The notes beneath the pieces are model-generated. The model saw only the letters and a program-made list of their open reading frames with translations. It did no database searches and had not been told where the DNA came from. Below are positions 1 through 64,000 of a stretch of DNA of 64,000 nt, piece by piece. The stretch is from a virus (lineage: Duplodnaviria > Heunggongvirae > Uroviricota > Caudoviricetes > Crassvirales): the IMG/VR virus record IMGVR_UViG_3300040771_000130, positions 38,195-102,194 of that record; one strand, 5' to 3'. The translations under genes and the position numbers were made by a program. How positions within the stretch are numbered: the stretch's first letter is position 1; each line of letters starts with the position of its first letter.

Positions 1-677
1 AAACCAGGGTTACCTTCTTTTACTAAATCATAGCTGCTGTAATTAGGATTAATAAATTTATCTTTATTTTTTAAATACAATTCATAAAAACTAATACATG
101 GTTGTTTCATCATTGAGTCAGCAGTAATGAAAGGTTTATTACTTTTAAGAATATCTATAATAGGTTTAGGTTCTAATAAATTAACATTAAAATAACATCT
201 AATCAATAATGTATAAACACTTACTAATGGTGTTGATTTAACCCAAAATTTAGAACATTTAATAATTAAAGTTTCTTCATCTAATTCTATAGAGGTTTTA
301 ATTTTAATACCTAAATCAAGTTCTATTCTATTTAAAAAATCTTGAAGATTTTTATAGTTTTCAATTAGTCTTTTTTGAAGTTCGTCAAATTTATCATAAT
401 TACTACCAGATTTTTTATGTAATGTTTTTACACCAAAATAAACTATATTTTTGTTATGAAAACAATTTAATAATTTATGGTCGTAACCATATATTTTACC
501 AATTTCTTTTTTAGTAGATTCTACATAAGCAAAATCATTTAAATAATCTCTACAAGCTGTAAATGGTAAAAAGGTTTCAAATTTACTACCTTTTTTATTT
601 AAGATAGTAAATCCTACACCAAAATCTCTACCTTCAGCAAGCGTAGATCTTTTTTGTAATTCTTTAATTTTTTTCAT
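1..677 (-). CDS. hypothetical protein (partial; N-terminal part, gene continues beyond window start)
   Basis: Open minus-strand frame from ATG at 677..675 (MKKIKELQKRSTLAEGRDFG...) running off window start. It lies 13 nt downstream of the upstream gene's stop at 690, consistent with the compact minus-strand array. No recognisable motif. Confidence 0.5.
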   Translation of the reverse strand, partial: MKKIKELQKRSTLAEGRDFGVGFTILNKKGSKFETFLPFTACRDYLNDFAYVESTKKEIGKIYGYDHKLLNCFHNKNIVYFGVKTLHKKSGSNYDKFDELQKRLIENYKNLQDFLNRIELDLGIKIKTSIELDEETLIIKCSKFWVKSTPLVSVYTLLIRCYFNVNLLEPKPIIDILKSNKPFITADSMMKQPCISFYELYLKNKDKFINPNYSSYDLVKEGNPG

Positions 678-689
678 ATATATTTATGA

Positions 690-1049
690 TTATTTCCACC
701 AAACTAATTTTACCCACCATTTATCTTGATAATCTCTTTCTTGCTTTAATAAATCTAAAGTTTTTTCCAACTCTTTCTTTCTATTAATAATTTCAATAAA
801 TTTATCACTATATAATAATACAGATTTAGCTACAATTTCTTTAATTTCATTTTCGTAACGACTGTATTCAATATCCATACATCTTCTCCAACTGTGATTT
901 TCAAAAATATAATTTTGAATTGTAACAGAAAAATTATTTAAAGTTCTTTCTATTTGTTGAATGTCTATTCTTAAATTAGATTTTTCACATTCTTTTTCAG
1001 TTTTATGAAATTTATTGTTTTTATCTAAAAATCCACATATTTTTTCCAT
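690..1049 (-). CDS. hypothetical protein
   Basis: 119-aa ORF in the tightly packed minus-strand array (2-nt gap to the helicase gene). Predicted coiled-coil; no motif recognised. Confidence 0.5.
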   Translation of the reverse strand: MEKICGFLDKNNKFHKTEKECEKSNLRIDIQQIERTLNNFSVTIQNYIFENHSWRRCMDIEYSRYENEIKEIVAKSVLLYSDKFIEIINRKKELEKTLDLLKQERDYQDKWWVKLVWWK

Positions 1050-1050
1050 T

Positions 1051-2136
1051 TTATATATATTTGTAATTTACTCTACTTGGATTAATAGATTTTAAACTTT
1101 TTATTAACCATTTCATTTGAAATTCTTCTGTACTACAAAATATGTGTACAACAGATTCTTTACCTTCTTCAAATAATAGACTTCTACCACATCTTTGCTC
1201 TAATGTTTCAGAGTTAGAGTTAATATCTGTAATTAATATAGTGTCTAGACCTTCATATGTCACTCCTGTTCCACCTTTTTTAATAAGACATAAACTATTA
1301 CTACGGTACTCCTGAAAGTCCTTTAAAACATCGTTATTTTTACTTTTAGAATTAAACATTGAAATACCATAATTCATTCCAACTTTTTCATCTGCTGTAA
1401 ACAATATGAAACGTTTATCTTTATTATCTTCAATCCATTGTTTAACAACTCTTATTAATGATTGACAACTGTTTATCATTTTCATTCTAAACAAAGCTGC
1501 TACCATTTTATCTTGACCAAAAGATTCATCTACTTTTTTAGACATTCTTTTACATTCTTTAAAATCTGTAGAATACCATTTTTTTAAACCACCAAACTGT
1601 ACAGATTTAGCATTGTCTAATTCAAATAAATGTACTTCTACTTTAAATTTATTTACAATACCGTCTTTAATTGCATCATCGGTACTATAATTTACAATTT
1701 GTTGTAAACCTGTAGTAAATTGTAAATTTGATAAAGTATCTTCACTATATGTACCAGACGCCAATATAACTTTATCGTTATTTTTAGTAATTTTAGCTAC
1801 AATTGGTAATATATTATCAGGTGGAATAGCATGTGCTTCATCAAATACTATAAAATCATATTTATTATCTTGAATTTTATGTAAAGATTTAAAATTACAA
1901 TATTCAATTTTAGGATAATAATCTAGTTTTTGGCATTCTTGAATCCAACTATGCATTATATCAACTTGTGGAGTACTTACTAATACATTAATATCTAAAT
2001 CATTATTAGACATTTCTCTAATTGCAGTAAGTAATTGTCTAGTTTTACCACTACGAACAGACGCTAATACAATTCCTCTAAATAATGCGTTTTTAATTTT
2101 GTCAATTATTACTCTTTGAATTTCATTCTTTGTCAT
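1051..2136 (-). CDS. superfamily-2 DEAD/DEAH-box helicase
   Basis: Walker A-like 'SVRSGKTRQ', DEAH box 'FDEAHAI', motif III 'ASGT' and motif VI 'QRCGRS' in canonical SF2 order. Confidence 0.7.
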   Translation of the reverse strand: MTKNEIQRVIIDKIKNALFRGIVLASVRSGKTRQLLTAIREMSNNDLDINVLVSTPQVDIMHSWIQECQKLDYYPKIEYCNFKSLHKIQDNKYDFIVFDEAHAIPPDNILPIVAKITKNNDKVILASGTYSEDTLSNLQFTTGLQQIVNYSTDDAIKDGIVNKFKVEVHLFELDNAKSVQFGGLKKWYSTDFKECKRMSKKVDESFGQDKMVAALFRMKMINSCQSLIRVVKQWIEDNKDKRFILFTADEKVGMNYGISMFNSKSKNNDVLKDFQEYRSNSLCLIKKGGTGVTYEGLDTILITDINSNSETLEQRCGRSLLFEEGKESVVHIFCSTEEFQMKWLIKSLKSINPSRVNYKYI

Positions 2137-2332
2137 TTAATTTTCTTTCTCTGTTTATAATATAAACATCCATTTCAGATTTAGTTCCTTTATATCCTGT
2201 AACAGGATGATAAAATGATTCTTCTTTTTCTTTATAATCTTCACGCCAATTTATATCATTATTTTCTGAATCTGTATTATCTTTACTAAAAGCTATCAAA
2301 AATACAAAAAATAATATAATTAGTATTTCCAT
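2123..2332 (-). CDS. small hypothetical protein with N-terminal hydrophobic anchor
   Basis: 69-aa ORF; N-terminus 'MEILIILFFVFLIAF' is signal/anchor-like. It overlaps the helicase start by 14 nt (translational coupling). Confidence 0.4.
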   Translation of the reverse strand: MEILIILFFVFLIAFSKDNTDSENNDINWREDYKEKEESFYHPVTGYKGTKSEMDVYIINRERKLNDKE

Positions 2333-2333
2333 T

Positions 2334-2801
2334 TCATTTAATAATTTTAATTAAAGCTTGTTTTAATGTATCACGATATTTATTTAAATCTTCTTTAGAT
2401 ATTTTACTACCTCTGTTTCCAGCAATATTTAATATTACAGAACTATCTTTAGTTAATTGTTTTAAATCATTAACATAATTAACAATTTTTTCAAAAGTAG
2501 GATTAATAATAAATGGGCAAAAGAATTCTGTAGAATATTTAATTAATAATTTTGAACCTAAAGAATTTGTATTTCCAAATAAAATACTACCTGAAGCAGA
2601 TTTTATGTTTTTTTTAGTTCTTTCAGGATAATTTACAGTTTCCATTTCAATTAATCCAAATTCTTTTAAACTAAAATCAGAGCCATTTTCTGTTTTATAA
2701 TCTTTTACAATATATCCACCAGTTTTAATTTCTAATTCTCTAGCAACTTCTAAAGCCGTTCTATCGATTCCAGTTTGACCTCCTGATATAATTTTTATCA
2801 T
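2334..2801 (-). CDS. SLOG-fold protein (YpsA/MoCo-carrier-like, 'GGQTGIDR' family)
   Basis: N-terminal 'IISGGQTGIDRTALEVA' matches the conserved GGQTG[VI]DRAAL signature of the circularly permuted YpsA/molybdenum-cofactor-carrier SLOG family; size (~155 aa) fits. Confidence 0.55.
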   Translation of the reverse strand: MIKIISGGQTGIDRTALEVARELEIKTGGYIVKDYKTENGSDFSLKEFGLIEMETVNYPERTKKNIKSASGSILFGNTNSLGSKLLIKYSTEFFCPFIINPTFEKIVNYVNDLKQLTKDSSVILNIAGNRGSKISKEDLNKYRDTLKQALIKIIK

Positions 2802-2823
2802 AATTTTACTTATTAAAATAAAG

Positions 2824-2891
2824 AGATGGTTTAAGGAATCGAACCTTAATTCTCAGCTAGGCTTGGCGTATTACCATTCAGACCAACCATC
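2824..2891 (-). tRNA. tRNA-like element (non-canonical; anticodon arm not foldable)
   Basis: Minus strand has a 7-bp acceptor stem GATGGTT/AACCATC and a perfect T-arm TAAGG-TTCGATT-CCTTA (GGTTCGATTCC motif). The D-region has the conserved AA..GG..AA loop but a mismatched stem. No 5-bp anticodon stem could be drawn; total ~67 nt. Confidence 0.45.
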
Positions 2892-3105
2892 TCTATTATT
2901 AAAAATACCTTACAGTTTCACTATAAAATTTGTGGTCACTAATCCACATTATACGTTTAAATTAAGGTTTAATTCTGTTACCAGAATACAGCACATGTAT
3001 TACCTTAGCCGACAAGTGTTTTTAACTTATTTTACTTTGAGTCTCTCAAGCATTCTGAGGTATTTTAATTTGTGCTACTACAATGCTTTTTTCACACTTT
3101 GTTAA

Positions 3106-3276
3106 TTAATCTTTATAATCTTCAGGATATAATTCACTCATTTCATCGTGAGCATAATCAAAACCTTCCCAATTATCAACTCCTGCATTTTCTAAACAAA
3201 TTAACCAACTTAATTTCTTTATCATTGAGATATATTCTGATTTTTTGATAGTAATAGTTTCTTCCATTATTGACAT
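3106..3276 (-). CDS. small hypothetical protein (56 aa)
   Basis: Continuous minus-strand frame MSIMEETITIKKSEYISMIKKLSWLICLENAGVDNWEGFDYAHDEMSELYPEDYKD. It overlaps the nrdA stop by 10 nt and is below the ORF-track size cutoff. Confidence 0.25.
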   Translation of the reverse strand: MSIMEETITIKKSEYISMIKKLSWLICLENAGVDNWEGFDYAHDEMSELYPEDYKD

Positions 3277-4889
3277 GTGTTACACTCATTAATTTCCCTT
3301 GCAAACGATTGTGCTGCATTTTGACTAAACTGATAATAAAGTGTTTTAACACCTTCTTGCCAAGCATAAATATATAATTTATTAATTTCCTTAGTTTCTA
3401 CAGAAGGATGTATTGTTAAATTTACACTTTGAGATTGGTCAATAAATTGTTGTCTTTGAGCTGCTTGTAATACAATTTCTTTTGGTGAAATTTCAATAAA
3501 TGATTTAAAAACTTCTTTAGTTGGGAAATCTAGATGTTGAACAGAACCATCATTTTTAAGAATAGATTCCCATATAGAAGGTGTATCTAATTCGTATTTT
3601 TGAAGTTCCGCAATCAATGCTGGGTTTTTATAAACAGTTTTAATTTTAGCTAAATCTTTAATAAAATAATTAGATTTAATTGGTTCAATTCCCATTGAAA
3701 CTTGACCTAAAATAAAACTACTAGATTTTGTAGGTGCAATTGCTAACAATGTAGTATTTGCAAAACCTTCACGTAAAGATGTAATACCTAAATAATCGTG
3801 ACACCATTTAGAAGCATTATCACTTCTTTCGTTTAAAGTTTTAAATATTTTGTAATTAGCTTGCTTAGCTTCTAAACTTTCAAACTCAATAAGTTTTGAC
3901 TGTAAATAACTATGATAACCTAATACACCTAAACCAATAGCTCTATGATCTTTAGCAAATCTCCAAGCACGTTTCATTCCTGGTAATGTTTCAGATTTAG
4001 TAACAAAATCTGTCATTACAGCATTTAAAAATGTAACATATGTTTCAATAGCATCAGTTTTTTCAATTTCATCCCAATAAAGTAAATTAATTGAACCTAA
4101 ACAACATACAAATGAATTATATGTATCGTTAGGTAATGCTATTTCAGAACATAAATTACTATGTGTAATTTCTAATCCTAATTTGTTATACGGACTGTTT
4201 CTATTTACAGTATCTTTAAACATTAAATACGGAAATCCAAATTCACTTCTTCTTTGAATAACTTTTGCCCAAGTAACTCTTTTTTGAGAATTACCAGCAA
4301 TCATTTCTTCCATGAATTTATCAGTAATAGTTACACCATACTGTAAATTTTGAATAGGATTACCTTCAACACCAATGTCTAAAAATTCATTAATATCTGG
4401 ATGTTCAATAGGTAAATAAACGGCACAAGAACCTCTACGAGTTTCTGATTGTTTAAATACATCAACAATACTATCATAAATTTTAGCATAATGAACAGGT
4501 CCATCAGCATAACCACCAATAGATATTTTACTACCTCTTGGTCTAATATTTCCTAAATAGGCAGATGTTCCACCACCATATTTAGACATCATTCCGATTT
4601 CTCTACCTGCATTTAAAATACTATCTGAAGAATCATCTATGTTTGTTCCAAAACACGAAATAGCTAAACCTTTTTCTTTACCAAAATTAACCCATACTGG
4701 TGTTGATAATGAATAATAACCTTTTTTCATGTAAGATTCAAACTTAAAAGCAAAATCTTTAATTCCTAGTATTTTTTCCGCATGATTTGCAATTTCTTTT
4801 ATCCTTTGCTCAGGACTAACTCCTTCATTTAAATAACCTCTAGATAAGAATGTTCTAGAGTCATTGTTCAACCATTTGTAATCACTCAT
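3267..4889 (-). CDS. nrdA: ribonucleotide reductase class I large (alpha) subunit, short form without ATP-cone
   Basis: Active-site 'SNLCSEI' (NxCxE) motif, glycine-rich 'KYGGGTS', C-terminal Tyr-Tyr 'LYYQF' radical-transfer pair and terminal 'CNTCQ' Cys pair. ATGA-coupled to the beta-subunit gene. At 540 aa it lacks the N-terminal allosteric cone. Confidence 0.8.
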   Translation of the reverse strand: MSDYKWLNNDSRTFLSRGYLNEGVSPEQRIKEIANHAEKILGIKDFAFKFESYMKKGYYSLSTPVWVNFGKEKGLAISCFGTNIDDSSDSILNAGREIGMMSKYGGGTSAYLGNIRPRGSKISIGGYADGPVHYAKIYDSIVDVFKQSETRRGSCAVYLPIEHPDINEFLDIGVEGNPIQNLQYGVTITDKFMEEMIAGNSQKRVTWAKVIQRRSEFGFPYLMFKDTVNRNSPYNKLGLEITHSNLCSEIALPNDTYNSFVCCLGSINLLYWDEIEKTDAIETYVTFLNAVMTDFVTKSETLPGMKRAWRFAKDHRAIGLGVLGYHSYLQSKLIEFESLEAKQANYKIFKTLNERSDNASKWCHDYLGITSLREGFANTTLLAIAPTKSSSFILGQVSMGIEPIKSNYFIKDLAKIKTVYKNPALIAELQKYELDTPSIWESILKNDGSVQHLDFPTKEVFKSFIEISPKEIVLQAAQRQQFIDQSQSVNLTIHPSVETKEINKLYIYAWQEGVKTLYYQFSQNAAQSFAREINECNTCQ

Positions 4890-5863
4890 TAAAATAAATC
4901 GTTTTCTGTTATACTTTTGCTTTTTTTGTTGTAATCAATAGATTTTTTATAGAAAAAATCACCTTCTTTTGTAGAACTTATTTCAATATCAAACCATAAA
5001 GTTGGTTCAAGTAGTTCTATATTAATTTCAAAAGCGTTTTTCAAATCTATTTTATTTAAAGAATTATTAAATCTATTTTTAATAAATTCTTTAATTTGAT
5101 TTTTTGATAAGAATGGTAATTCACCTTTCTCAAATATCCAATCTAATATGTCACATTCTGCAGCGTAAGCTTTATGACATGCTGAATATATTAAATCTTC
5201 AAATTCTTTATCAAACCATTCAGGAAACTCATGTTTAATAATATTAATTATCTCAACACCAAAATTACCATGACAATCTTCTTCTTTACTTGTAGATTCT
5301 ACAACATTTGAAATACCTTTAAATAAATTTTTGTCTTTATTAAAAGACATCATTATTAAAAATTGACTAAATAGTGATACATGTTCTATAAATAATGAAA
5401 ATAGTAATACACTTTTTGTATACATTTTATTATCTACACTTCTAGAACCGTTTAAATACTTTTCTAAATATTTAATTCTATTTTGTATTGCGGGTACTTC
5501 AATAATATGTTTAAAATCTTCTTCAAGATTAAGTATTGTTAGTAATTTAGCATAAGCTTCTGAATGTCTACATTCACTTTCAGCAAAAGTCATTCCAACA
5601 TCAGCAATTTCTGAAATAGGCATTCGTTTATACATATCTGCCCAAAACGTTTTAACACTTACTTCAATTTGAGCAATAGCAAGCATTGTTTTTTTGATAA
5701 TATCTTTTTCTACATCAGTTGTTTTTGTGTAGAAATCTGAAATATCTGTTGTAAAATTATATTCTGAAGCTAGCCAATACGAATGTCTAATTGCATCACG
5801 ATATTTAATTAGTTCAGGGTATTCATACGGTATTAAATTTATTCTTTTATCGAATATACTCAT
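4889..5863 (-). CDS. nrdB: ribonucleotide reductase class I small (beta) subunit
   Basis: Di-iron ligand helices 'AESECRHSEAY' (ExxH) and 'FSLFIEHVSLFSQF' (ExxH) typical of R2/NrdB-NrdF; lies immediately upstream of nrdA. Confidence 0.8.
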   Translation of the reverse strand: MSIFDKRINLIPYEYPELIKYRDAIRHSYWLASEYNFTTDISDFYTKTTDVEKDIIKKTMLAIAQIEVSVKTFWADMYKRMPISEIADVGMTFAESECRHSEAYAKLLTILNLEEDFKHIIEVPAIQNRIKYLEKYLNGSRSVDNKMYTKSVLLFSLFIEHVSLFSQFLIMMSFNKDKNLFKGISNVVESTSKEEDCHGNFGVEIINIIKHEFPEWFDKEFEDLIYSACHKAYAAECDILDWIFEKGELPFLSKNQIKEFIKNRFNNSLNKIDLKNAFEINIELLEPTLWFDIEISSTKEGDFFYKKSIDYNKKSKSITENDLF

Positions 5864-5883
5864 TTATTGTTTTGATTTATTAT

Positions 5884-6450
5884 TTATCTCCATACTGTCC
5901 CTCTAACTTCTGTTAGTATTAGTACTTCATTATGAGGATCTACATAAGTTCCTAATTCTTGGTTATCTGGTATAATAACTCCTAATTCTTTTTGTAAACT
6001 CTCTTTTAATTTTTGATCTTTGTATAATATTTGTTTTACTTTTAATAGAAAGTTCACACCTGCTGGATTTCCAGAATATACTTCTGCCCAAAATCTTAAT
6101 ATTAATTTTTTAGCATCATCTCCAAATTTGGAATATTGACTACTAAGCAAATAATTATATTCATTAAGATATTCTTCAGGAAATTTAAATACATAAACAG
6201 CTTTATCATTTATATCTATACATTTTACAAACAATTCATTATTTGTAAGTTTATGTTCATATTTAGTAAATTCAGGATTTTTAAAATCAAATTTATGTAA
6301 TATAAATATACAGTTTTCATACTCATTGTTTTCATCAAACAAGTAAGTATTTAATAGATTTGGTAAAAATTTTATGTTTAAATCTAGTATTTCTGACATT
6401 AGCGGTAATAAATACGATTTTGATTTATTGTAGTGAGGTTTATTTATCAT
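5884..6450 (-). CDS. hypothetical protein (start uncertain)
   Basis: 200-aa ORF in the track (5884..6486). The first Met would overlap the upstream endonuclease gene by 47 nt; internal Met at 6450 ('MINKPHY') or ~6399 is more plausible. No motif. Confidence 0.4.
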   Translation of the reverse strand: MINKPHYNKSKSYLLPLMSEILDLNIKFLPNLLNTYLFDENNEYENCIFILHKFDFKNPEFTKYEHKLTNNELFVKCIDINDKAVYVFKFPEEYLNEYNYLLSSQYSKFGDDAKKLILRFWAEVYSGNPAGVNFLLKVKQILYKDQKLKESLQKELGVIIPDNQELGTYVDPHNEVLILTEVRGTVWR

Positions 6451-7159
6451 AATAAAGTTTAAAATTAGATTTATTCTTAACCTCATTTCGTAACCAACTC
6501 CCTAAAGTTTGATATTTAATACTAAATATTTCAGAAACTTCTTTAATAGAATTGTAAATAATTCCACTTTTTGTATCAATTACTTTTTTTTGTAATTTAT
6601 AATTAGGAATTCCTAATTTAGCAATTCTCATTTTTTTTATTGCTTCTTGAGATTTTGGTTTATTGACATTACCTTTACTAATATTATTTCTCCATTCTTC
6701 TGAAATTTTTCTACCTTTTCTAGAATTTGACATTTTTTTACGAGTTTCTTCTGAAGCAACTTTACCTATGTTTTTAAAACCCATAGACTGACGAACTTTT
6801 TCTGAGTGAACTCTACCTGTATTTGCCAAACTTATTTTATTTTTAGTTTCTTGAGATAATTCTCCAGAACTATATGTAGATTGTACTAATGTACAATTCA
6901 AACCATCAGTTACAACATTATAAAAATCTTGATAATATCTTTCTTTATCGTTTAATAATAAAGTATCACATTCTTCTAATATTTCAAATTTGTGATTTTC
7001 TATTCCATATTTATTAAAAGATCGATTTAATTTTATTTGTAATTTACTTTTTTTTATATTTTTATATTCTTTGAATCGTCTAGTAATATCTACAGCTTGT
7101 CCTATATAAATTCGTCCAGGCGGACTTTCTATTTTGTATATACCTGTAATTTTACTCAT
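6440..7159 (-). CDS. GIY-YIG homing endonuclease with NUMOD3 DNA-binding repeats
   Basis: N-terminal 'GIYKIESPPGRIYIGQAVDITRRFKEYKN' is a textbook GIY-(10)-YIG...R...E module. It is followed by three NUMOD3-like repeats ('ETKNKISLANTG', 'EETRKKMSNSRKG', 'EEWRNNISKGN'). Free-standing, beside nrd genes as in T4-like phages. Confidence 0.8.
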   Translation of the reverse strand: MSKITGIYKIESPPGRIYIGQAVDITRRFKEYKNIKKSKLQIKLNRSFNKYGIENHKFEILEECDTLLLNDKERYYQDFYNVVTDGLNCTLVQSTYSSGELSQETKNKISLANTGRVHSEKVRQSMGFKNIGKVASEETRKKMSNSRKGRKISEEWRNNISKGNVNKPKSQEAIKKMRIAKLGIPNYKLQKKVIDTKSGIIYNSIKEVSEIFSIKYQTLGSWLRNEVKNKSNFKLYYDK

Positions 7160-7163
7160 TAAC

Positions 7164-8198
7164 TTAATTAACTTCTATAAAGTCATCATTTAACATTAAA
7201 CTTCCGTTATTTTCATAAACTTCTTGACTAAAATCATAAAGTTTATTTTTCCAGTGGTAATAAATTAAGTCTAAATTTTCATTTAAACCTGTATATTTAT
7301 AACCAGCTTTTGTTGTAAAACCATTAATTGCAGCATTATGCCATTTATCACTTATTTCAAATACGTGAGGAACTTTTTCACCTCTACCTATAAAAATAAA
7401 TTTAAACGGTGCTAATGCATAATCTTGTAATCCTAATTGTTTACAAATAGTATCGAATGCTCTTGTATAAACAGATTCTTGAAAATAGTAACAGTATTTA
7501 ATAAAACTTTTTGAAAAATCTTCAGCTTTAGAAGAACCTGTTTTAATATCTTCCATGTAAACAATCTTACTTTTGTGGTCAATTGACATTTTATCAATTA
7601 TTCCACGTAAAGTAAATCCTTTATAATTATATTCAAACTTAAATTGATAGTGGTTCTCAAAGTCATTATTAAACAAATGATGAGTGTGTTTATGATTCAG
7701 TAATAAATTCACACATTCTTTAGCATCATCGTTTTCTTTTTGAGTTACTACAATTTTATCTTTTGTTTGAATTTTAATATTAACATAATTCCAAAACTCG
7801 TCTTTATCAAAGTTAGCAATTAATTTATCTTCAACTTTAACATTACTCCAAAATCCATTATGTCTTACAATTTTTAATACTGTATTTTTATCAGGTACTG
7901 TGTCATAATTATCTATAATAATATCACACAACGTACCTAATGTTGCAGTTGGTTTATTATCATCGTAAACAACATATAATGATTTACATATATTATTACC
8001 TGTTACAGTATCTAATAATAAGTCATCTACTAATGAACCAAATTTTAGACCATCACTTTCTGGATTTGATGGTCTAATTAAAGCTTTTGGTCCATTTCTA
8101 TCAAAATCACTTATTCGTGAATATGATAATTTTAAATCTATAATTTCTTCATTATTTAGCAATTGATCTAACTTGCTCTCTTTCGTTTTCTCCTTCAT
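7164..8198 (-). CDS. putative PD-(D/E)XK-family nuclease
   Basis: C-terminal half contains 'GIIDKMSID...IVYMEDIKTG' resembling the D...(D/E)xK catalytic core of RecB/Cas4-like nucleases. Weak; no Cys cluster. Confidence 0.35.
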   Translation of the reverse strand: MKEKTKESKLDQLLNNEEIIDLKLSYSRISDFDRNGPKALIRPSNPESDGLKFGSLVDDLLLDTVTGNNICKSLYVVYDDNKPTATLGTLCDIIIDNYDTVPDKNTVLKIVRHNGFWSNVKVEDKLIANFDKDEFWNYVNIKIQTKDKIVVTQKENDDAKECVNLLLNHKHTHHLFNNDFENHYQFKFEYNYKGFTLRGIIDKMSIDHKSKIVYMEDIKTGSSKAEDFSKSFIKYCYYFQESVYTRAFDTICKQLGLQDYALAPFKFIFIGRGEKVPHVFEISDKWHNAAINGFTTKAGYKYTGLNENLDLIYYHWKNKLYDFSQEVYENNGSLMLNDDFIEVN

Positions 8199-8442
8199 TT
8201 ATAATTGTTAGCTCTATTACTAAATCAATTAGTTTGTTAGAATGTTTCAGTTGTAATTTTAAATCTTCATTATCTTCATCAAAGGCTAATGTCCATTCTA
8301 CATTTTCAATAACTTTATCTAAATATAATCTAGCTGAAGTATAATCTTCTAAAATTAAATACATTTGTAATTTAATACATTCTTTGTCGCTTAATGCAAA
8401 ACGGCATGACTCACTAATTTTTTGTAATAGGTTTTTTTTCAT
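8152..8442 (-). CDS. hypothetical protein
   Basis: 96-aa ORF, acidic/coiled-coil, in the minus-strand array. Confidence 0.45.
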   Translation of the reverse strand: MKKNLLQKISESCRFALSDKECIKLQMYLILEDYTSARLYLDKVIENVEWTLAFDEDNEDLKLQLKHSNKLIDLVIELTIINEGENEREQVRSIAK

Positions 8443-8451
8443 TTTATTAAA

Positions 8452-8892
8452 TTAAGTTATTTTTATCCATACTCCTGGATTTTCTTTATCTACACTATAA
8501 AACTTATTGTCTATTTTTAAAGCAAAAGGTATAACACAATCCATATTGTCATCAACAATAATATCGTGTGCTGTTAATAAATCTAAACTTACTTGAACAA
8601 TATTGTGAAAATCAAATTTCCTTTTACTATCTCTTACAAAATGAAATCCTATTTCTAGTGGTAATTTTTTACCTTTAATTTGTTTAGCAAAATCTTCTCT
8701 TAATTGCTCAATTAAATTAGGTTTATTTACATAACTTTTAACTAATTTTTTACCTGATGAATACGTTTGTATTCCTAAATTGTTTAAATATGCTTTTGTT
8801 GTTTTACTTGCAAAACTTCCTTTACTTGTATTTATACGTGAATTTTTTGAACTCGGTACGTTATAAGGGATAAAAATAAGATTGTCATTCAT
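8452..8892 (-). CDS. hypothetical protein
   Basis: 146-aa ORF. Upstream region has a TATATTTG (TAnnTTTG, Bacteroidetes -7-like) box ~23 nt before the ATG. Confidence 0.5.
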   Translation of the reverse strand: MNDNLIFIPYNVPSSKNSRINTSKGSFASKTTKAYLNNLGIQTYSSGKKLVKSYVNKPNLIEQLREDFAKQIKGKKLPLEIGFHFVRDSKRKFDFHNIVQVSLDLLTAHDIIVDDNMDCVIPFALKIDNKFYSVDKENPGVWIKIT

Positions 8893-8970
8893 AATTATGT
8901 ATATTTGTTAATTGCAAATATAATAAAAATAAATGACAAATCCTATTAAAACAATATTTATTTTATATAA

Positions 8971-9648
8971 TTACCATAAATTATAGTTTTTTATAATTAA
9001 CGTGTCATAAAGATATTCATTACAATCAAGAAAGATATCAGAGTTATTACTTAGTTTAGCATCTGTATTTACAATAATTTTATTATTATCTTTATCAATA
9101 TATTTACATAAATCTAAATGGTCATCTGTTAAAAATAAATAAACAATATTTTTTTTATTATTAATTTCTTTAATAACACATCTAATAAAGTTTTTCCAAA
9201 CATCAGTATAATCTTTATTTTCTTCAACACACATTGACACATTTAAAAATAAGAACCCGTTTTCAGAATAATCATATAAAGAATTATCAAAATCTGATAA
9301 TTTCATTTGATTACCGTAAACACTACTTAAAATACAATCTCTAAATTCTCTTAATTCTATAGGTATGTCAGAGTTTAAGGTGGAGGTTGTTAAAATACCT
9401 CTACCTACACCTGACGATCTTAAATCTTTTACAGGCTTATTGTCAATTATTACAACTTGTAAGTCATCGTAACTACAATCTTTAAAAGGTTGAAACAATC
9501 TTTGTTGTTTTGGATATACTGATTTACCTGATAAATAAACTTGATTTATAAAATTTTCAAGATGTGTAAAATATTCACTTTCATAAAAATCGTAAAGAAT
9601 AGTCGCCCAGTCTAAACCTAATTCTTTTTCTATTTTAAATACACTCAT
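8971..9648 (-). CDS. hypothetical protein
   Basis: 225-aa ORF overlapping the downstream end of the amidoligase gene by 14 nt (coupled). Confidence 0.5.
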   Translation of the reverse strand: MSVFKIEKELGLDWATILYDFYESEYFTHLENFINQVYLSGKSVYPKQQRLFQPFKDCSYDDLQVVIIDNKPVKDLRSSGVGRGILTTSTLNSDIPIELREFRDCILSSVYGNQMKLSDFDNSLYDYSENGFLFLNVSMCVEENKDYTDVWKNFIRCVIKEINNKKNIVYLFLTDDHLDLCKYIDKDNNKIIVNTDAKLSNNSDIFLDCNEYLYDTLIIKNYNLW

Positions 9649-11371
9649 CTTTTTTTTCTTTAATTTCTAAATCAGCTTTTAATGAAGTTGGAGTATAGTA
9701 GTAAGGATCTGAAAAAGTTGAATAATTTTTTAATGAACTTAATGAATCTAACAATTCTTTAGTTATAAATTTAGTATTTTTTACAACATACTGATTTTTT
9801 TTTAAACCATTATTTTCTCTTGGTTTAAGAGGTTGATAATTAATTTTTAATTTTGAAAAATCAATATCTTTTTCCCAAGATATACTATGATCTGTTCTAA
9901 TTTTACTTTCAGTACCTAAAATATTACCATTTAAAGTTTGATATTGAATATTTTCTTTTCTATTGTAAACATAATCTGTAATATAATCTTGAAATAAATC
10001 TAAATCTTGAATTTTATTTTTATAAGTATAAACTTGATTACGTAAAATATCGACTAAAGATAAGTTATTTAAATATCCAGGATTTTGTAAAATATTATCT
10101 TGATTTTTTACTACAAAATTTACAACTAACGCGTTCATCAAAACAAACGGAATTATTTTGTTAGATTCATACGTAGGTGTGTGTATTCTAAATTCAATAG
10201 TTTGTTTATTACCAAACAATAAAGGTATCATATTATATAACAAATATCTTGGTTTTATTAACCATTTTTGATTACAATTTGGATCTGCAGGGTGTGACAC
10301 AACATTATCAAGGTTGTTACCTATTGCTTCAAAACGGTGACCCATTGATAAGTACTCGTAAATAACACCAAAATTGTAATCAATATTAGAACTATCGATA
10401 ACTCTGTCTAATTTTGAGAGTATTTCAAAAGTAGGTAATGGTGCCGAATAGTTTTTATTTTTAATGTTGTAGTTATACTTTTTATATAATGGAAACATTG
10501 CAAACACTTCATCTTGAATCATCATTCCTACCTTAAAAAAAGCAAGCATAAATTCCTTTGTTCTAGGTAAGTTACCTAAGTGTAAATGCATCGAACAAGT
10601 TTTATCATCATATTCTGTACGTTTTTTTAAAACATTAGTAATATCACATATTGCTTGCAAACCTTTTTCACCACCCATTGGTACAGTAACATATTCAATA
10701 CCTGATATAGAACCATCTCGTAATGGAATTAAACCATATTGACTTAGAGTTTTTTTAGAAACAAAACCTTTGGTTGTCTCAAATTCTAAACCAAATGTTA
10801 AATCTTCTAAAATAGGAGCATAACTTTTAATTGATGAAGAGATTATTGGATTGTAATTTAAGTTATAACTTTCCAAATAGCTATCTAGAATTCCTTTTGA
10901 GTCATATGGAAGACTAGTTTTATAACCTTGACTTGGTACAATTATTTTTGAAAATTCTAAAGCTGGTAATTTTGAAATATGGTAATAATTACCATTTGAA
11001 AATCTTTCACGATATACTTTACTATTGTTAAAAATATTATTATCAAATATTAAATATTTTTTTCCATATTTATTTATAACTACAGAATGTATTTCTGAAT
11101 TATTAAAATATCCAAAAATTAATTCATCATCAACAACTTCTACAACTCCTTCAACAATATTAAAATCAAGATGTACATATTTATTTACGCTATGGTTAAA
11201 CACTATTAATTTTGTTTCTTCTCTGTAGTATTTGTCACCAATTAAATAACAATCTCCAGAATTTTTAATTTCTGGATTACCAATCTTATAATATTCTTTA
11301 TTGAATTTTTTACATTGAGAAATAGGTAATTCTTCTCCTTTTATTGTAATTACTTTTTTTTGAGCACTCAT
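9635..11371 (-). CDS. amidoligase_2-domain (glutamine-synthetase-like COOH-NH2 ligase) protein with N-terminal extension
   Basis: Central region has the three hallmark blocks of the 'putative amidoligase enzyme' family: 'LTFGLEFETT' (GvElE), 'LRDGSISGIEYVTVPM' (DGS..G.E.vSpp) and 'CSMHLHLGN' (HvHvG). The ~190-aa N-terminal domain is unassigned. Confidence 0.55.
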   Translation of the reverse strand: MSAQKKVITIKGEELPISQCKKFNKEYYKIGNPEIKNSGDCYLIGDKYYREETKLIVFNHSVNKYVHLDFNIVEGVVEVVDDELIFGYFNNSEIHSVVINKYGKKYLIFDNNIFNNSKVYRERFSNGNYYHISKLPALEFSKIIVPSQGYKTSLPYDSKGILDSYLESYNLNYNPIISSSIKSYAPILEDLTFGLEFETTKGFVSKKTLSQYGLIPLRDGSISGIEYVTVPMGGEKGLQAICDITNVLKKRTEYDDKTCSMHLHLGNLPRTKEFMLAFFKVGMMIQDEVFAMFPLYKKYNYNIKNKNYSAPLPTFEILSKLDRVIDSSNIDYNFGVIYEYLSMGHRFEAIGNNLDNVVSHPADPNCNQKWLIKPRYLLYNMIPLLFGNKQTIEFRIHTPTYESNKIIPFVLMNALVVNFVVKNQDNILQNPGYLNNLSLVDILRNQVYTYKNKIQDLDLFQDYITDYVYNRKENIQYQTLNGNILGTESKIRTDHSISWEKDIDFSKLKINYQPLKPRENNGLKKNQYVVKNTKFITKELLDSLSSLKNYSTFSDPYYYTPTSLKADLEIKEKKDECI

Positions 11372-11374
11372 ATT

Positions 11375-13285
11375 TTATTTTTTAACAGGTTTTTCAATAA
11401 AATCTTTTAATGTGTGATTTATCAAACTTAGTGTATTTAAAGCACTTTTTATATCTTCATTACTTGCCCAATCAGCAAATTCCAAAATAGTTCCATCTAT
11501 ATCTTCAGCATGTTTTTCAAAAGATTCAGCAATTAATTCTTTTACAAATATTTCGTCAGCTTCTAAATCTGTAATTTTACTTTCTAATTTTTCAGAATCT
11601 ACTATATCTTTTTCAATTTTTGAAATAGCTTCAACTGAACTATCAAACAAAACTTTATTAAATTTAGAATTAATTTTAGCTTCTGGTAAAATAATGACAG
11701 ATGTTTCTGATTTTACAGGTTGTAAATCTTCTCTTTTAGACCATTTAACTAATATTCCGTTATTAAAAGAATATGTTTTTTCAAAACCAAGTTCTGTAAA
11801 TGTACCAGTATATCTTTTACCATCTAACATTGCAATACTAGGTGTGTTTTCAGTTGCTAGGTTTATTACAGGATGTTTAGACATATGTGATAATGCTTCA
11901 AAATCAACATATTTAATACCATATTTTAAGTTGTTTTTAAGATTTAAAGCCATTGAATAATCTGCAAAATTTTTTAATAAAACCCCATCTACAAAATAAT
12001 AAAATGGAACTGTTGATAGATCTTCATCAAATATAATGTCACCAACTTGTGCAGATAAATTATAAATAAAATAACCTGTATCGTAGTTAAAAGTTAAACC
12101 TTTAAAACCATTAAACATACTTTGAGCTCCAGCTGTTGCTAACGATACAAATTTAAAACCATAGTTTTTAATATATACAAATACTCCTGAAATTAAAGCA
12201 CCTCTACTCCAGTATCTTAAACTTTTATTGTAAACTTTATCTTTATAAAATGAAATTGGGTTAACAGTTAAATCATTGTGTAAATTAGTTAATACAGAAA
12301 CTGTTGGGGAAGTGTTAACTGAAGGTTTTGTATCATATATATCATAATAATCATCAGAAAAAGTTTTTTTATAATTTTGACTATATACAATTGCTTCGTT
12401 TTGACCTGCGTTCCTCCGACTTATCTTATGTTTTTCAGCATTTGCAAAATCACCATCAGTAATAATATATACTGTGTTATAGTCAATTTGTGTTTTATCT
12501 TTAGCTGTAGCACCTAAAACCATTAATCCATTTTTTAGTGATGAAAAAAACATGCTGTTTTCATTTTTACAATAAACATTCATAGGTCTCTCTTCTGTTT
12601 CAATAGAAACTGTTGTACCTTGAGTATGTTTAGATGCTCCAGACCATAAATATAATTTGTTTGGTTCATCAATCCATGTCCAAGCTAGAGCTGCTGCTCC
12701 AACATATTCACTTAAAACTTTAAAATTTTTAGTCTTGTAAAGTATTTCACCTAATATTTCACTATCAATTTTAGTTCTTGTTATTTCATATGGATGACCA
12801 CTAGGATAGTGTTCAGTATATGTAACTTTAGTTTCAATACCATATTTTTTAGCTAAATCTTCATGATTTCTTAAAGTACCATTATGACAAAATATCATAC
12901 CGTAACTATCATTAGCTTTATTAGCACCAAATCCAAATGGATGAGCATTATGTTCATTTATTGCCATACCTTGACTAGGTTGTCTTGTATGACCAATCAT
13001 AATAGGTGTCTGTATAGGTTTAATTTCTCTATCAACAATAAAATCTGTATATAGTTTGTCAAAACCGATACCATATTGTACATCACCATCCCAAGATAAA
13101 CCACAAGACATTTTACCACGTTCAATATTATAAATTCCTAAAATATGAACACCATTAACATCTAAGTTTTCAGGTGTATTTGTGGCTTGACCAAAAATAC
13201 CACAGTTTAAAGAATTAGATTTGTAACCAAATATAAAATTACTAATGTATTGTAATAATGTTAATATTAAAATTATTTTTACCAT
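11375..13285 (-). CDS. class-II (Ntn-type) glutamine amidotransferase domain protein
   Basis: A hydrophobic leader is followed by 'NCGIFG', the N-terminal nucleophile Cys signature (CGI[FV]G) of GAT-II/Ntn amidotransferases (PurF/AsnB/GlmS type). Remainder (~600 aa) unassigned. Confidence 0.55.
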   Translation of the reverse strand: MVKIILILTLLQYISNFIFGYKSNSLNCGIFGQATNTPENLDVNGVHILGIYNIERGKMSCGLSWDGDVQYGIGFDKLYTDFIVDREIKPIQTPIMIGHTRQPSQGMAINEHNAHPFGFGANKANDSYGMIFCHNGTLRNHEDLAKKYGIETKVTYTEHYPSGHPYEITRTKIDSEILGEILYKTKNFKVLSEYVGAAALAWTWIDEPNKLYLWSGASKHTQGTTVSIETEERPMNVYCKNENSMFFSSLKNGLMVLGATAKDKTQIDYNTVYIITDGDFANAEKHKISRRNAGQNEAIVYSQNYKKTFSDDYYDIYDTKPSVNTSPTVSVLTNLHNDLTVNPISFYKDKVYNKSLRYWSRGALISGVFVYIKNYGFKFVSLATAGAQSMFNGFKGLTFNYDTGYFIYNLSAQVGDIIFDEDLSTVPFYYFVDGVLLKNFADYSMALNLKNNLKYGIKYVDFEALSHMSKHPVINLATENTPSIAMLDGKRYTGTFTELGFEKTYSFNNGILVKWSKREDLQPVKSETSVIILPEAKINSKFNKVLFDSSVEAISKIEKDIVDSEKLESKITDLEADEIFVKELIAESFEKHAEDIDGTILEFADWASNEDIKSALNTLSLINHTLKDFIEKPVKK

Positions 13286-13292
13286 TTTTTTA

Positions 13293-14105
13293 TTATTTAT
13301 TTAAAATTTTTACTTGTGAATTAGTTATTACTTTAATTTTGTTAAGTAATTCTTGAGCCAATTGTTTATTGTTAGTATTAATTGCTTCTACAATATAATC
13401 ACCTAATTCTTTAACTTCATCAATTTTGTTTGTATTTAACAAATCAATTGCTTTTAATGTAGTATTCCAAGCCCATTTTAATGATTCATCAGATCTAATC
13501 CAAAAGTTTGAAAGACTACGATATTCAATACCATAATCTCTAAATCTAAAACAACCTGCTTTACCATAAAGTTTTTTACGTTCTGTATCAGGATCTAACA
13601 ATATAGATTCTAGTCCTATAGTCGCATCCATAGCTTTAACCATGTCAATTTGTTGTTCTTGTGTAGGATTATCCCAACCAATACTAATATGACCCCCACA
13701 CACTCTTAAATTAGTAGTGCTCAAATCTGCAGGTGTGTTCATACCTTCTTTCCATACATCAAAATCTGGTTCACAACCTGCAAGCCGCGCAATATCATTG
13801 TCTAACTCAGATTCATCTAATGTAGCAGAAGCATTTATTGCTAATGTACAACCCATTCCAGAAACTAGTACTTCTAAATAATCTTTTACAAAATTATTAT
13901 GAAATACCCAATCACTTACATTCAAACAGGGTGGAATATTGTATTCAATAGCAACATTGTCTTCTTGAATAAAGTGACCATCATCTGAAATCGGTTGGGG
14001 TTCCGATTTAGAACCCCCTATTTTACCAATTGCTGAAATAATTTTACCGTCTTTTTGTAGAAATAATTCTGGATCTGTACCTAAGCTAATATTTTGAATT
14101 TTCAT
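13293..14105 (-). CDS. second amidoligase-like (GCS2/glutamine-synthetase-like) protein
   Basis: N-terminal 'SLGTDPELFL' (GvE.E-like) and a later 'CGGHISIGW' (H.H.G-like) block in the same order as carboxylate-amine ligases. Weaker match than 9635..11371. Confidence 0.35.
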   Translation of the reverse strand: MKIQNISLGTDPELFLQKDGKIISAIGKIGGSKSEPQPISDDGHFIQEDNVAIEYNIPPCLNVSDWVFHNNFVKDYLEVLVSGMGCTLAINASATLDESELDNDIARLAGCEPDFDVWKEGMNTPADLSTTNLRVCGGHISIGWDNPTQEQQIDMVKAMDATIGLESILLDPDTERKKLYGKAGCFRFRDYGIEYRSLSNFWIRSDESLKWAWNTTLKAIDLLNTNKIDEVKELGDYIVEAINTNNKQLAQELLNKIKVITNSQVKILNK

Positions 14106-14111
14106 ATATTT

Positions 14112-14960
14112 TTATTTATTTTTTAAATATCTACTAATTAAATTTAAACACATCATAGACGTATTTTTTTCACAATAACTCCATTCAGGATGTCCTTGAA
14201 TACATAAAGCCTTTGTATTTTTATAATACACTATTTCAGGTTCAAGAAAATCAATTGGTAAATCAACTTCTTCATTATCACCGTTTAAATATGTAGTACT
14301 TTGAAAAAATTCTGAATGAGCAATTAATTCATAGTCATTTTTAGGTAAATTAAATGGAAATAACATTTGATGATGTGAGGAAGTCATTACATATTTACTG
14401 CCTGTACTGTTTATAATAATACTATGATCTCTACCATGACCTTCAACGTGTTGAATTAGTTTACCACCACTTAATGCTGTAAGCATTTGGGAACCTCGAC
14501 ATATTCCTAAGAATAACACTTTACCATAAAAATAGTCATATACTTCACTTTCAATAGTGTCTCTATAACCATTTATACTAGTATATTTACCAACTTTTTC
14601 ATTATAAAATTCGGGACTAATATCTTCACCACCTGTAAATAAAACTAAATCTATTTTTACCTCAGTTGGTAATTCTCTAAAATTGTGAACTGTAACTTCA
14701 AATTTATTTTCTAAAAATTTAACATATTCTAAAGATGAACTTCTATCAGCAATTATTATATTTAATTTTTCTTTAATAATTACAAATGATTCATCTAAAT
14801 ATTGAAACACTGTATTTATTTTATCTTCCATCAAGTCACCTTCAATTTCATCATACATTTTAGCGGTTATACAGCCATTTAAAAGTGATTTTACTATTGA
14901 TCTATTACTGTCTTTAGTTATACTGTAATTGTTTAGTATTTCTATTAATTTTGGATTCAT
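14112..14960 (-). CDS. peptidase C26 / class-I glutamine amidotransferase-like gamma-glutamyl hydrolase
   Basis: Catalytic nucleophile elbow 'LGICRGSQMLTALSGGKLIQH' matches the G-x-C-x-G-x-Q motif of the C26/PuuD family; downstream His also present. Confidence 0.6.
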   Translation of the reverse strand: MNPKLIEILNNYSITKDSNRSIVKSLLNGCITAKMYDEIEGDLMEDKINTVFQYLDESFVIIKEKLNIIIADRSSSLEYVKFLENKFEVTVHNFRELPTEVKIDLVLFTGGEDISPEFYNEKVGKYTSINGYRDTIESEVYDYFYGKVLFLGICRGSQMLTALSGGKLIQHVEGHGRDHSIIINSTGSKYVMTSSHHQMLFPFNLPKNDYELIAHSEFFQSTTYLNGDNEEVDLPIDFLEPEIVYYKNTKALCIQGHPEWSYCEKNTSMMCLNLISRYLKNK

Positions 14961-15823
14961 TTGTTATTGTTTTTATCAATTAATAATTGTGGTAAAATTT
15001 CTGCATATTTTTTACCTGTAATTTCACCAAAACTTGGTGCAGAACAGCTTTCAAAAATAATCCATTCAGGATTTTCTCTTTCAACACCGTCTTTAGCTCC
15101 CTGAACACCTACGTCAAATGCGCAAATGTCTAAACCTAAGGCATCTTTAGCTTTAATACAGTCTGCAACAATGTCATCCCAATTTCTAGGTTTTTTAAAA
15201 GACGGGTTTTCTTCTAATATCCAATTACAAACATCATCGTGACGTTGCCAAGTATTTTCTGGAGCATCATTTCTAACTAATTTTCTACAAGAATAAAAAC
15301 AACCAAATTTAGTTACGTGTAATCTATATTCTCTAGTCATTTTTACAAACTGTTCAAATATATAACTATTAAGATTTTTATTTGGTAACCAAGCTTCCAA
15401 TTCTTCTTTATTATTAAATTTAGTATTACCAGTACCTCTTGAACCAAAATGAGATTTAGCTACAATGGGATATAAAAATTTAGATAGAGGATCATTACTA
15501 GGCTCTTCATTATTAAATTTACAACTTAATAAAATACCTTTAAATTCTACATCTTCTCCATAATATAAAGTCCACCAATCAGCAGTTTTAACACTAGCTT
15601 GAGTAAACCTCTCTTTCATTAGCAATTTAGAAGCAGAATTTTTAACAGCTTGTATTGTATTAATTTCAACTCTATCATCCGATTCTGTTGACGATCCAAG
15701 TCTTATAACAGATCTAAACGGTAATAAAGGTAATGTTTTATTATTAGCTCTCAACACTGAGTGCGAAGGATGACGTGATAAAATCAGGGGTCTAAATAAC
15801 TTATATTTTTTTAATTTATTCAT
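14957..15823 (-). CDS. ATP-grasp ligase (RimK-like)
   Basis: ATP-grasp landmarks in order: flexible loop 'IVAKSHFGSRGTGN', 'EYRLHV', 'GLDICAFDV' and 'ESCSAPSFGEI' (E.N..P-like Mg/ATP site). Confidence 0.5.
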   Translation of the reverse strand: MNKLKKYKLFRPLILSRHPSHSVLRANNKTLPLLPFRSVIRLGSSTESDDRVEINTIQAVKNSASKLLMKERFTQASVKTADWWTLYYGEDVEFKGILLSCKFNNEEPSNDPLSKFLYPIVAKSHFGSRGTGNTKFNNKEELEAWLPNKNLNSYIFEQFVKMTREYRLHVTKFGCFYSCRKLVRNDAPENTWQRHDDVCNWILEENPSFKKPRNWDDIVADCIKAKDALGLDICAFDVGVQGAKDGVERENPEWIIFESCSAPSFGEITGKKYAEILPQLLIDKNNNK

Positions 15824-16511
15824 TGTTTAAATTTAATAAATGGTTAATTAAAAATATTGAAGCGGGATCTCTACTGTCTTCAACGTGATGTTGTGTCATG
15901 TGACATGGATAAAATGGAAATGTAGTAGCCATTTCAATTTCAAAATCTTTATCGTGTTTTGCAAGAATTGTAACCATGTGAGGTTTAGTTTCTTCATTTA
16001 TAGTTTGATGATGCCTACTGTTAATTTTGTATTCACCTGGTTTATGTTGTGTAATTTCAGAAAATCCTGGAACAATTTCTTGGTTTTCAAATGTAATACC
16101 ATGCATTAGTTTACCACCATCATGTGAAGGATTTGTTTCATGCGACATATGTTGATTAAGTTTACCACCTAATGTAACATACATTGATTGCATACCACGG
16201 CAAGTACAAAAGATTGGAATATTTGCAGCCATATATTTAGGTAACAAAATTCTGTCAAATCTTTCTTTTTGCATACAAGGTGTACCTGTAAATATATGAG
16301 TATCTTCTTCAGGTGTTAAATATCTATAAGGATCTACATCTTGACCACCTGGCATTACTAACAAATCTACATCTCTTACGTGATTTTCAAATGGTGAAAT
16401 TAAAGATACTTCTCCAAATTGTTGCCAAAAGAATAAATATGATTTAGAAATTCCAAAACTATTTTCACCCGTGAAATGTCCAACTATTGCTATTTTTTTT
16501 ATATTATTCAT
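15816..16511 (-). CDS. peptidase C26 / GATase1-like gamma-glutamyl hydrolase (paralog)
   Basis: 'FCTCRGMQSMYVTLGGKLNQHM' shares the same Cys-elbow motif as 14112..14960; several conserved His. Confidence 0.55.
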   Translation of the reverse strand: MNNIKKIAIVGHFTGENSFGISKSYLFFWQQFGEVSLISPFENHVRDVDLLVMPGGQDVDPYRYLTPEEDTHIFTGTPCMQKERFDRILLPKYMAANIPIFCTCRGMQSMYVTLGGKLNQHMSHETNPSHDGGKLMHGITFENQEIVPGFSEITQHKPGEYKINSRHHQTINEETKPHMVTILAKHDKDFEIEMATTFPFYPCHMTQHHVEDSRDPASIFLINHLLNLNNE

Positions 16512-16525
16512 TATTTTTATTTATT

Positions 16526-17524
16526 TTATAAATTGTTAAAAAACCAAGCTCTAGATTTATTTGCAATTAAACTTGCTACTTTTTTCCACTCAATTTGATT
16601 TTTAATTAACACGTCAGATTCTTCTTTTAATATATCATTACAAATGTATTTTAAAAATTCACATGTTAATTTTTGATTAACTTCTACATTATTATCTTTA
16701 ATATTTTGTAAAGCTTGATTTAATCTATTTTCTGTTACTGAATATTCTACAAATTCATTTAAAGAATTTAATTCTTCTTCATTTACAGAGTTTAGAACTT
16801 TAACTTTTGAAACAGAATGTTTCTCACCTTTAGATTTAAATTTTAAATCTGGATAATCTATTGAAGTAAATACAATTCCTTCACCAATTCCAGAAATATT
16901 AAAATATTTACCTACAGGACATTCTTCTTCAACTTTAATAGTTAAATCGATTAATTTATTTTGAATTAATTCTGGATTTTCAAAATCAATTTCAACATTA
17001 TAAGTTGGAAATTGTTCAATAATATAAACATTTTGTTTATTAAATAATTCTGAATTAAAATTTAAATTTTCTAAATTAATCCATTTATCATCAATTTTAA
17101 TTCCAAAAATTACAAATATTTTAGGTAATTCTGTTAAAGCAACTCCTTTTTGAATATTACTTCCACACCATTCTCCATAAATAGCAATATATTCTTTAAA
17201 TTTAAATTTATCAAATATTTCACTAAAATCAACGTTACTCATATTTAACATAAATCCAGCATTATCTTGCTGTAAAGATAATTCTCTTTCTCTGGATTGA
17301 TAAATAATGAAGTTATTAATATATTTTACTATTCCAGCATTTGTACCATGTAATTTAACAGTTCCTTTAAATTGTAATTTTGGATAATTTGTTAAATGTT
17401 GATAAATTGGATTTCCTTGCTCATCATTTCCTTGATAATCATGATCAATTTTAACTTTTTTAATAATATTTCTATATTGTTCTATACTTGGATATTTTTT
17501 CATATTTTTAATTATTTGTAGCAC
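16526..17524 (-). CDS. RNA ligase, Rnl2-like (T4 gp24.1 family)
   Basis: Nucleotidyltransferase motif I 'KLHGTNAG' (KxHGxN as in T4 Rnl2 'KIHGTN'), motif IV 'EGIVF' and motif V 'KFKSKGEK' in correct order and spacing. Confidence 0.65.
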   Translation of the reverse strand: MLQIIKNMKKYPSIEQYRNIIKKVKIDHDYQGNDEQGNPIYQHLTNYPKLQFKGTVKLHGTNAGIVKYINNFIIYQSRERELSLQQDNAGFMLNMSNVDFSEIFDKFKFKEYIAIYGEWCGSNIQKGVALTELPKIFVIFGIKIDDKWINLENLNFNSELFNKQNVYIIEQFPTYNVEIDFENPELIQNKLIDLTIKVEEECPVGKYFNISGIGEGIVFTSIDYPDLKFKSKGEKHSVSKVKVLNSVNEEELNSLNEFVEYSVTENRLNQALQNIKDNNVEVNQKLTCEFLKYICNDILKEESDVLIKNQIEWKKVASLIANKSRAWFFNNL

Positions 17525-17918
17525 TTAAATAAAATTTTTCTGTATTCTTAAAATCTACCCAGTCACCTGATTCAACAATAGAATCTTTTAACAATTCATT
17601 TACATAAATATATGTAAAAGCTTTACCCCAAGGTGTATCAATTTCAATTCTATCATAAAATGTAGGTTTTCTATCAGCACTATAACCTTCTAAAGTATTT
17701 AAATTATTTAATACGTTTTCAGTTACTTCATAAACTTCCATTACAACAGAAGTGTTACCGTTTAATTTTAATCCTGGATACGCACTTAAACTATGTAATG
17801 TATATTCTGGTTCTGTTGAAAATATACCTTTATAATCTGAATTAGATAAATAGTAATTATGATTACCCATTGTTTTACGAAGACTGCCATATACAGCCAC
17901 TAAATATTTTTTACGCAT
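17508..17918 (-). CDS. gamma-glutamyl cyclotransferase (GGCT/AIG2-like)
   Basis: N-terminal 'YLVAVYGSLRK' is the YGSL/YGTL signature of the GGCT/AIG2 fold; size 136 aa fits. Confidence 0.6.
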   Translation of the reverse strand: MRKKYLVAVYGSLRKTMGNHNYYLSNSDYKGIFSTEPEYTLHSLSAYPGLKLNGNTSVVMEVYEVTENVLNNLNTLEGYSADRKPTFYDRIEIDTPWGKAFTYIYVNELLKDSIVESGDWVDFKNTEKFYLSATNN

Positions 17919-17919
17919 A

Positions 17920-18351
17920 TTATTTTATTAATTTTAATCCTTCTTGTAGTCCTTCTTCTAAAACTTTTTCGTAAGACTCATCTGTAAGGTTTCCTTTTGT
18001 GTTTATGTATCTTGAAAACTTATCCCTTGATAGAGACCAACCTTTGGTAGGAGGATACAGTACTGTATAGGAGTATTTTGCATTTACCTCGGTATGTGTA
18101 GTTACAAAAACTTTAATGTTATGAATTTCTCTTAACCATTTTTGAAGCAGGGTTTGAGTTGGTCGTGAATAAAATTTAACAGTTGAATTTTTTCCAAAGT
18201 TGTTAAAATCAAATTCACTTAATGATTTGCTATATTGTTTTATTTCTGTTTTACAAGAAATTGTAGTAGCTATTGAGCAAGATACTTCGCAGTCAAACTC
18301 TTTTTCTTTAGCTAATTTAGCTGTTTCAAATGTTATTAATTGTTCTTTCAT
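17920..18351 (-). CDS. hypothetical protein
   Basis: 143-aa ORF between the two GGCT-like genes; Cys-containing N-terminus; no motif. Confidence 0.5.
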   Translation of the reverse strand: MKEQLITFETAKLAKEKEFDCEVSCSIATTISCKTEIKQYSKSLSEFDFNNFGKNSTVKFYSRPTQTLLQKWLREIHNIKVFVTTHTEVNAKYSYTVLYPPTKGWSLSRDKFSRYINTKGNLTDESYEKVLEEGLQEGLKLIK

Positions 18352-18353
18352 TT

Positions 18354-18845
18354 TTAAACTTTTAAACTGTTAATATGCTCAATCCAATCACCATCAATTA
18401 TTAATTCTTTTGAATCTTGTTCAGTAATTGATATATAAAGTGTAATATTACCAAATGGTGAAACTAAAGTTTTTTTTGTATATTCTTGAGGATAATCTTC
18501 AAATTCTGCATAATAACAGTATTCTTTTTCAATTTTAATTAAAGAAGATTCATTAACTTCCCACACTTCAATTTTAATGGAAGAATTACCATTTTCTTGA
18601 ATAACACAATTGTTATCATTTTCTACATAATACATGTTATAAATAGGTTCTGTTGAAAATGTACCTATTAATTTACATGTAGGTTCTGGTAACAAACTAT
18701 TTAATATGCCATCTTTTCTAAAATGATCGTAAATACCTACTAAATGTTTTTTTTCCATTTTTGATTGTTTTGTTAATTCTCTGCGTTCTTTTTTTAACTC
18801 CGCTTTTGTTTTATAACCTGGAGATCTTTTATTAGTTTTTCTCAT
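18354..18845 (-). CDS. GGCT/AIG2-like paralog (catalytic motif degenerate) with basic N-terminal tail
   Basis: Aligns with 17508..17918: 'HLVGIYDHFRKDG' versus 'YLVAVYGSLRKTM', and C-terminal 'DGDWIEH' versus 'SGDWVDF'. YGSL is replaced by YDHF. Confidence 0.45.
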   Translation of the reverse strand: MRKTNKRSPGYKTKAELKKERRELTKQSKMEKKHLVGIYDHFRKDGILNSLLPEPTCKLIGTFSTEPIYNMYYVENDNNCVIQENGNSSIKIEVWEVNESSLIKIEKEYCYYAEFEDYPQEYTKKTLVSPFGNITLYISITEQDSKELIIDGDWIEHINSLKV

Positions 18846-18857
18846 TTATAATTATTT

Positions 18858-19883
18858 TTAAAAAGGTAATAATGTTTCACGAAATAGTATTTCATTTGCG
18901 ATTTCTTTACCAAAATTCTTTACTAGATCTGAAAAGTCTTTAGATTCATATTTACTTGGTATAAAACTATCAACTAATCCAAATTCTGTAGCAAATTTAT
19001 CTGCAAATATTCTACCCCAATTAGGGTTTTTATCAAAATCATTATCATATAATAATTCAATATCTGTGAACCTTGATTTTAATTGTTCAAATATATGTCT
19101 TTTTGGCAAAACATTTTCAGATTGCATTGCAATAGCTGGTAATTTAGCAACTTCATATAAACACATTACATCTTTTAAAGATTTAGTTATAATTAAAGTT
19201 TCACCTTTCTCAGGCAATTGTGTCCAACCTTGCCATACTGAATTATTGTGATTGTTAATCCATTTGTAATTTTCATTAAATGGTTGATATATTTTATAAG
19301 TTTCAATACCGTCTTTCATTTCAATAAAGCAATATGTGTATTTATCTGCAGGGAAACATTTGTCACCTATAAATATAAAACTTATTGGTTGTACATTAAA
19401 AAATTCTAAGGTTTGTTTACCAATACCGTATTGTCTCCAAAATAATACATCGTGTGATTGCCATTCTCTAGCTTTTTTACCAAGATAATAACCTGTATAT
19501 TTAGACAACATATCATCTTTGACAATTCTAACTTTATCTTTATCACTAGCACTTTTAGGATATATTTTACAAACATAGTCATCTTGAAGATTAAAATCAT
19601 TTGCTACTTTACTTAAAGCTTCAAAATATGTCAAACCATCACGTAGTCTTAAAAATTGTATAAAATCACCTTTTCCAAGCTTAAAATCATTAAAACATAC
19701 TTCATTACCTTCTCCAACAAAAAATCCAAATGAAGGGTTCTTTTCACGTCTTAAAGGAGATAATATTAACTTACCTAGACTAACTTCATCTTCTATATAA
19801 TGCTGAAATATTTCTAATTCATTAAAGTATTTTAATATTTCAGATTTAGATATTAATTGTTTTTCTTTATTTAAATCAAACAT
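18858..19883 (-). CDS. putative primase-like TOPRIM-domain protein
   Basis: C-terminal 'LIITKSLKDVMCLYEVA...IAMQSENV...LLYDNDFDKNPNWGR' resembles the TOPRIM E...DxD arrangement (Glu replaced by Lys). No zinc finger seen; assignment tentative. Confidence 0.3.
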   Translation of the reverse strand: MFDLNKEKQLISKSEILKYFNELEIFQHYIEDEVSLGKLILSPLRREKNPSFGFFVGEGNEVCFNDFKLGKGDFIQFLRLRDGLTYFEALSKVANDFNLQDDYVCKIYPKSASDKDKVRIVKDDMLSKYTGYYLGKKAREWQSHDVLFWRQYGIGKQTLEFFNVQPISFIFIGDKCFPADKYTYCFIEMKDGIETYKIYQPFNENYKWINNHNNSVWQGWTQLPEKGETLIITKSLKDVMCLYEVAKLPAIAMQSENVLPKRHIFEQLKSRFTDIELLYDNDFDKNPNWGRIFADKFATEFGLVDSFIPSKYESKDFSDLVKNFGKEIANEILFRETLLPF

Positions 19884-19884
19884 T

Positions 19885-20079
19885 TTATTCGTTAATTAAA
19901 GTTAATGTTTTTTTAACTGTTTTATTTTTATAAACAGAACATTGAAAATTATTAGTTTGACCTTTACAAAATATATGTGTACAATTTTTAACTAACATTG
20001 ATTCAGTAAAATCTTCTGGCTTTTCACAAACATTACAATATTCTTGAATTTCTTCTTTTATTATTTTATTTGATTCCAT
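19885..20079 (-). CDS. small zinc-ribbon protein
   Basis: 64 aa with 'CNVC...(x16)...CTHIFC' spacing of a treble-clef/zinc ribbon. Confidence 0.45.
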   Translation of the reverse strand: MESNKIIKEEIQEYCNVCEKPEDFTESMLVKNCTHIFCKGQTNNFQCSVYKNKTVKKTLTLINE

Positions 20080-20104
20080 AATTTTTTAATTTTAGTTAAT
20101 ATTG

Positions 20105-20173
20105 AGGTTGAGGTGGGAATCGAACCCACCACTAACTCCATTACAGAGCCTGTTAACCTACTTCCACTCAACC
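20105..20173 (-). tRNA. tRNA-like element (short D-region; possible anticodon TAA)
   Basis: Minus strand has a 7-bp acceptor stem GGTTGAG/CTCAACC and a T-arm GTGGG-TTCGATT-CCCAC. The only foldable anticodon stem (GGCTC/GAGTT, two G-U pairs) gives loop TGTAATG. The D-arm is not canonical; ~69 nt. Confidence 0.45.
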
Positions 20174-20200
20174 ACCAGAGATTAAATCCCTAATTTATTA

Positions 20201-20761
20201 TTACCAAATATCAGCACTTGGTTTAGTTTCTGTACCTGGATTATCTGCTTTTGGAGCATCTGCTTCAGGGCGTTCTAAAACATCTGTATTTGTAGGTTTC
20301 AATCTATCAAATTTAACATCTTGTTTTTGAATGAAATTAAACATTCTAAGTCCAAGATATTTAGAAGGTTTAGCTGTGTAACCGTAAGTTACAAATACAT
20401 CTACTTTTTTACCTTCAGAGTTTTCTTTAATGACTTTGAACAATGTATTCATTGCGTCCATATATCCATTTACTGCAGGATATACAAAGTCTTCAGGTAC
20501 TAATGCTTCAGCAATAGATTTAACCCTTTGATAAGTCATATTTTGACGCTTTTCATCGTCTTCAGTACTAAAGTAAAAACCTTGGTTAATTCCAGGAGCA
20601 CCAGATTCATCGGTAACTACAATTTTATAATCTGGGTAACTATCTGGTTCGTCAACTTTTCTTTTTTCAACTGTTACACTAACATTTTCAACTTTTCCTG
20701 CATTTCCGTTATTAAACACTGCACTAGTTGTCACTTTCTCATTTAAATTGAATGTACTCAT
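20201..20761 (-). CDS. hypothetical protein
   Basis: 186-aa ORF upstream of a terminator-bounded leader. Its position next to the Sak4-like gene would suit an SSB but no OB-fold signature is recognisable. Confidence 0.5.
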   Translation of the reverse strand: MSTFNLNEKVTTSAVFNNGNAGKVENVSVTVEKRKVDEPDSYPDYKIVVTDESGAPGINQGFYFSTEDDEKRQNMTYQRVKSIAEALVPEDFVYPAVNGYMDAMNTLFKVIKENSEGKKVDVFVTYGYTAKPSKYLGLRMFNFIQKQDVKFDRLKPTNTDVLERPEADAPKADNPGTETKPSADIW

Positions 20762-20796
20762 CTTTATTTTATTTTTGGCTTATATAATTATTATTG

Positions 20797-20834
20797 TTTA
20801 AAAAATAAGGGGTTTATACCGCAAGTACCCTTCC
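20797..20834 (-). terminator. intrinsic terminator hairpin (minus strand)
   Basis: On the minus strand an AAGGG(G)T/ACCCCTT stem (one bulge) with a 13-nt loop is followed by a U6 tract. It lies ~120 nt downstream of the Sak4-like stop. Confidence 0.4.
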
Positions 20835-20954
20835 AATTACTGACTTGCTAACCAACGATTTAGATGACCTCCACGCCAACATATAATGTCTGTAATTCAT
20901 CGGCTTCGATACCTATCATTTGCAACTGAATCAGTCTGTGATGTTTTAATATTT

Positions 20955-21716
20955 TTATATAAAAATCTTACTCCAATCAACAGTTAGTTTACCTGTTTCA
21001 TCAGACTCAACCACTGTAATTTTTTGGTTTTTTAAATGTTCACTACGACTTCCACAAATAAGTGAATCTGAAGGTTGAAAATTAACAATAGTTTTATTAT
21101 CTTCACGATAGGCATAACCAATTGCATCAACTTGTGAACAGAGAATTGCTGCAGATTTACCTATCAAGTCCAATCCTCTTTCAGTCATTTCTTTACCTTC
21201 TTTTTCTACAAACTTATCTTTTAAATGTCCTAGAATAATTAATGTTTCAAAACATTCTTCCAATTCTTCTAAAACTAACCATAATGCTTTACGAGTATAT
21301 TGGTAACCTGCACCATTTGGTAGCGTTGTAACGTCATCCCCTTGCCAGTTACGACCTTGTGGAGTTTGTTGATACAGTTTATTAGCTAACAATAAAACGT
21401 GATCTTCTAAAGCAGTAACTGTGTCAATAGCACCATATTTGTAAATAAATTTTCCAGCTTTTGCGTTTTCTTCTTTTATTTTGGAAATGACTTGTTTTAA
21501 CGCAGATATTGGAGAAGTATTATTCTTTTTTGCAACATCAAGGACATTGATTTTCATTGCACTAACAAATTCAGAACCGTCTTCTAAATCGATAAGTAGA
21601 CAATTATCTAATCCACTAATCATTTCTGTTTTACCTACTTTAGGTTTACTAAACAATATTAATTTTTTAGGATTTACTCTTGTTGCTTTAATTTTTGAAC
21701 TAGGTAGTTCTATCAT
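20955..21716 (-). CDS. Sak4-like (AAA_24) RecA-fold ATPase, putative recombination/annealing protein
   Basis: N-terminal Walker A 'LFSKPKVGKTEM' after a short leader; ~250 aa size and layout are typical of phage AAA_24/Sak4 proteins. Confidence 0.5.
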   Translation of the reverse strand: MIELPSSKIKATRVNPKKLILFSKPKVGKTEMISGLDNCLLIDLEDGSEFVSAMKINVLDVAKKNNTSPISALKQVISKIKEENAKAGKFIYKYGAIDTVTALEDHVLLLANKLYQQTPQGRNWQGDDVTTLPNGAGYQYTRKALWLVLEELEECFETLIILGHLKDKFVEKEGKEMTERGLDLIGKSAAILCSQVDAIGYAYREDNKTIVNFQPSDSLICGSRSEHLKNQKITVVESDETGKLTVDWSKIFI

Positions 21717-21764
21717 ATTTAATTTATTTAAATTTATTAATTTTTTTATTAATAAAGATATAAA

Positions 21765-21806
21765 TTATTTTTAGATATTTTTTACTATTTTTAGATATTT
21801 TTTAAT
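21765..21806. repeat. tandem ~21-bp direct repeat (x2) in promoter region
   Basis: 'tatttttagatattttttac' occurs twice head-to-tail immediately upstream (minus sense) of the Sak4-like gene. Confidence 0.6.
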
Positions 21807-22374
21807 TTATATCTTCTATTTTACTTTGCAAAAAACTTTGCATTACGACACCTTTGTATTTTAATAACATTTCTTTAGTTTTAGGTACTATATCAGGGTA
21901 TACAAAACTGTGACTACCATAATTCCAACTATTTCCAGTTAATACATTATTTTTAACACAAGTCATCATAAATTCTAGATAATCTAAACCTCTTGTTTTG
22001 GGTTTACAAATATCTGTAAAAAAATTTTCATTGTTAAAACTACCATTTTTATACCATAATATTCTAATAAAGTTTAATAACAATAAATTTGAATAATGAT
22101 TATCTAATAATTTATATTTGATATAAATCTTATCTTCAATTAATACAAACTTGCAAAGTGTTATTTTATTTACTAAATAAACAATTCGTTTACGTTGAAT
22201 ATCTGTAATTTTAGGTTGAATATATTTATCAATATATATGTCTTTTTTAGTTTTAACATCTATGTCTAATTCAGACATTCTTGATTTAATTAACCCTGCC
22301 CAACAAGCTTCGATTGGATTATTAATTAATTTTCCATTTTTAAGATGGTATATATAACAGCTATAATCTCTCAT
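21802..22374 (-). CDS. hypothetical protein
   Basis: 190-aa ORF. Upstream (22381..22400) carries a tandem 10-bp 'tactattttt' x2 repeat. Confidence 0.5.
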   Translation of the reverse strand: MRDYSCYIYHLKNGKLINNPIEACWAGLIKSRMSELDIDVKTKKDIYIDKYIQPKITDIQRKRIVYLVNKITLCKFVLIEDKIYIKYKLLDNHYSNLLLLNFIRILWYKNGSFNNENFFTDICKPKTRGLDYLEFMMTCVKNNVLTGNSWNYGSHSFVYPDIVPKTKEMLLKYKGVVMQSFLQSKIEDIN

Positions 22375-22382
22375 TTTTTTTA

Positions 22383-23495
22383 CTATTTTTTACTATTTTT
22401 TATAAATTCATATACTTGTTTTATTGCATCATTATTGTTTGGTAATGGAAGTTCGCGAAAATAATTTACGGCACCGTCAAAATATAATGGACATATTGTA
22501 CCTGCACCACCATCACGAGAAATAATAATTTCTATAAATCTAATATTATCTTTAAATTGAGTAATATCATAACCTAAATATTCTGGTATTTCGTGTTTAA
22601 ATGGACTAAATATACCAATCATCATATTACAATCACGAGCAATTAATTTGTTATCACCAAGATTTGCAACAGAAGGTCTTAATGCACCAGCTTTTTTGTG
22701 TTCAATATTTTCACCAGCAATTGCTTGTTGAATAACTACTACAGGTATATAATTAAATCTATTTCTAAGTTTAATTAAATAGTCTGAAGACAGTAAAGAT
22801 ATACTTTCATGTAAAGATAGTTGAGTTCCGTTAAGTTTTTGTGGACTAATTAATCCAATATGATCTACAATTACCATTACATATTCTTCTGGATCATTTG
22901 CATCATATCTGTCTTCAACTTTAGTTACTTCACCCTTTATTACAATTTCACGATAATGAATAGTACCATTAGCTACAGCATATTTACGAACTAAATCGTA
23001 AATACCTGTTGCGTGACGAATATCGTCGACAAATTCTACAATTTCTTCAATTTTATCAAAATACTTTTGATATTTAGATATTGTTTCTAAAACTTCTAAA
23101 GTTAAGACTTTTTTAGCGTGTGTAGATTTTAAATCTGTTGGTGCAATTCTTAAACCTTCTTTAATAAATAGTATATTTGCAAAACAAGCTAACATTTTTT
23201 CTTCTTTAGAAAGTTCTAATGTAAAGTAAAATATTTTTAATCGTATATCAAGATCACCATCAACTATTTGTTTAATTGTATTAAACACAAATAACCAATC
23301 TGTAAGTTGTGTTTTACCAGCTTTACTCTGGGCAGTAACTTGGTAATATTTACCTTGTTCAATTCCTGGAGAATTTTCTTCAAATCTTGGTAAATTCCAA
23401 GGTATGCAGTTTACTTTACCAGATAATATTCGATTTCTTTTGTTTACAATATTTTCATATACTCTAGAAAATAAAGAAGGTTTTTTTTCATCCAT
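22383..23495 (-). CDS. DnaB-family replicative DNA helicase (RecA-like C-terminal domain)
   Basis: Walker A 'QSKAGKTQL'; C-terminal 'VVVIQQAIAGENIEHKKAGALRPSVANLGDNKLIARDCNMMIGIF' matches the DnaB 'SQLnR..E.R...rP.lsDLr.S..iEqdAD.v' block. Confidence 0.6.
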   Translation of the reverse strand: MDEKKPSLFSRVYENIVNKRNRILSGKVNCIPWNLPRFEENSPGIEQGKYYQVTAQSKAGKTQLTDWLFVFNTIKQIVDGDLDIRLKIFYFTLELSKEEKMLACFANILFIKEGLRIAPTDLKSTHAKKVLTLEVLETISKYQKYFDKIEEIVEFVDDIRHATGIYDLVRKYAVANGTIHYREIVIKGEVTKVEDRYDANDPEEYVMVIVDHIGLISPQKLNGTQLSLHESISLLSSDYLIKLRNRFNYIPVVVIQQAIAGENIEHKKAGALRPSVANLGDNKLIARDCNMMIGIFSPFKHEIPEYLGYDITQFKDNIRFIEIIISRDGGAGTICPLYFDGAVNYFRELPLPNNNDAIKQVYEFIKNSKK

Positions 23496-23497
23496 TA

Positions 23498-23977
23498 TTA
23501 TAATTTAATATTTTCTTCTGTTAAACCCATTAATTTAATAATACCCATAAAAGAATAAATGTCATTTTTACCAATATCATTTATTTTTTGATAAGATTTA
23601 TTATAGCTTCCACAATATTTAACATTATTACTTCTACTTAAACCATATTGAAAAATCCATTTATCAGCATCATCACATAATAATATAACAGTTTTGTCAT
23701 TTTCATCTAAAAATCTTTTAATAGTTTTAGCCACATGTTTATCTGAAACTTTAAAATATGTTTTACTAATTAAAACTATATCTTGAAAACTTCTATACTT
23801 ACCTGACATACACTGTAATGAAGTATATTGTGAATCAAAATATGTAGCACTTTTTAAACAACCTTTTGTCCATATATTAATATCATCTAATTTTAATATT
23901 CTTTTTAAAAAAGTATATAACGTATCGGTAGGTTTTCGAGATTCATCTTTTACATAAATTTTTATTATTTCTTTCAT
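23498..23977 (-). CDS. hypothetical protein
   Basis: 159-aa ORF, ATGA-coupled to the upstream gene. Confidence 0.5.
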   Translation of the reverse strand: MKEIIKIYVKDESRKPTDTLYTFLKRILKLDDINIWTKGCLKSATYFDSQYTSLQCMSGKYRSFQDIVLISKTYFKVSDKHVAKTIKRFLDENDKTVILLCDDADKWIFQYGLSRSNNVKYCGSYNKSYQKINDIGKNDIYSFMGIIKLMGLTEENIKL

Positions 23978-24750
23978 TACAAATTAGATTTATAAAATCC
24001 CCAAACTTTAATTTCATTATTACTGTTTGGATTTAGTTCAGGTTCACTTTTAAAATCAGACATTTCATCAAATATCTCAAATGTTTCTTCGTCAATATAT
24101 TCGTTATTCGTAACATTTGTAGACATTAAATAAATTCCAGCATTATAACCGTTATTTAATTTATGTCTCATGTAATTTTTAAAATGAGCAATAATTAATG
24201 CTTTATGTAACAATGGTAAATCTTCTTCAGAATCAACTTCTAAGTTTTCAACAATGTTGTTGATAACATTTACTTGTGAACCAATGTTCATAAGGTTTTT
24301 TACACCACAACTAAAACTATCTGAATTTCTTAAAATATTTAATGAATTATTAATAACAATTTCTTCATTATCAAATCCAATAAATTTTGTAATAGCATCA
24401 ATATGTGTGATACTATCAATTAAATCTTGTTCAGTTCTAGCAATTACTTCAGGTTCTGGTTCAGGAATAACTTCTTCTTCTTCAACGACTTCTTCAAATA
24501 AATCTTTGTAATATCTTACAGTTTTATTATTGTCATTAACAATTTTTACAGTTTCACCTTCGTCAATAACGATTGGATATTCTTTATTTAACGTTAAATT
24601 ATAATTTTTTGGGTTTGTACAAACTAATTTTTCCATTTTTACTTTAATTTTATTGTTTTTAAATATTTTATTATTGGCATTATTCCAATATAATTCTTCA
24701 TCTTCATCATATTCATTCCAAAATGTTTCATCAAAATTATAATCAAACAT
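23977..24750 (-). CDS. hypothetical acidic protein
   Basis: 257 aa with an extremely acidic stretch 'EEVVEEEEVIPEPEPEV' and an acidic C-terminus. Confidence 0.5.
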   Translation of the reverse strand: MFDYNFDETFWNEYDEDEELYWNNANNKIFKNNKIKVKMEKLVCTNPKNYNLTLNKEYPIVIDEGETVKIVNDNNKTVRYYKDLFEEVVEEEEVIPEPEPEVIARTEQDLIDSITHIDAITKFIGFDNEEIVINNSLNILRNSDSFSCGVKNLMNIGSQVNVINNIVENLEVDSEEDLPLLHKALIIAHFKNYMRHKLNNGYNAGIYLMSTNVTNNEYIDEETFEIFDEMSDFKSEPELNPNSNNEIKVWGFYKSNL

Positions 24751-25178
24751 TACATATTATTTTTAATTTCATCGTAGTCAGCTAGACTATAACCGTCAAC
24801 ACCTTTTTTATTGTAGTGATTTTTTACACTGTAATTAGTAATCCATTGTGCAGAAGTATTTAGGACATATTTTACAACTACTTTTTGAATTTTATCACAC
24901 CATACTAAAACAACTGATTGATCTTCTTGAATAATTTCAAATAAGATTTTAACCATTGCTTTCATAGAAGTAGCAGGAAATCTAGATTTAGTTAGTTCCC
25001 ACAATTCTGTAATACTACGACTAGCACCGTCTACGTTTTCACCTTTACCGTCACATTGAATAATAGTAAATTCTGGATTTTCATAAGACGATATTTTTTT
25101 ACCCATTAAAAACTTTTTAATAAAACTTTTACGAGTTCTAGTTTTAGGAACGTCTGATTCTTTTACGTATATTGCCAT
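24750..25178 (-). CDS. hypothetical protein, 'MAIYV' family paralog A
   Basis: 142 aa. Shares N-terminus 'MAIYV' and a 'QC.KGK...S..E..E.......S.K...K.L' pattern with ORF 32573..32980. Confidence 0.5.
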   Translation of the reverse strand: MAIYVKESDVPKTRTRKSFIKKFLMGKKISSYENPEFTIIQCDGKGENVDGASRSITELWELTKSRFPATSMKAMVKILFEIIQEDQSVVLVWCDKIQKVVVKYVLNTSAQWITNYSVKNHYNKKGVDGYSLADYDEIKNNM

Positions 25179-25190
25179 TTTTCATTATTT

Positions 25191-25400
25191 TTATTGTTTT
25201 AATTTATTAAGTTTTTCCCATAAAATTTCAGAACCTTTAAAAGGTGTATCTGTATATTTAATGTCAAATAAATATTCATAAAAGAATATTATTGACATTA
25301 ACGATAATACTATTGTAAAACATTCAATAATACCTAAAATAATTACAATTATGTAAAATGGTATTAATATTATTCTTAATAAAAATTTAAGTATTACCAT
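25191..25400 (-). CDS. small membrane protein
   Basis: 69 aa with two strongly hydrophobic segments. Confidence 0.45.
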   Translation of the reverse strand: MVILKFLLRIILIPFYIIVIILGIIECFTIVLSLMSIIFFYEYLFDIKYTDTPFKGSEILWEKLNKLKQ

Positions 25401-25401
25401 T

Positions 25402-25572
25402 ATTTTTTAATTTTTTCTTCATACACTTCCATTAATTTATTTCTAAGTTTATCATTATCAAGTTTACCTTTAGTCATAAATTCTAATTTATTAACTTTTA
25501 TTCTATCAATTAAAGGTATCACAATATGGTATTGTGTATGATAACAAGTTTTTTCAAATTCTTCAAATGTTA
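25402..25572 (-). CDS. small hypothetical protein (56 aa)
   Basis: Continuous minus-strand frame MITFEEFEKTCYHTQYHIVIPLIDRIKVNKLEFMTKGKLDNDKLRNKLMEVYEEKIKK. It exactly fills the gap between flanking genes and is below the track cutoff. Confidence 0.3.
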
Positions 25573-25809
25573 TCATTTTGTATTATTTAAACCATTTAAG
25601 AAAATTTTACCAATTTCTGTAGGTTTAAATCTTCTTTCATCACTAGGAAAACCTTTAAATATAGTATTTACTAATGGTGTCCAATTACTATTCCAAACAG
25701 ATCCAGCATACATTTCTTCTAATTTATTATAAATTATAAGACAATTTTCAGCATCTTCTTTATATTCAGTTTTTAATTGTTTTTGTAATCTATCATATAA
25801 TTTTCCCAT
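25573..25809 (-). CDS. hypothetical protein
   Basis: 78-aa ORF in array. Confidence 0.45.
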   Translation of the reverse strand: MGKLYDRLQKQLKTEYKEDAENCLIIYNKLEEMYAGSVWNSNWTPLVNTIFKGFPSDERRFKPTEIGKIFLNGLNNTK

Positions 25810-25821
25810 TATTATTTATTT

Positions 25822-26436
25822 TTAAATTAATTTTGTAGTCCAATCAGTATTATCAATTTCTTTTTCCTCTATAAAAGCAGATAATCTAGAATCTTCTTCT
25901 TTACCATTATCTTTTTTATAAATAAAATAGTGAGCAGCTTGAAGATATTGATAATCATTTACAGATTTTATATAAATTCTAGCTGCTTTAAGAATATCTT
26001 CTTTAGAATAACTAGGATTTTCTTTCATCCATCTAATCATCTTTTCTTTACAAGCCATTGGCGAACCCATAGAACCTACTTTAAGACCTTTCCATAGATT
26101 TCTGTATTCTTCTATAAATTGATCAATTTCACTGTTAATAACGCGACTAGATTGTTTGGATGTTTTCTTTTCTTTATAATTGGAAATACTATTTTCTATA
26201 GATACAAAATTTAATAGTAACTTAGCTTTTTCACGAACAATCGTAATAGTTCCTTCAATATCAACAACTAGTTTAACAAATTGTTTATCTTGTAAACAAT
26301 GTAAAATATCTAATTCTACAACTTCTAAACCTACATCAACTTCAAGTAAATGTAAAAGAGTTATAAATTCTACAACTGAAAGATTTTGTTCTTTTAAAAA
26401 ATTTAAGTCTAATATAAAAGCTTCCATATTATTCAC
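25822..26436 (-). CDS. hypothetical protein
   Basis: 204-aa ORF; no confident motif. Confidence 0.5.
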   Translation of the reverse strand: MNNMEAFILDLNFLKEQNLSVVEFITLLHLLEVDVGLEVVELDILHCLQDKQFVKLVVDIEGTITIVREKAKLLLNFVSIENSISNYKEKKTSKQSSRVINSEIDQFIEEYRNLWKGLKVGSMGSPMACKEKMIRWMKENPSYSKEDILKAARIYIKSVNDYQYLQAAHYFIYKKDNGKEEDSRLSAFIEEKEIDNTDWTTKLI

Positions 26437-26581
26437 TTCCTTTTTTAATTAAGTAATACCATAACCAAATAATTCTGGGTCTGATAAATTCATACAAAAT
26501 TAATATTAATATATATTTCATCTTTTAGTTTTATTTAAATTAATTAATATCATAAATATAATTAATAATATTAAACCTATA

Positions 26582-26773
26582 TTACCAATCATCGTTAGTT
26601 TCTAATAAATCTTCATTTAAAGAAAGTAGATAATCTTCTTCTAAAACATCAGATATTGTACCAGTAGCATTACATAATGTACAGTCTTGATATTCAAATC
26701 CTTTTTTACCATTAGTTTTAGGAACCATCACATTTGTGGCTCCCATACATTTTGGACATAATTTATCATCCAT
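26582..26773 (-). CDS. small zinc-ribbon protein
   Basis: 63 aa with 'CPKC...(x21)...CTLC' four-Cys ribbon and an acidic tail. ATGA-coupled to prs. Confidence 0.45.
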   Translation of the reverse strand: MDDKLCPKCMGATNVMVPKTNGKKGFEYQDCTLCNATGTISDVLEEDYLLSLNEDLLETNDDW

Positions 26774-27693
26774 TAAAATACATTTAATTGTTTAACATTA
26801 GATTTTTGATCATATTCTATATCACAAATATCACGGTAACTATTAGTACAATAAATACCATCAAAATATTTATTTAATTCATCAAAACCTTTAGAAAAGA
26901 TTCCGTGAGTTACAATAAGATAGATTTTACCAGTATAAATTTGCTTTAACTTTTTTGCAATATTTAAAAATGTTGCACCACCATCGCAAATATCATCAAT
27001 AATAATTATATCTTTATCTAATAGTTGTGTTGAAATTGGAATTTCCACTTTACTTAATTTACCATTTTCATCTCTAGATTTACTACAAGTAATAATATCT
27101 CCTTTATAACCAATTTGTTCAGCTATTTTAAAGATTTTTTTATTTGCACCAGCATCTGGAGATATTAGAATAAAGTTATCCCATTTTACATTTTCATCAC
27201 CATATAGTGTACTAATTGTATCATCAACCAGTAGTGTATTATCGAGTTTTTTAAAATTATTTAAACAAGCTTCTAATACATCACTATGTGGATCAATTAC
27301 TGTTACAGATTCAAAATTTAAACTATTAATAATAGGACAAATCACATCTTTAAGATAATTATTAGAACCTTCTTCAAATTTTCTATCACTCCTACTTCCT
27401 AAAAAATATGGTGTATATAAATGAATTTCTTTAATCCCTAATTCACGTAATGATTTAGTTGCACAAATAATTAATTCTAAATCTTTAAAATTGTTCAATC
27501 TAGCTTTAATTTGCACAATATTTTTACTTTCAGCATTCCAACTTTGATAATCGTAACCCTCCATTCTACTTGTTCCAGTATTATGAAAAGTTCTTTTTAA
27601 TGGAATTTTAACTTGTTGTTGACCATCAGGAAATTTAGAAACCTCAAACTTAATATCTGAAGTTTCATTATTTGTTAAGTTTAATATTTTCAT
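26773..27693 (-). CDS. prs: ribose-phosphate pyrophosphokinase (PRPP synthetase)
   Basis: PRPP-binding loop 'IIIDDICDGGATF' and a second PRTase-type block 'ILISPDAGANKK'; ~306 aa as for Prs. Confidence 0.65.
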   Translation of the reverse strand: MKILNLTNNETSDIKFEVSKFPDGQQQVKIPLKRTFHNTGTSRMEGYDYQSWNAESKNIVQIKARLNNFKDLELIICATKSLRELGIKEIHLYTPYFLGSRSDRKFEEGSNNYLKDVICPIINSLNFESVTVIDPHSDVLEACLNNFKKLDNTLLVDDTISTLYGDENVKWDNFILISPDAGANKKIFKIAEQIGYKGDIITCSKSRDENGKLSKVEIPISTQLLDKDIIIIDDICDGGATFLNIAKKLKQIYTGKIYLIVTHGIFSKGFDELNKYFDGIYCTNSYRDICDIEYDQKSNVKQLNVF

Positions 27694-29258
27694 TATAATG
27701 TATTATTTAAACGTTCACGAATTTCATCTAAAGTAGTTTCTTTTACAAGTTTACCATCTTTAAATACTGTTGTAAGTAACCCTAATTTTTCTTGTTCATA
27801 ACAACATTGATCTTCAACATACAATTGATTGTGTTTAGAATATACTTGTAATAAACCTTTTTTAGATTTTTTAGTACCATCATCAGTAATTGGATCTTTA
27901 AAGATTTCTCTAGCTTCAGTAACTACAATTTCTTTACCTGTAGCAGGATTAATACTTTTTCTAGTTAATTCACCATAAGTCGCTTTCATTGCAAATCCAA
28001 AAGTATCTCTTGTATTGTATTGATAGGTAAATGACCCAATTCCAAATACTATATTTGTACTTGCAAATCCTTTAGCTTTAAGTCTTTCACATATTTGAAT
28101 AGCTCTTTCTGCAGTGATAGAATCACCATAAATAGCTCCAATATGGGAATCTAATACTTTATAACCCTGTTCGTTGATAGTACCACCAAAAGTATCCCAA
28201 AGTAATTCTATTACTCCTTTAAATTCTTCTTTAATTCTATTATAACCAACACCTCTAGATTCAACGTCTTTACAACATTCTTCATAAGAAGAATATTCTA
28301 AATTCCATTCATGTCCACAAATAATATCTACAGGATCACCACTATCAGGTCTAATTACTAATTTACCATCTCTAGCTAATATTTCAGATTTAAGTTGTGG
28401 TAAATATTCAGTACAAACTTTCCATAAATCCCATGTATCAGATACTACTGATAATATACCTTCTGGATATAGATTTAATAATCTTTGAAAAGTTTCTATT
28501 TCTGATTCTTTAGTACCCATACACATAACACTATGTTCAGTAGCAGGCACACTTGCACCAATAAGACCAGTAGCGTTATAGGATGACTCCAATTGATAGA
28601 TTGCAGGAATTGTATCAGTTCCAGTAAAGAAAAGTAAATGACCCATTGCACTAATAGTAGCAGATTCAATACTAGACATCCCACGCATAGAAAAGTCGTG
28701 AGCTTGCCATTGAACCTCTTCAGTATTACCTGTAGTTTCAATAGCATATTTATTAAGAATTTTTTTATATTCATAAGCAAGTGTTGCTGAAGTTATAGGT
28801 TGCCATAACGTTGCACTAATTAATGTTTCAAGATAGTTTACTAACCAACCAAAATCAGGATGTGTGTTAGTAATTGTTAACATTGGAACACCAATGGAAC
28901 ACAAAGTACCTTCGTCTAAAGCTTTAATTTCAATAGGTAGATAACCTAAATTCCATAAATCTTCAATATGTTTAGTATCTACATTACAATGACGTTTGTA
29001 TTCATCAATAATACCAATTTTACTACTACCTAGTTTATTTGCTTCTTCAGTAGTTTTAGGTTTTTCAAAAAATTCTTTATTAAATTTGTCAATAAGATAT
29101 TCTTTAATAAAATGTTGTAAACCAAAAGTAACTACTTTTTCAATTCCAGGTATTCTAGATTTACGGGGTGTAAAATTAGAATATAGTTTAGTCATACCTT
29201 CAGGATACATTTTAGTATGATGAATTTTGTAACTATCTACATATAATAATGGATTCAT
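27693..29258 (-). CDS. nadV: nicotinamide phosphoribosyltransferase (NAMPT/NadV)
   Basis: N-terminal 'LLYVDSYKIHHTKMYPEG' matches the NAMPT 'ATDSYKVTHYKQYP' start; ~520 aa; co-located with prs (supplies PRPP). Confidence 0.6.
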   Translation of the reverse strand: MNPLLYVDSYKIHHTKMYPEGMTKLYSNFTPRKSRIPGIEKVVTFGLQHFIKEYLIDKFNKEFFEKPKTTEEANKLGSSKIGIIDEYKRHCNVDTKHIEDLWNLGYLPIEIKALDEGTLCSIGVPMLTITNTHPDFGWLVNYLETLISATLWQPITSATLAYEYKKILNKYAIETTGNTEEVQWQAHDFSMRGMSSIESATISAMGHLLFFTGTDTIPAIYQLESSYNATGLIGASVPATEHSVMCMGTKESEIETFQRLLNLYPEGILSVVSDTWDLWKVCTEYLPQLKSEILARDGKLVIRPDSGDPVDIICGHEWNLEYSSYEECCKDVESRGVGYNRIKEEFKGVIELLWDTFGGTINEQGYKVLDSHIGAIYGDSITAERAIQICERLKAKGFASTNIVFGIGSFTYQYNTRDTFGFAMKATYGELTRKSINPATGKEIVVTEAREIFKDPITDDGTKKSKKGLLQVYSKHNQLYVEDQCCYEQEKLGLLTTVFKDGKLVKETTLDEIRERLNNTL

Positions 29259-29276
29259 AATTTTTTAATAATTTTG

Positions 29277-29468
29277 TTAATAATAATTTATTTTTTCTGA
29301 TTCGATCTCCCAATTTTCTTGGTTAATTTCTAAATAGTCCATTACCTGATGAATAGTTACATCCATTTTTAAATCTTCTTGAATTTTTTCAGATATTAAT
29401 ATTGGATTAGTAATTTGATGTTGTTCCATCACAAGATCTATTGCAAAAACGTATTCTGGTTTAATCAT
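29277..29468 (-). CDS. hypothetical protein
   Basis: 63-aa acidic ORF, 3 nt upstream of the polymerase stop. Confidence 0.4.
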   Translation of the reverse strand: MIKPEYVFAIDLVMEQHQITNPILISEKIQEDLKMDVTIHQVMDYLEINQENWEIESEKINYY

Positions 29469-29470
29469 AA

Positions 29471-31501
29471 TTAATTAAGTTTATCAATAATACTATAGCA
29501 TTCTTTAATATAGTAGTCATAATTTAAATCATATTCATGTTCTTTATACTTATTAAATAATGTACATTTATAACCAGATTCTAAATTTTCATCTCTATTT
29601 TCAGCATCAACTTTAACATCTTCAATAACATCAAATATATTCATTTGATTTGAATCAAATTTTAATTTGTATTTATCAGTTTCAGTTAAATGATGTTTTT
29701 CAAGAGGTGGTAATTTCTTGATTAATTCTACACCTGTATTAGATACATAATATCTATTCATTTTAGACAACGGTTCTTCAATTAATTCGTGACCTTTCCA
29801 ATAGCGTTGAACTAATGTGTTTTGACCTTTCATTTTAGCACCCAAACAGAAGTCGTAAATACCATAATTTTCACATATAAGATTGTTCATTTTATTTGTG
29901 TAATGATTTCTACCATTATTACTTAAATGGTTTTTAACGGTAAATTCTGGTTTATTACCATTTATAAAGTATTCAGCTAATGCAATTGGAACAATTCTTT
30001 TAGAATGGTTTTTATGATAATCTCTATCGATTTCAAAACAACCTTTAAATTTAATATTATCATCAGAAATAATATTAATATAATTATTAACATCTCTGGC
30101 TATAATTTTTTTACAAACTTGAATTTCTAATGGTATATTAACTATTTTTTCAACTTGTTTACAAGCTTTAGATAAATTATCATAATCAGATCTATGAATT
30201 TTATACATCGCACCATCAGTGTTTTCAAAAATAATAGTTGGTTCTATTTTACAAGATTCAAATACTTTTTCTGTTAACAATGTCAGCATTAATTGACCGT
30301 TAATACAAATAGCTAATTGCCATTTAGGATCATATAAAAATGCATATTTATCTTTAGATAAACCATAACTACCGTTAAGAATAATTTTTAATACATAATT
30401 ACGAGGATCTTTTTTATCATAAAGTTTTCTATCTTTATAAAAACCTTCATAAATTCTACTAAAAATTGGTTCTGGAATATGTTCTGGATGTAATTTATTT
30501 CTAAATGAAATGTGAGGATAATATGATGCAAAATCTACATCTACTAATATATAATCATCATCTGATTCATATATACCAGCTTTACCAAATGAATGTAATC
30601 CACCTTCAGCGTATTCTCTAACAACATTTTTATAATTTTTACTAAAAGATATAGAATACTTTTTAGCTTCCTCTTTAGACATATTAGAAGTATCAATCCA
30701 AGTGTAAGATTTAAATTTATTTAAAATTTCTTGATTTAATGGATCTTCAAATCTCAAATAATCAAATATTATGTTTTTAATATTTACTTGAGATCTTTCA
30801 GTTCTTAATTTAGATAAAGTTTTAACATCTATATTCATTTCTTTAGATAAATATTTACCAAAGATTTCTTTAGACATTCTAATTTCAGAAGCGTTAATTA
30901 AATTCATACCTTCTAATTGAGTATAGAACTTTCTAATATCAATATGTTTAGAACTTATATTATAAAATTTTTCAGTAGCTTCAATATCGTTTTTACAATA
31001 ACTAATAATTTCATCCATTTGATCAAATGTTAAAATTGTACCAGGTTTGTATGGTAAATCTTCAACATTAGGTAATCTCATAGCAAATTCAAGCCATTTA
31101 AGCGATGTACTTTTATTTTTGTTATCATAGTGCCAAATACGATATAAATCCAATTGAGGTATCTTAATTTGATTATCCCATATTGCAGAATATTTAGTAT
31201 TAATAATAATTTCAACTTCTTTATAAATTTCTTGAGCAGTTAAAAGTTTATTTGATTTTAATATAGTATTATGTAATACTGGATAATCAAAATTAAGATT
31301 GTTAAATCCTATTAAACCTTTAACTTGCTCATTAAGAAATTTTTTTAAATCAATTTGATCTGTTTTTCTATCACTTATTTCAAAGTAATGATATCTTTCT
31401 GTAACAATACATTTGAATACTGCTAAAAAGAAATTAGGATAGGTTTCTAAATCAAATATAAATAATTTTTTTTCCATATATAAAGTATTAGTGAGACACA
31501 C
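29471..31501 (-). CDS. DNA polymerase, family B, with 3'-5' exonuclease domain
   Basis: Exo I 'FDLETY', Exo 'YCKNDI' (YxxxD), Pol motif A 'DFASYYPHI' (DxxSLYPS), motif B 'KIILNGSYG' (KxxxNSxYG) and motif C-like 'ENTDGAMY'. Confidence 0.75.
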   Translation of the reverse strand: MCLTNTLYMEKKLFIFDLETYPNFFLAVFKCIVTERYHYFEISDRKTDQIDLKKFLNEQVKGLIGFNNLNFDYPVLHNTILKSNKLLTAQEIYKEVEIIINTKYSAIWDNQIKIPQLDLYRIWHYDNKNKSTSLKWLEFAMRLPNVEDLPYKPGTILTFDQMDEIISYCKNDIEATEKFYNISSKHIDIRKFYTQLEGMNLINASEIRMSKEIFGKYLSKEMNIDVKTLSKLRTERSQVNIKNIIFDYLRFEDPLNQEILNKFKSYTWIDTSNMSKEEAKKYSISFSKNYKNVVREYAEGGLHSFGKAGIYESDDDYILVDVDFASYYPHISFRNKLHPEHIPEPIFSRIYEGFYKDRKLYDKKDPRNYVLKIILNGSYGLSKDKYAFLYDPKWQLAICINGQLMLTLLTEKVFESCKIEPTIIFENTDGAMYKIHRSDYDNLSKACKQVEKIVNIPLEIQVCKKIIARDVNNYINIISDDNIKFKGCFEIDRDYHKNHSKRIVPIALAEYFINGNKPEFTVKNHLSNNGRNHYTNKMNNLICENYGIYDFCLGAKMKGQNTLVQRYWKGHELIEEPLSKMNRYYVSNTGVELIKKLPPLEKHHLTETDKYKLKFDSNQMNIFDVIEDVKVDAENRDENLESGYKCTLFNKYKEHEYDLNYDYYIKECYSIIDKLN

Positions 31502-31592
31502 TTTTAATACAAATGTTGGAAAGTAATAATAATTAGGCTAAGAACTATTGTCTTAATTAAGCTACACTAAGCACCTAATTATTAAAATTATT

Positions 31593-32405
31593 TTATTGTT
31601 GTTTTAACAGAGTAACTGGTGTGTTACCATATAACGGTGTTTTACCATCCCATTTTTCAATAAACTGTTCCTGAAGCAATTGTGATGTAATACCTGAACT
31701 TCTAATTTTGTTTTGTTCAGCTTTTAACAATTCTAGTTCATTACGTTTACGTTGTTCAATAATTTGTTGATCTAATACAGAAACATTAGTGTTTACTTCA
31801 TTTCTACTATCAATCTTAGCTTTAACTTTCTTAGAAAAGTCTAAATTTAAACTAAAACTAATAAGATTTAATCCTGATTTTTCAAGTTCTTTTTTAACTA
31901 TTGTTTGAACATATTGTTCAAATTTAAGAGAACCACCATTAGACATTAATGAATCTGTAGTATATGCTTTTGACGCTTCTTTAATTATATCATAAATTCT
32001 TGGTTCAATTACATTATCTTCTAATGCTAACATAAATGAATTACCTGAACCTAATCTCGCATTTTGAAATACAACATCTACAACTCTATCAGATATTACT
32101 TTATAAGAATATACTGGTTTAGAAGTAAATGCAGTATTATCTGCAGCTTTAATATTTAAAGTCTTTTCTGAATCATCATCATTAGTAAATTTACCACGTT
32201 GTTCCCATGCTGGAACTTGGAATAATTCTGATCCTGGTGAAAATACAGTACTTACTCTACCTTTTACCTCAGAATAATCTGATTTACCAGATTTACCATA
32301 ATTTTCCATTAGTACGCCATAATAATTTGGAGCAACTCTTTCACAAGATGTTAACATTATTACAGCTAATAACAACATTCCTGAAATTTTCAAAATTTTT
32401 TTCAT
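31593..32405 (-). CDS. lipoprotein, possibly SPFH/band-7-like
   Basis: Signal peptide with lipobox 'MLTSC' and a C-terminal Gln/Glu-rich coiled coil. The central region loosely resembles SPFH domains (weak). Confidence 0.4.
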   Translation of the reverse strand: MKKILKISGMLLLAVIMLTSCERVAPNYYGVLMENYGKSGKSDYSEVKGRVSTVFSPGSELFQVPAWEQRGKFTNDDDSEKTLNIKAADNTAFTSKPVYSYKVISDRVVDVVFQNARLGSGNSFMLALEDNVIEPRIYDIIKEASKAYTTDSLMSNGGSLKFEQYVQTIVKKELEKSGLNLISFSLNLDFSKKVKAKIDSRNEVNTNVSVLDQQIIEQRKRNELELLKAEQNKIRSSGITSQLLQEQFIEKWDGKTPLYGNTPVTLLKQQ

Positions 32406-32572
32406 TTAATTAATTTTTAATTTGTTTAATAATTATTTTTATTGAGATATAAATCATTAATAATACGCAAACTATCCCAATCCACGCATTGATATGGTTA
32501 AATAACCATATTCCTGTGTAAAATCCCATTAATAATAATGTGATTTTTAAAATCCATTTTTTCATATAATAT

Positions 32573-32980
32573 TTAACTGTTTGCTATTTCATTTAATTGA
32601 TCTGGCGAATATAAAGATATACCTTTAATTCCACCACAACCATTACCAGGAAAGGGTGTAAATAAAGTAGTTGTTTTAACAATTTGAAAACAATGTAGAG
32701 AATGAAAAGTATATTCTTTATTGTCTTCATCTTTTATAATTTTTGTGTTGTATAAAGATTTGATCAATTTTTTAATACTTAAACTAGGATAATACGTTTG
32801 TAAAATTTCTAATATTTCATCAATTGATCTATATTTACCTTTTTTACATTGAACAACAGTACATTCTTTATCAGAATAAGTTTCAACAGAAGTAAGATAG
32901 CTACCATTATGGTAAGAATAAAGTAAAGTTATAAATTCTTTTACACTTCTAGATCTTTTAAAATTTACATATATCGCCAT
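32573..32980 (-). CDS. hypothetical protein, 'MAIYV' family paralog B
   Basis: 135 aa; shares N-terminus and motif pattern with 24750..25178. Confidence 0.5.
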   Translation of the reverse strand: MAIYVNFKRSRSVKEFITLLYSYHNGSYLTSVETYSDKECTVVQCKKGKYRSIDEILEILQTYYPSLSIKKLIKSLYNTKIIKDEDNKEYTFHSLHCFQIVKTTTLFTPFPGNGCGGIKGISLYSPDQLNEIANS

Positions 32981-33792
32981 TATTTTAATTTTTGTTTTAC
33001 TAATTCTTGAATTCTACGATTTTGTGCAGAAAATGATGTTGTATCTGTAATAGGTTTATCAGCAGATATATAAATATTAGCAACATCTTTCAATGATAAG
33101 CAAGGTTTATTCATAAAAATATATTTTTCAGCTTTTTCTTTTGATTTATAAAAAATATAATCACTTTTTTGAGATGTTGAACAAATTGTAGGTGAAGATA
33201 ATTTTACATCTTTTAAATTTTTTAAATCTATATAATAGACATCTTCATCATTTTCAAAAATATCAACACCATCTTCAGTTGTGAATAATGGTTGAATTAA
33301 TTTTAAACATTGATCTAATTCATTACTCCATATATTTTTAGAATTTTCTAAATAAATTATATTATTAATTAATTTAATTTCTAATAACATATTAATAGGA
33401 TATGTTGAACTTTTACATTTTTTATTAAAATTAACTTTATCACCAATAGTAAATATTTCACCATCGCTTAGACGTTTGACTGAATAAATATTATAGTAAT
33501 TAGGTATTAGATTATTACCAACTGTAATTTGTGATGAAGCAGAGTTATATGTTCCGTTATTAGTTATATTGTAAATATTTGAAGTTTCTTTACCTTGATA
33601 TGATAATATTTCATAATCTTTTTCAACAACAAGTTGCCAAAATTCTGGATGATTTTCTGGTTGAATCCAATTAGAATTTACATAATAACCATTATCAAGC
33701 TGCGGAGCTATAATATGTCCTAGTTTATGACTTCCTGGATAAGTTTTTATAAGTTTGTATTTCATAATACTTAGTTTACAATTGTTGCCCAT
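32980..33792 (-). CDS. hypothetical protein
   Basis: 270-aa ORF, ATGA-coupled. Confidence 0.5.
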   Translation of the reverse strand: MGNNCKLSIMKYKLIKTYPGSHKLGHIIAPQLDNGYYVNSNWIQPENHPEFWQLVVEKDYEILSYQGKETSNIYNITNNGTYNSASSQITVGNNLIPNYYNIYSVKRLSDGEIFTIGDKVNFNKKCKSSTYPINMLLEIKLINNIIYLENSKNIWSNELDQCLKLIQPLFTTEDGVDIFENDEDVYYIDLKNLKDVKLSSPTICSTSQKSDYIFYKSKEKAEKYIFMNKPCLSLKDVANIYISADKPITDTTSFSAQNRRIQELVKQKLK

Positions 33793-35186
33793 TTGTCTTG
33801 TCTTTCACAATATATAGAATAAGCACCAGCATCAGCATAGATATTTACAGTAGTATCGCTATTTGAAGTTTCATAAAAATCAGTTGTTTTTATAATACTT
33901 GATCTACCCAACAAACTTCTAATTTTAGTCCCAACAGGATACAATCTTTTAGCTTTTTCTAATAATGTTTCTTCTTTAACTTCAATAGTTTTATTTAAAA
34001 CATATTTTTTAAATTGCTCTAAAGTTATTTCTGTGTAACCTATTTTAATTTCAGGATATGTTGTACAATCATGAAAACTTGGAAAATGTGCATAATTAAC
34101 AGATAATTCTATTTTACTATAAGAATTAACACTGTGTGTATTACAATAATCTACAAATAAATCATCATCTGATTTTAAACACCACTTTTCATGTAATACA
34201 AAATCAATTTTAGGTTCAATATAATGTTCAATACTGTTAATGTCAAACTTAGAAGTTTCATTTAATATTGCAATTATTTGAGTTCTATTTTCATTATATT
34301 CAAATTTTGTAATATCATAAATTACATTTGATAGTGATTTAACTTTATCACCAATAAAGAATTGACTACCTTCATTATTCTCAACTTTAGTAATAGTTTC
34401 AATTGTTTCAATTACTTTAAATTGTGGTAATGGTTCGATAGTTTCTTTAATAACAGTTTCTTTTAAAACATATTGTTTAAATTGTTCAAATGTAATTTCA
34501 GTAAAAACAAAATTTGAAGAAATGTTATGATTGTTATAAGACAGTTTTCTACTTTCAGTCATATTCCACGACCAATTTTTAAAGTCATCAAAATCATTTT
34601 TATTATGATTAAGATAATAAATATATTGATTAATTAAAAATCCTGCACCTATTTTAGGTAATTTATTTATTAATTCTAAACAATTGCCGTCAGTTATTTT
34701 TATACACCATTTCTCAGGTAATACAAATTCAGGATCTTTAGTTATAAATTGAGCATCATAAGCTTCTTTTGTTGATGATTTAAATCGATCTTGTAGATTT
34801 TTATAAGTAATAAGGGTTTTGTGCCAACTTAAATTAAATAATTCATTTGCTTCATTATGGTTTGAAGTTTTATAAATTGTATTTACTTTTGCTAAACCAT
34901 ATTCTGCAATACATTCAACATATTCAGGAATAAATGTTTTCATAGCTTTATTATATTTTATGAATTTATCTTGTTCAATACACAGATTTAACCAATGTTT
35001 TTCTTCAGGTGTTGCATTTCTTATAACACTATAATTGTTTTGAACAGGTGTTTTAGAGAAATGTTTACCATCCATTGAAATCCAAAATTTAATATACAAT
35101 TTTTCATTTCTTATTTTATTTATAAAATTGTCACCAAAAACATAAATTTCATTTTCAATTAAATCTTCTTTTTTTATAGTTTTCAT
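33771..35186 (-). CDS. hypothetical protein with internal tandem domain duplication
   Basis: 471 aa. 'FVLPEKWCIKITDGN...FTEITFEQFKQYVLKETVIKE' is repeated as 'FVLHEKWCLKSDDD...YTEITLEQFKKYVLNKTIEVKE' about 185 aa later. Confidence 0.5.
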   Translation of the reverse strand: MKTIKKEDLIENEIYVFGDNFINKIRNEKLYIKFWISMDGKHFSKTPVQNNYSVIRNATPEEKHWLNLCIEQDKFIKYNKAMKTFIPEYVECIAEYGLAKVNTIYKTSNHNEANELFNLSWHKTLITYKNLQDRFKSSTKEAYDAQFITKDPEFVLPEKWCIKITDGNCLELINKLPKIGAGFLINQYIYYLNHNKNDFDDFKNWSWNMTESRKLSYNNHNISSNFVFTEITFEQFKQYVLKETVIKETIEPLPQFKVIETIETITKVENNEGSQFFIGDKVKSLSNVIYDITKFEYNENRTQIIAILNETSKFDINSIEHYIEPKIDFVLHEKWCLKSDDDLFVDYCNTHSVNSYSKIELSVNYAHFPSFHDCTTYPEIKIGYTEITLEQFKKYVLNKTIEVKEETLLEKAKRLYPVGTKIRSLLGRSSIIKTTDFYETSNSDTTVNIYADAGAYSIYCERQDKWATIVN

Positions 35187-35387
35187 AATATTTGTTAATT
35201 AGTTATTATTTGTTATTTTATTATTCATAATATTTATTAATTGATTAAAATAAAATGTGAGTTTATCAGCCGCTGCTCCACCGTTACAATTCCTCTAGGA
35301 CTATTTAAAGTATTCAAATTGCACTGAGATGACTCACATTTTAAAAAACTAACTAAAAAAAACTAAACATTATGAAAATTTAGTTTG

Positions 35388-35446
35388 TGGAGGATTGGGG
35401 ATTCGAACCCCTGTTTTCAAATCTGTTACCTAACAGACTATCCTCC
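35388..35446 (-). tRNA. tRNA-like minihelix element lacking an anticodon arm (~58 nt)
   Basis: Minus strand has acceptor GGAGGAT/ATCCTCC, a canonical D-arm TCTG-TTAGGTAA-CAGA and a T-arm GGGG-TTCGAAT-CCCC. Only 10 nt (TTTGAAAACA) separate the D- and T-arms. Confidence 0.4.
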
Positions 35447-35462
35447 ATTTATTTTTAATTAA

Positions 35463-35690
35463 TTACAACCATTTAGGTGGTTTTTCTGGTAATGCTGGAC
35501 ATTTATGTATTAATAACATTATCCATATTACGATTGATAACGGTGTAAAAAAACTAAAAAATAAGTTTACTCGTACATCCTCCCATTCCCAAGTATTATC
35601 TTTGTTATATTTTACAACAATATATTTGTTAATATAATAACAAATTATTACGATTGCTAAATATATTAGTATTCCAATTAATGTTTCCAT
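35463..35690 (-). CDS. small membrane protein (2 TM)
   Basis: 75 aa with two hydrophobic helices. Confidence 0.45.
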   Translation of the reverse strand: METLIGILIYLAIVIICYYINKYIVVKYNKDNTWEWEDVRVNLFFSFFTPLSIVIWIMLLIHKCPALPEKPPKWL

Positions 35691-35700
35691 AATAATGTTT

Positions 35701-35898
35701 TTAAAAAATTAATTCTGATTTTATTAAACAATTAAATCCAATTATTAAAAGTATTGCAATAATTAATACTGTTGTAAGCATTGTTACTGTTTCATAGTAA
35801 TTGTTTTTAATAATTTTTCTATAAATTATTATACTTACAATAGGTGTAAGTATAGCTAAAAATATCAATAATGATCCTGCAAATAAATAAGTTTCCAT
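35701..35898 (-). CDS. small membrane protein (2 TM; holin-like topology)
   Basis: 65 aa with two hydrophobic helices and a charged C-terminus. Confidence 0.4.
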   Translation of the reverse strand: METYLFAGSLLIFLAILTPIVSIIIYRKIIKNNYYETVTMLTTVLIIAILLIIGFNCLIKSELIF

Positions 35899-35905
35899 AA
35901 TTATA

Positions 35906-36577
35906 TTATTTAAGTTGAATAGCTAGTTTAGCAATTGTTTTTAATGCGCCGAATTCTGGATTTATAAAGCCAGTTAACATATCTGGAAAGTAATAAATAC
36001 TTCCTATTGATAATAATACACAAACTGTTAAATGAAACCCTTTAAACCAACTATTGTTTTGATTTTCAATAGGTATTAAAATATCTTCTTTTCCAATAGG
36101 ACCATCAATGTATCTTTTTGATCTAATATCATTCTGATAACCATTTCTACCTTCATAATAGCTATCAAATTGAGCATTTGGTATTTTATCAATAATATCT
36201 TTTTCACCTTTAACAAAATTTTTTTCTGTTAATTTAACATTTAAATTACGTTTATAAAATAAACACCAATTAAACATAGAAGATAATGTTAATATTAGAA
36301 ATCCAATAGACCATACTAATTGTTGTTTTACTAATATGTTCCAAACATTATTAGTGGTTGTCTTAAACGATTCGGCTAATGAACTAATAGCTTTCTCAAC
36401 TTTAGGAGATAAAGCTTTAGCGTCATTATAAACTGTTTTAGTAAGTAATTTACCATCATTGTAAACAGTAGATACTCCTTCTTCAGAATTATCTAATATT
36501 TTATCAACTTGTTTTGATTGTGCAAAAGTCAGAGTCATTGACATGATTGCTACGAATAATAAGAATTTTGTTTTCAT
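35906..36577 (-). CDS. secreted/membrane-anchored protein
   Basis: N-terminal signal peptide 'MKTKFLLFVAIMSMTLTFAQS' plus internal and C-terminal hydrophobic segments. Confidence 0.5.
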   Translation of the reverse strand: MKTKFLLFVAIMSMTLTFAQSKQVDKILDNSEEGVSTVYNDGKLLTKTVYNDAKALSPKVEKAISSLAESFKTTTNNVWNILVKQQLVWSIGFLILTLSSMFNWCLFYKRNLNVKLTEKNFVKGEKDIIDKIPNAQFDSYYEGRNGYQNDIRSKRYIDGPIGKEDILIPIENQNNSWFKGFHLTVCVLLSIGSIYYFPDMLTGFINPEFGALKTIAKLAIQLK

Positions 36578-36691
36578 TTTTAATTATTTTTAGTTATTTT
36601 TTAAAGAGTTGTTTAAATCTATTCTGTTCCAAAGATGTGTTAATATAATTTGACCATTAGGAAATTGTAAACTATACATTGTTTTCATAAT

Positions 36692-36943
36692 TTATAGATT
36701 AAATTGGGGAATATCAGGCTGGTTTTCAGACCAAATCTTAATAATAGAATTTCTAAATTTGGTTATTTTATTTAATTCAGATTCTGAAACACCATTATCT
36801 AAATATACATATGTTATCATATTATTAAAACTTTTAATATAAAATAAATATGAATAATCATCACCTGAAACTCCTAATTCAATTTCTGTAATTTTACAAA
36901 TATTTTTAGTATCTATAATATCACCATTTATTGCTATTTTCAT
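36692..36943 (-). CDS. hypothetical protein
   Basis: 83-aa ORF. Confidence 0.45.
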   Translation of the reverse strand: MKIAINGDIIDTKNICKITEIELGVSGDDYSYLFYIKSFNNMITYVYLDNGVSESELNKITKFRNSIIKIWSENQPDIPQFNL

Positions 36944-36945
36944 AA

Positions 36946-37155
36946 TTAATTCATATTAAAACCACTTTTTTTATTCCATTTGTACAATAATGTATTCTGA
37001 ACACGTTTAGGATAATAACAACCAGTTATTAACCATTTAATTGGTCTGTAAATTACTAATACAAACACAATAGTTGGTATTAATAATATTACAGATAATT
37101 TCCATAAAAATTTAATCATTTCCTTGAATTTTAATATCATAAGTAACCAGTTCAA
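36946..37155 (-). CDS. small membrane protein
   Basis: 69 aa; central TM 'VILLIPTIVFVLVIY'. Confidence 0.4.
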   Translation of the reverse strand: MNWLLMILKFKEMIKFLWKLSVILLIPTIVFVLVIYRPIKWLITGCYYPKRVQNTLLYKWNKKSGFNMN

Positions 37156-37272
37156 TTTTTATAATTTTACTACAATCTGGTTTATTTAATAATTTTTCAC
37201 ATTCAGAAATTGATTCTGCTACAACAAAATCAATATTATTATTTTGTCTTTGATATCTATACAAATTCATAA

Positions 37273-37539
37273 TTATGTTTTTAAATTATTTAATATTTTC
37301 ATACCAATATGTTGTGGTTGTTGTAAAACAACAGTTGGTTTAGTTTTATTTTTATTACAAATATATTTAATATATATCATTTCTAAATAATTTTTGTAAG
37401 GTTTTGATAAATTCTTTAGTTTATTAATTCTATTAAATTCATCTTGATGTACCTGTAACATCTTTGGTTGTTCATTGTTGATATCTTGTATCATTTGAAA
37501 TGAACTCGGAATAAGATATCCTATTGTATTTGTTGTCAT
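37273..37539 (-). CDS. hypothetical protein
   Basis: 88-aa ORF. Confidence 0.45.
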   Translation of the reverse strand: MTTNTIGYLIPSSFQMIQDINNEQPKMLQVHQDEFNRINKLKNLSKPYKNYLEMIYIKYICNKNKTKPTVVLQQPQHIGMKILNNLKT

Positions 37540-37568
37540 AATTTGTTAGTTTTAGTTTGTTTTTATTT

Positions 37569-37799
37569 AATTAAATCACCTAAGTAGTGGCGTTAATATA
37601 TTTTATTATTTCTTAATTTTGTATCTAGTTACATTACTGTCGTGTCCATATAATAATATAATAAAGATTAACTTCTACAAATTTTGTTATTATAATGATA
37701 TTAAAGAACTACATTATTACTTATAAATAAGCTTCTTGAACTGTCTGTTTAATTAGAATAACTCATTCCTAGCCATTTTAAGGATTAGGTGATTTAATT
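37569..37799. repeat. 16-bp perfect inverted repeats (AATTAAATCACCTAA / TTAGGTGATTTAATT) bracketing a ~200-bp AT-rich ORF-free spacer
   Basis: Left arm 37569..37583 and right arm 37785..37799 are exact reverse complements. Everything between the two flanking minus-strand genes lies inside the repeats. Confidence 0.6.
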
Positions 37800-37810
37800 T
37801 AGTTTATTAT

Positions 37811-38122
37811 TTATTCACAAAGTTTGATATATTTTTCAATTTTGTTTTTTGAATTTGATAATTTTCCAAACATAATTCCAGAATTACCATTAACTAAACC
37901 TTTAACTGTTAAAGCGTCATCTTTTAATGTATCTTTAACTTTGGTAATATAATTTGATACAGCAGTATCTTTATTACTTTTACTTAACTCTAATAATTGA
38001 TTATATCTCTTAATATGTATAATTTCAAGTTTTAGAATAGCTTCAAGAGAGTCATCTTTAGAATCAATTCCATCACAAGATATTGACAATAATATTACTG
38101 ATAACAACAATAACTTTTTCAT
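37811..38122 (-). CDS. small lipoprotein
   Basis: Signal peptide with lipobox 'LSISC' then a 'DGIDSKDD' linker. Confidence 0.5.
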   Translation of the reverse strand: MKKLLLLSVILLSISCDGIDSKDDSLEAILKLEIIHIKRYNQLLELSKSNKDTAVSNYITKVKDTLKDDALTVKGLVNGNSGIMFGKLSNSKNKIEKYIKLCE

Positions 38123-38123
38123 A

Positions 38124-38513
38124 TTATGTTAATTGAACATTAGCAATATTCATTCTAACTCTTTTGTTTTTTGACAAAGCATCCACAAATTGTTTTTGGA
38201 AATCAAATAAAGATTTATTAAACCCATCTAAATTAGATTTTTTAAACTCTTTGTAATCTCTTTTAGCAATTTTCTTTTCATTTTTAGTAAAATGAATTTC
38301 TTTTTCAACAATTATAGTTTCATCTGTATCAGAATCAACGGTGTAAGATATTGCACATTTATCCCAAGCAGTTTCTTGAAATATTTTGTGTAATTGTGAT
38401 TCATTTCTTCTACGACCTTTAATGTCAAAGAAAGCATCTTTTGTAATTGGTTGAGCAACTTTAGTACCGTTTTGTAATGTGTAAGTAACTGTTGTAAATT
38501 TTTCTGTGTTCAT
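38124..38513 (-). CDS. hypothetical protein
   Basis: 129-aa ORF, 1-nt spacing to the upstream gene. Confidence 0.5.
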   Translation of the reverse strand: MNTEKFTTVTYTLQNGTKVAQPITKDAFFDIKGRRRNESQLHKIFQETAWDKCAISYTVDSDTDETIIVEKEIHFTKNEKKIAKRDYKEFKKSNLDGFNKSLFDFQKQFVDALSKNKRVRMNIANVQLT

Positions 38514-38536
38514 AATGTTAAATTTTAATTAGTTAT

Positions 38537-38722
38537 TTAAATATTTGTTATTTTATTATAAATTGTTAATGTAGTTTCAATACAATCTACATGCGATTTG
38601 TTTTTTAATTCTATTGTACACTTTTTAAATGATAAATTTTCTGGCTTAATACTAGATATTTCATCAATGTTAATAATTGCATCACCATTAGGTGTTTTTA
38701 TTAATATTATATTTATCATAAT
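38537..38722 (-). CDS. small hypothetical protein (start moved to internal Met)
   Basis: The track ORF (38537..38800) would begin inside a terminator hairpin; the internal ATG at 38722 (MINIILIKTPNG...) is the more plausible start. Confidence 0.35.
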   Translation of the reverse strand: MMINIILIKTPNGDAIINIDEISSIKPENLSFKKCTIELKNKSHVDCIETTLTIYNKITNI

Positions 38723-38757
38723 GTTAATATTTAATTGTTTTAATTTGTTTTTAATAA

Positions 38758-38795
38758 AAACCACTAATACTAGACATATATTAGTGGTTTGTTTT
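38758..38795 (-). terminator. intrinsic terminator hairpin (strand-symmetric)
   Basis: CCACTAATA-(9 nt)-TATTAGTGG, a 9-bp perfect stem, flanked by T-runs on both strands. Confidence 0.5.
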
Positions 38796-38861
38796 TTCAC
38801 ACAACGAAGACTTATTATAGTGTGACTTTCTGCTAGGGTTTTTACCCACGTCCGTAGTTTA

Positions 38862-39000
38862 TTTTTTAATTGTATAATTTAATGTAATATAACATACTAA
38901 TCATTATACTCAATGTTAATAAAACAGTTGTTATAAATATATAATTAGGATGTTTTATTTCTGAATTTGAAATTATAAATTTTTCTATTTTATTTCTCAT
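38862..39000 (-). CDS. small membrane protein (46 aa)
   Basis: Minus-strand frame MRNKIEKFIISNSEIKHPNYIFITTVLLTLSIMISMLYYIKLYN starts 2 nt after the stop of 39003..39668 and ends before the terminator. Confidence 0.25.
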
Positions 39001-39002
39001 AA

Positions 39003-39668
39003 TTATAAATTTTTTTCAATCCATTTATTAAGACTTTTATCGTCAATTTTATTTATTGTATTGTCTGGATATTTTGTAACATAAATATCATAATTTTGAG
39101 CATATATTGATGCTTTTATTAAATTAATAACTTCTTCACGATTCCAACTATCTTTTAATTTCTTAATTGTAATAGTATTGTCTTTAGGATTTATTTTTAA
39201 TCTATTTAATATTTCAGGTTTAATCATCATAGGATTACCATAAAGATTTCCTTTAGTATAATTTTTATACTCGATTAATACATTAGCAATAACTTCACCT
39301 TTATTATAAGATTCAATATATTTTTCAATAAATTGTTGTGATGGTTGAGGAAATGCCGCAAATGTACCAATACCAACAACTTTTTTTAATGAAGTATCTG
39401 TTGTAGCTATGATTTTTTTATCTGTACTTTTATACAATTCTAAATTACCATCAGATATAAATAATATATTATGAACAGTATCTAAACACCAATCACCTTT
39501 TTTTATTTCATTATCTGAAATAATATACAAATGATGATTTGTAAACATTGATAATGTATCATGTTTATTACTGTTACATACTAAATTATTAGTTTTTTTT
39601 GACAAACTAATGTTAGATAATACATTTGTTGGTAACATTATTACCTGAGCTCTTTTAAACTGTTCCAT
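39003..39668 (-). CDS. hypothetical protein
   Basis: 221-aa ORF. Confidence 0.5.
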   Translation of the reverse strand: MEQFKRAQVIMLPTNVLSNISLSKKTNNLVCNSNKHDTLSMFTNHHLYIISDNEIKKGDWCLDTVHNILFISDGNLELYKSTDKKIIATTDTSLKKVVGIGTFAAFPQPSQQFIEKYIESYNKGEVIANVLIEYKNYTKGNLYGNPMMIKPEILNRLKINPKDNTITIKKLKDSWNREEVINLIKASIYAQNYDIYVTKYPDNTINKIDDKSLNKWIEKNL

Positions 39669-39927
39669 GACATTTGTTTTTAAGATTATACCATTTTTTA
39701 AATTCTTGAAAATTACAAGATATTAACCAACCATTATAAATAAATGGTTTATTATTACCCTTATAGTTTCTACTGTTTTCTTTTGAAAAATCTTTTAACC
39801 AATTCATATCTTTAGCAAAATCTAAAAATAATATGTTTAAATCTTTTTCTTTACTATATTGATAGTTTTGTTTATCTAGCCAATTTTTAACACCAACATA
39901 ACTTCTAAGTTTATCTACAACATTCAT
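39655..39927 (-). CDS. hypothetical protein
   Basis: 90-aa ORF overlapping the downstream gene by 14 nt. Confidence 0.45.
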   Translation of the reverse strand: MNVVDKLRSYVGVKNWLDKQNYQYSKEKDLNILFLDFAKDMNWLKDFSKENSRNYKGNNKPFIYNGWLISCNFQEFKKWYNLKNKCHGTV

Positions 39928-40365
39928 TTAATTAAGATTAAATTCATAACCAATCATAGCACTATTCGTACTATCATAAGAAAATACAAAGTTTCTATAT
40001 TGTATTTGAGCACCAACAGATCTGTAAATATTCTGAGCTTCTTTAACATTGTTAATGTTTTGGTCAAAATATGTAGCACCTAATTTACCTGTAACAGTAA
40101 AATCATCAATTGTAGCACCTATTAATAAAAATAATGATGGTGATACTTTTGTATTAGCTGTGTGAACTGTAAATGGTTTTGGGTCCATTCTAGTAGCTCT
40201 ATCAGCTATTTCTTTAGAATCTGTAATTGATGTAGCTACACCAAAATTAAAATTACCTTTTGTTTTGAAATTTAATTCAAATGATTTATAACCTACTAAT
40301 GTGGTTATACTTTGTTGACTAAATCCTATTATAGGAAATAGTAATAATATTAATAACTTTTTCAT
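39928..40365 (-). CDS. small outer-membrane beta-barrel protein (OmpX/Lom-like size class)
   Basis: Signal peptide 'MKKLLILLLFPIIGFSQQ' (Bacteroidetes style). The mature ~125 aa part has alternating hydrophobic/aromatic beta-strand periodicity and a terminal 'YEFNLN'. Confidence 0.45.
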   Translation of the reverse strand: MKKLLILLLFPIIGFSQQSITTLVGYKSFELNFKTKGNFNFGVATSITDSKEIADRATRMDPKPFTVHTANTKVSPSLFLLIGATIDDFTVTGKLGATYFDQNINNVKEAQNIYRSVGAQIQYRNFVFSYDSTNSAMIGYEFNLN

Positions 40366-40935
40366 AATTAGTTTGTTTTAGTTTTGTTTTGTTTTATACC
40401 CTCTGTATTCAGTCGTAAAAATAGTAATCATATAGTATAAGCTTATTGTTTAATGGAATTTAATCCAGCTATTTCAGAGATTGTAAATTGTATGGTACAT
40501 ACTAGCATCTCTACATCTATTTTTACAACTGCTAACCCTTGGGAAGTTAGAATGATACATTATTATGCTAGTTACACAACCATATCTAGCAGACATCATT
40601 TACGTTGAACCATGTTTTAACATTGTGTTTATACTCAAAGGGCTGATGACTATATTTTAAAAAATCACTTGTCCATATCTAGTGGAATATTATTAGATAG
40701 TTAAAAACTCATCTAGGCTAATGTTAAGATTTAATACCGTCTAACGGAACATTAGTTATTTACGTTTTGCTAAATCAATATCTTTACATATTAAACACAA
40801 CTGCTAGTACAGTTTAATAATCTATAAATACATTTTCAACATCAACATTGTTTATTAACAAAGTGTACTACAGTATTTATTTAAAGGAATATAGATTATT
40901 GTTTATTTTCAAGCAAGCGATCTTAATTATTTAAT

Positions 40936-41406
40936 TTAACGTTTAGACGATTTGTTAGGACGTGATGAACTATTTGAATAAGAGTTTCTATTATTACGAC
41001 TTGTAAAATAATTATTTCTTGAAGGTTTTTTATTAGTATTATTATAAGAATTTCTATTTTGATTAGAATTTTTATTAATACTATTTCTTTTAGCAATTTG
41101 ATAACGTCTTACTTGTTCTTGACGTTGACGTTTTAAATACTTTTGTCGTTTAATGTAATCATATTTTTTGTTAAGATATTGATTACGTTGTGTAACAGAC
41201 ATTGTTTGACCGTTTCTATTGTAATAGTTATGGTTAGTTGAATTGTAATAACCACCACCATTATCTATATATGGTTGATTATCATTCCAATCATTACTAT
41301 ATTGAGAATATGGAATTTGTTGATTAATTGGTTGTGTACGATTTGTACATGAAGCAATTGAGGCAATTGCAAATGCTAAAAGTATTACTCTTGATTTTGA
41401 TTTCAT
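40936..41406 (-). CDS. low-complexity N/Y/R/S-rich lipoprotein
   Basis: Lipobox 'IASC' after the signal peptide; the mature part is dominated by N, Y, R, S, Q repeats. Confidence 0.45.
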   Translation of the reverse strand: MKSKSRVILLAFAIASIASCTNRTQPINQQIPYSQYSNDWNDNQPYIDNGGGYYNSTNHNYYNRNGQTMSVTQRNQYLNKKYDYIKRQKYLKRQRQEQVRRYQIAKRNSINKNSNQNRNSYNNTNKKPSRNNYFTSRNNRNSYSNSSSRPNKSSKR

Positions 41407-41422
41407 AACAATTTAATTTTGG

Positions 41423-41557
41423 TTATTTATTGGTTTTTCTGTTTTTGACATTACTTAGATCTTTACCAGTTTTATTGTAATAAATTCTTTTTTCTATTAA
41501 AGAACCTATTATAATACCTATTAACAAAGTAAAGAACGATGTTATTATTGTTTCCAT
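41423..41557 (-). CDS. small membrane peptide (44 aa)
   Basis: Frame METIITSFFTLLIGIIIGSLIEKRIYYNKTGKDLSNVKNRKTNK, a single TM with a basic tail, directly downstream of 40936..41406's upstream region. Confidence 0.25.
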   Translation of the reverse strand: METIITSFFTLLIGIIIGSLIEKRIYYNKTGKDLSNVKNRKTNK

Positions 41558-41567
41558 AATATATAAT

Positions 41568-41747
41568 TTATTCAAATAATATTACAGTAATAACATATAT
41601 TACAAATAATACATAACCATATGCTACGGCAATACCTGATTTGCCACTACTGTTTGGAGTTTTTACAATCCAATTGTGAAATGTGTGACTAATAATTAAT
41701 GTGAATAATAGTATTGTTAACACTATTGATGTGATTGAAATTGTCAT
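41568..41747 (-). CDS. small membrane protein (59 aa)
   Basis: Frame MTISITSIVLTILLFTLIISHTFHNWIVKTPNSSGKSGIAVAYGYVLFVIYVITVILFE with two TM segments; just under the track cutoff. Confidence 0.3.
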   Translation of the reverse strand: MTISITSIVLTILLFTLIISHTFHNWIVKTPNSSGKSGIAVAYGYVLFVIYVITVILFE

Positions 41748-42591
41748 AATGTAAATTGTTTAGTTAATTAGTTAATATTTTGTAATAAATTGTGTGTGAT
41801 AGTATGTAGAATAACTTAATTTAATTAGTTATAATATGTTTGTAAACGCTATAGATTTTATAACGGAATGAATATTTGTGTGTGTGAGTTTAGTGTAATA
41901 TGATGGGATTATTAATTAGTAAGTATTCACCATCTCAACAAATACGCCACTTCACAAAGGTTTTAATAAAATAATAGTAGTTAACTGTCTTACGCATCTA
42001 GACGATTTCCTTACGAATAAAGAATATGTGGATTTGAACCACTATTTTTTAACTACTATCATAATTAAATATTTACTCACTAAATATTAGCACCCTCTTT
42101 CTCATACAAACTTCTCTGCCGCAGCTTTACATTTAAGTTAGATTGGTTAAACAAGAGTAGGGTCACGTAGTTAACCTCATTCGAAATAATCCTGACGAAC
42201 TAAATCAACATAATCTACTTGCTGAGGACTCATTTGTGTTGGATAGAATGAATTTTCCTTAGACTACCTCTTATTTCAAGTATTACTTTCTCAAGGTAAC
42301 AACACATCTACCATTACTGATAGTATCTTTATGATGTGATTTAACGTGTATCATTCATCAATGGATCAATGTTTAGCCAATTTAATTGTAATTAAAGTTT
42401 TAACAGTAAACATGTTTCTTAAACACATATCAATCGTTATTCGATACTTATTTATTTACTATTATTAAACTTTTAATTAAAACTTATTATAACTAATTAT
42501 ATGATTTACTCTAATCGTAGATTATTTCAAAGATTTAAACAATCAAACGCCACAATGGCTAATTAATCATTACACATAATTAGTTATTCTA

Positions 42592-42624
42592 AGTCAAAAA
42601 AATATAAGGACTCCGAAGAGTCCC
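42592..42624 (-). terminator. strong intrinsic terminator (minus strand)
   Basis: GGACTC-TTCG-GAGTCC, a 6-bp GC-rich stem with a tetraloop, is followed on the minus strand by a U-rich tract (UUAUAUUUUUUU), immediately 3' of the 42631 stop. Confidence 0.7.
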
Positions 42625-42630
42625 TATAGA

Positions 42631-43008
42631 TTACGGTTGTGCATTAACAGTCACATCATCGAATACAAGACCAAAGTCTTCTTCAGTAGCGTTGTTACCA
42701 CCTGCAACAAGGTGAGATGTTCTGATGTACATTTTACCGTCATCACCTTTAGATACGGTAGATAGGAATTCTTCACCAACTTGCATACCGTGATTAAACG
42801 ATTTAGCAAAGATTTGTGTAGTAATACCTTTTTTCAATTCACCATTAGCATTGATGAAATCAATAGTACCTAAGTAATAAGTATTCTCCATACCTGATGC
42901 ATTGGTATAAGTTTGTGGAGATGTAGTATTAATAGCTACTAATTTAGCTGGAAAATTGTACTCAGTTTTACCTGTAACAGGATTTACGATTGCTTTGAAA
43001 TTTGACAT
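42631..43008 (-). CDS. hypothetical protein; first gene of the leftward (early) arm
   Basis: 125-aa ORF with GC content visibly above the genome background (non-AT codons such as ACC, GGT, GAC), sitting between the divergent promoter region and a strong terminator. Confidence 0.6.
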   Translation of the reverse strand: MSNFKAIVNPVTGKTEYNFPAKLVAINTTSPQTYTNASGMENTYYLGTIDFINANGELKKGITTQIFAKSFNHGMQVGEEFLSTVSKGDDGKMYIRTSHLVAGGNNATEEDFGLVFDDVTVNAQP

Positions 43009-43564
43009 AACGTTTAGTATTTAGATTATAGGAATATACACCCGAGTATACTCCCAAAATTTGAAAAGAGTGGGGTGTGAATTATATCTTATTTAACATA
43101 CTCGATAAAAAATAATTTTACAAAAAAATTTTCCGTAAAAAAAATTACACTACTATATACATAAACGCTATAGGTAAATAACATTTTATTAAAAATAATT
43201 GATAAAACATTAGGAATTTACAAATAAATGTTGTATCTTTGTAGTATTACAAAATAAAACTACATACTCTATTATGAAAGAGGCTCTGCTGGACACCCTA
43301 AATTGGCACCAGTATCTGAGGGTTTAATAGAGATTGATTCCTAATCGCTCCCAACCATTCAAGTTTATAGATTGATTTAACAAATAGTGTTACGAACTAA
43401 AAATGCTTTCTTAAAAGTAGTTAAATCTGGGTTAGACGCACTGTCTATAATACAAGAAGAAGTTAAAATAAACGGTTTATACGAAATATATCAATTCGTA
43501 TATAGGGGATCTTATATCTAAGAGTTAGATATTAAATATGTAGATTAATTATAATTTATATATA

Positions 43565-44140
43565 ATGGTCTATTTTATTTCTGATGGTACCTATACCAAA
43601 ATAGGAAAAAGTAATAATCCTCATAGTAGGATTAAGGATTTACAAACAAGTAATCCTAATGAGTTAAAATTTGTTTACATATTTGATTGTAAAGATTATT
43701 GGGAGAAAAAGTTACATACACTTTTAAAACATTATAATTGTAAAGCTAAAAATGAATGGTTTGATTTACGTATGTGTAATTTAGAAGAACATATTAAAAT
43801 ATTAAACTGCTCTACACTACAAGATTTAAATTTAGCAAAGTTTAAAGCAACTCAACTAAATAATCAATTTTATAAAGGAGATGTTCATACAGGTGAATCT
43901 AGAAAAAATAAAATTGATAATTTATATGGAGCTAAGAATAAAGATAAACATAGAAAACTAAGATTACAATTAATTGATGAAATTAAATCACACCTATTCA
44001 AATTAAAAAATAAAATAATATCTTATGATTATTATGTTAAGAAATATGGGTTTACTAAAAATGAAATATCTTTTTTTATGAAAGGGTGTAAATTAAGTAA
44101 AGCTATTTACGAACACAACAAAAAAGTATATAAGGATTAA
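43565..44140 (+). CDS. T5orf172 (Mug113-type, GIY-YIG-like) domain protein
   Basis: N-terminal 'MVYFISDGTYTKIGKSNNPHSRIKDLQTSNP' fits the T5orf172 pattern (vY.i....yiKIGit.n...Rl..lq...p). Confidence 0.5.
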   Translation: MVYFISDGTYTKIGKSNNPHSRIKDLQTSNPNELKFVYIFDCKDYWEKKLHTLLKHYNCKAKNEWFDLRMCNLEEHIKILNCSTLQDLNLAKFKATQLNNQFYKGDVHTGESRKNKIDNLYGAKNKDKHRKLRLQLIDEIKSHLFKLKNKIISYDYYVKKYGFTKNEISFFMKGCKLSKAIYEHNKKVYKD

Positions 44141-44285
44141 ATATATAACCCACTATTTCTTAGTATTTAGTGGGTTTTTTTATGTTTAAAAATTTATTTA
44201 AAACTTTTTTAAAAATAATTCACTTTTTATTAGGAATTGTCATTTATATTTACTATCTTTGTATAGAATTTAAAAATAAGATAAA

Positions 44286-44570
44286 ATGTTTATAAATATA
44301 CAAGAAAAATACAACGAAATCCAACAACATATCATAACTAATCAAAAAGATATTTTTAACCTATATAACTATTATACTAAGTTATGGAAAGGTGACAGAT
44401 TAAATGATGTAAATGTAGGGTTATTTTTAGGAGATGGTAATATACCTACAGCACAAATATTTGTTAGAAATAAGACAGGTTATATTAAGTCTCATGTACA
44501 GTTTAATAGATCTGGAGATACTATTACTAATGTTAAAACTTTAAACACAACTTTTAATGAATTAGATTAA
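44286..44570 (+). CDS. hypothetical protein
   Basis: 94-aa ORF on the rightward arm. Confidence 0.45.
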   Translation: MFINIQEKYNEIQQHIITNQKDIFNLYNYYTKLWKGDRLNDVNVGLFLGDGNIPTAQIFVRNKTGYIKSHVQFNRSGDTITNVKTLNTTFNELD

Positions 44571-44661
44571 TAAAAATGAATTTGATTTAAATAAAGAACT
44601 TGATAATTTAAAAATATTAAAATTTAGAAGAAGCAATAATTTTGTAAAACATATTATAATA

Positions 44662-44805
44662 ATGGAAGAAATTAATAAAAAAAATAATCCTAAATATTTA
44701 GAATACTGGAGAAATATATTTCCAGATAAAACTGATTTAGAATTAGAAGAATATAAAACTAGATGGAGTAATGAAAATCCTAAATATTTAAAATTTAAAA
44801 ATTTA
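44662..44805 (+). CDS. small hypothetical protein (47 aa) with 'NPKYL' repeat
   Basis: Plus-strand frame MEEINKKNNPKYLEYWRNIFPDKTDLELEEYKTRWSNENPKYLKFKNL. The opposing 84-aa minus ORF is low-complexity and judged spurious. Confidence 0.3.
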
Positions 44806-44810
44806 TAATA

Positions 44811-45053
44811 ATGCACACCTACAGTAAAAACGGATATAGAAAAGCAAATGTTTTAGATAAACTTAAAACTAAAAAACAAGTTAAAACATTTTATACTAAA
44901 TTAAGACAGATTAATGAATTATCTGATTATCTTAAAACATTAGAAGAACCTGTTACAGAAAATAATATTGATTCTATTGTACCAGAGTTAATTGGTAGAG
45001 ATTTAGATTCAATGGAGAAAAGTTTAATACTTAGTAGATTAAGTAATGAGTAA
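44811..45053 (+). CDS. hypothetical protein
   Basis: 80 aa; starts 3 nt after the previous stop. Confidence 0.45.
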   Translation: MHTYSKNGYRKANVLDKLKTKKQVKTFYTKLRQINELSDYLKTLEEPVTENNIDSIVPELIGRDLDSMEKSLILSRLSNE

Positions 45054-45252
45054 AGAAATATTTAAATATGGTCATCATGTTACAAAAGAAATGATTGACG
45101 AAGTTTTAAATGACATATATAAATCTAAAGTTAATAGAGAAAGAGAATTTAAATTTCGTGTATTTTTTAATAATCAAAAACAAGCTGATGATTGGATGAA
45201 AATGTTTAATAATCTTTTAAAAGAAGAAATTAAAAATAAATATAATGAGTAA
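45046..45252 (+). CDS. hypothetical protein
   Basis: 68 aa; 8-nt overlap with the upstream gene. Confidence 0.45.
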   Translation: MSKEIFKYGHHVTKEMIDEVLNDIYKSKVNREREFKFRVFFNNQKQADDWMKMFNNLLKEEIKNKYNE

Positions 45253-45526
45253 AGAAATAACACTAAATAATATTTATAACTTTATAGAAGGTAATACAAG
45301 GTTATTTACACATAGTTTACAACCTAAACACATTAAACAACAAATAGCATATAGAATGTTATTATGTGAAGATGATTGTGCTAAAAATGGAGAATGTGTT
45401 AAATGTGGTTGTGATTATCCTGGAAGAGTATATTCAACTGAATCATGTAATCCTGAACGTTTTCCTAATCTAATGAGTGGTTTAGAATGGGAAGAATTTA
45501 AATTTAAAAATAATATAAATGATTAA
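45245..45526 (+). CDS. Cys-rich small protein
   Basis: 93 aa with 'CEDDCAKNGECVKCGCDYPGR' and a further Cys (seven Cys in 30 residues). Confidence 0.45.
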   Translation: MSKEITLNNIYNFIEGNTRLFTHSLQPKHIKQQIAYRMLLCEDDCAKNGECVKCGCDYPGRVYSTESCNPERFPNLMSGLEWEEFKFKNNIND

Positions 45527-45722
45527 AGAATATACAATATATGAAAAAGATTTAAAAACAGCATTAGATCATTTAGATACTTTTCAAACTAAAATGGAAT
45601 TGTTTACAGGTAAGTATCCTAGATTCTCTTACACTGTAAATGTTAATAAACAAGAAAATGGTTGGTTAGTACTATTAAATATTAAAACTAAAGATGAACA
45701 AAGAAATACTCAAACATTTTAA
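45519..45722 (+). CDS. hypothetical protein
   Basis: 67-aa ORF. Confidence 0.4.
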   Translation: MIKEYTIYEKDLKTALDHLDTFQTKMELFTGKYPRFSYTVNVNKQENGWLVLLNIKTKDEQRNTQTF

Positions 45723-46020
45723 CTCACAGTATAAGCATGTTGAGTACTACAATAAGATGACACCATTTCCGTTTTATGATACGGAATGGCAACAAAATAT
45801 AAAAGATAAAATAAATGAAATTATGGATAGTAAAAAAGACTACGACAAAGAACCAGTCTTTGCTTGTAAACACTGTGGTACATTAGTTGTACCTAATCAA
45901 TATGAAGTAGATGATGACGGTAATGAAATATGTCAACGATGTAATTCAGTAAATGAAGTTGTTGAATATAAAGATATATTTGAATACAATAAAGAACAAA
46001 AAATTAAACCTAAATATTAA
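45694..46020 (+). CDS. zinc-ribbon protein
   Basis: 108 aa with 'CKHCGT...(x17)...CQRCN'. Confidence 0.45.
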   Translation: MNKEILKHFNSQYKHVEYYNKMTPFPFYDTEWQQNIKDKINEIMDSKKDYDKEPVFACKHCGTLVVPNQYEVDDDGNEICQRCNSVNEVVEYKDIFEYNKEQKIKPKY

Positions 46021-46022
46021 TT

Positions 46023-46214
46023 ATGACAAAAGGAGAAGAAATTATTGGAAAATTCAACAGTGAAAATAGAACAGATGTTGACAATATTAAAGGAAAAGCA
46101 ATTGAGTTGATAAATTTAATTGATGCGTTAGGGAAAGATTCAAGAAGAAAATCTACTGCAATAACGGATATTGAAAAAGCTACAATGATGGCAGTTAAAT
46201 CTTTATTTATTTAA
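46023..46214 (+). CDS. hypothetical protein
   Basis: 63-aa ORF. Confidence 0.4.
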   Translation: MTKGEEIIGKFNSENRTDVDNIKGKAIELINLIDALGKDSRRKSTAITDIEKATMMAVKSLFI

Positions 46215-46215
46215 A

Positions 46216-46596
46216 ATGGATAATGTTAAAAACGCAACTATAAATGTAAAAGTTAAGAATTTTTTTTTAAGATATATTGAGTTTTTACAACCTTTTCATA
46301 AACTTCAGAAACAACAATATACTGTAGTAGCTTTGTTACTATACTATCATTATCAATTTTCTAAAGAGATTACTAATAATAAAATACTATGGAAAACAGT
46401 ATTTGATTACGATACTAAAATTTTAATTACAGATGAATTAGGTATTACTACACAAGGTTTAGAGAATATTTATACTAAACTTAGAAAAGCTAAAGTTATA
46501 ATTGACAACGAAATATCGTCAGTGTATATTCCTAAAATAGATAAAAAAAGTAAAACGTTTACTATTAATATTAATTTTAAAATTGTAGATGGATAA
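46216..46596 (+). CDS. hypothetical protein
   Basis: 126-aa ORF. Confidence 0.45.
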   Translation: MDNVKNATINVKVKNFFLRYIEFLQPFHKLQKQQYTVVALLLYYHYQFSKEITNNKILWKTVFDYDTKILITDELGITTQGLENIYTKLRKAKVIIDNEISSVYIPKIDKKSKTFTININFKIVDG

Positions 46597-46888
46597 AATT
46601 CAAGAAAAGAAAGTAAATGATATTATTCACACAATAGGTTTAAATAATAATCTTAGAGATTGTGAAGTAAAAGAAATGGTTGAGTCGCAGTTTAGATTTA
46701 TGTATGAAAGAATAAAAGAAATGAGTCTAGACAATATGACTGAAGAAGAAATTGATAAATGTAAAACAAACTTCTTTTTCAAGTATTTAGGTAAAGTACA
46801 TACTTCTGGAGAAATTGTAGTTAGACATAAAAATAAATTAAATAAAATTAAAGAAGAAAAGAATGAAAGAAAGATTGACGGGATATGA
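46589..46888 (+). CDS. hypothetical protein
   Basis: 99-aa ORF. Confidence 0.45.
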   Translation: MDKIQEKKVNDIIHTIGLNNNLRDCEVKEMVESQFRFMYERIKEMSLDNMTEEEIDKCKTNFFFKYLGKVHTSGEIVVRHKNKLNKIKEEKNERKIDGI

Positions 46889-47243
46889 TGTGTTAGAAAT
46901 TAGTAAAGAATGGGTAGAACAACCAATGTTTAATAAAGTAATTATTACTTTAAATGTTGAATTAAGTTTAGATAGTTTAGACTTATCTGAAAGTGCAATG
47001 GATAAATTCCAATACATTATAGCTAAAGGACCAAATTGTCATAACATTGAAGTAGGAGATAAGGTTAGAATTGACCTTGATAAAATGGCTGAAAAAATTA
47101 TTAATCCTAATAATCAACACGAACAACTAACTTCTATAAAATTAGATCCTATTGAATTTGATGGTAAAGTATTTGCAATTATTGAAGATAGATTAATTAA
47201 AACTAGATTTAAAAACTCTAAAGATTTACAAACAAACGAATAA
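46863..47243 (+). CDS. hypothetical protein
   Basis: 126-aa ORF. Confidence 0.45.
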   Translation: MKERLTGYDVLEISKEWVEQPMFNKVIITLNVELSLDSLDLSESAMDKFQYIIAKGPNCHNIEVGDKVRIDLDKMAEKIINPNNQHEQLTSIKLDPIEFDGKVFAIIEDRLIKTRFKNSKDLQTNE

Positions 47244-47245
47244 AC

Positions 47246-47422
47246 ATGGAAACAAAACAATCATTACAAGTTATTGAACAAGCATTAAACATTGCAAACA
47301 GTAAAGGTGTATTTAAATTAGAAGAGTCTGCTACAGTATTTGCAGCTTACTCAACATTAAAACAATTTATAGAAACACCTACACTAGAAGATGTAAAAGA
47401 CGCTGTTGTTAAAAAAAAATAA
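47246..47422 (+). CDS. small hypothetical protein (58 aa)
   Basis: Frame METKQSLQVIEQALNIANSKGVFKLEESATVFAAYSTLKQFIETPTLEDVKDAVVKKK, followed 7 nt later by a terminator hairpin. Confidence 0.35.
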   Translation: METKQSLQVIEQALNIANSKGVFKLEESATVFAAYSTLKQFIETPTLEDVKDAVVKKK

Positions 47423-47428
47423 ATTATT

Positions 47429-47460
47429 AAACCCGACATGAGAAATCTAGTCGGGTTTTC
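47429..47460 (+). terminator. intrinsic terminator
   Basis: AAACCCGAC-(12 nt)-GTCGGGTTT, a 9-bp stem, then a short TTTTC tract; it ends the run of small early-type genes. Confidence 0.5.
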
Positions 47461-47484
47461 TAGGTATAAAACAAAACGTAAAAT

Positions 47485-48051
47485 ATGAATGGATTTTTAT
47501 TAAAAGATGGAATATTAACCGTAGAAGACCAGCTATGGGGATTGTTATCATTTAAAAAAATATTAAAACGAGATAAAAGTCGTAATAAAGATTTAGCATT
47601 AAAAGAAATGTTATTTGTATATTATTATGCAGATATTAAATCTAATTATTTAATTATATCAGATTTAAAAGATAGAATAAAAGAAATTAAACATGATGTA
47701 GATTTACCAGAAGATTGGAAATTAGATGATGTAATACAAGAAGCTATTGAATTTTATGAGAAAAGAAGTCTAACTGTAATAGGTAAACTTTATAAAGATG
47801 CACTAACTTCTGTTCATGAAATGAGTGAATATCTTAGAAGTACTAAAAAGCTATTAGAAGAAAGAAGTAATAACGGTGGTACAGTAACTACATTACCAAT
47901 GATTACATCAGCTCAAGAAAAACTACCTAAGATTATGCAAAACTTAAAAATTGCTGAAAAAGAAGTATTAAAAGAAAGAGTTGAAATGGAAGGTAAAATG
48001 AAAGGTAAACAAGCGATGGGTCTTTTTGAAGCTGGAATTGAATTTGAATAA
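47485..48051 (+). CDS. hypothetical protein
   Basis: 188 aa, coiled-coil/charged C-terminus, first gene after the terminator. Confidence 0.5.
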   Translation: MNGFLLKDGILTVEDQLWGLLSFKKILKRDKSRNKDLALKEMLFVYYYADIKSNYLIISDLKDRIKEIKHDVDLPEDWKLDDVIQEAIEFYEKRSLTVIGKLYKDALTSVHEMSEYLRSTKKLLEERSNNGGTVTTLPMITSAQEKLPKIMQNLKIAEKEVLKERVEMEGKMKGKQAMGLFEAGIEFE

Positions 48052-48614
48052 TGAGAAAAACAAATAATAAAATTGTGTATAGACACATAAGATTAGATAC
48101 AAATAAAGTATTTTATATTGGAATGGGTTCTTTAAAAAGAGCTTACACTAAAGATTCTTCTAAAAGAAATATAATTTGGAATAGAATTGTAAATAAAACT
48201 AAATATAATGTTGAAATACTTGCACAAAATTTATCTTGGGAAAATGCTTGCGAATTAGAAGAATTTTTAATATCTTTATATGGAAGAATTGATTTAAAAA
48301 CTGGAACATTGTGTAATTTAACAAATGGTGGTGATGGTTCAAAAGGTTGTACTCCTTCAAAAGAAACTAAAAATAAAATTAGTAATTTTCATAAAAATAA
48401 AATTGTATCTAAAGAAAGTAGAAATAAAATGAAAAAAGCAAAAGAAGGTAAATTTTTATTATCAAATAATCCAAATTCTAAAAAAATTATAAATCTAAAA
48501 ACTGGTGAAATATTTAATACTGCTAAAGAAGCTGCATTAAGTATTAACAAAATATATGGTTCATTTACTTGGGCGTTAAGAAATACAAAAAAATTTAATT
48601 TTAGATATTTATAA
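48051..48614 (+). CDS. GIY-YIG homing endonuclease with NUMOD3-like repeats
   Basis: 'KIVYRHIRLDTNKVFYIGMGSLKRAYTKD' (GIY...YIG...R) plus repeats 'SKETKNKISNFHKNK' and 'SKESRNKMKKAKEG'. ATGA-coupled to the upstream gene. Confidence 0.65.
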   Translation: MRKTNNKIVYRHIRLDTNKVFYIGMGSLKRAYTKDSSKRNIIWNRIVNKTKYNVEILAQNLSWENACELEEFLISLYGRIDLKTGTLCNLTNGGDGSKGCTPSKETKNKISNFHKNKIVSKESRNKMKKAKEGKFLLSNNPNSKKIINLKTGEIFNTAKEAALSINKIYGSFTWALRNTKKFNFRYL

Positions 48615-48616
48615 TT

Positions 48617-50098
48617 ATGAAAGAAATACATTTTGGAATAGACGCTAAAGATTTAATTATTGAAGGTATAAACGAATTAAATAAAGCTGTGTCAGCTACT
48701 ATGGGTCCAATGGGAAAAACAGTAATCATACCTAATAAAAATAAGTATGGTGAATACATTGTAACTAAAGACGGTATATCAGTAGCAGAACAAATTAGAT
48801 TTAAAAATCCATTAAAAAATATAGGTGCTGAACTTATTAAACAAGCTGCTAAAAAAACAGTAGAAGATGCTGGAGACGGTACTACTACATCAACTGTATT
48901 AGCTACAGCATTTGTTAATAATCTAAAAGATTTTAATACTGTAGATATTAACAAAGCTTTTGATGAAATCATACCTAAAGTTATAGAACAACTAAAACTA
49001 AATTCAAGACAATTAAAACATGAAGACATTAAATACGTTGCTAGCATATCTGCTAATAACGATTTACAAATTGGTGATATTATTCAACAGGCTTATAACC
49101 ATTCTGATATAGTTAAAATTGAAGAAAGTACTAATATTACAGATGTATTAGAAACACTTCCAGGAATGTTAATTCCAGTAAGTTACTTTTCTAAACATTT
49201 TATTACAAACCAATCTAAAGGTGTTTGTGAATTTGAAAATGTTAATACTTTAATTATTGACGGTAAACTTGAAAAGTTAGAAAACTTTAGAGCATGTTTA
49301 GAAGTAACACAAGATCTATCTAAATCTTTATTAATAATTGCTGAAGATATTCATGAACAAGCTCTTAGAAAGCTGGAAAGTCTTGTATTGACTAACGGGT
49401 TTAAAATATGTGTTATTAAAGCTCCTGGGTTCTCTAAACATCGTAAAGAATTATTAGATGATTTATGTGACTTTACTAATAGTACACTAATTAAAGATTT
49501 ATCTAAATCTTATGATACAACTGTTCTTGGTAAATTACAATCTTGTAAAATATCTAAAAACAATAGTGTATTAGTTAAAGATGAATCTATTGACATCTCT
49601 AAAAAGATAGAAAGTTTAAATAGCTTTTATACTAATATCGATTTAGAAGAGTATGATAAAGATTTACTTAAACAAAGAATAGAATATCTTAAAGGTAAAA
49701 TATCTATTATTAAAGTTGGTGGTAAATCTGAATTAGAAGTAAAAGAACGATACGATAGATATGACGATGCTGTTAAAGCTGTGGCTTGTGCATTAGAAGA
49801 AGGAATTGTTGAAGGTGCAGGTGTGGCTTTATCTAAAATTGAAAATAAATTTAGACAAATGTATGGGTCTAAAGGTGTATATGATGAAATTTTAAAATCA
49901 TTAAATGCACCATATGATAAAATTACTGAAACTACAATTGTAATAAAATTTTATTCTGAATCAATGAGTATGTTTAATCAAAATATCATAGACCCTCTCA
50001 AAGTAACTAGATGTGCATTAGAAAATGCAGTGTCTGTTGCTAAAATTATACTAAGCACTGAAGCTGTGGTATTAAATCAAGAAGAATGGATGAAATAA
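48617..50098 (+). CDS. GroEL-like (Hsp60/Cpn60 family) chaperonin, short form
   Basis: 'AVSATMGPMGKTVII' (GroEL 'VKVTLGPKGRNVVL'), 'TKDGISVAEQI' (TKDGVSVAREI) and ATP-site 'GDGTTTSTVLATAF' (GDGTTTATVLAQA) in order. At 493 aa it has no Gly-Gly-Met tail. Confidence 0.7.
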   Translation: MKEIHFGIDAKDLIIEGINELNKAVSATMGPMGKTVIIPNKNKYGEYIVTKDGISVAEQIRFKNPLKNIGAELIKQAAKKTVEDAGDGTTTSTVLATAFVNNLKDFNTVDINKAFDEIIPKVIEQLKLNSRQLKHEDIKYVASISANNDLQIGDIIQQAYNHSDIVKIEESTNITDVLETLPGMLIPVSYFSKHFITNQSKGVCEFENVNTLIIDGKLEKLENFRACLEVTQDLSKSLLIIAEDIHEQALRKLESLVLTNGFKICVIKAPGFSKHRKELLDDLCDFTNSTLIKDLSKSYDTTVLGKLQSCKISKNNSVLVKDESIDISKKIESLNSFYTNIDLEEYDKDLLKQRIEYLKGKISIIKVGGKSELEVKERYDRYDDAVKAVACALEEGIVEGAGVALSKIENKFRQMYGSKGVYDEILKSLNAPYDKITETTIVIKFYSESMSMFNQNIIDPLKVTRCALENAVSVAKIILSTEAVVLNQEEWMK

Positions 50099-52359
50099 GT
50101 AATCTTTATAAAATGAATTCTTATCAAACACCATTGACTGAAGATATTAAAAATTCAGTTCCTCGTGAAATTTGGTTAGAATTAATAGACTTTTTATCTT
50201 CTGTAGAATTTATTAAACGATTAGTAGCTACAGAAGATATTCGAGGCTATGCTAAAGAAAAACCTAGAGAAACTAAATTTTATAATGATGGTAGAGTTGA
50301 TGTAGATTTAACTAATCCTCATATCTTAGAAGATATGGATTATTTTAGAGAGCGAGCTTTATTTTATGAAAAACATGGTAAGTATACCCATCTTACACCT
50401 AATCCAAATCCTAAATCAGAATATGGTTTATTTTGGAAAGAAGAACTACGTAGATGGAAATATGGTTTAGTTAGACCTAGTGATGGTGAATGGATTCCAG
50501 GACAATTATATTTCTATTGGAATTATTCACCAATTTGGTTAGTTGAAGTTGTTAAGACTGAAAATACAGGTAGAAAACAAAAAGGTGAACGTGTACGTAA
50601 ATTTGCTAAACCTTGGTTAGGTGATTATCTATTTTATCACTACATGCAACAAGCTAGAGATGGTGGTACACATGGTAAACTGTTAAAAACTCGTGGAGTT
50701 GGATTTAGTTTTAAAATGGGTGCAATATCACCATGCAACATGTTTGTGTATCCTGGATCAGGAAATCCTAATTTTCATTTAGCATCTGAGAAAACTTTCC
50801 TTGCTGGTGATAAAGGTATATGGGGTAAAGTTGTAGATACATTAGATTGGATTGCAGAATCTACACCGTTACCTAGAATGAGAACTGTAGATAGAGCTGG
50901 TAGTACATTAGAAATACAATTAGGTTTTAAAGATGAATACGGTGTACGTAAGGGATTATTATCTTCAGTTCATGGTATATCATTAAAAGATAATCCTGAT
51001 AAAGCTAGGGGTATACGTGGACCTCTAATTCATTATGAAGAAGACGGTTTGTTTCCAAATCTTGAAAAAGCTTGGAACGTAAACTTAAAAGCAGTAGAAG
51101 ATGGTGATGTAGGTTTTGGATTTATGTTGGCAGGTGGAACTGGTGGAGTTGAAGGTGGATCTTTTGAAGGTTCTGAAAAGTTATTTTACAATCCTTCAGC
51201 TTATGAAATTTATGGGGTTAAAAATGTATTTGATAAAAACTCTAATGGAGATACACTTTGTGGATTCTTTTGGGGTGGTTATTTAAATAGAAATGGTTGT
51301 TACGATGAAGAATGTGGTGAACCAGATATTATTAAAGCTTTACTACAGATTCTAACAAATAGATATAAAATTAAATATAACTCTCAAGATCCAAACGCTA
51401 TTACACAAAAGAAAGCTGAGGAACCTATCACCCCACAAGAAGCTATTATGCGTACTGAAGGAACAGTGTTTCCTGTATCAGATCTTAAAGATTATTTAGA
51501 ATCTGTAATGGTTAGAAAAGAATCTTTTTTAGCAGAACATTATGTTGGAGAATTAGTTAGAGGTAGTGATGGTAAGCTTAAATGGAGATTAAATAATGAT
51601 AAATTTCCATTACGAAGTTATGATAAAGATACAGCTAATCGTGAAGGATGTTTAGAAATATTTGAAATGCCTTCAGAAAACGCAAATGGTGAAATAGCTC
51701 ACGGTAGATACATTGCTGGAATTGACCCTATTGATGCAGATTCTGGAACATCTCTATTTTCTATACAAGTAATGGATTTATTTACAGATAGAATTGTAGC
51801 AGAGTTTTCAGGAAGACCTAGATTGGCTGAAGAAGCATATGAAATATCATTACGATTATTAGAGTTTTATAATGCAGTAGCTAATTATGAAAAAAACTTA
51901 AAAGGTTTATTTAGTTACTTTGATAAAAAGAATGCATTGTTTAGACTATGTGATACACCTCAAATTCTTAAAGACATGCAAATGACTAAAGATATGGGAT
52001 ATGGTAATACGTCTAAAGGTACACAAGCTAATGCTGAAGTAAATAAATGGGGTAGAAAATTACAAGCTGATTGGATGAATACACCTGTAGAAGATGAAGA
52101 AAATCCTGGTAAATTAAAACTACATACATTACGAGGTTTAGCATATATTGAAGAATGTATTAAATGGAATTCGGATGGTAACTTTGATAGAGTGTCTGCA
52201 GGTGGTATGTTATTTATACTTCGAGAAGATAGATATAAACGTACTCAATCTGCAATAGCTAGTAAAGATAAACAAATTGAAACTTTAGCAAATGATAAAT
52301 TTTTTAATAGAAATTTTAATCAACCAAACGCTATGAACAAAACTCAAATACACTATTAA
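50086..52359 (+). CDS. terL: terminase large subunit
   Basis: Lambda-gpA-type P-loop 'KTRGVGFS' (KSARVGYS). C-terminal RNase-H-like nuclease motif 'HGRYIAGIDPIDADSGTSLFSIQVMD'. Position immediately upstream of portal-sized and scaffold-like genes. Confidence 0.6.
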   Translation: MDEISNLYKMNSYQTPLTEDIKNSVPREIWLELIDFLSSVEFIKRLVATEDIRGYAKEKPRETKFYNDGRVDVDLTNPHILEDMDYFRERALFYEKHGKYTHLTPNPNPKSEYGLFWKEELRRWKYGLVRPSDGEWIPGQLYFYWNYSPIWLVEVVKTENTGRKQKGERVRKFAKPWLGDYLFYHYMQQARDGGTHGKLLKTRGVGFSFKMGAISPCNMFVYPGSGNPNFHLASEKTFLAGDKGIWGKVVDTLDWIAESTPLPRMRTVDRAGSTLEIQLGFKDEYGVRKGLLSSVHGISLKDNPDKARGIRGPLIHYEEDGLFPNLEKAWNVNLKAVEDGDVGFGFMLAGGTGGVEGGSFEGSEKLFYNPSAYEIYGVKNVFDKNSNGDTLCGFFWGGYLNRNGCYDEECGEPDIIKALLQILTNRYKIKYNSQDPNAITQKKAEEPITPQEAIMRTEGTVFPVSDLKDYLESVMVRKESFLAEHYVGELVRGSDGKLKWRLNNDKFPLRSYDKDTANREGCLEIFEMPSENANGEIAHGRYIAGIDPIDADSGTSLFSIQVMDLFTDRIVAEFSGRPRLAEEAYEISLRLLEFYNAVANYEKNLKGLFSYFDKKNALFRLCDTPQILKDMQMTKDMGYGNTSKGTQANAEVNKWGRKLQADWMNTPVEDEENPGKLKLHTLRGLAYIEECIKWNSDGNFDRVSAGGMLFILREDRYKRTQSAIASKDKQIETLANDKFFNRNFNQPNAMNKTQIHY

Positions 52360-52427
52360 TATGTTAAAATTTATTTTGAATTTAATATAAAATGTTGTAT
52401 ATTGTAAAGTTAAATAAATTTAGATAA

Positions 52428-54827
52428 ATGGAAGGACGTAATTTAAGAATGCAACAGCCTCGTCAAAGGCTACCATATAGTAAAAAAAATAAAGAATGGC
52501 GTAAGGACAATCTTGACTTTTCAGATAAATATTCTTTTTATCACGATGATAGTGTAAGACGTAGTTTTAAAAATAAAGTTATTAATTATAATCTTTATAA
52601 TGGAATTTTAGATATGCAAGATTTAACAGAAGTTATTAATCCGCATCATTTAGAAGCTAGCTACGTACCTCAACAAATTCCACATATTCCTATTATTGTA
52701 CCTAAGATTGATTTATTAGTTGGTGAAGAAATTAAACGTAGATTTGATTGGTCTGTTATAGTTACTAATCCTGATGCAATCACCAAGAAAGAAGAAGATA
52801 AGAAAAAGTTTCTTTTTGAAAAGCTTGGTAAGATGTTAGAAGAAAATTATCAGGAAGATGAATTAAAGCAAAAAATGGAAGAGCTTGGTAAGTACATGAA
52901 ATATACTTGGCAAGACTTGCGTGAAAAAATGGCTAATCAAATTCTTAAACATTACTGGCAAGAATTAAATTTTGCACAAAAGTTTACGGAAGGCTTTAAA
53001 GATGCGTTACTTGTTGCAGAAGAAATATATCTTGTAGATATATCACATGGTGAACCTATTTTTGAAAAGCTAAATCCATTAAAAGTTCATGCTGTTAAAA
53101 CGGGTAACTCAAATAGATTTGAAGATGCTGACATGATTATCATGGAAGATCATAAATCTCCAAATCAATTAGTAGATGAATATTATGATGAATTAAAACC
53201 TGACGAAATAGATTATTTATTAGAATATTCTACACGTTCAAGTAAAGGTACGTATTCTGAAGATCACGACAATCATGTATTATTTAGAGATAGAACAGAT
53301 TCTGCAGGATTATTTGAAAGTATGTCACAAGTTGCAGAACTTAACGGACATTATTTTAATAATAATTACACTGATGAAAATGGTAATATTAGAGAATTAA
53401 AAGTTCGTTGGAAATCTTTAAGAAGAATAAAACGAGTAAAGTTTTATGATGAATATGGTGAAGAACAATTTAGGTTTGAATCTGAAGAATATAAAATAGA
53501 TAAAGTTTTTGGTGAAGAATCTGTTGACTTTTGGGTATCTGAAGGTTGGGAAGGTGTTAAACTAGGTAAAGATATTTATCTTAAGATGCGACCTTTACAA
53601 GTTCAATATGTAAAAGCTAACAACCCATCAAGAGGTCATTTAGGTATTATTGGTCAAATATACAATACAAATCAAGGTAAAGCTGTATCTTTAGTAGACA
53701 GAGCTAAAAACTTTCAGTATATGTATGATGCAATGTTTGATAGACTTAATAAAGCTATATCTACAAATTATGGTAAAATACTAGAACTTGATTTAGCAAA
53801 AGTACCAGCTAACTGGGAAATTGAAAAATGGATGCATTTTGCAGTAGTAAATAAGATTGCTGTAGTAGATTCATTTAAAGAAGGTCAACATGGTCAATCT
53901 ACAGGTAAACTAGCAGGTAATATGAATACTGTTGGTGGTAGAGCTATTGATATGGAAACAGGTGCTTACATCCAACAACACATTCAACTATTAGAATTTA
54001 TTAAAATGGAAATGGGTGAACTTTGTGGTGTTTCAAGACAGCGTGAAGGACAAATTTCAAATAGAGAAACTGTAGGTGGTGTAGAGCGTTCTGTTAATCA
54101 ATCTAGTCATATTACTGAATATTGGTACATGATGCATGAATCTGTTAAAATTAGAGTGTTAGAAGCATTTTTAGAAACAGCCAAAATAGCATTAAAAGAT
54201 GTTGAAAATAAAAAAGTTCAATATATTTTAGATGACCAAACTATTGAAGTTTTAAATATGGAAGGTGAAACATTTGCTGAATCTGATTATGGATTATTAG
54301 TATCTAGTACACCTAAAATAATGGAATTAGAACAAGCCATTAAACAATATGCTCAAGCATTTATTCAGAATGGTGGTTCAATGACTACGATTATGGATAT
54401 CTACTTTAGCCCATCATTAATGGACATGAGACGTAAGTTAGAAATGGCTGAAGAGCAAATGCAACAAAACCAATCTCAACAAGCACAAGAAGCTAATAAA
54501 ACTCAGCAAGAAGCTAATGCAGCAATGGTTGAATTAGAAAATAGAAAGCTTGAACTTGAAGATTTAAAAAATCAAAGAGATAATGATACTAAACGTTATA
54601 TTGCTGAATTAGGTAATGACGTTGACAAAGATGGTATTGTAGATAATGATGGTATTTCAGACCCTTTAGAATCTGATAAGTTTGCGTTAGATGTAGAATC
54701 TAAACGAAGCGAGTATCTTTTAAAAATTAAAGCATTAGAAAACGATATGGTAAAACATAATGATAATGTAGAATTAAAAAAAGAATCTAATCAAATTTCT
54801 AAAATTAAGAAAAAATCAACTACATAA
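52428..54827 (+). CDS. putative portal protein
   Basis: 799 aa, directly downstream of terL, with a Gln/Glu-rich coiled-coil C-terminal tail. Assignment is by position and size. Confidence 0.45.
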   Translation: MEGRNLRMQQPRQRLPYSKKNKEWRKDNLDFSDKYSFYHDDSVRRSFKNKVINYNLYNGILDMQDLTEVINPHHLEASYVPQQIPHIPIIVPKIDLLVGEEIKRRFDWSVIVTNPDAITKKEEDKKKFLFEKLGKMLEENYQEDELKQKMEELGKYMKYTWQDLREKMANQILKHYWQELNFAQKFTEGFKDALLVAEEIYLVDISHGEPIFEKLNPLKVHAVKTGNSNRFEDADMIIMEDHKSPNQLVDEYYDELKPDEIDYLLEYSTRSSKGTYSEDHDNHVLFRDRTDSAGLFESMSQVAELNGHYFNNNYTDENGNIRELKVRWKSLRRIKRVKFYDEYGEEQFRFESEEYKIDKVFGEESVDFWVSEGWEGVKLGKDIYLKMRPLQVQYVKANNPSRGHLGIIGQIYNTNQGKAVSLVDRAKNFQYMYDAMFDRLNKAISTNYGKILELDLAKVPANWEIEKWMHFAVVNKIAVVDSFKEGQHGQSTGKLAGNMNTVGGRAIDMETGAYIQQHIQLLEFIKMEMGELCGVSRQREGQISNRETVGGVERSVNQSSHITEYWYMMHESVKIRVLEAFLETAKIALKDVENKKVQYILDDQTIEVLNMEGETFAESDYGLLVSSTPKIMELEQAIKQYAQAFIQNGGSMTTIMDIYFSPSLMDMRRKLEMAEEQMQQNQSQQAQEANKTQQEANAAMVELENRKLELEDLKNQRDNDTKRYIAELGNDVDKDGIVDNDGISDPLESDKFALDVESKRSEYLLKIKALENDMVKHNDNVELKKESNQISKIKKKSTT

Positions 54828-54942
54828 AAGCTATGGGTGGAATTTAAACAACTAATAATTTTACAGTTATTAGTTGTTTTCATCTATAAAAAAGACTATC
54901 TTTGCACACTTACAATAAAACACTAACACAATACACAATCGA

Positions 54943-56025
54943 ATGGAAGACGATAATGAATTAGGTATGGGTTTATTTGATGGAAATCAAGAATTAAATT
55001 TTAATTTTGCATTACCAGAAGATACTTATACAGACGAAGAAGAAATTGATAATGATATAGATGTAGAAGATACTACATTAAATGATAATGACCACGTTGA
55101 GGACGATAGTTCAGAGGAAGTAGACGAGGAAGATGTTGAAGATGAAGGTGGTGATGGTGATGAGTCTTCTTCCAACTTATATTCTTCTTTAGCCGCTTTT
55201 GTTCACGAACAAGGTTTGCTACCTTCTCTAGACATCGATTTAAAAGATATTAAATCTGCTGATGATTTTGCTGAAGTATTTAATAAAGAATTAAATATTC
55301 AAGCAGAATTAAGATTAAATGATTATTTAGCAAATTTAGATTTAGAAAAAATTGGAACTGCCAAAAAAGAAATTAATGATTTAAATACTATTGATTCTGC
55401 AACATTGCAAGAAGACATTGATTTAGCTAAACGTATTATTTATAACGATTATATTAATCAAGGTTTAGATGAAAAAAAGGCAACTAGAATGTTAAATCGT
55501 TTAATCGATTTAGGTGAAGATGCAATTTTAGAAGATGCTGAAGAATCATTACAAAGTTTAAAAGAATTTAAAAATCGTGAAATTGAAAGAGAAACTCAAT
55601 CTTATAAAGAACGATTAGAAACTGAGAAAGCCGAACAATTAAAATTAGATGAACAAATGAAAAAAACCATTTATGAATCTAAAAATTTAATTAATGGTTT
55701 AAATGCCAATAAAGCTTTACAAGATAAAGTTTATAAATCAATTAATGATATTGTTGGTAAATCTCCAGACGGTGTTTTTGAAAACAAGTTTATGAAAGAG
55801 CGTAGAGAAAATCCTTTAGAATTTGAAATTAGAATGTATCACTTTTATGAACTTACTAATGGTTTTAAAGACTTTGCTAAACTATCAACAAATGCTAAAT
55901 CAAGTGCTGTAAAAGATTTAGAACAAATTGCACGTAAAACAAAATTAAAAGATAACGGTGTTCCATTATGGGCACAAGATAGTAATACATATAGTAACAC
56001 TGTTGGACACGTATTAAATCTATAA
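54943..56025 (+). CDS. putative scaffolding protein
   Basis: 360 aa. N-terminal third is extremely acidic ('DEEEIDNDIDVED...EEVDEEDVEDEGGDGDE'), the rest is coiled-coil-like; it sits between the portal and capsid candidates. Confidence 0.45.
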   Translation: MEDDNELGMGLFDGNQELNFNFALPEDTYTDEEEIDNDIDVEDTTLNDNDHVEDDSSEEVDEEDVEDEGGDGDESSSNLYSSLAAFVHEQGLLPSLDIDLKDIKSADDFAEVFNKELNIQAELRLNDYLANLDLEKIGTAKKEINDLNTIDSATLQEDIDLAKRIIYNDYINQGLDEKKATRMLNRLIDLGEDAILEDAEESLQSLKEFKNREIERETQSYKERLETEKAEQLKLDEQMKKTIYESKNLINGLNANKALQDKVYKSINDIVGKSPDGVFENKFMKERRENPLEFEIRMYHFYELTNGFKDFAKLSTNAKSSAVKDLEQIARKTKLKDNGVPLWAQDSNTYSNTVGHVLNL

Positions 56026-56098
56026 TAAAACTGGATATTTAAAAGTTACGTTAAATATCTGCAATTAACAAGTAACTATAAAAAACAAATAAATAAAT

Positions 56099-57610
56099 AT
56101 GAGTGTAGGGAAATTTGTGATGACAAAATCACAAGCATGGAGTGGTTTAACATTAAAAAATCACATCTCTCAATTGTTCGGTTCTCAACCACAATTAATT
56201 TCACCGTTGACAACTGTATTGTTGCAAAATTCAGGAATGAAAAACTTAGACACAACTTTGTCTAAATTCCCTGAAAAAATTATAGCCACTGCAGATGATT
56301 TTGTGTGGAAAGTTGTTGGTTCTGATGAACGTAGCATTGCTTTAGTTGAAGCTAGGTATGCAGGAGCAGTTGTAACTGATGCTACAGTAGGTGTAGGTGC
56401 AGGTAGAGCAACTTTTGAATTAGTATTCGCTGAAAAATGGTTTACTAAAATGCATTTGATTGCAGGTCATAGACCAGATACATATCAAATGAGAATTATT
56501 GAAGATCCTTATGAAGAAGGTTCAAATTACGTTTATACTTGTGAAGTATGGGGTGGTCAAGAATCATTACTAGGTATTCCAGGAGATGAATTTTTACCAG
56601 GAAATAGATTTAGTATTGAAGGTGCTCCAGTAGAAGATGAACTTTCTATTCAAGGTGCAGGTATTCAATTTACTTCTCCTTATTTAATGAGAAATTCTGT
56701 TACTTCTATTCGTATGGAACATAAAGTTTCAGGTGCAATGATTGATTGTAAAATTCAACCAGTATATCATGCGGGTATTGAAACAAGAGACCCTAACACT
56801 GGAAAAGTACATAGTTCTACAACTTGGATGCAGGAAGTTTACTGGCAATTTGAAAAAGCTTTATCCAGAATTAAATCTCGTACTATCATGTTTGGTAAAA
56901 CAAACCGTGATGAAAATGGACGTTTCTTAAACAAGGGTAATGCTAATATTGAAATTAAAGCTGGTTCTGGTATTCGTGAACAAATGGAAGTATCTAACAC
57001 AACTTATTATAATAGATTTTCTATCCGTATGTTGGAAGATTTACTTTCTGAGTTATCTGAAGGTAAATTAGATTTTAGTGAAAGAAAATTCATGTTGCGC
57101 ACAGGTGAAAGAGGAGCTGCTCAATTTCATAGAGCTATCACTGAAATTGCTTCAGGATGGGCTACTCTGGGATTTGATAATACTAATACTAATACTATTA
57201 GTAAAACTAGTTCTCAATTTCATTCTAACGCTTATTCTGCAGGATTCCAATTTACAGAATATCGTGCTCCTAATAACATTCATGTAATGTTAGAAGTTGA
57301 CCCAATGTATGATGATAAAGTTCGTAACAAGATTATGCACCCAGATGGTGGTGTAGCTGAATCTTACAGATATGATATTCTTTATATTGGTTCTATGGAA
57401 GAACCTAATATCCAAAAAGTAAAAGTTAGAGGTTCTGATGAATTACGTGGATATATGGCAGGTATTAGAGATCCTTATACAGGTCGTAGAGGTGGAACAA
57501 TGCAATTAATGGAAGATTCTGCAACAATGACTGCTCTTGTAGAAGGAGTAGGTTCATTAGTAAAAGATTCATCTAGAACTGCATCTATGATTCCATCAAT
57601 ATTAAACTAA
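56099..57610 (+). CDS. putative major capsid protein
   Basis: 503 aa, follows the scaffold-like gene, Gly-rich with balanced composition, terminated by a strong hairpin terminator. No direct motif. Confidence 0.4.
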   Translation: MSVGKFVMTKSQAWSGLTLKNHISQLFGSQPQLISPLTTVLLQNSGMKNLDTTLSKFPEKIIATADDFVWKVVGSDERSIALVEARYAGAVVTDATVGVGAGRATFELVFAEKWFTKMHLIAGHRPDTYQMRIIEDPYEEGSNYVYTCEVWGGQESLLGIPGDEFLPGNRFSIEGAPVEDELSIQGAGIQFTSPYLMRNSVTSIRMEHKVSGAMIDCKIQPVYHAGIETRDPNTGKVHSSTTWMQEVYWQFEKALSRIKSRTIMFGKTNRDENGRFLNKGNANIEIKAGSGIREQMEVSNTTYYNRFSIRMLEDLLSELSEGKLDFSERKFMLRTGERGAAQFHRAITEIASGWATLGFDNTNTNTISKTSSQFHSNAYSAGFQFTEYRAPNNIHVMLEVDPMYDDKVRNKIMHPDGGVAESYRYDILYIGSMEEPNIQKVKVRGSDELRGYMAGIRDPYTGRRGGTMQLMEDSATMTALVEGVGSLVKDSSRTASMIPSILN

Positions 57611-57666
57611 TCAAGTCAATTACAATAGTATTGTAATTACTGACACATAAGTGTTTAAATATAAAT

Positions 57667-57696
57667 AGGGGAATGTAAAAGTTCCCCTTTTTTTTA
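57667..57696 (+). terminator. intrinsic terminator
   Basis: AGGGGAA-(8 nt)-TTCCCCT followed by T8. Confidence 0.7.
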
Positions 57697-57740
57697 ATAA
57701 TTAATAAAAATCTTTCGGAAGAAGACAAATAAATAGAAGA

Positions 57741-58607
57741 ATGGAAAAAACAATTGAAAGTAATTTTACATTACCAACAGAAATAATCACTGTTAAATAT
57801 ATTCACAGAAATAAAGGTTTAGCTGCAAACGTAGATAAAAATCACGTTATATCAGGAGGTCTATTATCTAAAGCAGTTCGTAAATTTTGTACACCTCTTA
57901 TGAGAAATGGTTCAATTGCAAATATTTTAAGTACTGATGAAAAAGAATATTTAGAAGGTATTACAGGTTTAAATTTATCAGTATATGGTGATTTTTGGAA
58001 TACATTTAGAGTATCGTTACACAAAGAAGATGCTAATAATAGATTTGATTTAAGTAATCCAATGGATTTTATTTCAATCAAAATTTTACAATCTTTAAAA
58101 AATGAAATATCTCCAGATTGGGCAAGTCGTAATACTAAACAAACATATCAATTTGCAATTTGTGGAGAAAATGAAGAAATGTTAGAATCTAAAGGTAAAT
58201 TTGATGCTAAAAAAGATGCGTTTAAACTGTATGGTAAAATTGAAGATGATAAAGAGAAATTACTTAGTATCCTTAAATTACTTACAAATAAACCTATTTC
58301 AACTGAATCTAAACTAGACTGGTTACAAACTAAAGTTGAAGAGATTGTAGATTTAAACCCTTCTCAATTCCTTAGTGTAATAAATGATAAATCACTTTAT
58401 ACTAAAATGTTAATTAATACAGGTATTGAAAAAGATGTTATAGTTAAAAAATCAAATAAGTATTCAACTAAAGATGGGTTAGATCTTTGTAATCCTGGAG
58501 AAATAGCAACTTTTGATAATGCCGTAGCATATTTAGATAATGTTAAAAATCAAGAAGTACGAAGCTTAATTGAAGCTAAAATTAATAAAATTGATAAAAT
58601 TAAATAA
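57741..58607 (+). CDS. hypothetical structural-module protein
   Basis: 288-aa ORF in the structural operon. Confidence 0.5.
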   Translation: MEKTIESNFTLPTEIITVKYIHRNKGLAANVDKNHVISGGLLSKAVRKFCTPLMRNGSIANILSTDEKEYLEGITGLNLSVYGDFWNTFRVSLHKEDANNRFDLSNPMDFISIKILQSLKNEISPDWASRNTKQTYQFAICGENEEMLESKGKFDAKKDAFKLYGKIEDDKEKLLSILKLLTNKPISTESKLDWLQTKVEEIVDLNPSQFLSVINDKSLYTKMLINTGIEKDVIVKKSNKYSTKDGLDLCNPGEIATFDNAVAYLDNVKNQEVRSLIEAKINKIDKIK

Positions 58608-58609
58608 TT

Positions 58610-59356
58610 ATGACTAATCAAGAATTCCGAAATCAATTTGACATATCGTATAATGCAATAGCGTCCATGAGTTCTCCAGGAATTGACGATTATGAATTAA
58701 GTGTTTATTTGACTAAAGCTCAATTAGAAATTATTAAAAATTATTACGATCCTTTAAGTAATCGTAAACAAAAAGGCTTTGAAGCTACTGAAAAAAGACG
58801 TAGAGATTTAAATCAATTAGTAAAAGATTACAAAACAAATACTGTTATATCTAATTCTTCTAACATTAATTCTGAATCAAAGTTTTATGTTGTACCAAAT
58901 GATTTATTTTTAATAGTTAATGAAAAAGCTAAAATAAATTCTCAAGATTGTTATAATAATAAAGTTTTAAATATTAAACCTATTACATACGACGAGTACA
59001 ATATTCAGATTGATAATCCTTTTGAAAAACCTGATAATAAAACAGCTTTTAGATTAGATATTTCAAATGTAAATAATGCTAAAGTTGTTGAGATAGTTTC
59101 ACCATATAATGTTTTTGGAACTTTAGAATATCAAATTAGATATATTAAATACCCAAAACCTATTATTATTACAAATTTAAATACAGAATTTCCTTCTGAT
59201 AATTTAACAATTGATGGTATTTTTGTAGAAACACCTTGTGAGTTAAACGATGAAATATGTAGAGAAATTTTAGATAGAGCTGTAGTATTAGCAACTGCTG
59301 ATTACAAACCTCAAAATTTACAAGTAAAGGCTCAAATGAGTCAAATGAATGAATAA
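58610..59356 (+). CDS. hypothetical structural-module protein
   Basis: 248-aa ORF, 2-nt spacing to the upstream gene. Confidence 0.5.
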   Translation: MTNQEFRNQFDISYNAIASMSSPGIDDYELSVYLTKAQLEIIKNYYDPLSNRKQKGFEATEKRRRDLNQLVKDYKTNTVISNSSNINSESKFYVVPNDLFLIVNEKAKINSQDCYNNKVLNIKPITYDEYNIQIDNPFEKPDNKTAFRLDISNVNNAKVVEIVSPYNVFGTLEYQIRYIKYPKPIIITNLNTEFPSDNLTIDGIFVETPCELNDEICREILDRAVVLATADYKPQNLQVKAQMSQMNE

Positions 59357-59386
59357 ATATTATTATAAATTAAAACAAATTAAAAA

Positions 59387-60394
59387 ATGATTACACCAAA
59401 TCAAGTAGGCGAAATTATGATTGGAAATGCAGTTGCTACAGAAACAACTGTTGCAACATTTATTACTTCTGCATCAGACAAAGAATTAAAAGTTTTGTCT
59501 AAAGATGGAACTAACGTAGCTGCAAAAAAACCATTTTATGTTTTGCAAAAAGCTGATGGTATTCCTGGAGGTTTTGAATTTTCAGATAAAGTAGATCCTA
59601 AATATGTAGAAAAAGTTACACTTGCTACATATGCTGCTGAAGTATTAGGTTCTTACAAAGTAGACGGTTTTAACACTGCGGGTGTTGTAACTGCTAAAAG
59701 AACTTATGAAGTTGAGGTTAGATTGGAAGATCAGTTATCTCCTGAAAACTTTACACTTATTCAAGGTTATTATGTAACTGGACAAGTTCTTGGTTCTGAT
59801 ACAGCAACTACTGTACGTGATGGAGTTTTACTTTCATTAAACAAAAACTTAGCTAATCGTGGTGGTAAAGAATTTACTGCTGTAGTAGATGGTACAGGAA
59901 TTTTGATTACTGAAAAAGCTCAAAAAAACAGAGTAGGTCGTGATGAAGGACGTAAATTAAAATTTTCTGTAATTGGTAAAGTTTTTGAAAATGTACCAAC
60001 AAATGGAAATAACACTAATTTAGGTTTATTAACAACTGCTAAAGTTGCTATCGCATTCCCTGGAAATGGAACAGGTAAAGATGTAACTAACTTTGAATAC
60101 GCTCTTAAAGGATTTAAATATGATCCATCTAGAGAGTATGGTTTTCCAGCAAACTTTGGTAACTTAACACCAACATATGCTTCAAATGCAGGGTTCTACA
60201 ACTTAATTCACATTGTACATTACACACCTCGAACAGAAACTTCTGTAGAGCGTCAATACAAAGTGTTAACTATTGCTGTAGATAAAGTAGCTAATACATT
60301 AGCTAACAACGCAAATACAAATACTATTTTAACTTCTATTAGAACTGCAGTTGACACTTTTGCAACTGTGCCAGCTAATTTACCAGTAGTATAA
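59387..60394 (+). CDS. putative major structural protein (tail tube/major tail or second capsid component)
   Basis: 335 aa, Ala/Gly/Thr/Val-rich, unbiased composition typical of abundant virion proteins. Followed by a strong terminator. Confidence 0.35.
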   Translation: MITPNQVGEIMIGNAVATETTVATFITSASDKELKVLSKDGTNVAAKKPFYVLQKADGIPGGFEFSDKVDPKYVEKVTLATYAAEVLGSYKVDGFNTAGVVTAKRTYEVEVRLEDQLSPENFTLIQGYYVTGQVLGSDTATTVRDGVLLSLNKNLANRGGKEFTAVVDGTGILITEKAQKNRVGRDEGRKLKFSVIGKVFENVPTNGNNTNLGLLTTAKVAIAFPGNGTGKDVTNFEYALKGFKYDPSREYGFPANFGNLTPTYASNAGFYNLIHIVHYTPRTETSVERQYKVLTIAVDKVANTLANNANTNTILTSIRTAVDTFATVPANLPVV

Positions 60395-60414
60395 TAAAAT
60401 CATAACTTAACATA

Positions 60415-60462
60415 AAGACTGATTGCAAACATTAATTTGTACGCAGTCAGTCTTTTTTTTTA
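60415..60462 (+). terminator. intrinsic terminator
   Basis: AAGACTGATTGC-(16 nt)-GCAGTCAGTCTT, a 12-bp stem with one G-U pair, then T9. Confidence 0.65.
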
Positions 60463-60473
60463 TAACAAAATAT

Positions 60474-61043
60474 ATGACAACTAAAATAAACAACTTTGAA
60501 ATTATAAATGACGGAAAACAATTACTTATTAACATTGAGGCACCTTCTCAAAGTTCTGTTACATCATTATTGTTATGGAATATAGATACTTTTAAAAATT
60601 TTGATTTAGCTTATGATTTAACTTATAAATTAGAACAAGTAGATAATATTGAATCAATTCTAATAAACGCAGAAGAACTACAACTTACAAGTTTTACAGA
60701 TATTTATTTTTTAGAGTTTGAAATAAATCAAACTGAAAATGATTGTATTAACGGTTATTTAGGAATTACGTATAATTTACAACCATATTATAAATGTATG
60801 TTAAACTTTTTATTAGAAGCTCAAAAAAATTCTAATAACGATAACGTAGATATTTATGAAAATAATTTAACAATTACTACAAATTTATTAATTAATTCTA
60901 TTGAAAAATCTTTAGAAGTTGGATATTATATAGAGGCTATCGACATGCTTAAAAAGTTAAAGAAAATATGCAATATTTCAAACTGTAAAAATTGTCAAAA
61001 AATAATATGTAATTCTTGTAGTAACTTAATAATACCTACTTAA
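60474..61043 (+). CDS. hypothetical protein (start placed after terminator)
   Basis: The track ORF starts at 60423 inside the terminator stem; the Met at 60474 (MTTKINNFEI...) is more plausible. C-terminus Cys-rich ('CNISNCKNCQKIICNSCSN'). Confidence 0.45.
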   Translation: MTTKINNFEIINDGKQLLINIEAPSQSSVTSLLLWNIDTFKNFDLAYDLTYKLEQVDNIESILINAEELQLTSFTDIYFLEFEINQTENDCINGYLGITYNLQPYYKCMLNFLLEAQKNSNNDNVDIYENNLTITTNLLINSIEKSLEVGYYIEAIDMLKKLKKICNISNCKNCQKIICNSCSNLIIPT

Positions 61044-61047
61044 TAAT

Positions 61048-61707
61048 ATGCAATCAATAAATAATAAAGCTCATTATGCAACATTGATAAGTTCTTTAAA
61101 TAAAGATTATTTAAATGTTAAATTAGGTAAAACGTTAAAACCAAATAATTTATATACGCTAGATATTGTATATAATTTATTAAATTTAAATAATTTAGAA
61201 CTTTCGAAAGAAGAAAATACAAAACTGACAAATATATATAGTAATTTAATAAACTATGCTAAAAATATATGTGTTAGTAATGTAAAATTTAATTGTGAAT
61301 TAAATACTAAAAAAATTACAATTCAATCAAATGAAGGTGATTGTGTTAATGTACCATCAACAACTTTAATAGGTAAATTATATTATTGGCAAGAAAACAC
61401 ACCTTTAACAGGTATTAATGAAATTGCACCATTAACATATAATAATGGTTACTTTGACAACAAAGCTTCAGATAGTTATTTAAACTTTGCAACTATTGGA
61501 AAAACAATTGGGTACGGTTCTTTTGGTAAAATTTGTTTTTATGCTACAAAATCTAACAATCAAATTTTTACTATATCAGATATATTAAATAATAATGTTA
61601 CTGATGTTTTTGATATTCTTTATTTACAAAATTCAAATGCTACATTATTTGTATCTAAAGATCCATATAGTGTAAGTAACATATTTTTTAAAATTACAAA
61701 ACAATAA
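61048..61707 (+). CDS. hypothetical structural-module protein
   Basis: 219-aa ORF. Confidence 0.5.
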   Translation: MQSINNKAHYATLISSLNKDYLNVKLGKTLKPNNLYTLDIVYNLLNLNNLELSKEENTKLTNIYSNLINYAKNICVSNVKFNCELNTKKITIQSNEGDCVNVPSTTLIGKLYYWQENTPLTGINEIAPLTYNNGYFDNKASDSYLNFATIGKTIGYGSFGKICFYATKSNNQIFTISDILNNNVTDVFDILYLQNSNATLFVSKDPYSVSNIFFKITKQ

Positions 61708-61724
61708 TAAACAAAATATAAAAT

Positions 61725-64000
61725 ATGGCAAATCAATATTTTGCAGATATACCTAAAGGACTTAGTGTACCAAAGCAAGTTAGAGTTGATTATAAAACAA
61801 ATATTCAAAACGAAAACACTCTTAAAAATTTAGGAGTTAATAATAACTTAGCTTTTACATATTATGAAGGTTTAGAAATATATTGTAAAGAAGAAAAAAC
61901 TAAATATGTTTGGAGAGAAGTTGTTGGAATTGAAATAGGTCTACTACCAATAAATTTTACATATCCGACATATCCTGCAATTGATGGTATTGATTATTCT
62001 GGAAAATCATTTAACTTTTTTTTAGTAAATGAAAATTCAACTCCTGCAGATGGTTCTGAAACAAAATTAATTGCTGGAAACAATGTGACAATTAGTGGAC
62101 AGGGAACAGTTGTTACACCTTATACGATTTCTGCAAATTTTGAAAGTGAACCTACATTTATTGAATCAGGTACTAATATTAATATTACAGGTACAGGTTT
62201 AGAATCCGATCCCTATATAATTAATTCTATAGTTAACGATTTAGGTTTGGTTAAACAGATTAATAATAGAATTATAGCACCTAATCAATCTTTGTCTTTA
62301 ATAAATTCTGATACTACGGGTAAAGCTTTAGTGACAAAAGAATATGTTGATAATATTACAATTCCTGTTGTAGATGGTTCTGAAACTAAAATTACAGAAG
62401 GTGATAATATTTTAATTACAGGTAATGGGACAACATCAAATCCTTATGTAATAAATTCTGTTGCTCAAGAAAATACAGTATTTATAAATTCTACAGATCA
62501 AATTAATGTTGTTGGAAATGGTACTTTAGAAAATCCGTATACATTTTTTAATTTAGGTTTAGATTTAAAAGCAAATTTAGAATCTCCTATATTTACAGGT
62601 ACTGTTACATCACCATTAATTATTGGCAATCTAACAGGTAATGCTGACACAGCTACTAAATTAGAAACACCTATTACAATCAATAGTGTGTCATTTGATG
62701 GTTCTACAAGTATCACCATTACAGATGATAGTAGAGAACCTAGAATTAATAAACAAAATAGTTTACTAGCAGATGGTACAGGAAATAAATTTGTTACAGT
62801 AGATGCAGTAAATAATGGTTTAAATACTAAGCAACCTTTGCTAATTTCTGGAACAAATATAAAAACAATAAACGGGAATAGTTTATTAGGTTCAGGTAAT
62901 GTAGAAGTTATAACTGACATTAGCAGTAAAGAAAACACCGCAAACAAACAAAATAGTCTAGCAGTTGACGGAACGGGGGTTAAATTTCCAACAGTTGACG
63001 CCGTTAATAGCGGTTTAGATATTAAAATAAATGGTAGTGGGACAACAAACTTTATACCAAAGTTTACAGGTAGTGGCACGGTTGGAAATAGTAGGATATT
63101 TGACGATGGCACAAATATAGGTATAGGCACAGATATCCCTAGTTCATCATTCTCTTTTAAAAATCAAGTTACATTTGACGACACAGGGGTTATTAAATGG
63201 GGGTTGAATGGAGATATAGGTATACTAAGTTGGGACACAGGACGAGCAATTGTAAGAGCATTAGACGGTAAAACGTTAACTTTAGGTACGGGATCACCAT
63301 CGGCAAGAGACGCTATAGTTATAGGTTTAACGGGTAATTCAATGTTTAAAACTACATCGGATAATGGCGTAGATGTAGGGCAGTTTAACGGAACTATATC
63401 AGCAAGTCCAGCCACGTTATCAAATCAAGTAGTTGTTAAGTCTCAATTGGATGCTATATCTATCCCTCAATTAGAAAGTAACGCTACTGATTTAACGGTT
63501 TGGAATAATGGGAAAGGGGATATTAGTACGAATACAAGTTTTGGCGATGGTTCATTAAAAAGTAATACGACAGGTCAAGGAAATACAAGTTATGGTCAAA
63601 ATTCTTTAAGCTTAGTTACTACAAGTAATAACAATACTTCTTTTGGTAGAACATCATTACAAAATAACACCGCAAGTAATAATACCGCAATAGGTAATCA
63701 ATCTTTAGCATCTGTTACAACAGGTGCGAGTAACACTGCATTAGGTAATTCAGCAGGACTTTTGATAGGCAATAATTCAGCTAATACAACAAGTGGTACA
63801 TCTGTTTTTTTAGGAGACAATACTAGGCCTTTAAATAACGGAGAAACAAACCAAATTGTTATTGGTCAAGGGGCAATAGGGGCAGGATCAAACACAGCTA
63901 CTTTAGGAAACTCGAGTATAACGCAAACAATTTTAAGAGGAACGGTTAGTGCAGGAAATGGAACCGCTTTAAATCATTTAGTTACAAAGGCTCAAACACT
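61725..64000 (+). CDS. tail fibre / receptor-binding protein (partial; continues past window end)
   Basis: Frame is open from the ATG at 61725 to the window end (checked codon by codon). It has ~40-aa periodic 'I(T/S)GNGT..NPY.INS' repeats, duplicated 'ADGTGNKFVTVDAVNNGL'/'VDGTGVKFPTVDAVNSGL' blocks and a terminal run of 'NTA(I/L)GN.SL...TTG..NTALG' repeats typical of fibre shafts preceding an S74-type chaperone. Minus-strand ORFs 62498..63130 and 63164..63415 are antisense artefacts. Confidence 0.6.
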   Translation, partial: MANQYFADIPKGLSVPKQVRVDYKTNIQNENTLKNLGVNNNLAFTYYEGLEIYCKEEKTKYVWREVVGIEIGLLPINFTYPTYPAIDGIDYSGKSFNFFLVNENSTPADGSETKLIAGNNVTISGQGTVVTPYTISANFESEPTFIESGTNINITGTGLESDPYIINSIVNDLGLVKQINNRIIAPNQSLSLINSDTTGKALVTKEYVDNITIPVVDGSETKITEGDNILITGNGTTSNPYVINSVAQENTVFINSTDQINVVGNGTLENPYTFFNLGLDLKANLESPIFTGTVTSPLIIGNLTGNADTATKLETPITINSVSFDGSTSITITDDSREPRINKQNSLLADGTGNKFVTVDAVNNGLNTKQPLLISGTNIKTINGNSLLGSGNVEVITDISSKENTANKQNSLAVDGTGVKFPTVDAVNSGLDIKINGSGTTNFIPKFTGSGTVGNSRIFDDGTNIGIGTDIPSSSFSFKNQVTFDDTGVIKWGLNGDIGILSWDTGRAIVRALDGKTLTLGTGSPSARDAIVIGLTGNSMFKTTSDNGVDVGQFNGTISASPATLSNQVVVKSQLDAISIPQLESNATDLTVWNNGKGDISTNTSFGDGSLKSNTTGQGNTSYGQNSLSLVTTSNNNTSFGRTSLQNNTASNNTAIGNQSLASVTTGASNTALGNSAGLLIGNNSANTTSGTSVFLGDNTRPLNNGETNQIVIGQGAIGAGSNTATLGNSSITQTILRGTVSAGNGTALNHLVTKAQT

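Follow-up and report, generated by a model that had tools for sequence, protein, structure and literature searches.

Three tRNA-like loci of a crAss-like phage keep a constrained top half and are candidate genes for non-decoding RNAs

Three intergenic loci of a marine crAss-like phage, designated E1 (positions 2824 to 2891), E2 (20105 to 20173), and E3 (35388 to 35446), retain the upper half of a tRNA, and comparison with related phages indicates that this half (acceptor stem, T-arm, and the elbow of D-loop and T-loop) is under clear purifying selection; the anticodon arm has been deleted in E3, is vestigial in E1, and is free to vary in E2. Coordinates are those of the window, the whole 64,000-nucleotide stretch of DNA analyzed. 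All three elements lie on the minus strand, which is also that of the flanking genes, and in each of them the 7-bp acceptor stem is perfect and the T-arm canonical. The upper half has been kept and the anticodon arm lost, and E1 to E3 are therefore not expected to decode. We propose, tentatively and with slightly less than even confidence, that the loci encode tRNA-shaped RNAs that take no part in decoding and would act through mimicry of the tRNA top half, E3 and perhaps E1 doing so on trans-translation. Re-reading of the sequences bore out the coordinates, strand, 7-bp acceptor stems, and GTTCGAWTC T-loops given in the original prediction, and its core reading, three minihelix-like elements with defective or missing anticodon arms, was right and is strengthened by the comparative data. 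Its term "relic" is misleading, because purifying selection clearly acts on the top half and, in E3, constraint extends over the full length of the element; to judge from the alignments, the three loci are not decaying relics.

The motif GGTTCGAWTCC occurs at three sites in the 64 kb, those of E1, E2, and E3 only, against an expectation of 0.00 from 100 shuffles. ARAGORN made no call at any of the three, and Rfam gave no match there at the gathering score; the best scores with the Rfam tRNA model (RF00005) were 23.6 bits for E1, 27.8 bits for E2, and 27.9 bits for E3, all under the cut-off of 29 bits, the E3 score coming from an alignment in which the anticodon arm is deleted. Standard tRNAs, which would have refuted the original prediction, were thus called at none of the loci, and relaxed ARAGORN thresholds and its mitochondrial models yielded only contrived folds, with four-base anticodons or broken acceptor stems. 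That these are genuine decoding tRNAs whose unusual anticodon arms are missed by standard detectors, an option raised in the original prediction, is contradicted by the comparative data and very unlikely indeed. E2 does fall just 1.2 bits below the Rfam cut-off, has an arm of 5 bp and 7 nt, and is labeled Tyr(gta) by the ARAGORN mitochondrial model, and one allele at its locus, L010, has a canonical arm (5-bp stem, 7-nt loop, U33, and R37). This allele is, however, one of 13 at the E2 locus, and no E1 or E3 member has such an arm by the same test, which two of three control tRNAs pass. Moreover, E3 is armless, and the hairpin of E1 has 3 bp and a 3-nt loop. Uridine at position 33 of tRNA is nearly universal, but the E2-locus arms carry G33 in the window, L013, and L006, and their putative anticodons (UAA, AUU, UCG, and AAC) and loop sizes (5 to 10 nt) vary among close alleles.

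Related marine crAss-like phages, of which Cellulophaga phage phi14:2 is the closest cultured relative, carry a syntenic family for each element; the families are small (4 to 13 sequences), and the sequences within them are related to each other. Compensatory substitutions maintain the acceptor stem and T-stem in all three families, the D-loop GG is invariant across the 22 sequences, and the elements persist in synteny although the neighboring proteins are just 40 to 56% identical. These observations, together with the greater conservation of E3 than of the adjoining coding sequence, make it decidedly improbable that the loci are functionless pseudogenes, the remains of phage tRNA or suppressor-tRNA genes in decay whose most stable helices are left by chance. 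Such decay would fit the near-canonical Rfam tRNA scores of three E2 alleles (L013, 56.6 bits; L007, 46.1 bits; L010, 46.0 bits, all over the cut-off), which suggest a tRNA ancestor, and the loss of the T-loop in L144 at the E1 locus. It would also fit the CUA found in the loop of four of five E1-locus hairpins: CUA is the amber-suppressor anticodon, and the phage, with 64 TAA, 3 TGA, and 1 TAG stop codons, uses the standard code.

E2 (69 nt, read from 20173 to 20105) has the acceptor stem GGTTGAG/CTCAACC, the T-arm GTGGG-TTCGATT-CCCAC, and a discriminator U (U73); its D-loop GG is present without a good D-stem, in agreement with the poor D-arm first described. The non-canonical arm GGCUC-UGUAAUG-GAGUU has the two G-U pairs previously noted, in a 5-bp stem, but its loop is the 7-nt UGUAAUG, in which position 33 is G rather than U. 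The 13 syntenic alleles lie upstream of the primase gene and have constant ends and lengths of 55 to 188 nt; in their top half, 98.6% of cells are paired, with compensatory changes in 9 of 12 pairs. E2, on this evidence, derives from a tRNA, and constraint on it seems confined to the top half. The locus is hypervariable though the adjacent primase is 82 to 89% identical, some independent samples share identical alleles (L003 and L012, L004 and L005, L015 and L016), and L014 has a GC-rich terminator hairpin and no element at this position. A short minus-strand hairpin, AGGGAU-UUA-AUCUCU (20177 to 20191), a flank shared with L007 and L011, separates E2 from the stop codon of the gene upstream (20201 to 20761). 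Downstream on the same strand (19885 to 20104) are the trailer CAATATTAACTAAAATTAAAAAATT (20080 to 20104) and, directly after it, a small ORF for a 64-residue cysteine-rich protein (19885 to 20079); relatives have the same trailer followed by a shuffled mosaic of differing small ORFs ahead of the primase gene.

The variability of E2 beside a conserved primase, with identical alleles across independent samples, is what an arms race would leave if the RNAs were decoys or sponges for host tRNA-targeting defenses or toxins, such as enzymes that modify or cleave tRNAs at the acceptor end or in the body. Some phages, T4 among them, use an RNA ligase for the repair of cleaved tRNAs, and this phage encodes an RNA ligase (PF09414); the three families also show different acceptor stems and discriminators. 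Most characterized tRNA nucleases, however, recognize the anticodon or the variable loop, which E1 to E3 do not have, and absence of constraint explains the E2 interior equally well. Phage tRNAs are documented counter-defenses against tRNA-cleaving systems (PMC11555353, PMC13096335), but no such defense was identified in a host here and no published decoy without an anticodon arm was found in the literature, and we consider a decoy role rather improbable. The 3' half of the E2 locus and its trailer are its best conserved parts, and integration often targets tRNA and tmRNA genes, as would suit the earlier suggestion of attachment (att) relics, here taken as copies of the 3' portion of a host gene for tRNA or tmRNA. 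The probability of that reading is close to negligible: the acceptor has both of its strands, and these covary, T-stems differ among close relatives, and no integrase was found among 38 proteins scanned against Pfam or PHROGs, so that it is largely refuted. Among the matches listed for the E2 3' end, at least 120 in genomes, 11 are tRNAs, with no Bacteroidota tRNA among them, and the E2 acceptor resembles that of some proteobacterial tRNA-Cys.

E1 (68 nt, read from 2891 to 2824) has the acceptor stem GATGGTT/AACCATC, which leader and trailer pairing extends from 7 to 10 bp (2821 to 2894), the T-arm TAAGG-TTCGATT-CCTTA, a discriminator U, and the D-loop AAUGGUAA. No foldable anticodon stem had been recognized, and there is indeed no canonical arm, but a vestigial 3-bp hairpin, AGC-CUA-GCU, occupies its place and covaries with AGU-CUA-ACU in L081. 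All 48 of 48 acceptor and T-stem cells are paired, L081, L083, and L089 keeping all 12 pairs, and many changes are compensatory by inspection. L144 has retained the closing helix and lost the T-loop; given this loss and the length of the helix (9 to 10 bp), the locus may need nothing beyond the closing helix. Directly upstream on the same strand, alignments reveal a conserved non-coding RNA (2892 to 3105) that matches no Rfam family, and RF00023 has no match at E1. Its block A (3045 to 3100) forms a hairpin, AAGCAUU/AAUGCUU, whose loop, AAAUACCUCAG, pairs with block B (2895 to 2922, GUGAAACUGUAAGGUAUUU) in a pseudoknot; in the alignment (A6), 100% of cells are paired and both sides have changed in 9 of 18 pairs, a level reached by 0 of 500 shuffles. 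By blastn, this RNA aligns colinearly with the phi14:2 tmRNA in its 3' half (tmRNA positions 211 to 274 and 336 to 364), the two have the pseudoknot and the motif GUGAAGCUGUA in common, and the same arrangement recurs in L164. E1 is best described as the putative 3' end, tRNA-like in form, of an RNA with a retained tmRNA-derived pseudoknot. The trailer CTTTATTTTAATAAGTAAAATT (2802 to 2823), kept in the window, L081, L083, L089, and L144, ends at the ATG of the next minus-strand gene, a member of the cpYpsA/SLOG family (2334 to 2801; PF12694, E = 3e-22).

E3 (35446 to 35388) is a tRNA without an anticodon arm. The original prediction of a good D-arm and no anticodon stem-loop holds, at an actual length of 59 nt rather than about 58. 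It comprises the acceptor stem GGAGGAT/ATCCTCC with a discriminator A (A73), the D-arm TCTG-TTAGGTAA-CAGA with a proper D-stem, a 9-nt linker, TTTGAAAAC (UUUGAAAAC as part of the RNA element), in place of the anticodon arm, and the T-arm (A)GGGG-TTCGAAT-CCCC(A), with a 4-bp T-stem and a conserved A49-A65 mismatch. Family length is fixed at 59 to 60 nt, the fold has a z-score of -3.36, and a model of the element (R1) recovers only this family, at 78 to 88 bits. Across five distinct sequences, 92.5% of cells are paired and 5 of 16 pairs have double changes (0 of 500 shuffles as high). Mean pairwise identity is 0.91 in the linker, 0.90 in the T-loop, and 0.89 at unpaired positions, against 0.67 in the upstream ORF and 0.46 downstream, the unpaired D-loop and linker being conserved like the T-loop and above the stems. 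The acceptor is tmRNA-like in all members (G1-C72, G2-C71, U70, and A73, with G or A at position 3); the alanine identity pair G3-U70 is present in three of the five, and the window has A3-U70. E3 begins 17 nt past an ORF and is followed on the same strand (35340 to 35386) by an AT-rich hairpin, AAACUAAA-(11 nt)-UUUAGUUU, and a U-rich run. This hairpin is conserved, L171 and L172 showing compensatory or wobble changes, and looks like a terminator, although a GC-biased terminator scan made no call on it.

The clade related to phi14:2 encodes tmRNAs, and two of the three elements, E3 and E1, are tied to tmRNA genes. We located an unannotated tmRNA in phi14:2 at 4031 to 4502 (ARAGORN; Rfam, 46.0 bits, E = 2.6e-16), a region with reported abundant, persistent non-coding transcription (bioRxiv 10.1101/2020.03.07.982082), and another in L171 at 2758 to 3118; in L214, E3 lies directly downstream of the tmRNA gene, which ends about 130 nt upstream of it. 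The window has no full tmRNA at the syntenic site. The tmRNA model does match E3 with both of its ends (19.3 bits, E = 9e-4), but the tRNA model scores higher (27.9 bits), and the proper D-stem of E3 is absent from the tRNA-like domains of tmRNAs. In architecture, E3 is a stand-alone tRNA-like domain, equivalent to a tmRNA minus its message part. E2 has no tmRNA feature (U73), and mimicry directed at SmpB leaves its hypervariable interior unexplained.

It is also possible, though we think it unlikely, that the elements are purely RNA-processing punctuation, RNase P and RNase Z signals that cut or end polycistronic early or middle transcripts and release an idle RNA. All three are intergenic and co-directional with their neighbors, E3 starts just after an ORF and precedes a terminator-like hairpin, a terminator hairpin takes the place of E2 in L014, and the E2 locus conserves only the parts known for recognition by RNase P, RNase Z, and the CCA-adding enzyme while its interior drifts between 55 and 188 nt. 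An element downstream of a tmRNA gene, as in L214, could mature the tmRNA 3' end, and the t-elements of plant mitochondria are a documented precedent (PMC1920247). Conservation of the E3 D-loop and linker is, however, needless for a mere cleavage signal, and the three elements compare with some 20 intergenic gaps of more than 150 nt in the window and so do not form a general punctuation system. Extra leader/trailer pairing usually disfavors RNase P cleavage, and at E1 it adds 3 bp.

Under the proposal of non-decoding RNAs, the likely role is tRNA top-half mimicry, directed at SmpB and trans-translation or at RNase P processing. E1 to E3 would be made within minus-strand transcripts of the replication module, and host RNase P and 3'-processing enzymes would recognize the top half and excise the RNAs, which would then act by mimicking that half of a tRNA. 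The most specific target for E3, and perhaps E1, would be the host trans-translation machinery: SmpB would fill the space of the missing anticodon arm, and a domain-only RNA could therefore titrate it. The two tmRNA-tied elements may thus act on the host ribosome-rescue system.

The nearest known parallel is a tmRNA remnant described as "TLD-only", that of Mycobacterium phage DS6A (tmRNA Website tmID 11587; PMC4131195), which we located at 28478 to 28557, intergenic and unannotated in the database record. Like E3, it is a small phage RNA with an acceptor stem and T-arm, A73, and G1-C72/G2-C71, and with neither anticodon arm nor message domain. It differs in its length of 80 nt, the tmRNA 5' signature UGGUGGUCGAC, a P2 hairpin, G3-U70, and an RF00023 score of 34.7 bits, whereas E3 has 59 nt, a true D-stem, no P2, A3-U70 in this phage, and 19.3 bits; host phylum and phage order also differ. 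SmpB titration was proposed for the DS6A RNA (Hudson, Lau & Williams 2014, PMC4131195), and tmRNA is reportedly inhibited by engineered TLD-only molecules (Mao et al. 2009, as cited in PMC4131195). This reported inhibition is independent of chargeability, which fits the G3-U70/A3-U70 polymorphism of E3. Compared with tmRNA proper (RF00023; phi14:2, L171, and L214), E3 resembles the tRNA-like domain in its alanine-type acceptor set (in most members), T-arm, and missing anticodon arm, but the window's elements have no resume codon, tag reading frame, or set of four pseudoknots, and the tRNA-like part of E1 is contiguous at the 3' end, whereas that of tmRNA is formed from the 5' and 3' ends. With canonical phage tRNAs (RF00005) the elements share a 7-bp acceptor, a GTTCGAWTC T-arm, the D-loop GG, and an intergenic position on the gene strand; unlike them, they have no functional anticodon arm, range from 55 to 188 nt, and, in the window, score below the Rfam cut-off and receive no ARAGORN call.

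Eukaryotic mascRNA, at the MALAT1 3' end, is a tRNA-like processing signal with a reduced anticodon arm, and T4 stable RNAs C and D are non-decoding phage RNAs that mimic part of a tRNA. Cleavage at plant mitochondrial t-elements, likewise tRNA-like processing signals, was shown experimentally (Forner et al. 2007, PMC1920247). Like mascRNA and t-elements, E1 to E3 are tRNA-like and non-decoding, would lie in longer transcripts, and are predicted to be recognized and cleaved by RNase P and RNase Z, but those systems are eukaryotic or organellar, and constraint over the whole length of E3 exceeds what a cleavage signal needs. The bacterial Y RNA YrlA has a tRNA-like domain and a stem, made by its ends, that binds Ro (Chen et al. 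2014, PMC4201824); Rfam gave no match to YrlA in the window, nor did the scanned proteins include a Ro/Rsr product. YrlA and T4 RNAs C and D share with E1 to E3 a non-decoding nature and mimicry of part of a tRNA (T-arm, D-arm, or acceptor-like stem), but the ends of YrlA make a Ro-binding stem, whereas those of E1 to E3 make an acceptor.

Three tRNA-like elements lie on the minus strand of the window, at 2824-2891 (E1), 20105-20173 (E2), and 35388-35446 (E3), in intergenic positions and co-directional with the flanking genes, in agreement with the original prediction. All have a perfect 7-bp acceptor stem: GAUGGUU...AACCAUC-U in E1, accompanied by the T-arm UAAGG-UUCGAUU-CCUUA; GGUUGAG...CUCAACC-U in E2, accompanied by GUGGG-UUCGAUU-CCCAC; and, in the 59-nt E3, the outer strands of GGAGGAU AG UCUG-UUAGGUAA-CAGA UUUGAAAAC (A)GGGG-UUCGAAU-CCCC(A) AUCCUCC-A. 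The T-stem is of 5 bp in E1 and E2 and of 4 bp with a conserved A-A mismatch in E3; the T-loops (TTCGATT in E1 and E2, TTCGAAT in E3) follow the tRNA pattern TTCRANY, and the discriminator is U73 in E1 and E2 and A73 in E3. The 11-base string GGTTCGAWTCC, for which no chance match is expected, occurs three times in the window, each time at one of these elements. A good D-stem, of 4 bp, is seen in E3; that of E1 contains a single mismatch, and E2 offers no convincing one; at the position of the anticodon arm there is nothing in E3, a 3-bp/3-nt hairpin in E1, and a G33 in E2. ARAGORN at default settings called none of the three, so the standard cloverleaf tRNAs that would have overturned the original prediction did not appear; they were still uncalled at 95% thresholds, and relaxed settings and the program's mitochondrial models returned contrived folds only. 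Rfam likewise reported nothing at these loci at gathering score. At permissive thresholds, the tRNA model (RF00005) gave 23.6, 27.8, and 27.9 bits for E1, E2, and E3, all below the cut-off of 29, and its alignment to E3 has the anticodon arm deleted; the tmRNA model (RF00023; gathering cut-off, 47) matched E3 with its two ends only (19.3 bits; E=9e-4) and did not match E1. A sigma-70 consensus scan for promoters belonging to E1-E3 remained at chance level, such a scan being uninformative for this host, as did a terminator scan around them. The trailer motif TAACTAAWWTWAA was rejected as a general promoter or translation initiation signal, with 24 matches against 19.6 expected.

The genome that carries these elements is that of a crAss-like phage with a G+C content of ~25% in the window, which encodes the Crassvirales major capsid protein (PF23898; E=2e-172), portal, large terminase, DNA polymerase, and ribonucleotide reductase. 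Minus-strand genes for replication and nucleotide metabolism occupy window positions 1-43000 and are followed by plus-strand structural genes. No close DNA match to the window was present among deposited phages, and megablast of positions 1-20000 against the phage collection returned zero matches; by primase, the closest cultured relative is the marine Cellulophaga phage phi14:2 (Steigviridae), with 39% identity and a common gene order around this gene. The minus strand also encodes an RNA ligase (16526-17524; PF09414; E=2e-11) that may bear on tRNA repair and sits within a cluster of GGCT, peptidase-C26, COOH-NH2 ligase, GATase, and amidoligase genes, where phi14:2 has an ATP-grasp gene, and a GIY-YIG/NUMOD3 homing endonuclease gene (6440-7159) is found amid the replication module. 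A GroEL-like chaperonin gene (48617-50098, plus strand) lies directly upstream of the large terminase gene, and a nicotinamide phosphoribosyltransferase is encoded at 27693-29258 (minus strand).

Syntenic loci (designated L with a number) were gathered from IMG/VR and JGI metagenomes by means of neighboring genes and conserved DNA cores; the resulting families are small, their members are related to one another, and the comparison covered part of each relative's genome. E1, E2, and E3 each belong to a conserved family in which the stems are kept by compensatory change, and they can no longer be regarded as the relics of the original prediction; the same covariation contradicts the view that they are neutral pseudogenes. 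The D-loop GG, the docking partner of the T-loop, occurs in 22 of 22 family sequences. A canonical anticodon arm, defined as 5 bp with a 7-nt loop, U33, and purine 37, was found in 1 of 13 alleles of the E2 locus and in no member of the E1 or E3 families; of three control tRNAs taken from this dataset, two passed the test. Acceptor, discriminator, and T-arm features are those of tRNAs (RF00005) in all three elements; these differ from tRNAs in scoring below the gathering cut-off and in the anticodon arm, which is missing or aberrant and devoid of U33 and so contradicts the proposal that they are genuine, decoding tRNAs. With the D-loop GG kept and the canonical anticodon arm nearly absent, the selected module comprises the acceptor stem, T-arm, and elbow; the half that serves decoding can be dispensed with. 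A derivation from attachment sites, which phages may place over the 3' ends of tRNA or tmRNA genes, had also been put forward; E1-E3 differ from such attP segments in that they are complete, with covarying stems, and this reading is contradicted too. No integrase was present among the 38 proteins scanned, and no Bacteroidota tRNA sharing the 3' end of E2 occurred among the 120 matches listed.

Constraint is most complete in the E3 family, which consists of five distinct sequences (the window, L170=L171, L172=L164, L173, and L214) with a single architecture of 59-60 nt. In four of the five, L214 being the exception, an ORF ending in ...PPKWL* (PPRWL* in L172 and L173) precedes the element. E3 of the window starts 17 nt after an ORF, and a conserved AT-rich hairpin and a U-run lie on its 3' side. 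The fold pairs in 92.5% of cells overall and in 100% of those of the acceptor stem, both sides have changed in 5 of 16 pairs, and no shuffled or slid register came near this figure. The G-U pairs occur on the gene-sense strand and point to an RNA rather than to a DNA cruciform. Mean pairwise identity is 0.91 in the linker and 0.90 in the T-loop, compared with 0.67 in the upstream coding sequence and 0.46 in the downstream spacer, and the unpaired parts of E3 are better conserved than its stems. These values bear on the serious alternative that the elements are pure RNA-processing signals: like signals of the t-element type, E1-E3 share the strand of their neighboring genes and are predicted to be embedded in longer transcripts, but constraint over the whole length of E3 argues that at least this element does more. 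A covariance model of E3 recovered the E3 family only, at 78-88 bits; its weak matches to the E1 family (19-25 bits) suggest that the two families may be paralogs. The first E3 DNA pattern found a sole match in L163 (IMGVR_UViG_3300010218_000003), an unrelated 121-kb phage, and a metagenome scan yielded 49 chance matches and one true homolog, that of L214. Peptide patterns retrieved no relatives of the gene downstream of E3 (33771-35186).

The E3 acceptor carries G1-C72, G2-C71, U70, and A73 in every member and is tmRNA-like in these bases. Pair 3:70 is G-U in L170/L171, L173, and L214 and A-U in the window and L172, so that the alanine identity set G3-U70 plus A73 is not present in the E3 of the window (A3-U70, A73). 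The two A3-U70 sequences come from genomes in which an intact tmRNA was not found; among four genomes, the pair is G-U in the two known to bear tmRNA and A-U in the two others. A full tmRNA lies 3.7 kb upstream of E3 in L171, and in L214 the tmRNA 3' end is ~130 nt upstream of it. An ARAGORN search detected no tmRNA in the window; at its syntenic site (~38750), the same terminator hairpin is present and a small ORF comes after it. The resume codon, tag frame, and stop of the tmRNAs of phi14:2, L171, and L214 have no counterpart in E3, which holds a 9-nt linker and nothing else.

The tmRNA of phi14:2 (NC_021806.1; 4031-4502, plus strand) is unannotated in RefSeq. It was called by ARAGORN, with the tag GSSVQKLAMVA*, scored 46.0 bits on RF00023 (cut-off, 47; E=2.6e-16), and has a proper 5' end, GGGGUCGACUGGUUUUGA, together with G3-U70 and A73. 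Toward the left end of the phi14:2 genome, two long intergenic regions are reported to out-transcribe most genes, both early in infection and persistently, giving non-coding RNAs to which no function was assigned (bioRxiv 10.1101/2020.03.07.982082). The tmRNA falls in one of these regions, which by its coordinates would be the "g005-g006" junction. A second element with a T-arm was noted in phi14:2 at 1760-1850. Three colinear blocks at 42150-42310 of the window are homologous to phi14:2 3127-3288, in the second abundant non-coding region. They fall in a ~1.2-kb gap between annotated genes (41407-42630, minus strand) near the switch in gene orientation, which has no ORF of >59 amino acids and is conserved in L164 and L171 also. 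The sole ARAGORN call in the window, a "tRNA-Ser(tga)" at 42018-42114, was discarded, with no Rfam tRNA match and a fold z-score of -0.47; it is situated inside a conserved block of ~90 nt that reaches 45 nt beyond its 3' end and includes the T-arm-like hairpin AGTGG-TTCAAAT-CCACA.

E1 has a different link to tmRNA. Every acceptor and T-stem pair is kept in L081, L083, and L089, with many double changes, such as GAUGGUU/AACCAUC versus GAGAAGU/ACUUCUC; these pairs were counted by hand, as MAFFT placed the four-sequence top-half alignment out of register. The L144 element at this locus keeps the closing helix and the trailer and has lost the T-loop. A conserved non-coding segment of ~214 nt (2892-3105), which follows a stop codon, precedes E1 and is colinear with the part of the phi14:2 tmRNA 3' of the tag stop codon. 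A hairpin in this segment, the loop of which pairs with the motif GUGAAGCUGUA, forms a pseudoknot; across five sequences, the phi14:2 tmRNA included, 100% of cells are paired and 9 of 18 pairs show compensatory change. A pseudoknot between tag and 3' tRNA-like half is a tmRNA feature that is shared by the RNA upstream of E1 only, as a single pseudoknot, and E1 is fused to a tmRNA-derived RNA. A like arrangement is seen in L164, which retains a tmRNA-internal hairpin with a self-contained 83-nt tRNA-like element after it. Apart from block B (2895-2922), a part of the pseudoknot, GTGAARCTGTA matches in the window were all inside annotated ORFs, and the string was rejected as a general signal. 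In four of five members of the E1 locus (window 2850-2858, L081, L089, and L144), a hairpin loop at the position of the anticodon arm contains CUA, the amber suppressor anticodon, with stems and loop sizes that vary. Stop codon recoding is ruled out as a use for these loops by the stop codons of the window (TAA, 64; TGA, 3; TAG, 1) and its 86% coding content under code 11; given this standard code, CUA may be the vestige of a suppressor tRNA ancestor. The gene 22 nt past E1 (2334-2801, minus strand) encodes a circularly permuted YpsA (SLOG) family protein (PF12694; E=3e-22) with a predicted nucleotide-binding fold.

The E2 family comprises 13 alleles upstream of a primase homolog in close relatives, with primase amino acid identities of 82-89% (56% for L015). 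The acceptor stem and T-arm are common to the alleles, as is a conserved trailer (TCAATATTAACTAAAATTA...ATG). The acceptor strands are separated by 55-188 nt, and no alignment of the interiors is possible; among these are type I and type II (Leu-like) D-arms and a hairpin inserted in the D-loop, and in L004 the anticodon arm is wholly absent. The same alleles were found in independent samples, which makes assembly error unlikely. Across the 12 top-half pairs, 98.6% of cells are paired, and compensatory changes occur in 9 of the 12. In L014 the element is replaced by a GC-rich terminator hairpin, and phi14:2, with a gap of only 49 nt, has no element upstream of its primase gene. From this locus we conclude only that E2 needs its top half and that its interior is either free of constraint or diversifying; a role in processing or stability would fit, as would one as a decoy. 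A hypervariable mosaic of small ORFs, shuffled among close relatives, lies between the element and the primase gene (window 19885-20079; L001-L013); examples are MKEIFEKLVAKAKEIE... (47 amino acids) and MIKYIKKLIKKQRLL...CYNRLKKL (~60 amino acids), always preceded by the same trailer, and interior type did not track with the small ORFs downstream.

Comparable elements were observed in other phages. The gut crAss-like phage cr125_1 (NC_055900.1; Suoliviridae) has at 7918-7999 an unannotated, non-canonical tRNA-like element of ~82 nt, GGGAGAU...UAUGG-UUCGAAU-CCAUC-CUCUCCC-A, 18 nt upstream of the DNA primase gene, for which there was no ARAGORN call and nothing from Rfam at gathering score. Elements like it are present in NC_055897.1 and in L068-L080; they belong to another Crassvirales family, and their association with primase mirrors that of the E2 locus. 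In L163, elements of 78 nt (5132-5209) and 192 nt (4530-4721), both on the minus strand, with perfect acceptor stems and T-arms and no ARAGORN call lie amid normal tRNA genes, and top-half-only elements may, from this example, be more widespread among phages.

Minihelix substrates are recognized by RNase P, 3'-processing enzymes, and the CCA-adding enzyme through the surface that is conserved here. The data establish the structures, conservation, positions, loss of decoding features, and tmRNA linkage of E1-E3. The mechanism proposed as most likely is that the elements are transcribed together with the flanking minus-strand genes, would be excised by these enzymes, and, once released, would act as mimics of the tRNA top half. 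The specific target for which the best case can be made, for E3 and possibly for E1, would be trans-translation: SmpB fills the space of the missing anticodon arm, the acceptor belongs to the tmRNA/alanine type, the E3 gene neighbors a tmRNA gene, and there is a precedent in mycobacteriophage DS6A. A bolder proposal, which we regard as improbable, is that marine crAss-like phages deploy a toolkit of RNAs with tRNA-like domains and no anticodon arm, taken from their own tmRNA and tRNA genes, as mimics; E3-type RNAs would block or redirect host ribosome rescue, with SmpB replacing the missing arm, and E2-type RNAs, in which the acceptor is invariant and the body hypervariable, would be engaged in an arms race against a host factor able to read the top half of tRNAs. 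Such RNAs would constitute a natural class of RNA inhibitors of trans-translation or tRNA surveillance.

If E1-E3 are expressed and act as proposed, phages would retain "half tRNAs" for a non-decoding function, in genes that tRNA finders miss or reject and that are unannotated in records, as are the DS6A element, the phi14:2 tmRNA, and the Suoliviridae element before primase. Crassvirales is the most abundant phage order of the human gut and is common in the sea; it would be tied to the manipulation of ribosome rescue, and the abundant "long non-coding RNA" of phi14:2 would gain a testable identity as tmRNA. The families would also provide a natural comparative test of the tRNA parts sufficient for RNase P, the CCA-adding enzyme, EF-Tu, AlaRS, and SmpB, and the E2 locus could be a natural "tRNA scaffold" or a record of host-phage conflict; with its constant ends and interior of 55-188 nt, it resembles the engineered scaffolds of that name used for RNA expression.

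Among known systems, DS6A offers the nearest parallel. Hudson, Lau and Williams (PMC4131195) list a "TLD only" tmRNA sequence, TLD being the tRNA-like domain, for this phage and report that a similar molecule, alanine-chargeable or not, strongly inhibits tmRNA, perhaps via SmpB titration. We located the element at 28478-28557 of JN698994.1 (80 nt, with G3-U70 and A73); on the tmRNA model it scores 34.7 bits, and its 5' signature and P2 hairpin align. It is unannotated in GenBank and occupies the gp33-gp34 gap, upstream of a gene annotated as DNA polymerase III. The E3 family, with its five members, resembles the DS6A type in being phage-encoded, with an acceptor stem and T-arm and neither anticodon arm nor message domain; E3 differs in lacking the tmRNA 5' signature (..UGGnUUCGAC) and a P2 remnant, having instead a D stem-loop and UUUGAAAAC, which loosely resembles UUUUGA...GAC of the phi14:2 tmRNA. 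With 19.3 bits on the tmRNA model and 27.9 on the tRNA model, E3 is by sequence nearer to a tRNA minus its anticodon arm, and we would assign it a TLD-only architecture yet not file it as a tmRNA. The literature searched held no report of such elements, or of tmRNAs, in crAss-like phages. Already known are tRNA-like domains with non-decoding uses and a TLD-only RNA in one mycobacteriophage; new are a strongly selected 59-nt mini-tRNA with a D-stem, the fusion of a tRNA-like element to a pseudoknot of tmRNA origin, and a locus that combines invariant ends with a hypervariable body.

What the first reader, a model, noticed from the sequence alone, without database searches (positions are those of the whole stretch)
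8971..18845. ~10 kb phage-encoded amidoligase / GAT-II / ATP-grasp / peptidase-C26 / GGCT cluster
Nine consecutive co-directional, translationally coupled genes encode two glutamine-synthetase-like amidoligases (GvElE / DGS..G.E / H.H.G blocks), an Ntn-type class-II amidotransferase (NCGIFG), a RimK-like ATP-grasp ligase, two peptidase C26 gamma-glutamyl hydrolases (G-x-C-R-G-x-Q), and two GGCT/AIG2 proteins (one with YGSL, one degenerate YDHF). This is the enzymology of making, trimming and cyclising gamma-glutamyl/peptide amide bonds. Comparative genomics has predicted phage 'peptide-tagging' systems with amidoligase + GAT-II + GGCT components, but this arrangement (2 amidoligases + ATP-grasp + 2 C26 + 2 GGCT + RNA ligase) is richer than any I can name, and no substrate is known. 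It could modify a virion or host protein, or make a small gamma-glutamyl metabolite. The hydrophobic leader before the Ntn Cys suggests autoprocessing.
Basis: partly seen in the sequence, partly recalled or inferred. Interest (0 to 1): 0.85.

Follow-up and report, generated by a model that had tools for sequence, protein, structure and literature searches.

The report
Conserved phage gamma-glutamyl amide-ligase module
A marine crAss-like phage carries an enlarged copy of a gene module seen in many phages and predicted in 2009 but apparently never tested; its enzymes make and break glutamine/gamma-glutamyl amide bonds on a target that is still unknown.

Summary
Window 8971-18845 (minus strand) has 11 tightly packed ORFs. 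The other two are a catalytically dead UNG homolog and an unknown 143-aa ORF.

It is not unique. The window is a crAss-like phage related to Cellulophaga phage phi14:2. All 48 related loci bracketed by primase and RusA carry both ligases, GAT-II, ATP-grasp and a GGCT. 47 have one C26, 33 have two, and 14 surveyed loci share the window's gene order. The RNA ligase occurs only in this contig, so it is an insertion.

The core module is already in GenBank phages (LUZ24/PaP3-like, phiEco32-like, CW02, cr108_1). The literature calls it a "putative peptidoglycan modification module", and I found no experiment.

Three gene pairs survive rearrangement: C26+COOH-NH2 ligase, GAT-II+Amidoligase_2, ATP-grasp+GGCT/C26.

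I favour a transient gamma-glutamylation pathway acting on an amine substrate, at modest confidence. The enzymology is well supported; the target is not established.

The parts
18354..18845 (-). GGCT paralog (163 aa), probably catalytically dead
   Evidence: phrog_2520 2.4e-8. Pfam AH_C scores 20.5 bits, below threshold. 32% identical to the neighbouring GGCT, E 2e-15. In its family YGSL becomes Y-D-(D/H)-(Y/F), and the catalytic Glu is Tyr in 12 of 18 members and Glu in only 1 of 18. Present in 19 of 48 crAss-like loci.
17920..18351 (-). Unknown 143-aa ORF (phrog_12005); accessory, probably not part of the core
   Evidence: phrog_12005 1.1e-24, function unknown. No Pfam hit. Found in only 10 of 48 related loci and at varying positions.
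17508..17918 (-). Active-type gamma-glutamyl(amine) cyclotransferase (GGACT/AIG2-like), 136 aa
   Evidence: PF06094 6.5e-18; phrog_2520 1.9e-23. Best PDB sequence hit is E. coli YtfP (1xhs), 2e-14. Y10-G-S-L13 and Glu77 are invariant in 55 of 55 family members.
16526..17524 (-). Rnl2-type RNA ligase; an insertion, not a module component
   Evidence: PF09414 1.8e-11; phrog_548 1e-55; KLHGTN motif. Found inside the module only in this contig, 1 of 91 loci.
15816..16511 (-). Peptidase C26 / class-I GATase-fold hydrolase 'C26b' (231 aa)
   Evidence: PF07722 2.4e-23. PDB sequence hits: 3fij 2e-12 and SpuA 7d4r 2.5e-3. The Cys104/His209/Glu211 triad is conserved in 34-35 of 35 members. Present in 33 of 48 crAss-like loci and adjacent to the ATP-grasp in 36 of 40.
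14957..15823 (-). RimK-type ATP-grasp ligase (288 aa)
   Evidence: phrog_2599 1.2e-22; NCBIfam rimK_fam 1.9e-5, below the cut-off. Family profile against PDB: alpha-L-glutamate ligase 7qyr 2e-7 over the full length, LysX-type 3vpb 3e-7, RimK 5zct/4iwx 1e-4, plus cyanophycin synthetase and Ddl. Present in 48 of 48.
14112..14960 (-). Peptidase C26 / class-I GATase-fold hydrolase 'C26a' (282 aa), partner of the COOH-NH2 ligase
   Evidence: PF07722 5.7e-13. Best NCBIfam hit is gamma-glutamyl-CDP-amidate hydrolase, 1e-7. The Cys154/His257/Glu259 triad is conserved in 65-66 of 66 members. Adjacent to the COOH-NH2 ligase in 72 of 74 loci, across several gene orders.
13293..14105 (-). phiEco32-type COOH-NH2 ligase type 2 (270 aa)
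   Evidence: PF14395 28.7 bits; phrog_3815 7.4e-71. Invariant residues include D11, E13, Q47, D49, E54, C111, R134, H139, D171, D173, R176, E194 and R196. The family is essentially confined to phages: 34 hits in 185,579 species genomes, nearly all on phage-sized MAG contigs.
11375..13285 (-). Ntn class-II glutamine amidotransferase-fold protein (636 aa): 27-aa hydrophobic leader, GAT-II domain, orphan C-terminal domain, helical hairpin
9635..11371 (-). Amidoligase_2 (glutamine-synthetase-fold carboxylate-amine ligase), 578 aa, with an uncharacterised N-terminal beta-rich region
8971..9648 (-). Degenerate UNG-family protein (225 aa); a syntenic neighbour whose link to the module is unproven
   Evidence: NCBIfam UNG models score 61-76 bits, below their cut-offs. 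27% identical to phi14:2 g042, annotated 'UDG'. The catalytic Asp of GQDPY and the His of HPSPLS are missing. Overlaps the amidoligase stop by 14 nt. Follows the amidoligase in 38 of 48 crAss-like loci and in cr108_1.

Best explanation
This is the crAss-like-phage version of a conserved, phage-restricted enzyme module. It is expressed with the replication genes.

I propose that it runs a put-on/take-off chemistry centred on the gamma-carboxamide of glutamate/glutamine, in the cytoplasm of the infected cell.

Proposed steps:
1. The two glutamine-synthetase-fold ligases (COOH-NH2 ligase type 2 and Amidoligase_2) use ATP to form an acyl-phosphate, most likely gamma-glutamyl phosphate, and join it to a primary amine. 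This gives gamma-glutamyl-X intermediates.
2. Each ligase works with its own thiol amidohydrolase. C26a pairs with the COOH-NH2 ligase, and the Ntn GAT-II pairs with Amidoligase_2. The hydrolase either cleaves the gamma-glutamyl-N bond or passes the nitrogen on.
3. The RimK-type ATP-grasp adds a further glutamate or amino acid.
4. The active GGCT removes a gamma-glutamyl group that has a free alpha-amine, releasing it as 5-oxoproline and freeing the amine. In this clade a second C26 contributes.

The gamma-glutamyl group is therefore a transient carrier or protecting handle on an amine-bearing substrate, rather than the end product.

The GAT-II is probably made as a precursor whose 27-residue hydrophobic leader must be removed to expose Cys28. 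The second GGCT is a non-catalytic paralog.

What is shown: the family and fold assignments, intact catalytic residues, conserved gene pairs, and restriction to phages.

What is inferred: the identity of the carboxylate (Glu), the order of steps, and the substrate X. My ranking for X is a small cytoplasmic amine such as a polyamine, or the free amine of a cell-wall precursor, ahead of a protein lysine.
For: Family and fold:
- All nine family assignments are confirmed.

Enzymes that act on gamma-glutamyl amides:
- The GGCT, both C26 proteins and the GAT-II fold all act on gamma-glutamyl or glutamine amides.
- The catalytic residues are conserved: GGCT Glu77 and YGSL in 55 of 55; C26 triads in at least 34 of 35 and 65 of 66; GAT-II C28, R101, N135 and G136 invariant.
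- The C26 proteins score higher on Peptidase_C26 than on GATase. Their nearest named relatives hydrolyse N-substituted glutamines: gamma-glutamyl-CDP-amidate hydrolase, PuuD and SpuA.

Gene pairs that persist across at least four different gene orders:
- C26a with COOH-NH2 ligase, 72 of 74.
- GAT-II with Amidoligase_2, 77 of 77.
- ATP-grasp with C26b, 36 of 40.
- ATP-grasp with GGCT, 41 of 66.

From established knowledge, each pair has a small-molecule precedent in which gamma-glutamylation is a transient handle on an amine: PuuA/PuuD and SpuI/SpuA; EgtA/EgtC and GmaS/N-methylglutamate synthase; BtrJ/BtrG.

Context:
- All module proteins are soluble apart from the GAT-II leader, which fits ATP-dependent cytoplasmic chemistry.
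- The module sits between primase and RusA, inside the replication block.
Against: - No substrate was identified. Nothing in the sequence says which carboxylate or amine is used.
- The COOH-NH2 ligase fold was not verified structurally here, and its profile finds nothing in the PDB.
- The Amidoligase_2 model is low confidence (pLDDT 55).
- The hydrolase partners could instead be glutaminase subunits feeding ammonia to the ligases. That would make the products stable carboxamides rather than transient intermediates.
- LUZ24-like phages, phiEco32-like phages and phi14:2 lack the C26 partner, so it is not obligatory.
- The literature favours a stable peptidoglycan modification.
- The loci counted are phylogenetically related, so the adjacency counts overstate the number of independent observations.
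Confidence: 0.4

Rival explanations
1. Stable peptidoglycan modification, the standing literature hypothesis (Iyer 2009; Hardies 2013). The three ligases build unusual peptide or amide links on the stem peptide of cytoplasmic or lipid-linked precursors, and the amidotransferases amidate its free carboxylates. The wall becomes refractory to superinfecting phages or is pre-weakened for lysis.
For: - This is stated as the accepted reading in PMC6256558, PMC10580990, PMC11318856 and PMC11945000.
- Known wall amidation uses both glutaminase classes (established knowledge: GatD/MurT and AsnB/LtsA). That parallels the two hydrolase-ligase pairs.
- The only membrane-like segment in the module is the GAT-II leader. 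That would suit action on lipid II.
- The hosts of cultured carriers all have mDAP-type walls.
Against: - I found no experiment in any paper.
- No Mur-ligase, UDP-sugar-binding or wall-binding domain was detected.
- The hypothesis gives no role to a core GGCT. The stem-peptide D-Glu has a blocked alpha-amine, so it cannot cyclise.
- It does not explain up to three gamma-glutamyl-cleaving enzymes.
- Amidoligase + GAT sets are reported in viruses assigned to wall-less or non-murein archaea. This is weak evidence, because the host calls are themselves predictions.
Confidence: 0.2
2. Protein modification. The ligases and the RimK-type enzyme glutamylate a host or virion protein on a lysine side chain or at a C-terminus, in a pupylation-like or S6-like manner. 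The hydrolases and GGCT trim or erase the mark.
For: - The ATP-grasp is closest over its full length to alpha-L-glutamate ligases and RimK.
- From established knowledge, the natural substrate of GGACT enzymes is epsilon-(gamma-glutamyl)-lysine.
Against: - There is no conserved small ORF for a tag inside or beside the module. Intergenic gaps are at most 14 nt, and the only extra ORF occurs in 10 of 48 loci.
- All scores against RimK and PuuD equivalog models are far below their cut-offs.
- No target-binding domain was recognised.
- The N-terminal region of the amidoligase and the C-terminal domain of GAT-II remain unassigned.
Confidence: 0.15
3. General nitrogen or glutamine auxiliary metabolism. 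The genes simply raise glutamine synthesis and turnover to feed nucleotide synthesis during replication, with no dedicated product.
For: - The module sits among nucleotide-metabolism genes, including RNR and an NAD-salvage-like pair.
- One paper interprets a similar gene set as AMGs for nitrogen metabolism.
Against: - The COOH-NH2 ligase family is essentially absent from cellular genomes.
- All members are highly diverged from housekeeping GS, GCL, PurF and GlmS. Scores are far below equivalog cut-offs.
- The GAT-II carries an orphan domain instead of a known synthase domain.
- Strict conservation of gene pairs points to a dedicated pathway.
Confidence: 0.08
4. Nucleic-acid hypermodification. 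The module attaches or processes an amino-acid-derived group on a DNA base or nucleotide (or on a tRNA). The dead UNG-like protein would act as a base-flipping or recognition subunit.
For: - Lee et al. (PMC8989533) report uncharacterised amidoligase and amidotransferase genes co-located with thymidine-hypermodification genes in viral contigs.
- The module is flanked by primase and by a catalytically dead UNG homolog that overlaps the amidoligase gene. This holds in 38 of 48 crAss-like loci and in cr108_1.
- A GGCT lies next to the primase in distant phage lineages as well.
Against: - No 5-hmU kinase, aGPT-Pplase, dUMP/dCMP hydroxymethylase or TET/JBP was found among the window ORFs scanned.
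- The UNG-like gene is absent from the non-crAss versions of the module, 2 of 42. From my own knowledge, a UDG gene is a usual member of the crAss-like replication block.
- I know of no report of modified DNA in LUZ24-like or phiEco32-like phages. This comes from memory and was not searched exhaustively.
Confidence: 0.07

Closest known systems
Cellulophaga phage phi14:2 g036-g044 (Crassvirales, Steigviridae, Asinivirinae)
   Same: It is the closest cultured relative, with DNA polymerase 63% identical. The block is syntenic: primase, GGCT, ATP-grasp, COOH-NH2 ligase, GAT-II, amidoligase, UDG-like, RusA. The GAT-II has the same hydrophobic leader and C-terminal domain.
   Different: phi14:2 has no C26 gene, only one GGCT, and no RNA ligase. 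It is the only one of 48 bracketed crAss-like loci without a C26.
Gut crAss-like phage cr108_1 (NC_055878, Pipoluvirus)
   Same: Gene order is primase, ATP-grasp, class-I glutamine amidotransferase, COOH-NH2 ligase, GAT-II, amidoligase, UDG, endonuclease.
   Different: It has one class-I GATase rather than two. It has two extra hypothetical genes, no annotated GGCT, and a shorter GAT-II of 492 aa.
'Putative peptidoglycan modification module' of LUZ24/PaP3-like, phiEco32-like, 7-11-like, PA11, phiRIO-1, phiM6 and CW02 phages (Iyer et al. 2009; Hardies et al. 2013)
   Same: The five core families are the same: COOH-NH2 ligase type 2, Amidoligase_2, GAT-II, ATP-grasp and GGCT. All lie in the early or replication region next to a primase or primase-helicase. 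CW02 also has a C26 gene.
   Different: Gene order differs, and the module lies upstream rather than downstream of the primase. Most versions lack C26 genes. The GAT-II and amidoligase are shorter or carry different extra domains. Protein identities are about 29-40%. No version has had its function tested.
Bacterial gamma-glutamyl amine pathways (PuuA/PuuD, SpuI/SpuA, GmaS + N-methylglutamate synthase, EgtA/EgtC, BtrJ/BtrG)
   Same: The fold pairings match: a GS-fold ligase with a C26 or GAT-II amidohydrolase, and an ATP-grasp with a GGCT. The gamma-glutamyl group acts as a transient handle on an amine (fold evidence; the pathway logic is from established knowledge).
   Different: Only the fold or family level is shared. 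Scores against the specific equivalog models are far below cut-off. No oxidase, dehydrogenase, methyltransferase or carrier protein from those pathways is present.
Pupylation (PafA/Dop/Pup)
   Different: There is no Pup-like tag gene and no proteasome or ATPase partner. No sequence-level similarity was detected.

Membership tests
Conserved phage amidoligase module (Iyer 2009; 'putative peptidoglycan modification module', Hardies 2013) | phiEco32-type COOH-NH2 ligase type 2 (PF14395) | tested here: met
   28.7 bits against a threshold of 25; phrog_3815 7.4e-71; catalytic-type residues conserved.
Conserved phage amidoligase module (Iyer 2009; 'putative peptidoglycan modification module', Hardies 2013) | Amidoligase_2 (PF12224) adjacent to an Ntn GAT-II protein | tested here: met
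Conserved phage amidoligase module (Iyer 2009; 'putative peptidoglycan modification module', Hardies 2013) | ATP-grasp ligase and GGCT/AIG2 gene in the same operon | tested here: met
   The ATP-grasp profile hits alpha-L-glutamate ligase and RimK in the PDB. GGACT 6.5e-18 with an intact YGSL motif and catalytic Glu.
Conserved phage amidoligase module (Iyer 2009; 'putative peptidoglycan modification module', Hardies 2013) | Located in the early or replication block of a virulent phage, next to the primase | tested here: met
   The flanking genes are primase, Sak4, DnaB-like helicase, DNA polymerase, RusA, an exonuclease and RNR. The context is the same in phi14:2, EP335, CW02 and UFV-P2.
Conserved phage amidoligase module (Iyer 2009; 'putative peptidoglycan modification module', Hardies 2013) | Actually modifies peptidoglycan | not testable with these tools
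   I found no experiment in the literature. No wall-related domain was detected.
Pupylation-like peptide tagging | A gene-encoded small tag protein ending in Gln/Glu, linked to the ligase | tested here: not met
   There is no room for a small ORF, as gaps are at most 14 nt. No small ORF is conserved across 48 loci.
Pupylation-like peptide tagging | PafA/Dop-type GS-fold ligase | tested here: inconclusive
Glutathione / gamma-glutamyl cycle | GCL-type ligase + GshB-type ATP-grasp + GGCT + 5-oxoprolinase | tested here: inconclusive
   A GCL-fold ligase and a GGCT are present. The ATP-grasp matches RimK and LysX better than glutathione synthetase. No 5-oxoprolinase family was found among the ORFs scanned.
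Puu/Spu gamma-glutamyl-polyamine catabolism | PuuD/SpuA-type C26 hydrolase at equivalog level, plus an oxidase and a dehydrogenase | tested here: not met
   The PuuD model scores 18.7 bits against a cut-off of 266, and SpuA gives 2.5e-3. No oxidase or dehydrogenase is present in the operon.
RimK (ribosomal protein S6 glutamate ligase) | Equivalog-level match to RimK | tested here: not met
   rimK_fam scores 24.1 bits against a cut-off of 143.4. The match is at family level only.
Thymidine hypermodification clusters (5-HMUDK / aGPT-Pplase) | 5-hmU DNA kinase, glycosylase-like pyrophosphorylase and a hydroxymethylase | tested here: not met
   None of these appeared among the window ORFs scanned with Pfam or PHROGs. 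Only 64 kb of the 101.6-kb contig was visible.
Uracil-DNA glycosylase family 1 (for ORF 8971-9648) | Catalytic Asp in GQDPY and His in HPSPLS | tested here: not met
   The homology is clear at 76 bits, but both catalytic residues are replaced in the window protein and its relatives.

The most novel reading that the evidence does not exclude
The module, together with the catalytically dead UNG-fold protein that overlaps the amidoligase gene and with the adjacent primase, could be a DNA (or nucleotide) hypermodification pathway. In this reading an amine or amino-acid group is carried as a gamma-glutamyl amide, delivered to a flipped-out pyrimidine, and then unmasked by the C26 and GGCT enzymes. 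That would be a chemistry and enzyme set unlike any characterised phage DNA modification. My evidence does not exclude it. It rests only on gene adjacency in crAss-like phages and on a literature remark that amidoligases co-occur with thymidine-hypermodification genes.
Probability: 0.07. Interest if true: 0.85.

Novelty: new variant of a known kind. Interest (0 to 1): 0.45.

Why it matters
- This phage-restricted module was predicted in 2009. It occurs in Pseudomonas, Escherichia, Salmonella and Vibrio phages, marine phages and crAss-like phages, and I found no experimental test of its function.
- The window does not reveal a new kind of system. It does show that the fullest form of the module is standard equipment in a clade of about 100-kb marine crAss-like phages. 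That form has two ligase-hydrolase pairs, an ATP-grasp, an active GGCT and a dead one.
- The survey gives three conserved enzyme pairs that can be tested directly in culturable carriers such as LUZ24, PaP3, phiEco32 and phi14:2.
- Identifying the substrate would settle whether phages remodel the cell wall, tag proteins with glutamate, manipulate polyamines, or make a new metabolite during infection.

Tried and rejected
1. Megablast of the 9.9-kb region against GenBank phages found no match.
2. Structure prediction of the amidoligase gave a poor model, pLDDT 55, because the available homologs are 57-90% identical. The N-terminal 200 residues therefore stay unassigned.
4. Sequence and profile searches of both GS-type ligases against the PDB found nothing. 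A profile-profile comparison of the two ligases matched only around the shared H-x-H-x-G motif, at probability 5%.
5. The promoter and terminator scan was no better than shuffled sequence.
6. The RNA ligase as a module component was rejected. It is present in 1 of 91 loci.
7. The second GGCT as an active enzyme was rejected, because the catalytic Glu is lost in its family.
8. A gene-encoded peptide tag was rejected, because there is no conserved small ORF.
9. A cellular origin or host-like AMG was rejected. The COOH-NH2 ligase family is almost absent from 185,579 species genomes outside phage-like contigs.
10. One literature search (LUZ24 + metabolomics) returned nothing relevant.
11. The two key papers, Iyer 2009 (PMC3268129) and Hardies 2013 (PMC3754069), are not held. 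They are cited only through papers that quote them.

Full report
**What is in the sequence**

The window is AT-rich, about 25% G+C. The finding lies in a long run of minus-strand genes. Between 8971 and 18845 there are 11 ORFs. Their junctions are overlaps of 4-17 nt or gaps of 1-14 nt.

| Coordinates | Assignment | Evidence |
|---|---|---|
| 9635-11371 | Amidoligase_2 | 23.1 bits vs threshold 22; phrog_2443 1.6e-27 |
| 11375-13285 | Class-II (Ntn) amidotransferase | GATase_6 29.1 bits |
| 13293-14105 | phiEco32-type COOH-NH2 ligase | 28.7 bits; phrog_3815 7e-71 |
| 14112-14960 | Peptidase_C26 | 5.7e-13 |
| 15816-16511 | Peptidase_C26 | 2.4e-23 |
| 14957-15823 | ATP-grasp | no Pfam hit; phrog_2599 1e-22; RimK family 1.9e-5 |
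| 16526-17524 | Rnl2-type RNA ligase | PF09414 1.8e-11 |
| 17508-17918 | GGACT | 6.5e-18 |
| 18354-18845 | GGCT paralog | phrog_2520 2.4e-8 |

The latter is a clear but sub-threshold homolog of family-1 uracil-DNA glycosylase, at 76 bits. It has lost the catalytic Asp of GQDPY and the His of HPSPLS.

**Checks on fold and active sites**

- *GAT-II leader.* Cys28 is preceded by a 27-residue hydrophobic helix. Its sequence is conserved in several relatives, including phi14:2. Other homologs begin directly at MCGI. That supports a cleaved pro-peptide. It is also the only membrane-like segment in the module.
- *GAT-II C-terminus.* After a disordered linker comes a well-predicted alpha/beta domain (about 340-520) and a long helical hairpin. 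The domain has no PDB counterpart. In 1.84 billion representative proteins it occurs only in this same architecture, in 116 clusters.
- *COOH-NH2 ligase.* It has a comparable set of invariant acidic, His and Arg residues. Its fold was not checked here, and it finds nothing in the PDB.
- *ATP-grasp.* The family profile reaches alpha-L-glutamate ligase (2e-7, full length), LysX-type enzymes, cyanophycin synthetase, RimK (1e-4) and D-Ala-D-Ala ligases.
- *C26 families.* Both keep the Cys-His-Glu triad.
- *GGCT and its paralog.* The 136-aa GGCT family keeps YGSL and the catalytic Glu in 55 of 55 sequences. In the family of the 163-aa paralog, YGSL is replaced, and the Glu is Tyr in 12 of 18 members and Glu in only one. 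The paralog is therefore most likely a non-catalytic subunit.

**What the element is**

The window is a crAss-like phage.

- Its DNA polymerase is 63% identical to that of Cellulophaga phage phi14:2 (Crassvirales, Steigviridae).
- The source contig is 101.6 kb.
- The neighbouring genes are primase, Sak4, a DnaB-like helicase, RusA, an exonuclease, RNR, and an adjacent Prs-like and NAMPT-like pair.
- phi14:2 has the syntenic block primase, GGCT, ATP-grasp, COOH-NH2 ligase, GAT-II, amidoligase, UDG-like, RusA.

**Comparative survey**

I collected 91 loci and scored them with family HMMs built from the window proteins. The loci came from IMG/VR, from look-ups of homologs and from annotated phages.

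Among 48 loci with the crAss-like bracket primase...RusA:

| Component | Loci (of 48) |
|---|---|
| Both ligases, GAT-II, ATP-grasp and at least one GGCT | 48 |
| C26 next to the COOH-NH2 ligase | 47 (phi14:2 is the exception) |
| Second C26 | 33 |
| Two GGCT-type genes | 17 |
| UNG-like gene | 38 |
| 143-aa ORF | 10 |

Fourteen of the surveyed loci have exactly the window's order. The RNA ligase is found inside the module in no locus except the window's own contig, so it is an insertion.

Homing endonucleases split the C26 or ligase genes in several relatives. A peptide deformylase or a GNAT-like ORF is occasionally inserted.

Loci with other architectures still keep certain neighbours. These orders include C26, COOH-NH2 ligase, ATP-grasp, GGCT, GAT-II, Amidoligase_2; and C26, COOH-NH2 ligase, Amidoligase_2, GAT-II, ATP-grasp; and others.

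| Pair | Adjacent / loci with both |
|---|---|
| C26a with COOH-NH2 ligase | 72 / 74 |
| GAT-II with Amidoligase_2 | 77 / 77 |
| ATP-grasp with C26b | 36 / 40 |
| ATP-grasp with GGCT | 41 / 66 |

The loci are related to each other, so these are not independent counts. Survival of the pairs across at least four gene orders is the informative point.

A scan of one genome for each of 185,579 species found only 34 relatives of the COOH-NH2 ligase. Nearly all lie on phage-sized MAG contigs. The family is in effect phage-restricted.

**What is already known**

- The same core is annotated in LUZ24-like phages (PMC3890496), phiEco32-like EP335, the 7-11-like Cronobacter phage, Salinivibrio phage CW02, which also has a C26 gene, and the human-gut crAss-like phage cr108_1, which has a class-I amidotransferase beside the COOH-NH2 ligase.
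- The COOH-NH2 ligase alone is found in 306 GenBank phage records.
- Papers trace the prediction to Iyer et al. 2009 and to Hardies et al. 2013. They call it a putative peptidoglycan modification module, which would make three unusual peptide links and either exclude superinfecting phages or weaken the wall (PMC6256558; PMC11945000; PMC10580990; PMC11318856).
[quoted passage not shown] I found no experiment.
- Lee et al. note uncharacterised amidoligase and amidotransferase genes beside thymidine-hypermodification genes in some viral contigs (PMC8989533).
- The two source papers themselves are not held.

**How it most likely works**

Every characterised relative of the GS fold activates a glutamate gamma-carboxylate as an acyl-phosphate and joins it to ammonia or an amine (established knowledge; fold evidence).

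GGCT enzymes release an amine from an L-gamma-glutamyl-amine as 5-oxoproline. C26 enzymes and Ntn GAT-II domains hydrolyse glutamine or N-substituted glutamines.

The C26 proteins here score higher on Peptidase_C26 than on GATase. Their nearest named relatives are gamma-glutamyl-CDP-amidate hydrolase, PuuD and SpuA. The GAT-II fold matches the gamma-glutamyl amidohydrolase EgtC almost as well as it matches PurF.

So three ligation enzymes are combined with three or four enzymes that cleave gamma-glutamyl amides, arranged as conserved pairs. Each pair has a small-molecule precedent in which gamma-glutamylation is a temporary handle on an amine:
- PuuA/PuuD and SpuI/SpuA for polyamines.
- EgtA/EgtC and gamma-glutamylmethylamide synthetase with N-methylglutamate synthase.
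- The ATP-grasp BtrJ with the GGCT-type BtrG in butirosin synthesis (established knowledge).

I therefore favour a put-on/take-off gamma-glutamyl pathway acting on an amine-bearing cytoplasmic substrate, at about 0.4. The substrate remains unknown.

**Rival explanations**

- *Stable peptidoglycan modification (0.2).* This is the literature hypothesis. It is favoured by the parallel with two-class wall amidation and by the membrane-like GAT-II leader. It gives no role to a core GGCT and is untested.
- *Protein glutamylation or tagging (0.15).* It is favoured by the PafA/Dop and RimK resemblance. It is weakened by the absence of any conserved tag gene.
- *Plain nitrogen metabolism (0.08).* It is contradicted by phage restriction and by the extreme divergence from housekeeping enzymes.
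- *Nucleic-acid hypermodification (0.07).* It is suggested only by adjacency to the primase and to the dead UNG-like protein. No kinase, pyrophosphorylase or hydroxymethylase was found in the window.

**Verdict**

The claim of exceptional richness is not. This is the ordinary, fullest form of a known and widely distributed but apparently uncharacterised phage module, as it occurs in a clade of marine crAss-like phages. It carries an incidental RNA ligase insertion.

I rate it a new variant of a known kind, with moderate interest. The open question of what this module does is real. Culturable carriers are better places to answer it than this metagenomic contig.

Noticed in passing
window 8971-9648 (-): A family-1 uracil-DNA glycosylase homolog (76 bits, below cut-off) has lost the catalytic Asp (GQDPY) and His (HPSPLS). 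Five relatives have the same losses. It overlaps the amidoligase stop codon and follows the amidoligase in 38 of 48 crAss-like loci and in gut phage cr108_1.
   Followed up: partly
window 16526-17524 (-): An Rnl2-type RNA ligase (KLHGTN motif) is inserted between the GGCT and C26b genes. It is present at this place in no other locus of the 91 surveyed.
   Followed up: yes
window 18354-18845 (-): A GGCT paralog whose family has replaced YGSL and has Tyr in place of the catalytic Glu in 12 of 18 members. It is probably a pseudo-enzyme or regulatory subunit. Some relatives have longer versions of 200-280 aa.
   Followed up: yes
window 26773-29258 (-): A ribose-phosphate pyrophosphokinase-like gene (phrog_619 1.5e-65) lies next to a nicotinamide phosphoribosyltransferase-like gene (phrog_448 2.4e-193). 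From memory, this resembles the two-gene NAD+ reconstitution pathway (NARP1) that phages use against NAD-depleting defences. I did not test this.
   Followed up: no
window 11375-13285 (-), residues 1-27 and 335-530: The GAT-II has a hydrophobic 27-residue leader, conserved in part of the family and absent in others. Its C-terminal alpha/beta domain has no PDB match and occurs only in this architecture (116 clusters in 1.84 billion representatives).
   Followed up: yes
window 6440-7159 (-); L006, L008, L014, L022, L030, L046, L048: A GIY-YIG/NUMOD homing endonuclease lies between the RNR and exonuclease genes in the window. In relatives, LAGLIDADG or GIY-YIG endonuclease genes interrupt the C26b and COOH-NH2 ligase genes, leaving them as two ORFs. 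These may be introns or inteins.
   Followed up: partly
L006 10821-11342; L046 10804-11325; L019 5754-6239, L023, L030: Occasional extra genes occur inside the module in relatives. A peptide deformylase sits between the COOH-NH2 ligase and GAT-II, and a GNAT-like ORF sits near the primase. A recurrent 120-170-aa ORF lies between the ATP-grasp and C26a in 14 loci.
   Followed up: no
window 2334-2801 (-) and 31593-32405 (-): A circularly permuted YpsA SLOG-domain protein (PF12694, 3e-22) and an SPFH/Band-7 protein (PF01145, 2.7e-9) are encoded in the replication-side arm.
   Followed up: no
window 42018-42114 (-) and about 40000-44000: A single tRNA-Ser(TGA) gene lies at the point where gene orientation and GC skew switch from the minus-strand replication arm to the plus-strand arm.
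   Followed up: no
L002 (phi14:2) 1637-4082 versus window 29471-31501: The DNA polymerase gene is annotated as joined from two pieces in phi14:2. In the window it is a single uninterrupted 676-aa ORF.
   Followed up: no

Follow-up and report, generated by a model that had tools for sequence, protein, structure and literature searches.

Introduction

Phage T5 produces an early lipoprotein, Llp, that blocks the FhuA receptor (PMC9586334). Llp and Cor of phi80/N15 exemplify the small lipoprotein of a lytic phage that is sent to the outer membrane soon after infection and guards against superinfection and loss of progeny on debris. T4 Imm and Sp, small proteins made early and placed in the inner membrane, prevent the entry of DNA or the action of lysozyme, and P22 SieA is a further small inner-membrane protein (PMC10883804). 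Phage lambda carries as accessory genes both Lom, an outer-membrane barrel of ~150 aa among the Ail/Lom/OmpX eight-stranded barrels (PF06316), and Bor, a small lipoprotein, each expressed from the prophage. In Cellulophaga phage phi14:2 the entire rightward arm constitutes the early class and is transcribed by the virion RNA polymerase gp66 (bioRxiv 10.1101/2020.03.07.982082). Near the start of this arm, g001 has a signal peptide and g002 is a 331-aa OmpA-like barrel with a peptidoglycan-binding (OmpA_C) domain and a lipobox. SPFH proteins are known scaffolds of membrane microdomains (PMC12005517); in bacterial HflK/HflC and QmcA/YbbJ-type SPFH-NfeD operons the SPFH gene adjoins a gene for a small membrane partner.

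The locus considered here lies in a 64,000-nucleotide stretch of DNA, hereafter the window, whose source is an uncultivated crAss-like phage related to phi14:2. The PolB proteins of the two share 63% identity, and gene order across the whole window is syntenic with phi14:2. A lytic lifestyle is a property of the phage group that contains the window. Positions 31593-41747 on the minus strand form the variable pre-polymerase stretch of the early arm, and the host probably belongs to the Bacteroidota.

Materials and Methods

Leaders were judged from rule-based scans and from conservation in homologues, and transmembrane (TM) helices were called by Kyte-Doolittle (KD) windows of at least 1.6. The coding-frame test used a codon table trained outside 31593-41747.

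Results and Discussion

All open reading frames named in an earlier note on this DNA are present on the minus strand, and JGI calls on the source contig give the same genes independently of the window ORF list (59, 44, 156, 145, 90, 221, 44, 75, 129, 103, 88, 52, 64, 83, 223, 65, 75, 471, 261, 135, 51 and 270 aa). The annotated frame was the best of six for 23 of 23 ORFs, comprising the 22 of the span and 42631-43008. The genes are real. A lipobox, signal peptide or TM helices were found in 12 of the 22 ORFs. Of the other 66 ORFs of the window, 3 have such a feature when credible cases are counted and 6 when every flagged one is (Fisher p 9.7e-7 to 2.6e-5). This enrichment is beyond chance, and the products of the 12 genes are very probably exported or membrane-inserted. 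Small hydrophobic proteins are commonly enriched among phage accessory genes, which does not imply one shared purpose. The remaining 10 ORFs, including the largest (471, 270 and 221 aa), do not encode membrane proteins, and four non-coding gaps of 270-880 nt punctuate the span.

Table 1. Features of the span 31593-41747. A slash marks the cleavage site of a leader.
Position	Strand	Feature	Basis or remark
31593..32405	-	SPFH/Band-7 lipoprotein, 270 aa, lipobox LTS/C21	Pfam PF01145, phrog_200
32410..32565	-	two-TM hairpin peptide, 51 aa	KD windows; directly upstream of SPFH gene
32573..35186	-	three non-membrane early genes, 135, 270 and 471 aa	without TM or signal peptide
35463..35690	-	two-TM peptide, 75 aa	KD 2.26, 2.41
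35701..35898	-	two-TM peptide, 65 aa	KD 2.55, 2.74; best coding frame of six
35906..36577	-	conserved membrane protein, 223 aa	signal peptide TFA/Q20, two TM
within 36692..39927	-	soluble early genes, 83, 52, 88, 129, 75/87, 221 and 90 aa	without TM or signal peptide
36946..37155	-	single-TM peptide, 64/69 aa (JGI: 64-aa form)	KD 2.56
37811..38122	-	helical lipoprotein, 103 aa, lipobox SIS/C16	16 homologues
38866..39000	-	peptide with C-terminal TM, 44 aa	KD 1.98
39928..40365	-	predicted exported eight-stranded beta-barrel, outer-membrane type, 145 aa	AF2, family features
40393..40567	-	conserved non-coding three-way-junction RNA motif	covariation; upstream of barrel gene
40936..41406	-	lipoprotein, 156 aa, lipobox IAS/C20, low-complexity basic mature part	leader scan, composition
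41423..41575	-	single-TM peptide, 44/50 aa	KD 2.32; best coding frame
41568..41747	-	two-TM peptide, 59 aa	KD 2.46, 2.53; best coding frame

The lipoboxes LTSC, SISC and IASC that had been proposed were located, each preceded by a K/R-rich n-region and a hydrophobic h-region. The claim of at least four signal-peptide proteins stands, the true count being five with the 223-aa protein that had been left out. Seven small ORFs pass the KD windows, matching the seven or more small one- or two-TM proteins that had been reported; the ORF placed at 38862..39000 exists, but with 38866 as its lower coordinate. The leaders are either Bacteroidota-style Sec/signal-peptidase-I leaders with Gln at +1 or signal-peptidase-II lipoboxes. 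Gln at +1 in the families of the 223-aa protein and the barrel agrees with the Q-rule of Bacteroidetes signal-peptidase-I leaders (PMC5837995). The canonical surface-export signal of the Bacteroidota, C-x-K-(D/E)2, occurs at the required position in none of the three lipoproteins.

The suggestion that the gene next to the polymerase encodes an SPFH protein was upheld by the Pfam match (E 2.7e-9, 37.7 bits against a cut-off of 23.6), and phrog_200 ('lipoprotein') was matched with E 1e-29. Searches with tblastn matched 386 phage records; among the matches listed, the Bacteroides/Phocaeicola phages LoVEphage, BI-TP1 and PV4-TP1 showed 56-60% identity. The lipobox cysteine is kept in homologues as FASC, FMSC, LVSC and TSSC. 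The 51-aa two-TM peptide is likely the partner of the SPFH lipoprotein. A small hydrophobic one- or two-TM protein followed by an SPFH lipoprotein also occurs in relatives L011 and L005 and as gp168-gp169 of phi17:2, an unrelated Cellulophaga myovirus which shares the pair with the window; the partners in L011 and phi17:2 are visibly homologous to one another. As in the bacterial SPFH systems, an oligomeric membrane scaffold is presumed. However, the phage protein is lipid-anchored through its lipobox whereas bacterial SPFH proteins are anchored by an N-terminal TM helix, and the 51-aa partner lacks the NfeD OB-fold domain of SPFH-NfeD operons (no PF01957 match).

The 223-aa protein is the most conserved member of the exported set. 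It has 301 homologues, many of which derive from contigs of ~95-103 kb, and matches phrog_1486 ('membrane protein', E 1.8e-7); no match was found to an isolated phage. The signal-peptidase-I leader (MKTKFLLFVAIMSMTLTFA/QS) is followed by a helical part in the periplasm that includes a TVYND repeat, a TM helix at ~85-107, a variable basic loop, a second TM helix at ~183-203 and a C-terminal amphipathic helix. Residues W79, Q85, Q86, N103, W104, H182, C186, G203 and P207 are invariant in the family and Q20 is nearly so. The AF2 model (pLDDT 74) has no structural neighbors in the PDB. This is a lineage-wide inner-membrane protein.

The 'FSQQ' signal that had been noted is present on the 145-aa protein as a signal-peptidase-I leader (MKKLLILLLFPIIGFS/QQ). 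The AF2 model (pLDDT 90, pTM 0.79) has eight strands, with two-residue turns at one side and long loops opposite, in keeping with the OmpX/Lom-size barrel that had been suspected. Every member of the family has a signal peptide, usually with an A/Q site, and all end in G-x-x-Phi-x-Phi. Conservation is higher on the G/S/T-rich face than on the hydrophobic face, and dN/dS is 0.16-0.36. The protein is confidently modeled as an eight-stranded barrel with outer-membrane hallmarks. Comparisons with the Ail/Lom, OmpA and OMP_b-brl families gave no Pfam, NCBIfam or PDB-sequence match, and the family is tiny, with 23 representatives among 1.84e9.

The 103-aa lipoprotein retains its lipobox, together with S-C-D-G-x-D-x-K-D and a second cysteine, Cys102, in all 16 homologues. 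The mature part of the 156-aa lipoprotein, whose annotated frame is the best coding frame, is of low complexity and rich in N (21%), S (12%), R (11%) and Y (11%) as earlier described, with 10% Q and a pI of 10.5. Among the TM peptides, the 75-aa protein has an L011 orthologue (41% identity) and a weak match to phrog_3772 (E 1e-4). The 44-aa ORF with the C-terminal helix is intact in the close relative L004, where 38 of 44 residues are identical and the TM changes are conservative (dN/dS 0.50).

Soluble genes lie between these. The 135-, 270- and 471-aa genes are outside the exported set; they give a match to phrog_11079 (E 2e-38) and tblastn matches to phi14:2 g009, the homologue of the 270-aa protein, and g061. 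These genes contain internal repeats (D3 and D7), and the 471-aa protein has an internal duplication. The soluble genes within 36692..39927 have orthologues in L011, L012, L013 and phi14:2, including the 221-aa homologue of g004 (phrog_15656, E 1.5e-21). A relative, L003/L004, shows ~92% nucleotide identity to the window across shared segments and has an AAA+ ATPase gene in place of 40936-41747, which holds the 156-aa lipoprotein and TM peptides; it also lacks the 103-aa lipoprotein gene and 39003-39927. Homologue clusters number 19 for the barrel and 16 for the 103-aa lipoprotein, versus >300 for the 223-aa protein. As three pieces are swapped or lost in so close a relative, homologue counts are unequal, and genes for soluble proteins as well as non-coding RNAs lie in between, the span is not the module that the earlier note had proposed but a set of individually mobile accessory genes. 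The exported-protein cluster is real, but phage accessory regions of this type are well known.

That the span is expressed early can reasonably be proposed from its synteny with the early rightward arm of phi14:2, yet only 2 of its 22 genes have homologues by tblastn in the phage from which the timing is extrapolated. We lean towards a block of exchangeable small accessory genes, expressed early, more than half of whose products are sent to the envelope and act there or at the surface. Injected virion RNA polymerase would transcribe the span immediately after DNA entry, as in phi14:2, and the products would reach the periplasm and both membranes, inner and outer, by way of Sec, Lol and BAM of the host. 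In these compartments they may modify the surface and envelope of the infected cell, most probably by covering or obstructing receptors and the routes by which DNA enters, which would exclude superinfecting phages and keep progeny from adsorbing to debris. Stabilization or organization of the membrane by the SPFH protein would be among the likeliest roles. Each gene would work on its own and not as a component of a single machine. Superinfection exclusion or envelope remodeling is plausible by analogy with T5 Llp, T4 Imm/Sp and lambda Lom/Bor. The 103- and 156-aa lipoproteins resemble Llp and Cor in size and leader type, but show no sequence similarity to them (no PHROG match), and the span has three lipoproteins of different families. 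The seven TM peptides, and possibly the 223-aa protein, are analogous to Imm, Sp and SieA as small, early or accessory inner-membrane proteins with one or two TM helices, although no homology was detected and the hosts of T4 and P22 are Proteobacteria. The accessory barrel compares with Lom in size and strand number, and small lipoproteins accompany it as Bor does Lom in lambda, but it has no Ail/Lom family match, is confined to 23 representative clusters and lies in the early arm of a phage from a lytic group. No sequence similarity of span proteins to known exclusion proteins or defense systems was detected, and no defense families were found among the ORFs. The nearest real relatives of the envelope-gene theme are phi14:2 g001/g002, where g002 contrasts with the mini-barrel of the window, and phi17:2 gp168-gp171, where a two-TM peptide, an SPFH lipoprotein and an OmpA-like protein lie beside replication genes; homology to the window is limited to the SPFH and two-TM pair. 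The theme also recurs in relatives L011, L013 and L005, whose pre-PolB arms encode many TM peptides.

A possible but less probable account is that the genes have no common function and that the lineage piles up unrelated small accessory ORFs ('morons' or ORFans) at this site. Because short membrane proteins evolve easily and are readily tolerated, hydrophobic peptides would become over-represented, and each gene may have a distinct role such as transporter takeover, anti-defense or lysis timing. The mosaicism, uneven homologue counts and interspersed soluble genes and RNAs fit this account, as does the different membrane-gene repertoire of the pre-PolB arm in each relative. However, the common destination of at least five proteins lies past the inner membrane, a less trivial feature than TM peptides are, and the recurrence of an OmpA-like barrel, SPFH protein and lipoproteins in phi14:2 and phi17:2 suggests selection for envelope functions over random accumulation. 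It is very unlikely that the products instead form a membrane-bound platform on which phage replication or assembly takes place, with no action on the cell surface, in which the SPFH scaffold and 223-aa protein organize a microdomain beside the replication genes. The SPFH gene abuts PolB, and adjoins DNA-polymerase/exonuclease genes in phi17:2 and L011; scaffolding of membrane microdomains is the known role of SPFH proteins, and the conservation of the 223-aa protein resembles that of a core gene. But the lipid anchor would put the SPFH domain in the periplasm, apart from cytoplasmic replication, a platform on the cytoplasmic side could not make use of the barrel or of the two other lipoproteins, and neither the SPFH nor the 223-aa protein was found in phi14:2 (tblastn E <= 1e-4). 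Also very unlikely is a cassette for lysis or its control, of non-canonical type, in which TM peptides are holins or antiholins, lipoproteins and TM proteins are spanin-like, and a muralytic enzyme goes unrecognized among soluble proteins. HMM libraries often miss holins and spanins, which belong to the small TM proteins and lipoproteins, and several soluble proteins (135, 471 and 129 aa) lack annotation. Nevertheless, Pfam, PHROGs and NCBIfam gave no endolysin, holin or spanin family match for any ORF of the span, in line with the earlier view that this is not a simple lysis cassette, and lysis effectors are not expected at an early-transcribed position. Moreover, the phi14:2 endolysin g077, which coexists with g009 and g004, is encoded beside tail genes in the leftward middle/late arm, a place that by synteny corresponds to DNA past the right end of the window.

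The RNA motif that precedes the barrel gene is a separate element and not a protein gene. It has no Rfam match. In the core alignment 98.6% of cells are paired and 10 of 19 pairs show double changes, values that were reached in none of 500 shuffles. The same junction appears in the MFE folds of five of six compact copies, and pattern scans revealed 24 further loci.

Genomic context of the early arm

The window has a GC content of ~25% and its genes lie on the minus strand from 690 to 43008 and on the plus strand from 43565 onward, which places the divergence point of the two arms at ~43.0-43.5 kb. The family-B DNA polymerase (PolB) shares 63% identity with that of Cellulophaga phage phi14:2 (Crassvirales, Steigviridae), and tblastn comparison of all window ORFs with the complete phi14:2 genome revealed that both arms are collinear with it. 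The minus arm matches phi14:2 g113-g054, which specify replication and nucleotide metabolism, and the plus arm matches the GroEL, terminase, portal and major head protein genes and beyond. No near-identical DNA was found among isolated phages. The entire rightward arm of phi14:2 belongs to the early class, and its rifampicin-resistant transcription is carried out by gp66, the virion RNA polymerase that the phage injects (bioRxiv 10.1101/2020.03.07.982082). Because of this synteny and the class of the phi14:2 arm, the block at 31593-41747 corresponds to the pre-polymerase part of the early arm, equivalent to phi14:2 g001-g017. An early-class location is thereby given by synteny across both arms, with timing data that are those of phi14:2 alone. 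Just two of the 22 proteins in the block have homologues in phi14:2 (g009 and g004). The JGI gene calls, which were made independently on the 101,636-bp source metagenome contig, agree with the ORFs discussed here.

A single strong terminator was detected behind the first early gene; no other convincing terminator was found inside the block, and this scarcity is consistent with long early transcripts. A scan for sigma-70 promoters was uninformative, with 128 found compared to 111 expected in DNA of 25% GC. A search for flanking repeats as borders of a cassette yielded only A/C-rich 5′ leaders (repeats D1/D5). Copies of this leader (…AAAACAAACTAAAACTAAC/TAATT-ATG on the coding strand) are located 5′ of three coding regions and, 3′ of a long non-coding gap, touch the ATG both of the barrel gene and of the gene at 37273-37539. 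The leader may represent a Bacteroidota-type translation-initiation region that lacks a Shine-Dalgarno sequence, or a transcript start.

The block is enriched in exported and membrane proteins

Non-overlapping ORFs of at least 40 aa were scanned for Kyte-Doolittle hydropathy and for lipoboxes. Within the block 12 of 22 ORFs were flagged, comprising three lipoproteins (LTSC, SISC and IASC lipoboxes), two proteins with SPI-type leaders (145 and 223 aa) and seven peptides with one or two transmembrane (TM) segments. This compares with 6 of 66 ORFs outside the block, of which ~3 are credible, the doubtful flags falling on a helix inside ribonucleotide reductase, an amidotransferase whose start was probably misassigned and an ORF on the opposite strand (Fisher's exact p 2.6e-5 to 9.7e-7). 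The block of exported and membrane proteins proposed in the earlier note was confirmed accordingly; the signal-peptide proteins, put there at four or more, are present but had been undercounted by one, and the coordinates were right overall apart from 38862, which should read 38866. When a codon table derived from long genes outside the block was applied, the annotated frame was the best of the six for 23 of 23 ORFs. Moreover, the barrel gene displayed dN/dS values of 0.16-0.36 against three relatives, and a 44-aa TM ORF is uninterrupted in one close relative, where its substitutions are conservative.

Principal features of the window and their coordinates
Feature	Position	Strand	Remarks
Homing-endonuclease gene	6440-7159	minus	GIY-YIG/phrog_314-type
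NAMPT/NAPRTase-like and PRPP-synthetase-like genes	26773-29258	minus	JGI Pfam marks
PolB	29471-31501	minus	one ORF
SPFH lipoprotein	31593-32405	minus	
Homologue of phi14:2 g009	32980-33792	minus	
471-aa early protein	33771-35186	minus	internal tandem duplication
223-aa membrane protein	35906-36577	minus	
A/C-rich leader copies	37534-37570; 38722-38758; 40360-40396		D1/D5
103-aa lipoprotein	37811-38122	minus	
Homologue of phi14:2 g004	39003-39668	minus	
Mini β-barrel	39928-40365	minus	
RNA motif, three-way junction	40393-40567	minus	covariation, no Rfam match
156-aa lipoprotein	40936-41406	minus	
Non-coding gap, 883 nt	41748-42630	minus	especially 42085-42318
ARAGORN tRNA-Ser(UGA) prediction, 97 nt	42018-42114	minus	
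Terminator	42628-42603		behind first early gene
T5orf172-type gene	43565-44140	plus	
63-aa Acb2/Tad1 hairpin-domain protein	46023-46214	plus	PF24729
Homing-endonuclease gene	48051-48614	plus	GIY-YIG/phrog_314-type

Leaders were assessed by rule and by conservation among homologues. SPII lipoproteins were recognized by a K/R-containing n-region, a hydrophobic h-region and [LVI][ASTVI][GAS]C within ~25 residues, with a conserved cysteine, a pattern that is present in the LTSC21, SISC16 and IASC20 lipoboxes. The cysteine is retained in all five SPFH homologues that were inspected and does not vary among the 16 homologues of the 103-aa protein, which also share an invariant S-C-D-G-x-D-x-K-D motif and another invariant cysteine close to the C-terminus. 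The mature part of the 156-aa lipoprotein consists of 21% N, 12% S, 11% R, 11% Y and 10% Q with a pI of 10.5, and its coding score is best in the annotated frame. LES-dependent surface lipoproteins of Bacteroidota carry the signal C-x-K-(D/E)2-x or S-D-D-x-E directly behind the +1 cysteine, with positions +3 to +5 being critical (PMC5080379). The acidic stretch behind the cysteine of the 103-aa protein resembles this export signal, but the sequence is C-D-G-I-D-S-K-D-D and hence K-D-D occupies +7 to +9, not +3 to +5. The corresponding residues are C-E-R-V-A in the SPFH protein and C-T-N-R-T in the 156-aa protein, such that none of the three lipoproteins of the block has the signal at the required position. 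As K-D-D is out of position in one protein and the motif is not matched in the others, surface exposure of the lipoproteins is not claimed. The Q-rule of Bacteroidetes describes SPI leaders with small residues at -3/-1 and glutamine at +1 (PMC5837995); both the barrel and the 223-aa protein conform to it.

An orphan family of mini β-barrels

The suggestion that the 145-aa protein is an eight-stranded barrel was upheld by structure prediction. AlphaFold2 with an alignment of 20 sequences generated a model with eight long strands (pLDDT 90, pTM 0.79) in which turns of two residues (37-38, 87-88 and 124-125) are accompanied by long loops (50-73, which includes a helix, and 100-112). As modeled, this asymmetry would be that expected for an outer-membrane barrel with a periplasmic N-terminus. 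Every member of the family has a leader whose cleavage end is usually A|Q; the site is GFS|QQ in the barrel itself, and xAQ or AQA|Q in most homologues. The C-terminus is β-signal-like, with an invariant G139 followed by x-x-Phi-x-Phi in 21 sequences. I/F/V/L/Y/A account for 85% of one face of the strands, which is variable; G/S/T make up 50% of the opposite face, where a few charged residues are invariant. Conservation is higher on the small, polar face (entropy 0.47 compared to 0.87, p 0.003), a pattern that fits a polar lumen with a freely varying lipid-facing surface and is the opposite of that of a soluble barrel. The leader, eight strands, C-terminal signal and hydrophobic face together are the fold and targeting characteristics of a small outer-membrane β-barrel.

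Homologues of the barrel form 19 clusters with 58-94% identity, and a profile search of 1.84e9 representatives recovered just 23 proteins, with no link to cellular outer-membrane protein families. Membership of OmpX/Ail/Lom (PF06316), OmpA_membrane (PF01389) and OMP_b-brl (PF13505/PF13568) was rejected at the sequence level: a Pfam search returned nothing at E <= 1 beyond noise, NCBIfam gave no match, and the family profile did not match PDB sequences. In BFVD the barrel produced weak matches only, the best at E 2e-3; the proteins matched are barrel-like and come from Tenacibaculum, Cellulophaga and uncultured phages. Neither the barrel nor the 223-aa protein had a tblastn match among 50,697 phage records.

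The SPFH pair and a conserved 223-aa membrane protein

The SPFH fold that had been suspected for one of the lipoproteins was borne out by a match to Pfam SPFH/Band 7 PF01145 (37.7 bits, gathering threshold 23.6) covering profile positions 3-172 of 176, and by membership of phrog_200 (E 9.7e-30). Homologues were present in 386 phage records by tblastn, including many Staphylococcus phages, with identities of 56-60% in Bacteroides/Phocaeicola phages and 34% in the Cellulophaga myoviruses phi17:2 and phi4:1. SPFH ORFs of T4-like phages have been on record since 2006 (PMC1524935). A hydrophobic peptide of 51-59 aa with one or two TM segments is encoded directly upstream of the SPFH gene in the window, in two relatives (L005 and L011) and in phi17:2, and over the N-terminal half the L011 pair is nearly identical to the phi17:2 pair. 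The SPFH gene and the gene for this peptide therefore make up a pair that is passed among unrelated phages infecting Flavobacteriia. Identification of the partner as an NfeD protein was rejected as no match was obtained.

For the 223-aa protein 301 homologues were found, many of which lie on contigs of 95-103 kb, and orthologues in the relatives L011, L012 and L013 show 50-64% identity. Its leader (TFA|Q20) is followed by a glutamine that is nearly invariant across 41 aligned sequences. Two TVYND motifs are evident in the alignment and model, as are a conserved helix (LVKQQLVWSIxFLILT...NW), a variable basic loop that holds a β-hairpin, a second conserved helix (H182, C186, ... M-L-T-G-F-x-N-P-E) and an amphipathic tail. 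The fold has no neighbor in the PDB, and a match to TolQ (E 0.018) was dismissed as noise due to TM composition. Genes for two 2-TM peptides, one of which also is conserved in L011, flank the gene. The gene behaves as a core gene of the lineage.

The gene content of the early arm is mosaic

The proposal that the block is a module did not stand, as the gene set differs among relatives. In a relative that is ~92% identical in shared segments (L003/L004), a gene for a 275-aa AAA+ ATPase replaces 40936-41747, which specifies two TM peptides and the 156-aa lipoprotein, and both 39003-39927 and the gene for the 103-aa lipoprotein are lacking. The SPFH gene is directly upstream of the barrel gene in L005, and L011, L012 and L013 possess the 223-aa protein without the barrel. 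TM peptides, lipoproteins and signal-peptide proteins from other families abound in the pre-polymerase arms of phi14:2, L005, L011 and L013; among them are phi14:2 g001 and g002, the latter being OmpA-like and likewise equipped with a lipobox. The stable feature of the arm is a category, envelope-directed accessory genes, and not a gene set.

A three-way-junction RNA motif upstream of the barrel gene

In the 570-nt gap that precedes the barrel gene, one block shows stronger conservation than the adjacent coding DNA. The possibility that this 140-nt block is a small ORF was rejected since ORFs in the gap score poorly, and stable folding over the full 171 nt was rejected with a z-score of +0.67. 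The signal instead is that of a three-way junction, compact in form and carrying a variable insert. Pattern scans located the motif in four viral and 16 metagenome contigs in addition to L003, L005, L011 and L013, giving as loci the window, these four relatives and L016-L035. Stem P1 pairs UGUAU with AUACA, P2 is a 5-bp hairpin capped by the invariant loop UUCCCAAGG, and P3 is CAGUUGUAA/UUACAACUG around an insert of ~25-190 nt, with an invariant 3′ GAGGG. In a core alignment of 19 distinct copies from which the P3 interior was excised, 98.6% of cells are paired and changes on both sides occur in 10 of 19 pairs, including all five pairs of P2; the search pattern left stem positions unconstrained. 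None of 500 shuffles matched the observed values and slid registers paired just 27-45%. The G-U pairs point to the early-transcribed strand, and MFE folding of compact copies reproduced the junction in five of six cases. The gene downstream varies by locus, encoding the barrel, TM proteins or soluble proteins, and thus the motif is not a leader specific to exported proteins. The motif is absent from phi14:2, for which abundant early non-coding RNAs have been reported in the same neighborhood (bioRxiv 10.1101/2020.03.07.982082).

Further non-coding elements were noted after the first early gene. The 883-nt gap there has four conserved blocks (e.g., TAGATGTGTTGTYACCTTGAGAAAGT and TAACTACGTGACCCTACTCTT) in common with the phi14:2 g004-g005 intergenic region (3119-3361), from which an abundant early non-coding RNA has been reported (bioRxiv 10.1101/2020.03.07.982082). 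By sequence comparison, the two regions probably contain a homologous structured RNA. The tRNA-Ser(UGA) predicted by ARAGORN has a good T-arm (GGTTCAAATCC) and gave no match to the Rfam tRNA model even at E <= 1; it could represent a tRNA-like element that is degenerate or contains an intron. ARAGORN also called tmRNAs in phi14:2 (4031-4502, plus strand; tag GSSVQKLAMVA*) and L012 (8020-8392, plus strand), and none was found in the window. The phi14:2 candidate scored 46 bits against Rfam RF00023 (gathering threshold 47, E 2.6e-16), and the transcript of this site, at the g005-g006 junction, has been described as a long non-coding RNA (bioRxiv 10.1101/2020.03.07.982082).

Possible roles of the early envelope proteins

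The reading of the block in the earlier note is supported in part, as a set of exported proteins that would be expressed early and that is distinct from a lysis cassette; it is no proven module, and a role as an exclusion system is putative. A lysis cassette was rejected because searches of Pfam, PHROGs and NCBIfam with the ORFs of the block and 20 further window ORFs, in which an endolysin/spanin pair was sought, recovered no endolysin, holin or spanin family, and because the phi14:2 endolysin g077 is situated in the late arm among middle/late genes (69.8-70.4 kb). By synteny, a counterpart of g077 would lie beyond the right end of the window. No PHROG family annotated as a known exclusion protein (Llp, Cor, Imm, Sp, SieA or Ltp) was matched, and PADLOC-DB defense models gave no family at E <= 0.1 with the ten largest proteins. 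Overall, the structural and ecological description of the block is judged somewhat likelier to be correct than not. Within it, exclusion or receptor masking as the main selective function is a tentative proposal, drawn by analogy, to which we assign a distinctly minority chance. The chief competing explanation is that the genes have only their location and destination in common and serve no shared purpose; the exchange of gene sets between relatives speaks for it and the recurrence of envelope-directed categories against it, and it too is considered rather doubtful.

The leaders, folds, conservation, position and mosaicism of these genes are the observed part of the explanation. In the mechanism envisaged, the genes would be transcribed by the virion polymerase right after injection, and the products would be exported by Sec, processed by SPI with glutamine at +1 or by SPII, and sorted by Lol and BAM. 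As a speculative best guess, they might then alter receptors or entry routes, with the SPFH pair organizing or stabilizing the membrane; T5 Llp, T4 Imm/Sp and lambda Lom/Bor are analogues that alter receptors or entry routes in their own hosts. The fullest version of this idea, which we regard as improbable, is that a strictly lytic crAss-like phage installs, in the first minutes of infection, a previously undescribed composite superinfection-exclusion or receptor-masking layer in Bacteroidota that would comprise a mini barrel put into the outer membrane by BAM, lipoproteins of the periplasm or outer membrane, a lipid-anchored SPFH cage with its 2-TM partner and a conserved inner-membrane protein. 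If true, parts of such a layer would be traded between phages as an arms-race repertoire.

Crassvirales rank with the most abundant phages known and, to our knowledge, almost nothing is known of the roles of their early accessory genes. As a reservoir of proteins directed to the envelope, the pre-polymerase early arm provides candidates for the means by which these phages modify the host envelope and compete among themselves: the lineage-wide 223-aa membrane protein, the mobile SPFH and 2-TM pair, and the orphan family of mini outer-membrane-type barrels. As early or accessory membrane proteins and lipoproteins are a kind already familiar from T4, T5 and lambda, the value lies in these candidates and not in a new principle.

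Additional features of the window

Orthologues of the 471-aa early protein in L011 and L013 are 474-541 aa long, and the protein has no family assignment; the repeats in its gene (D3 and D7) are 468 and 525 nt apart with 82-85% identity. PolB is annotated in phi14:2 as joined from two pieces and is one ORF here. The two GIY-YIG/phrog_314-type homing-endonuclease genes and the T5orf172-type gene are scattered over both arms of the window. Just downstream of PolB, the NAMPT/NAPRTase-like and PRPP-synthetase-like genes are predicted to form an NAD+ salvage pair of the kind that phages use against NAD-depleting defenses. At the start of the plus arm, the 63-aa protein matches the Acb2/Tad1 hairpin domain with 45.3 bits (cut-off 27, E 1e-11) and may serve as a sponge that takes up cyclic-nucleotide immune signals, directed against CBASS or Thoeris.
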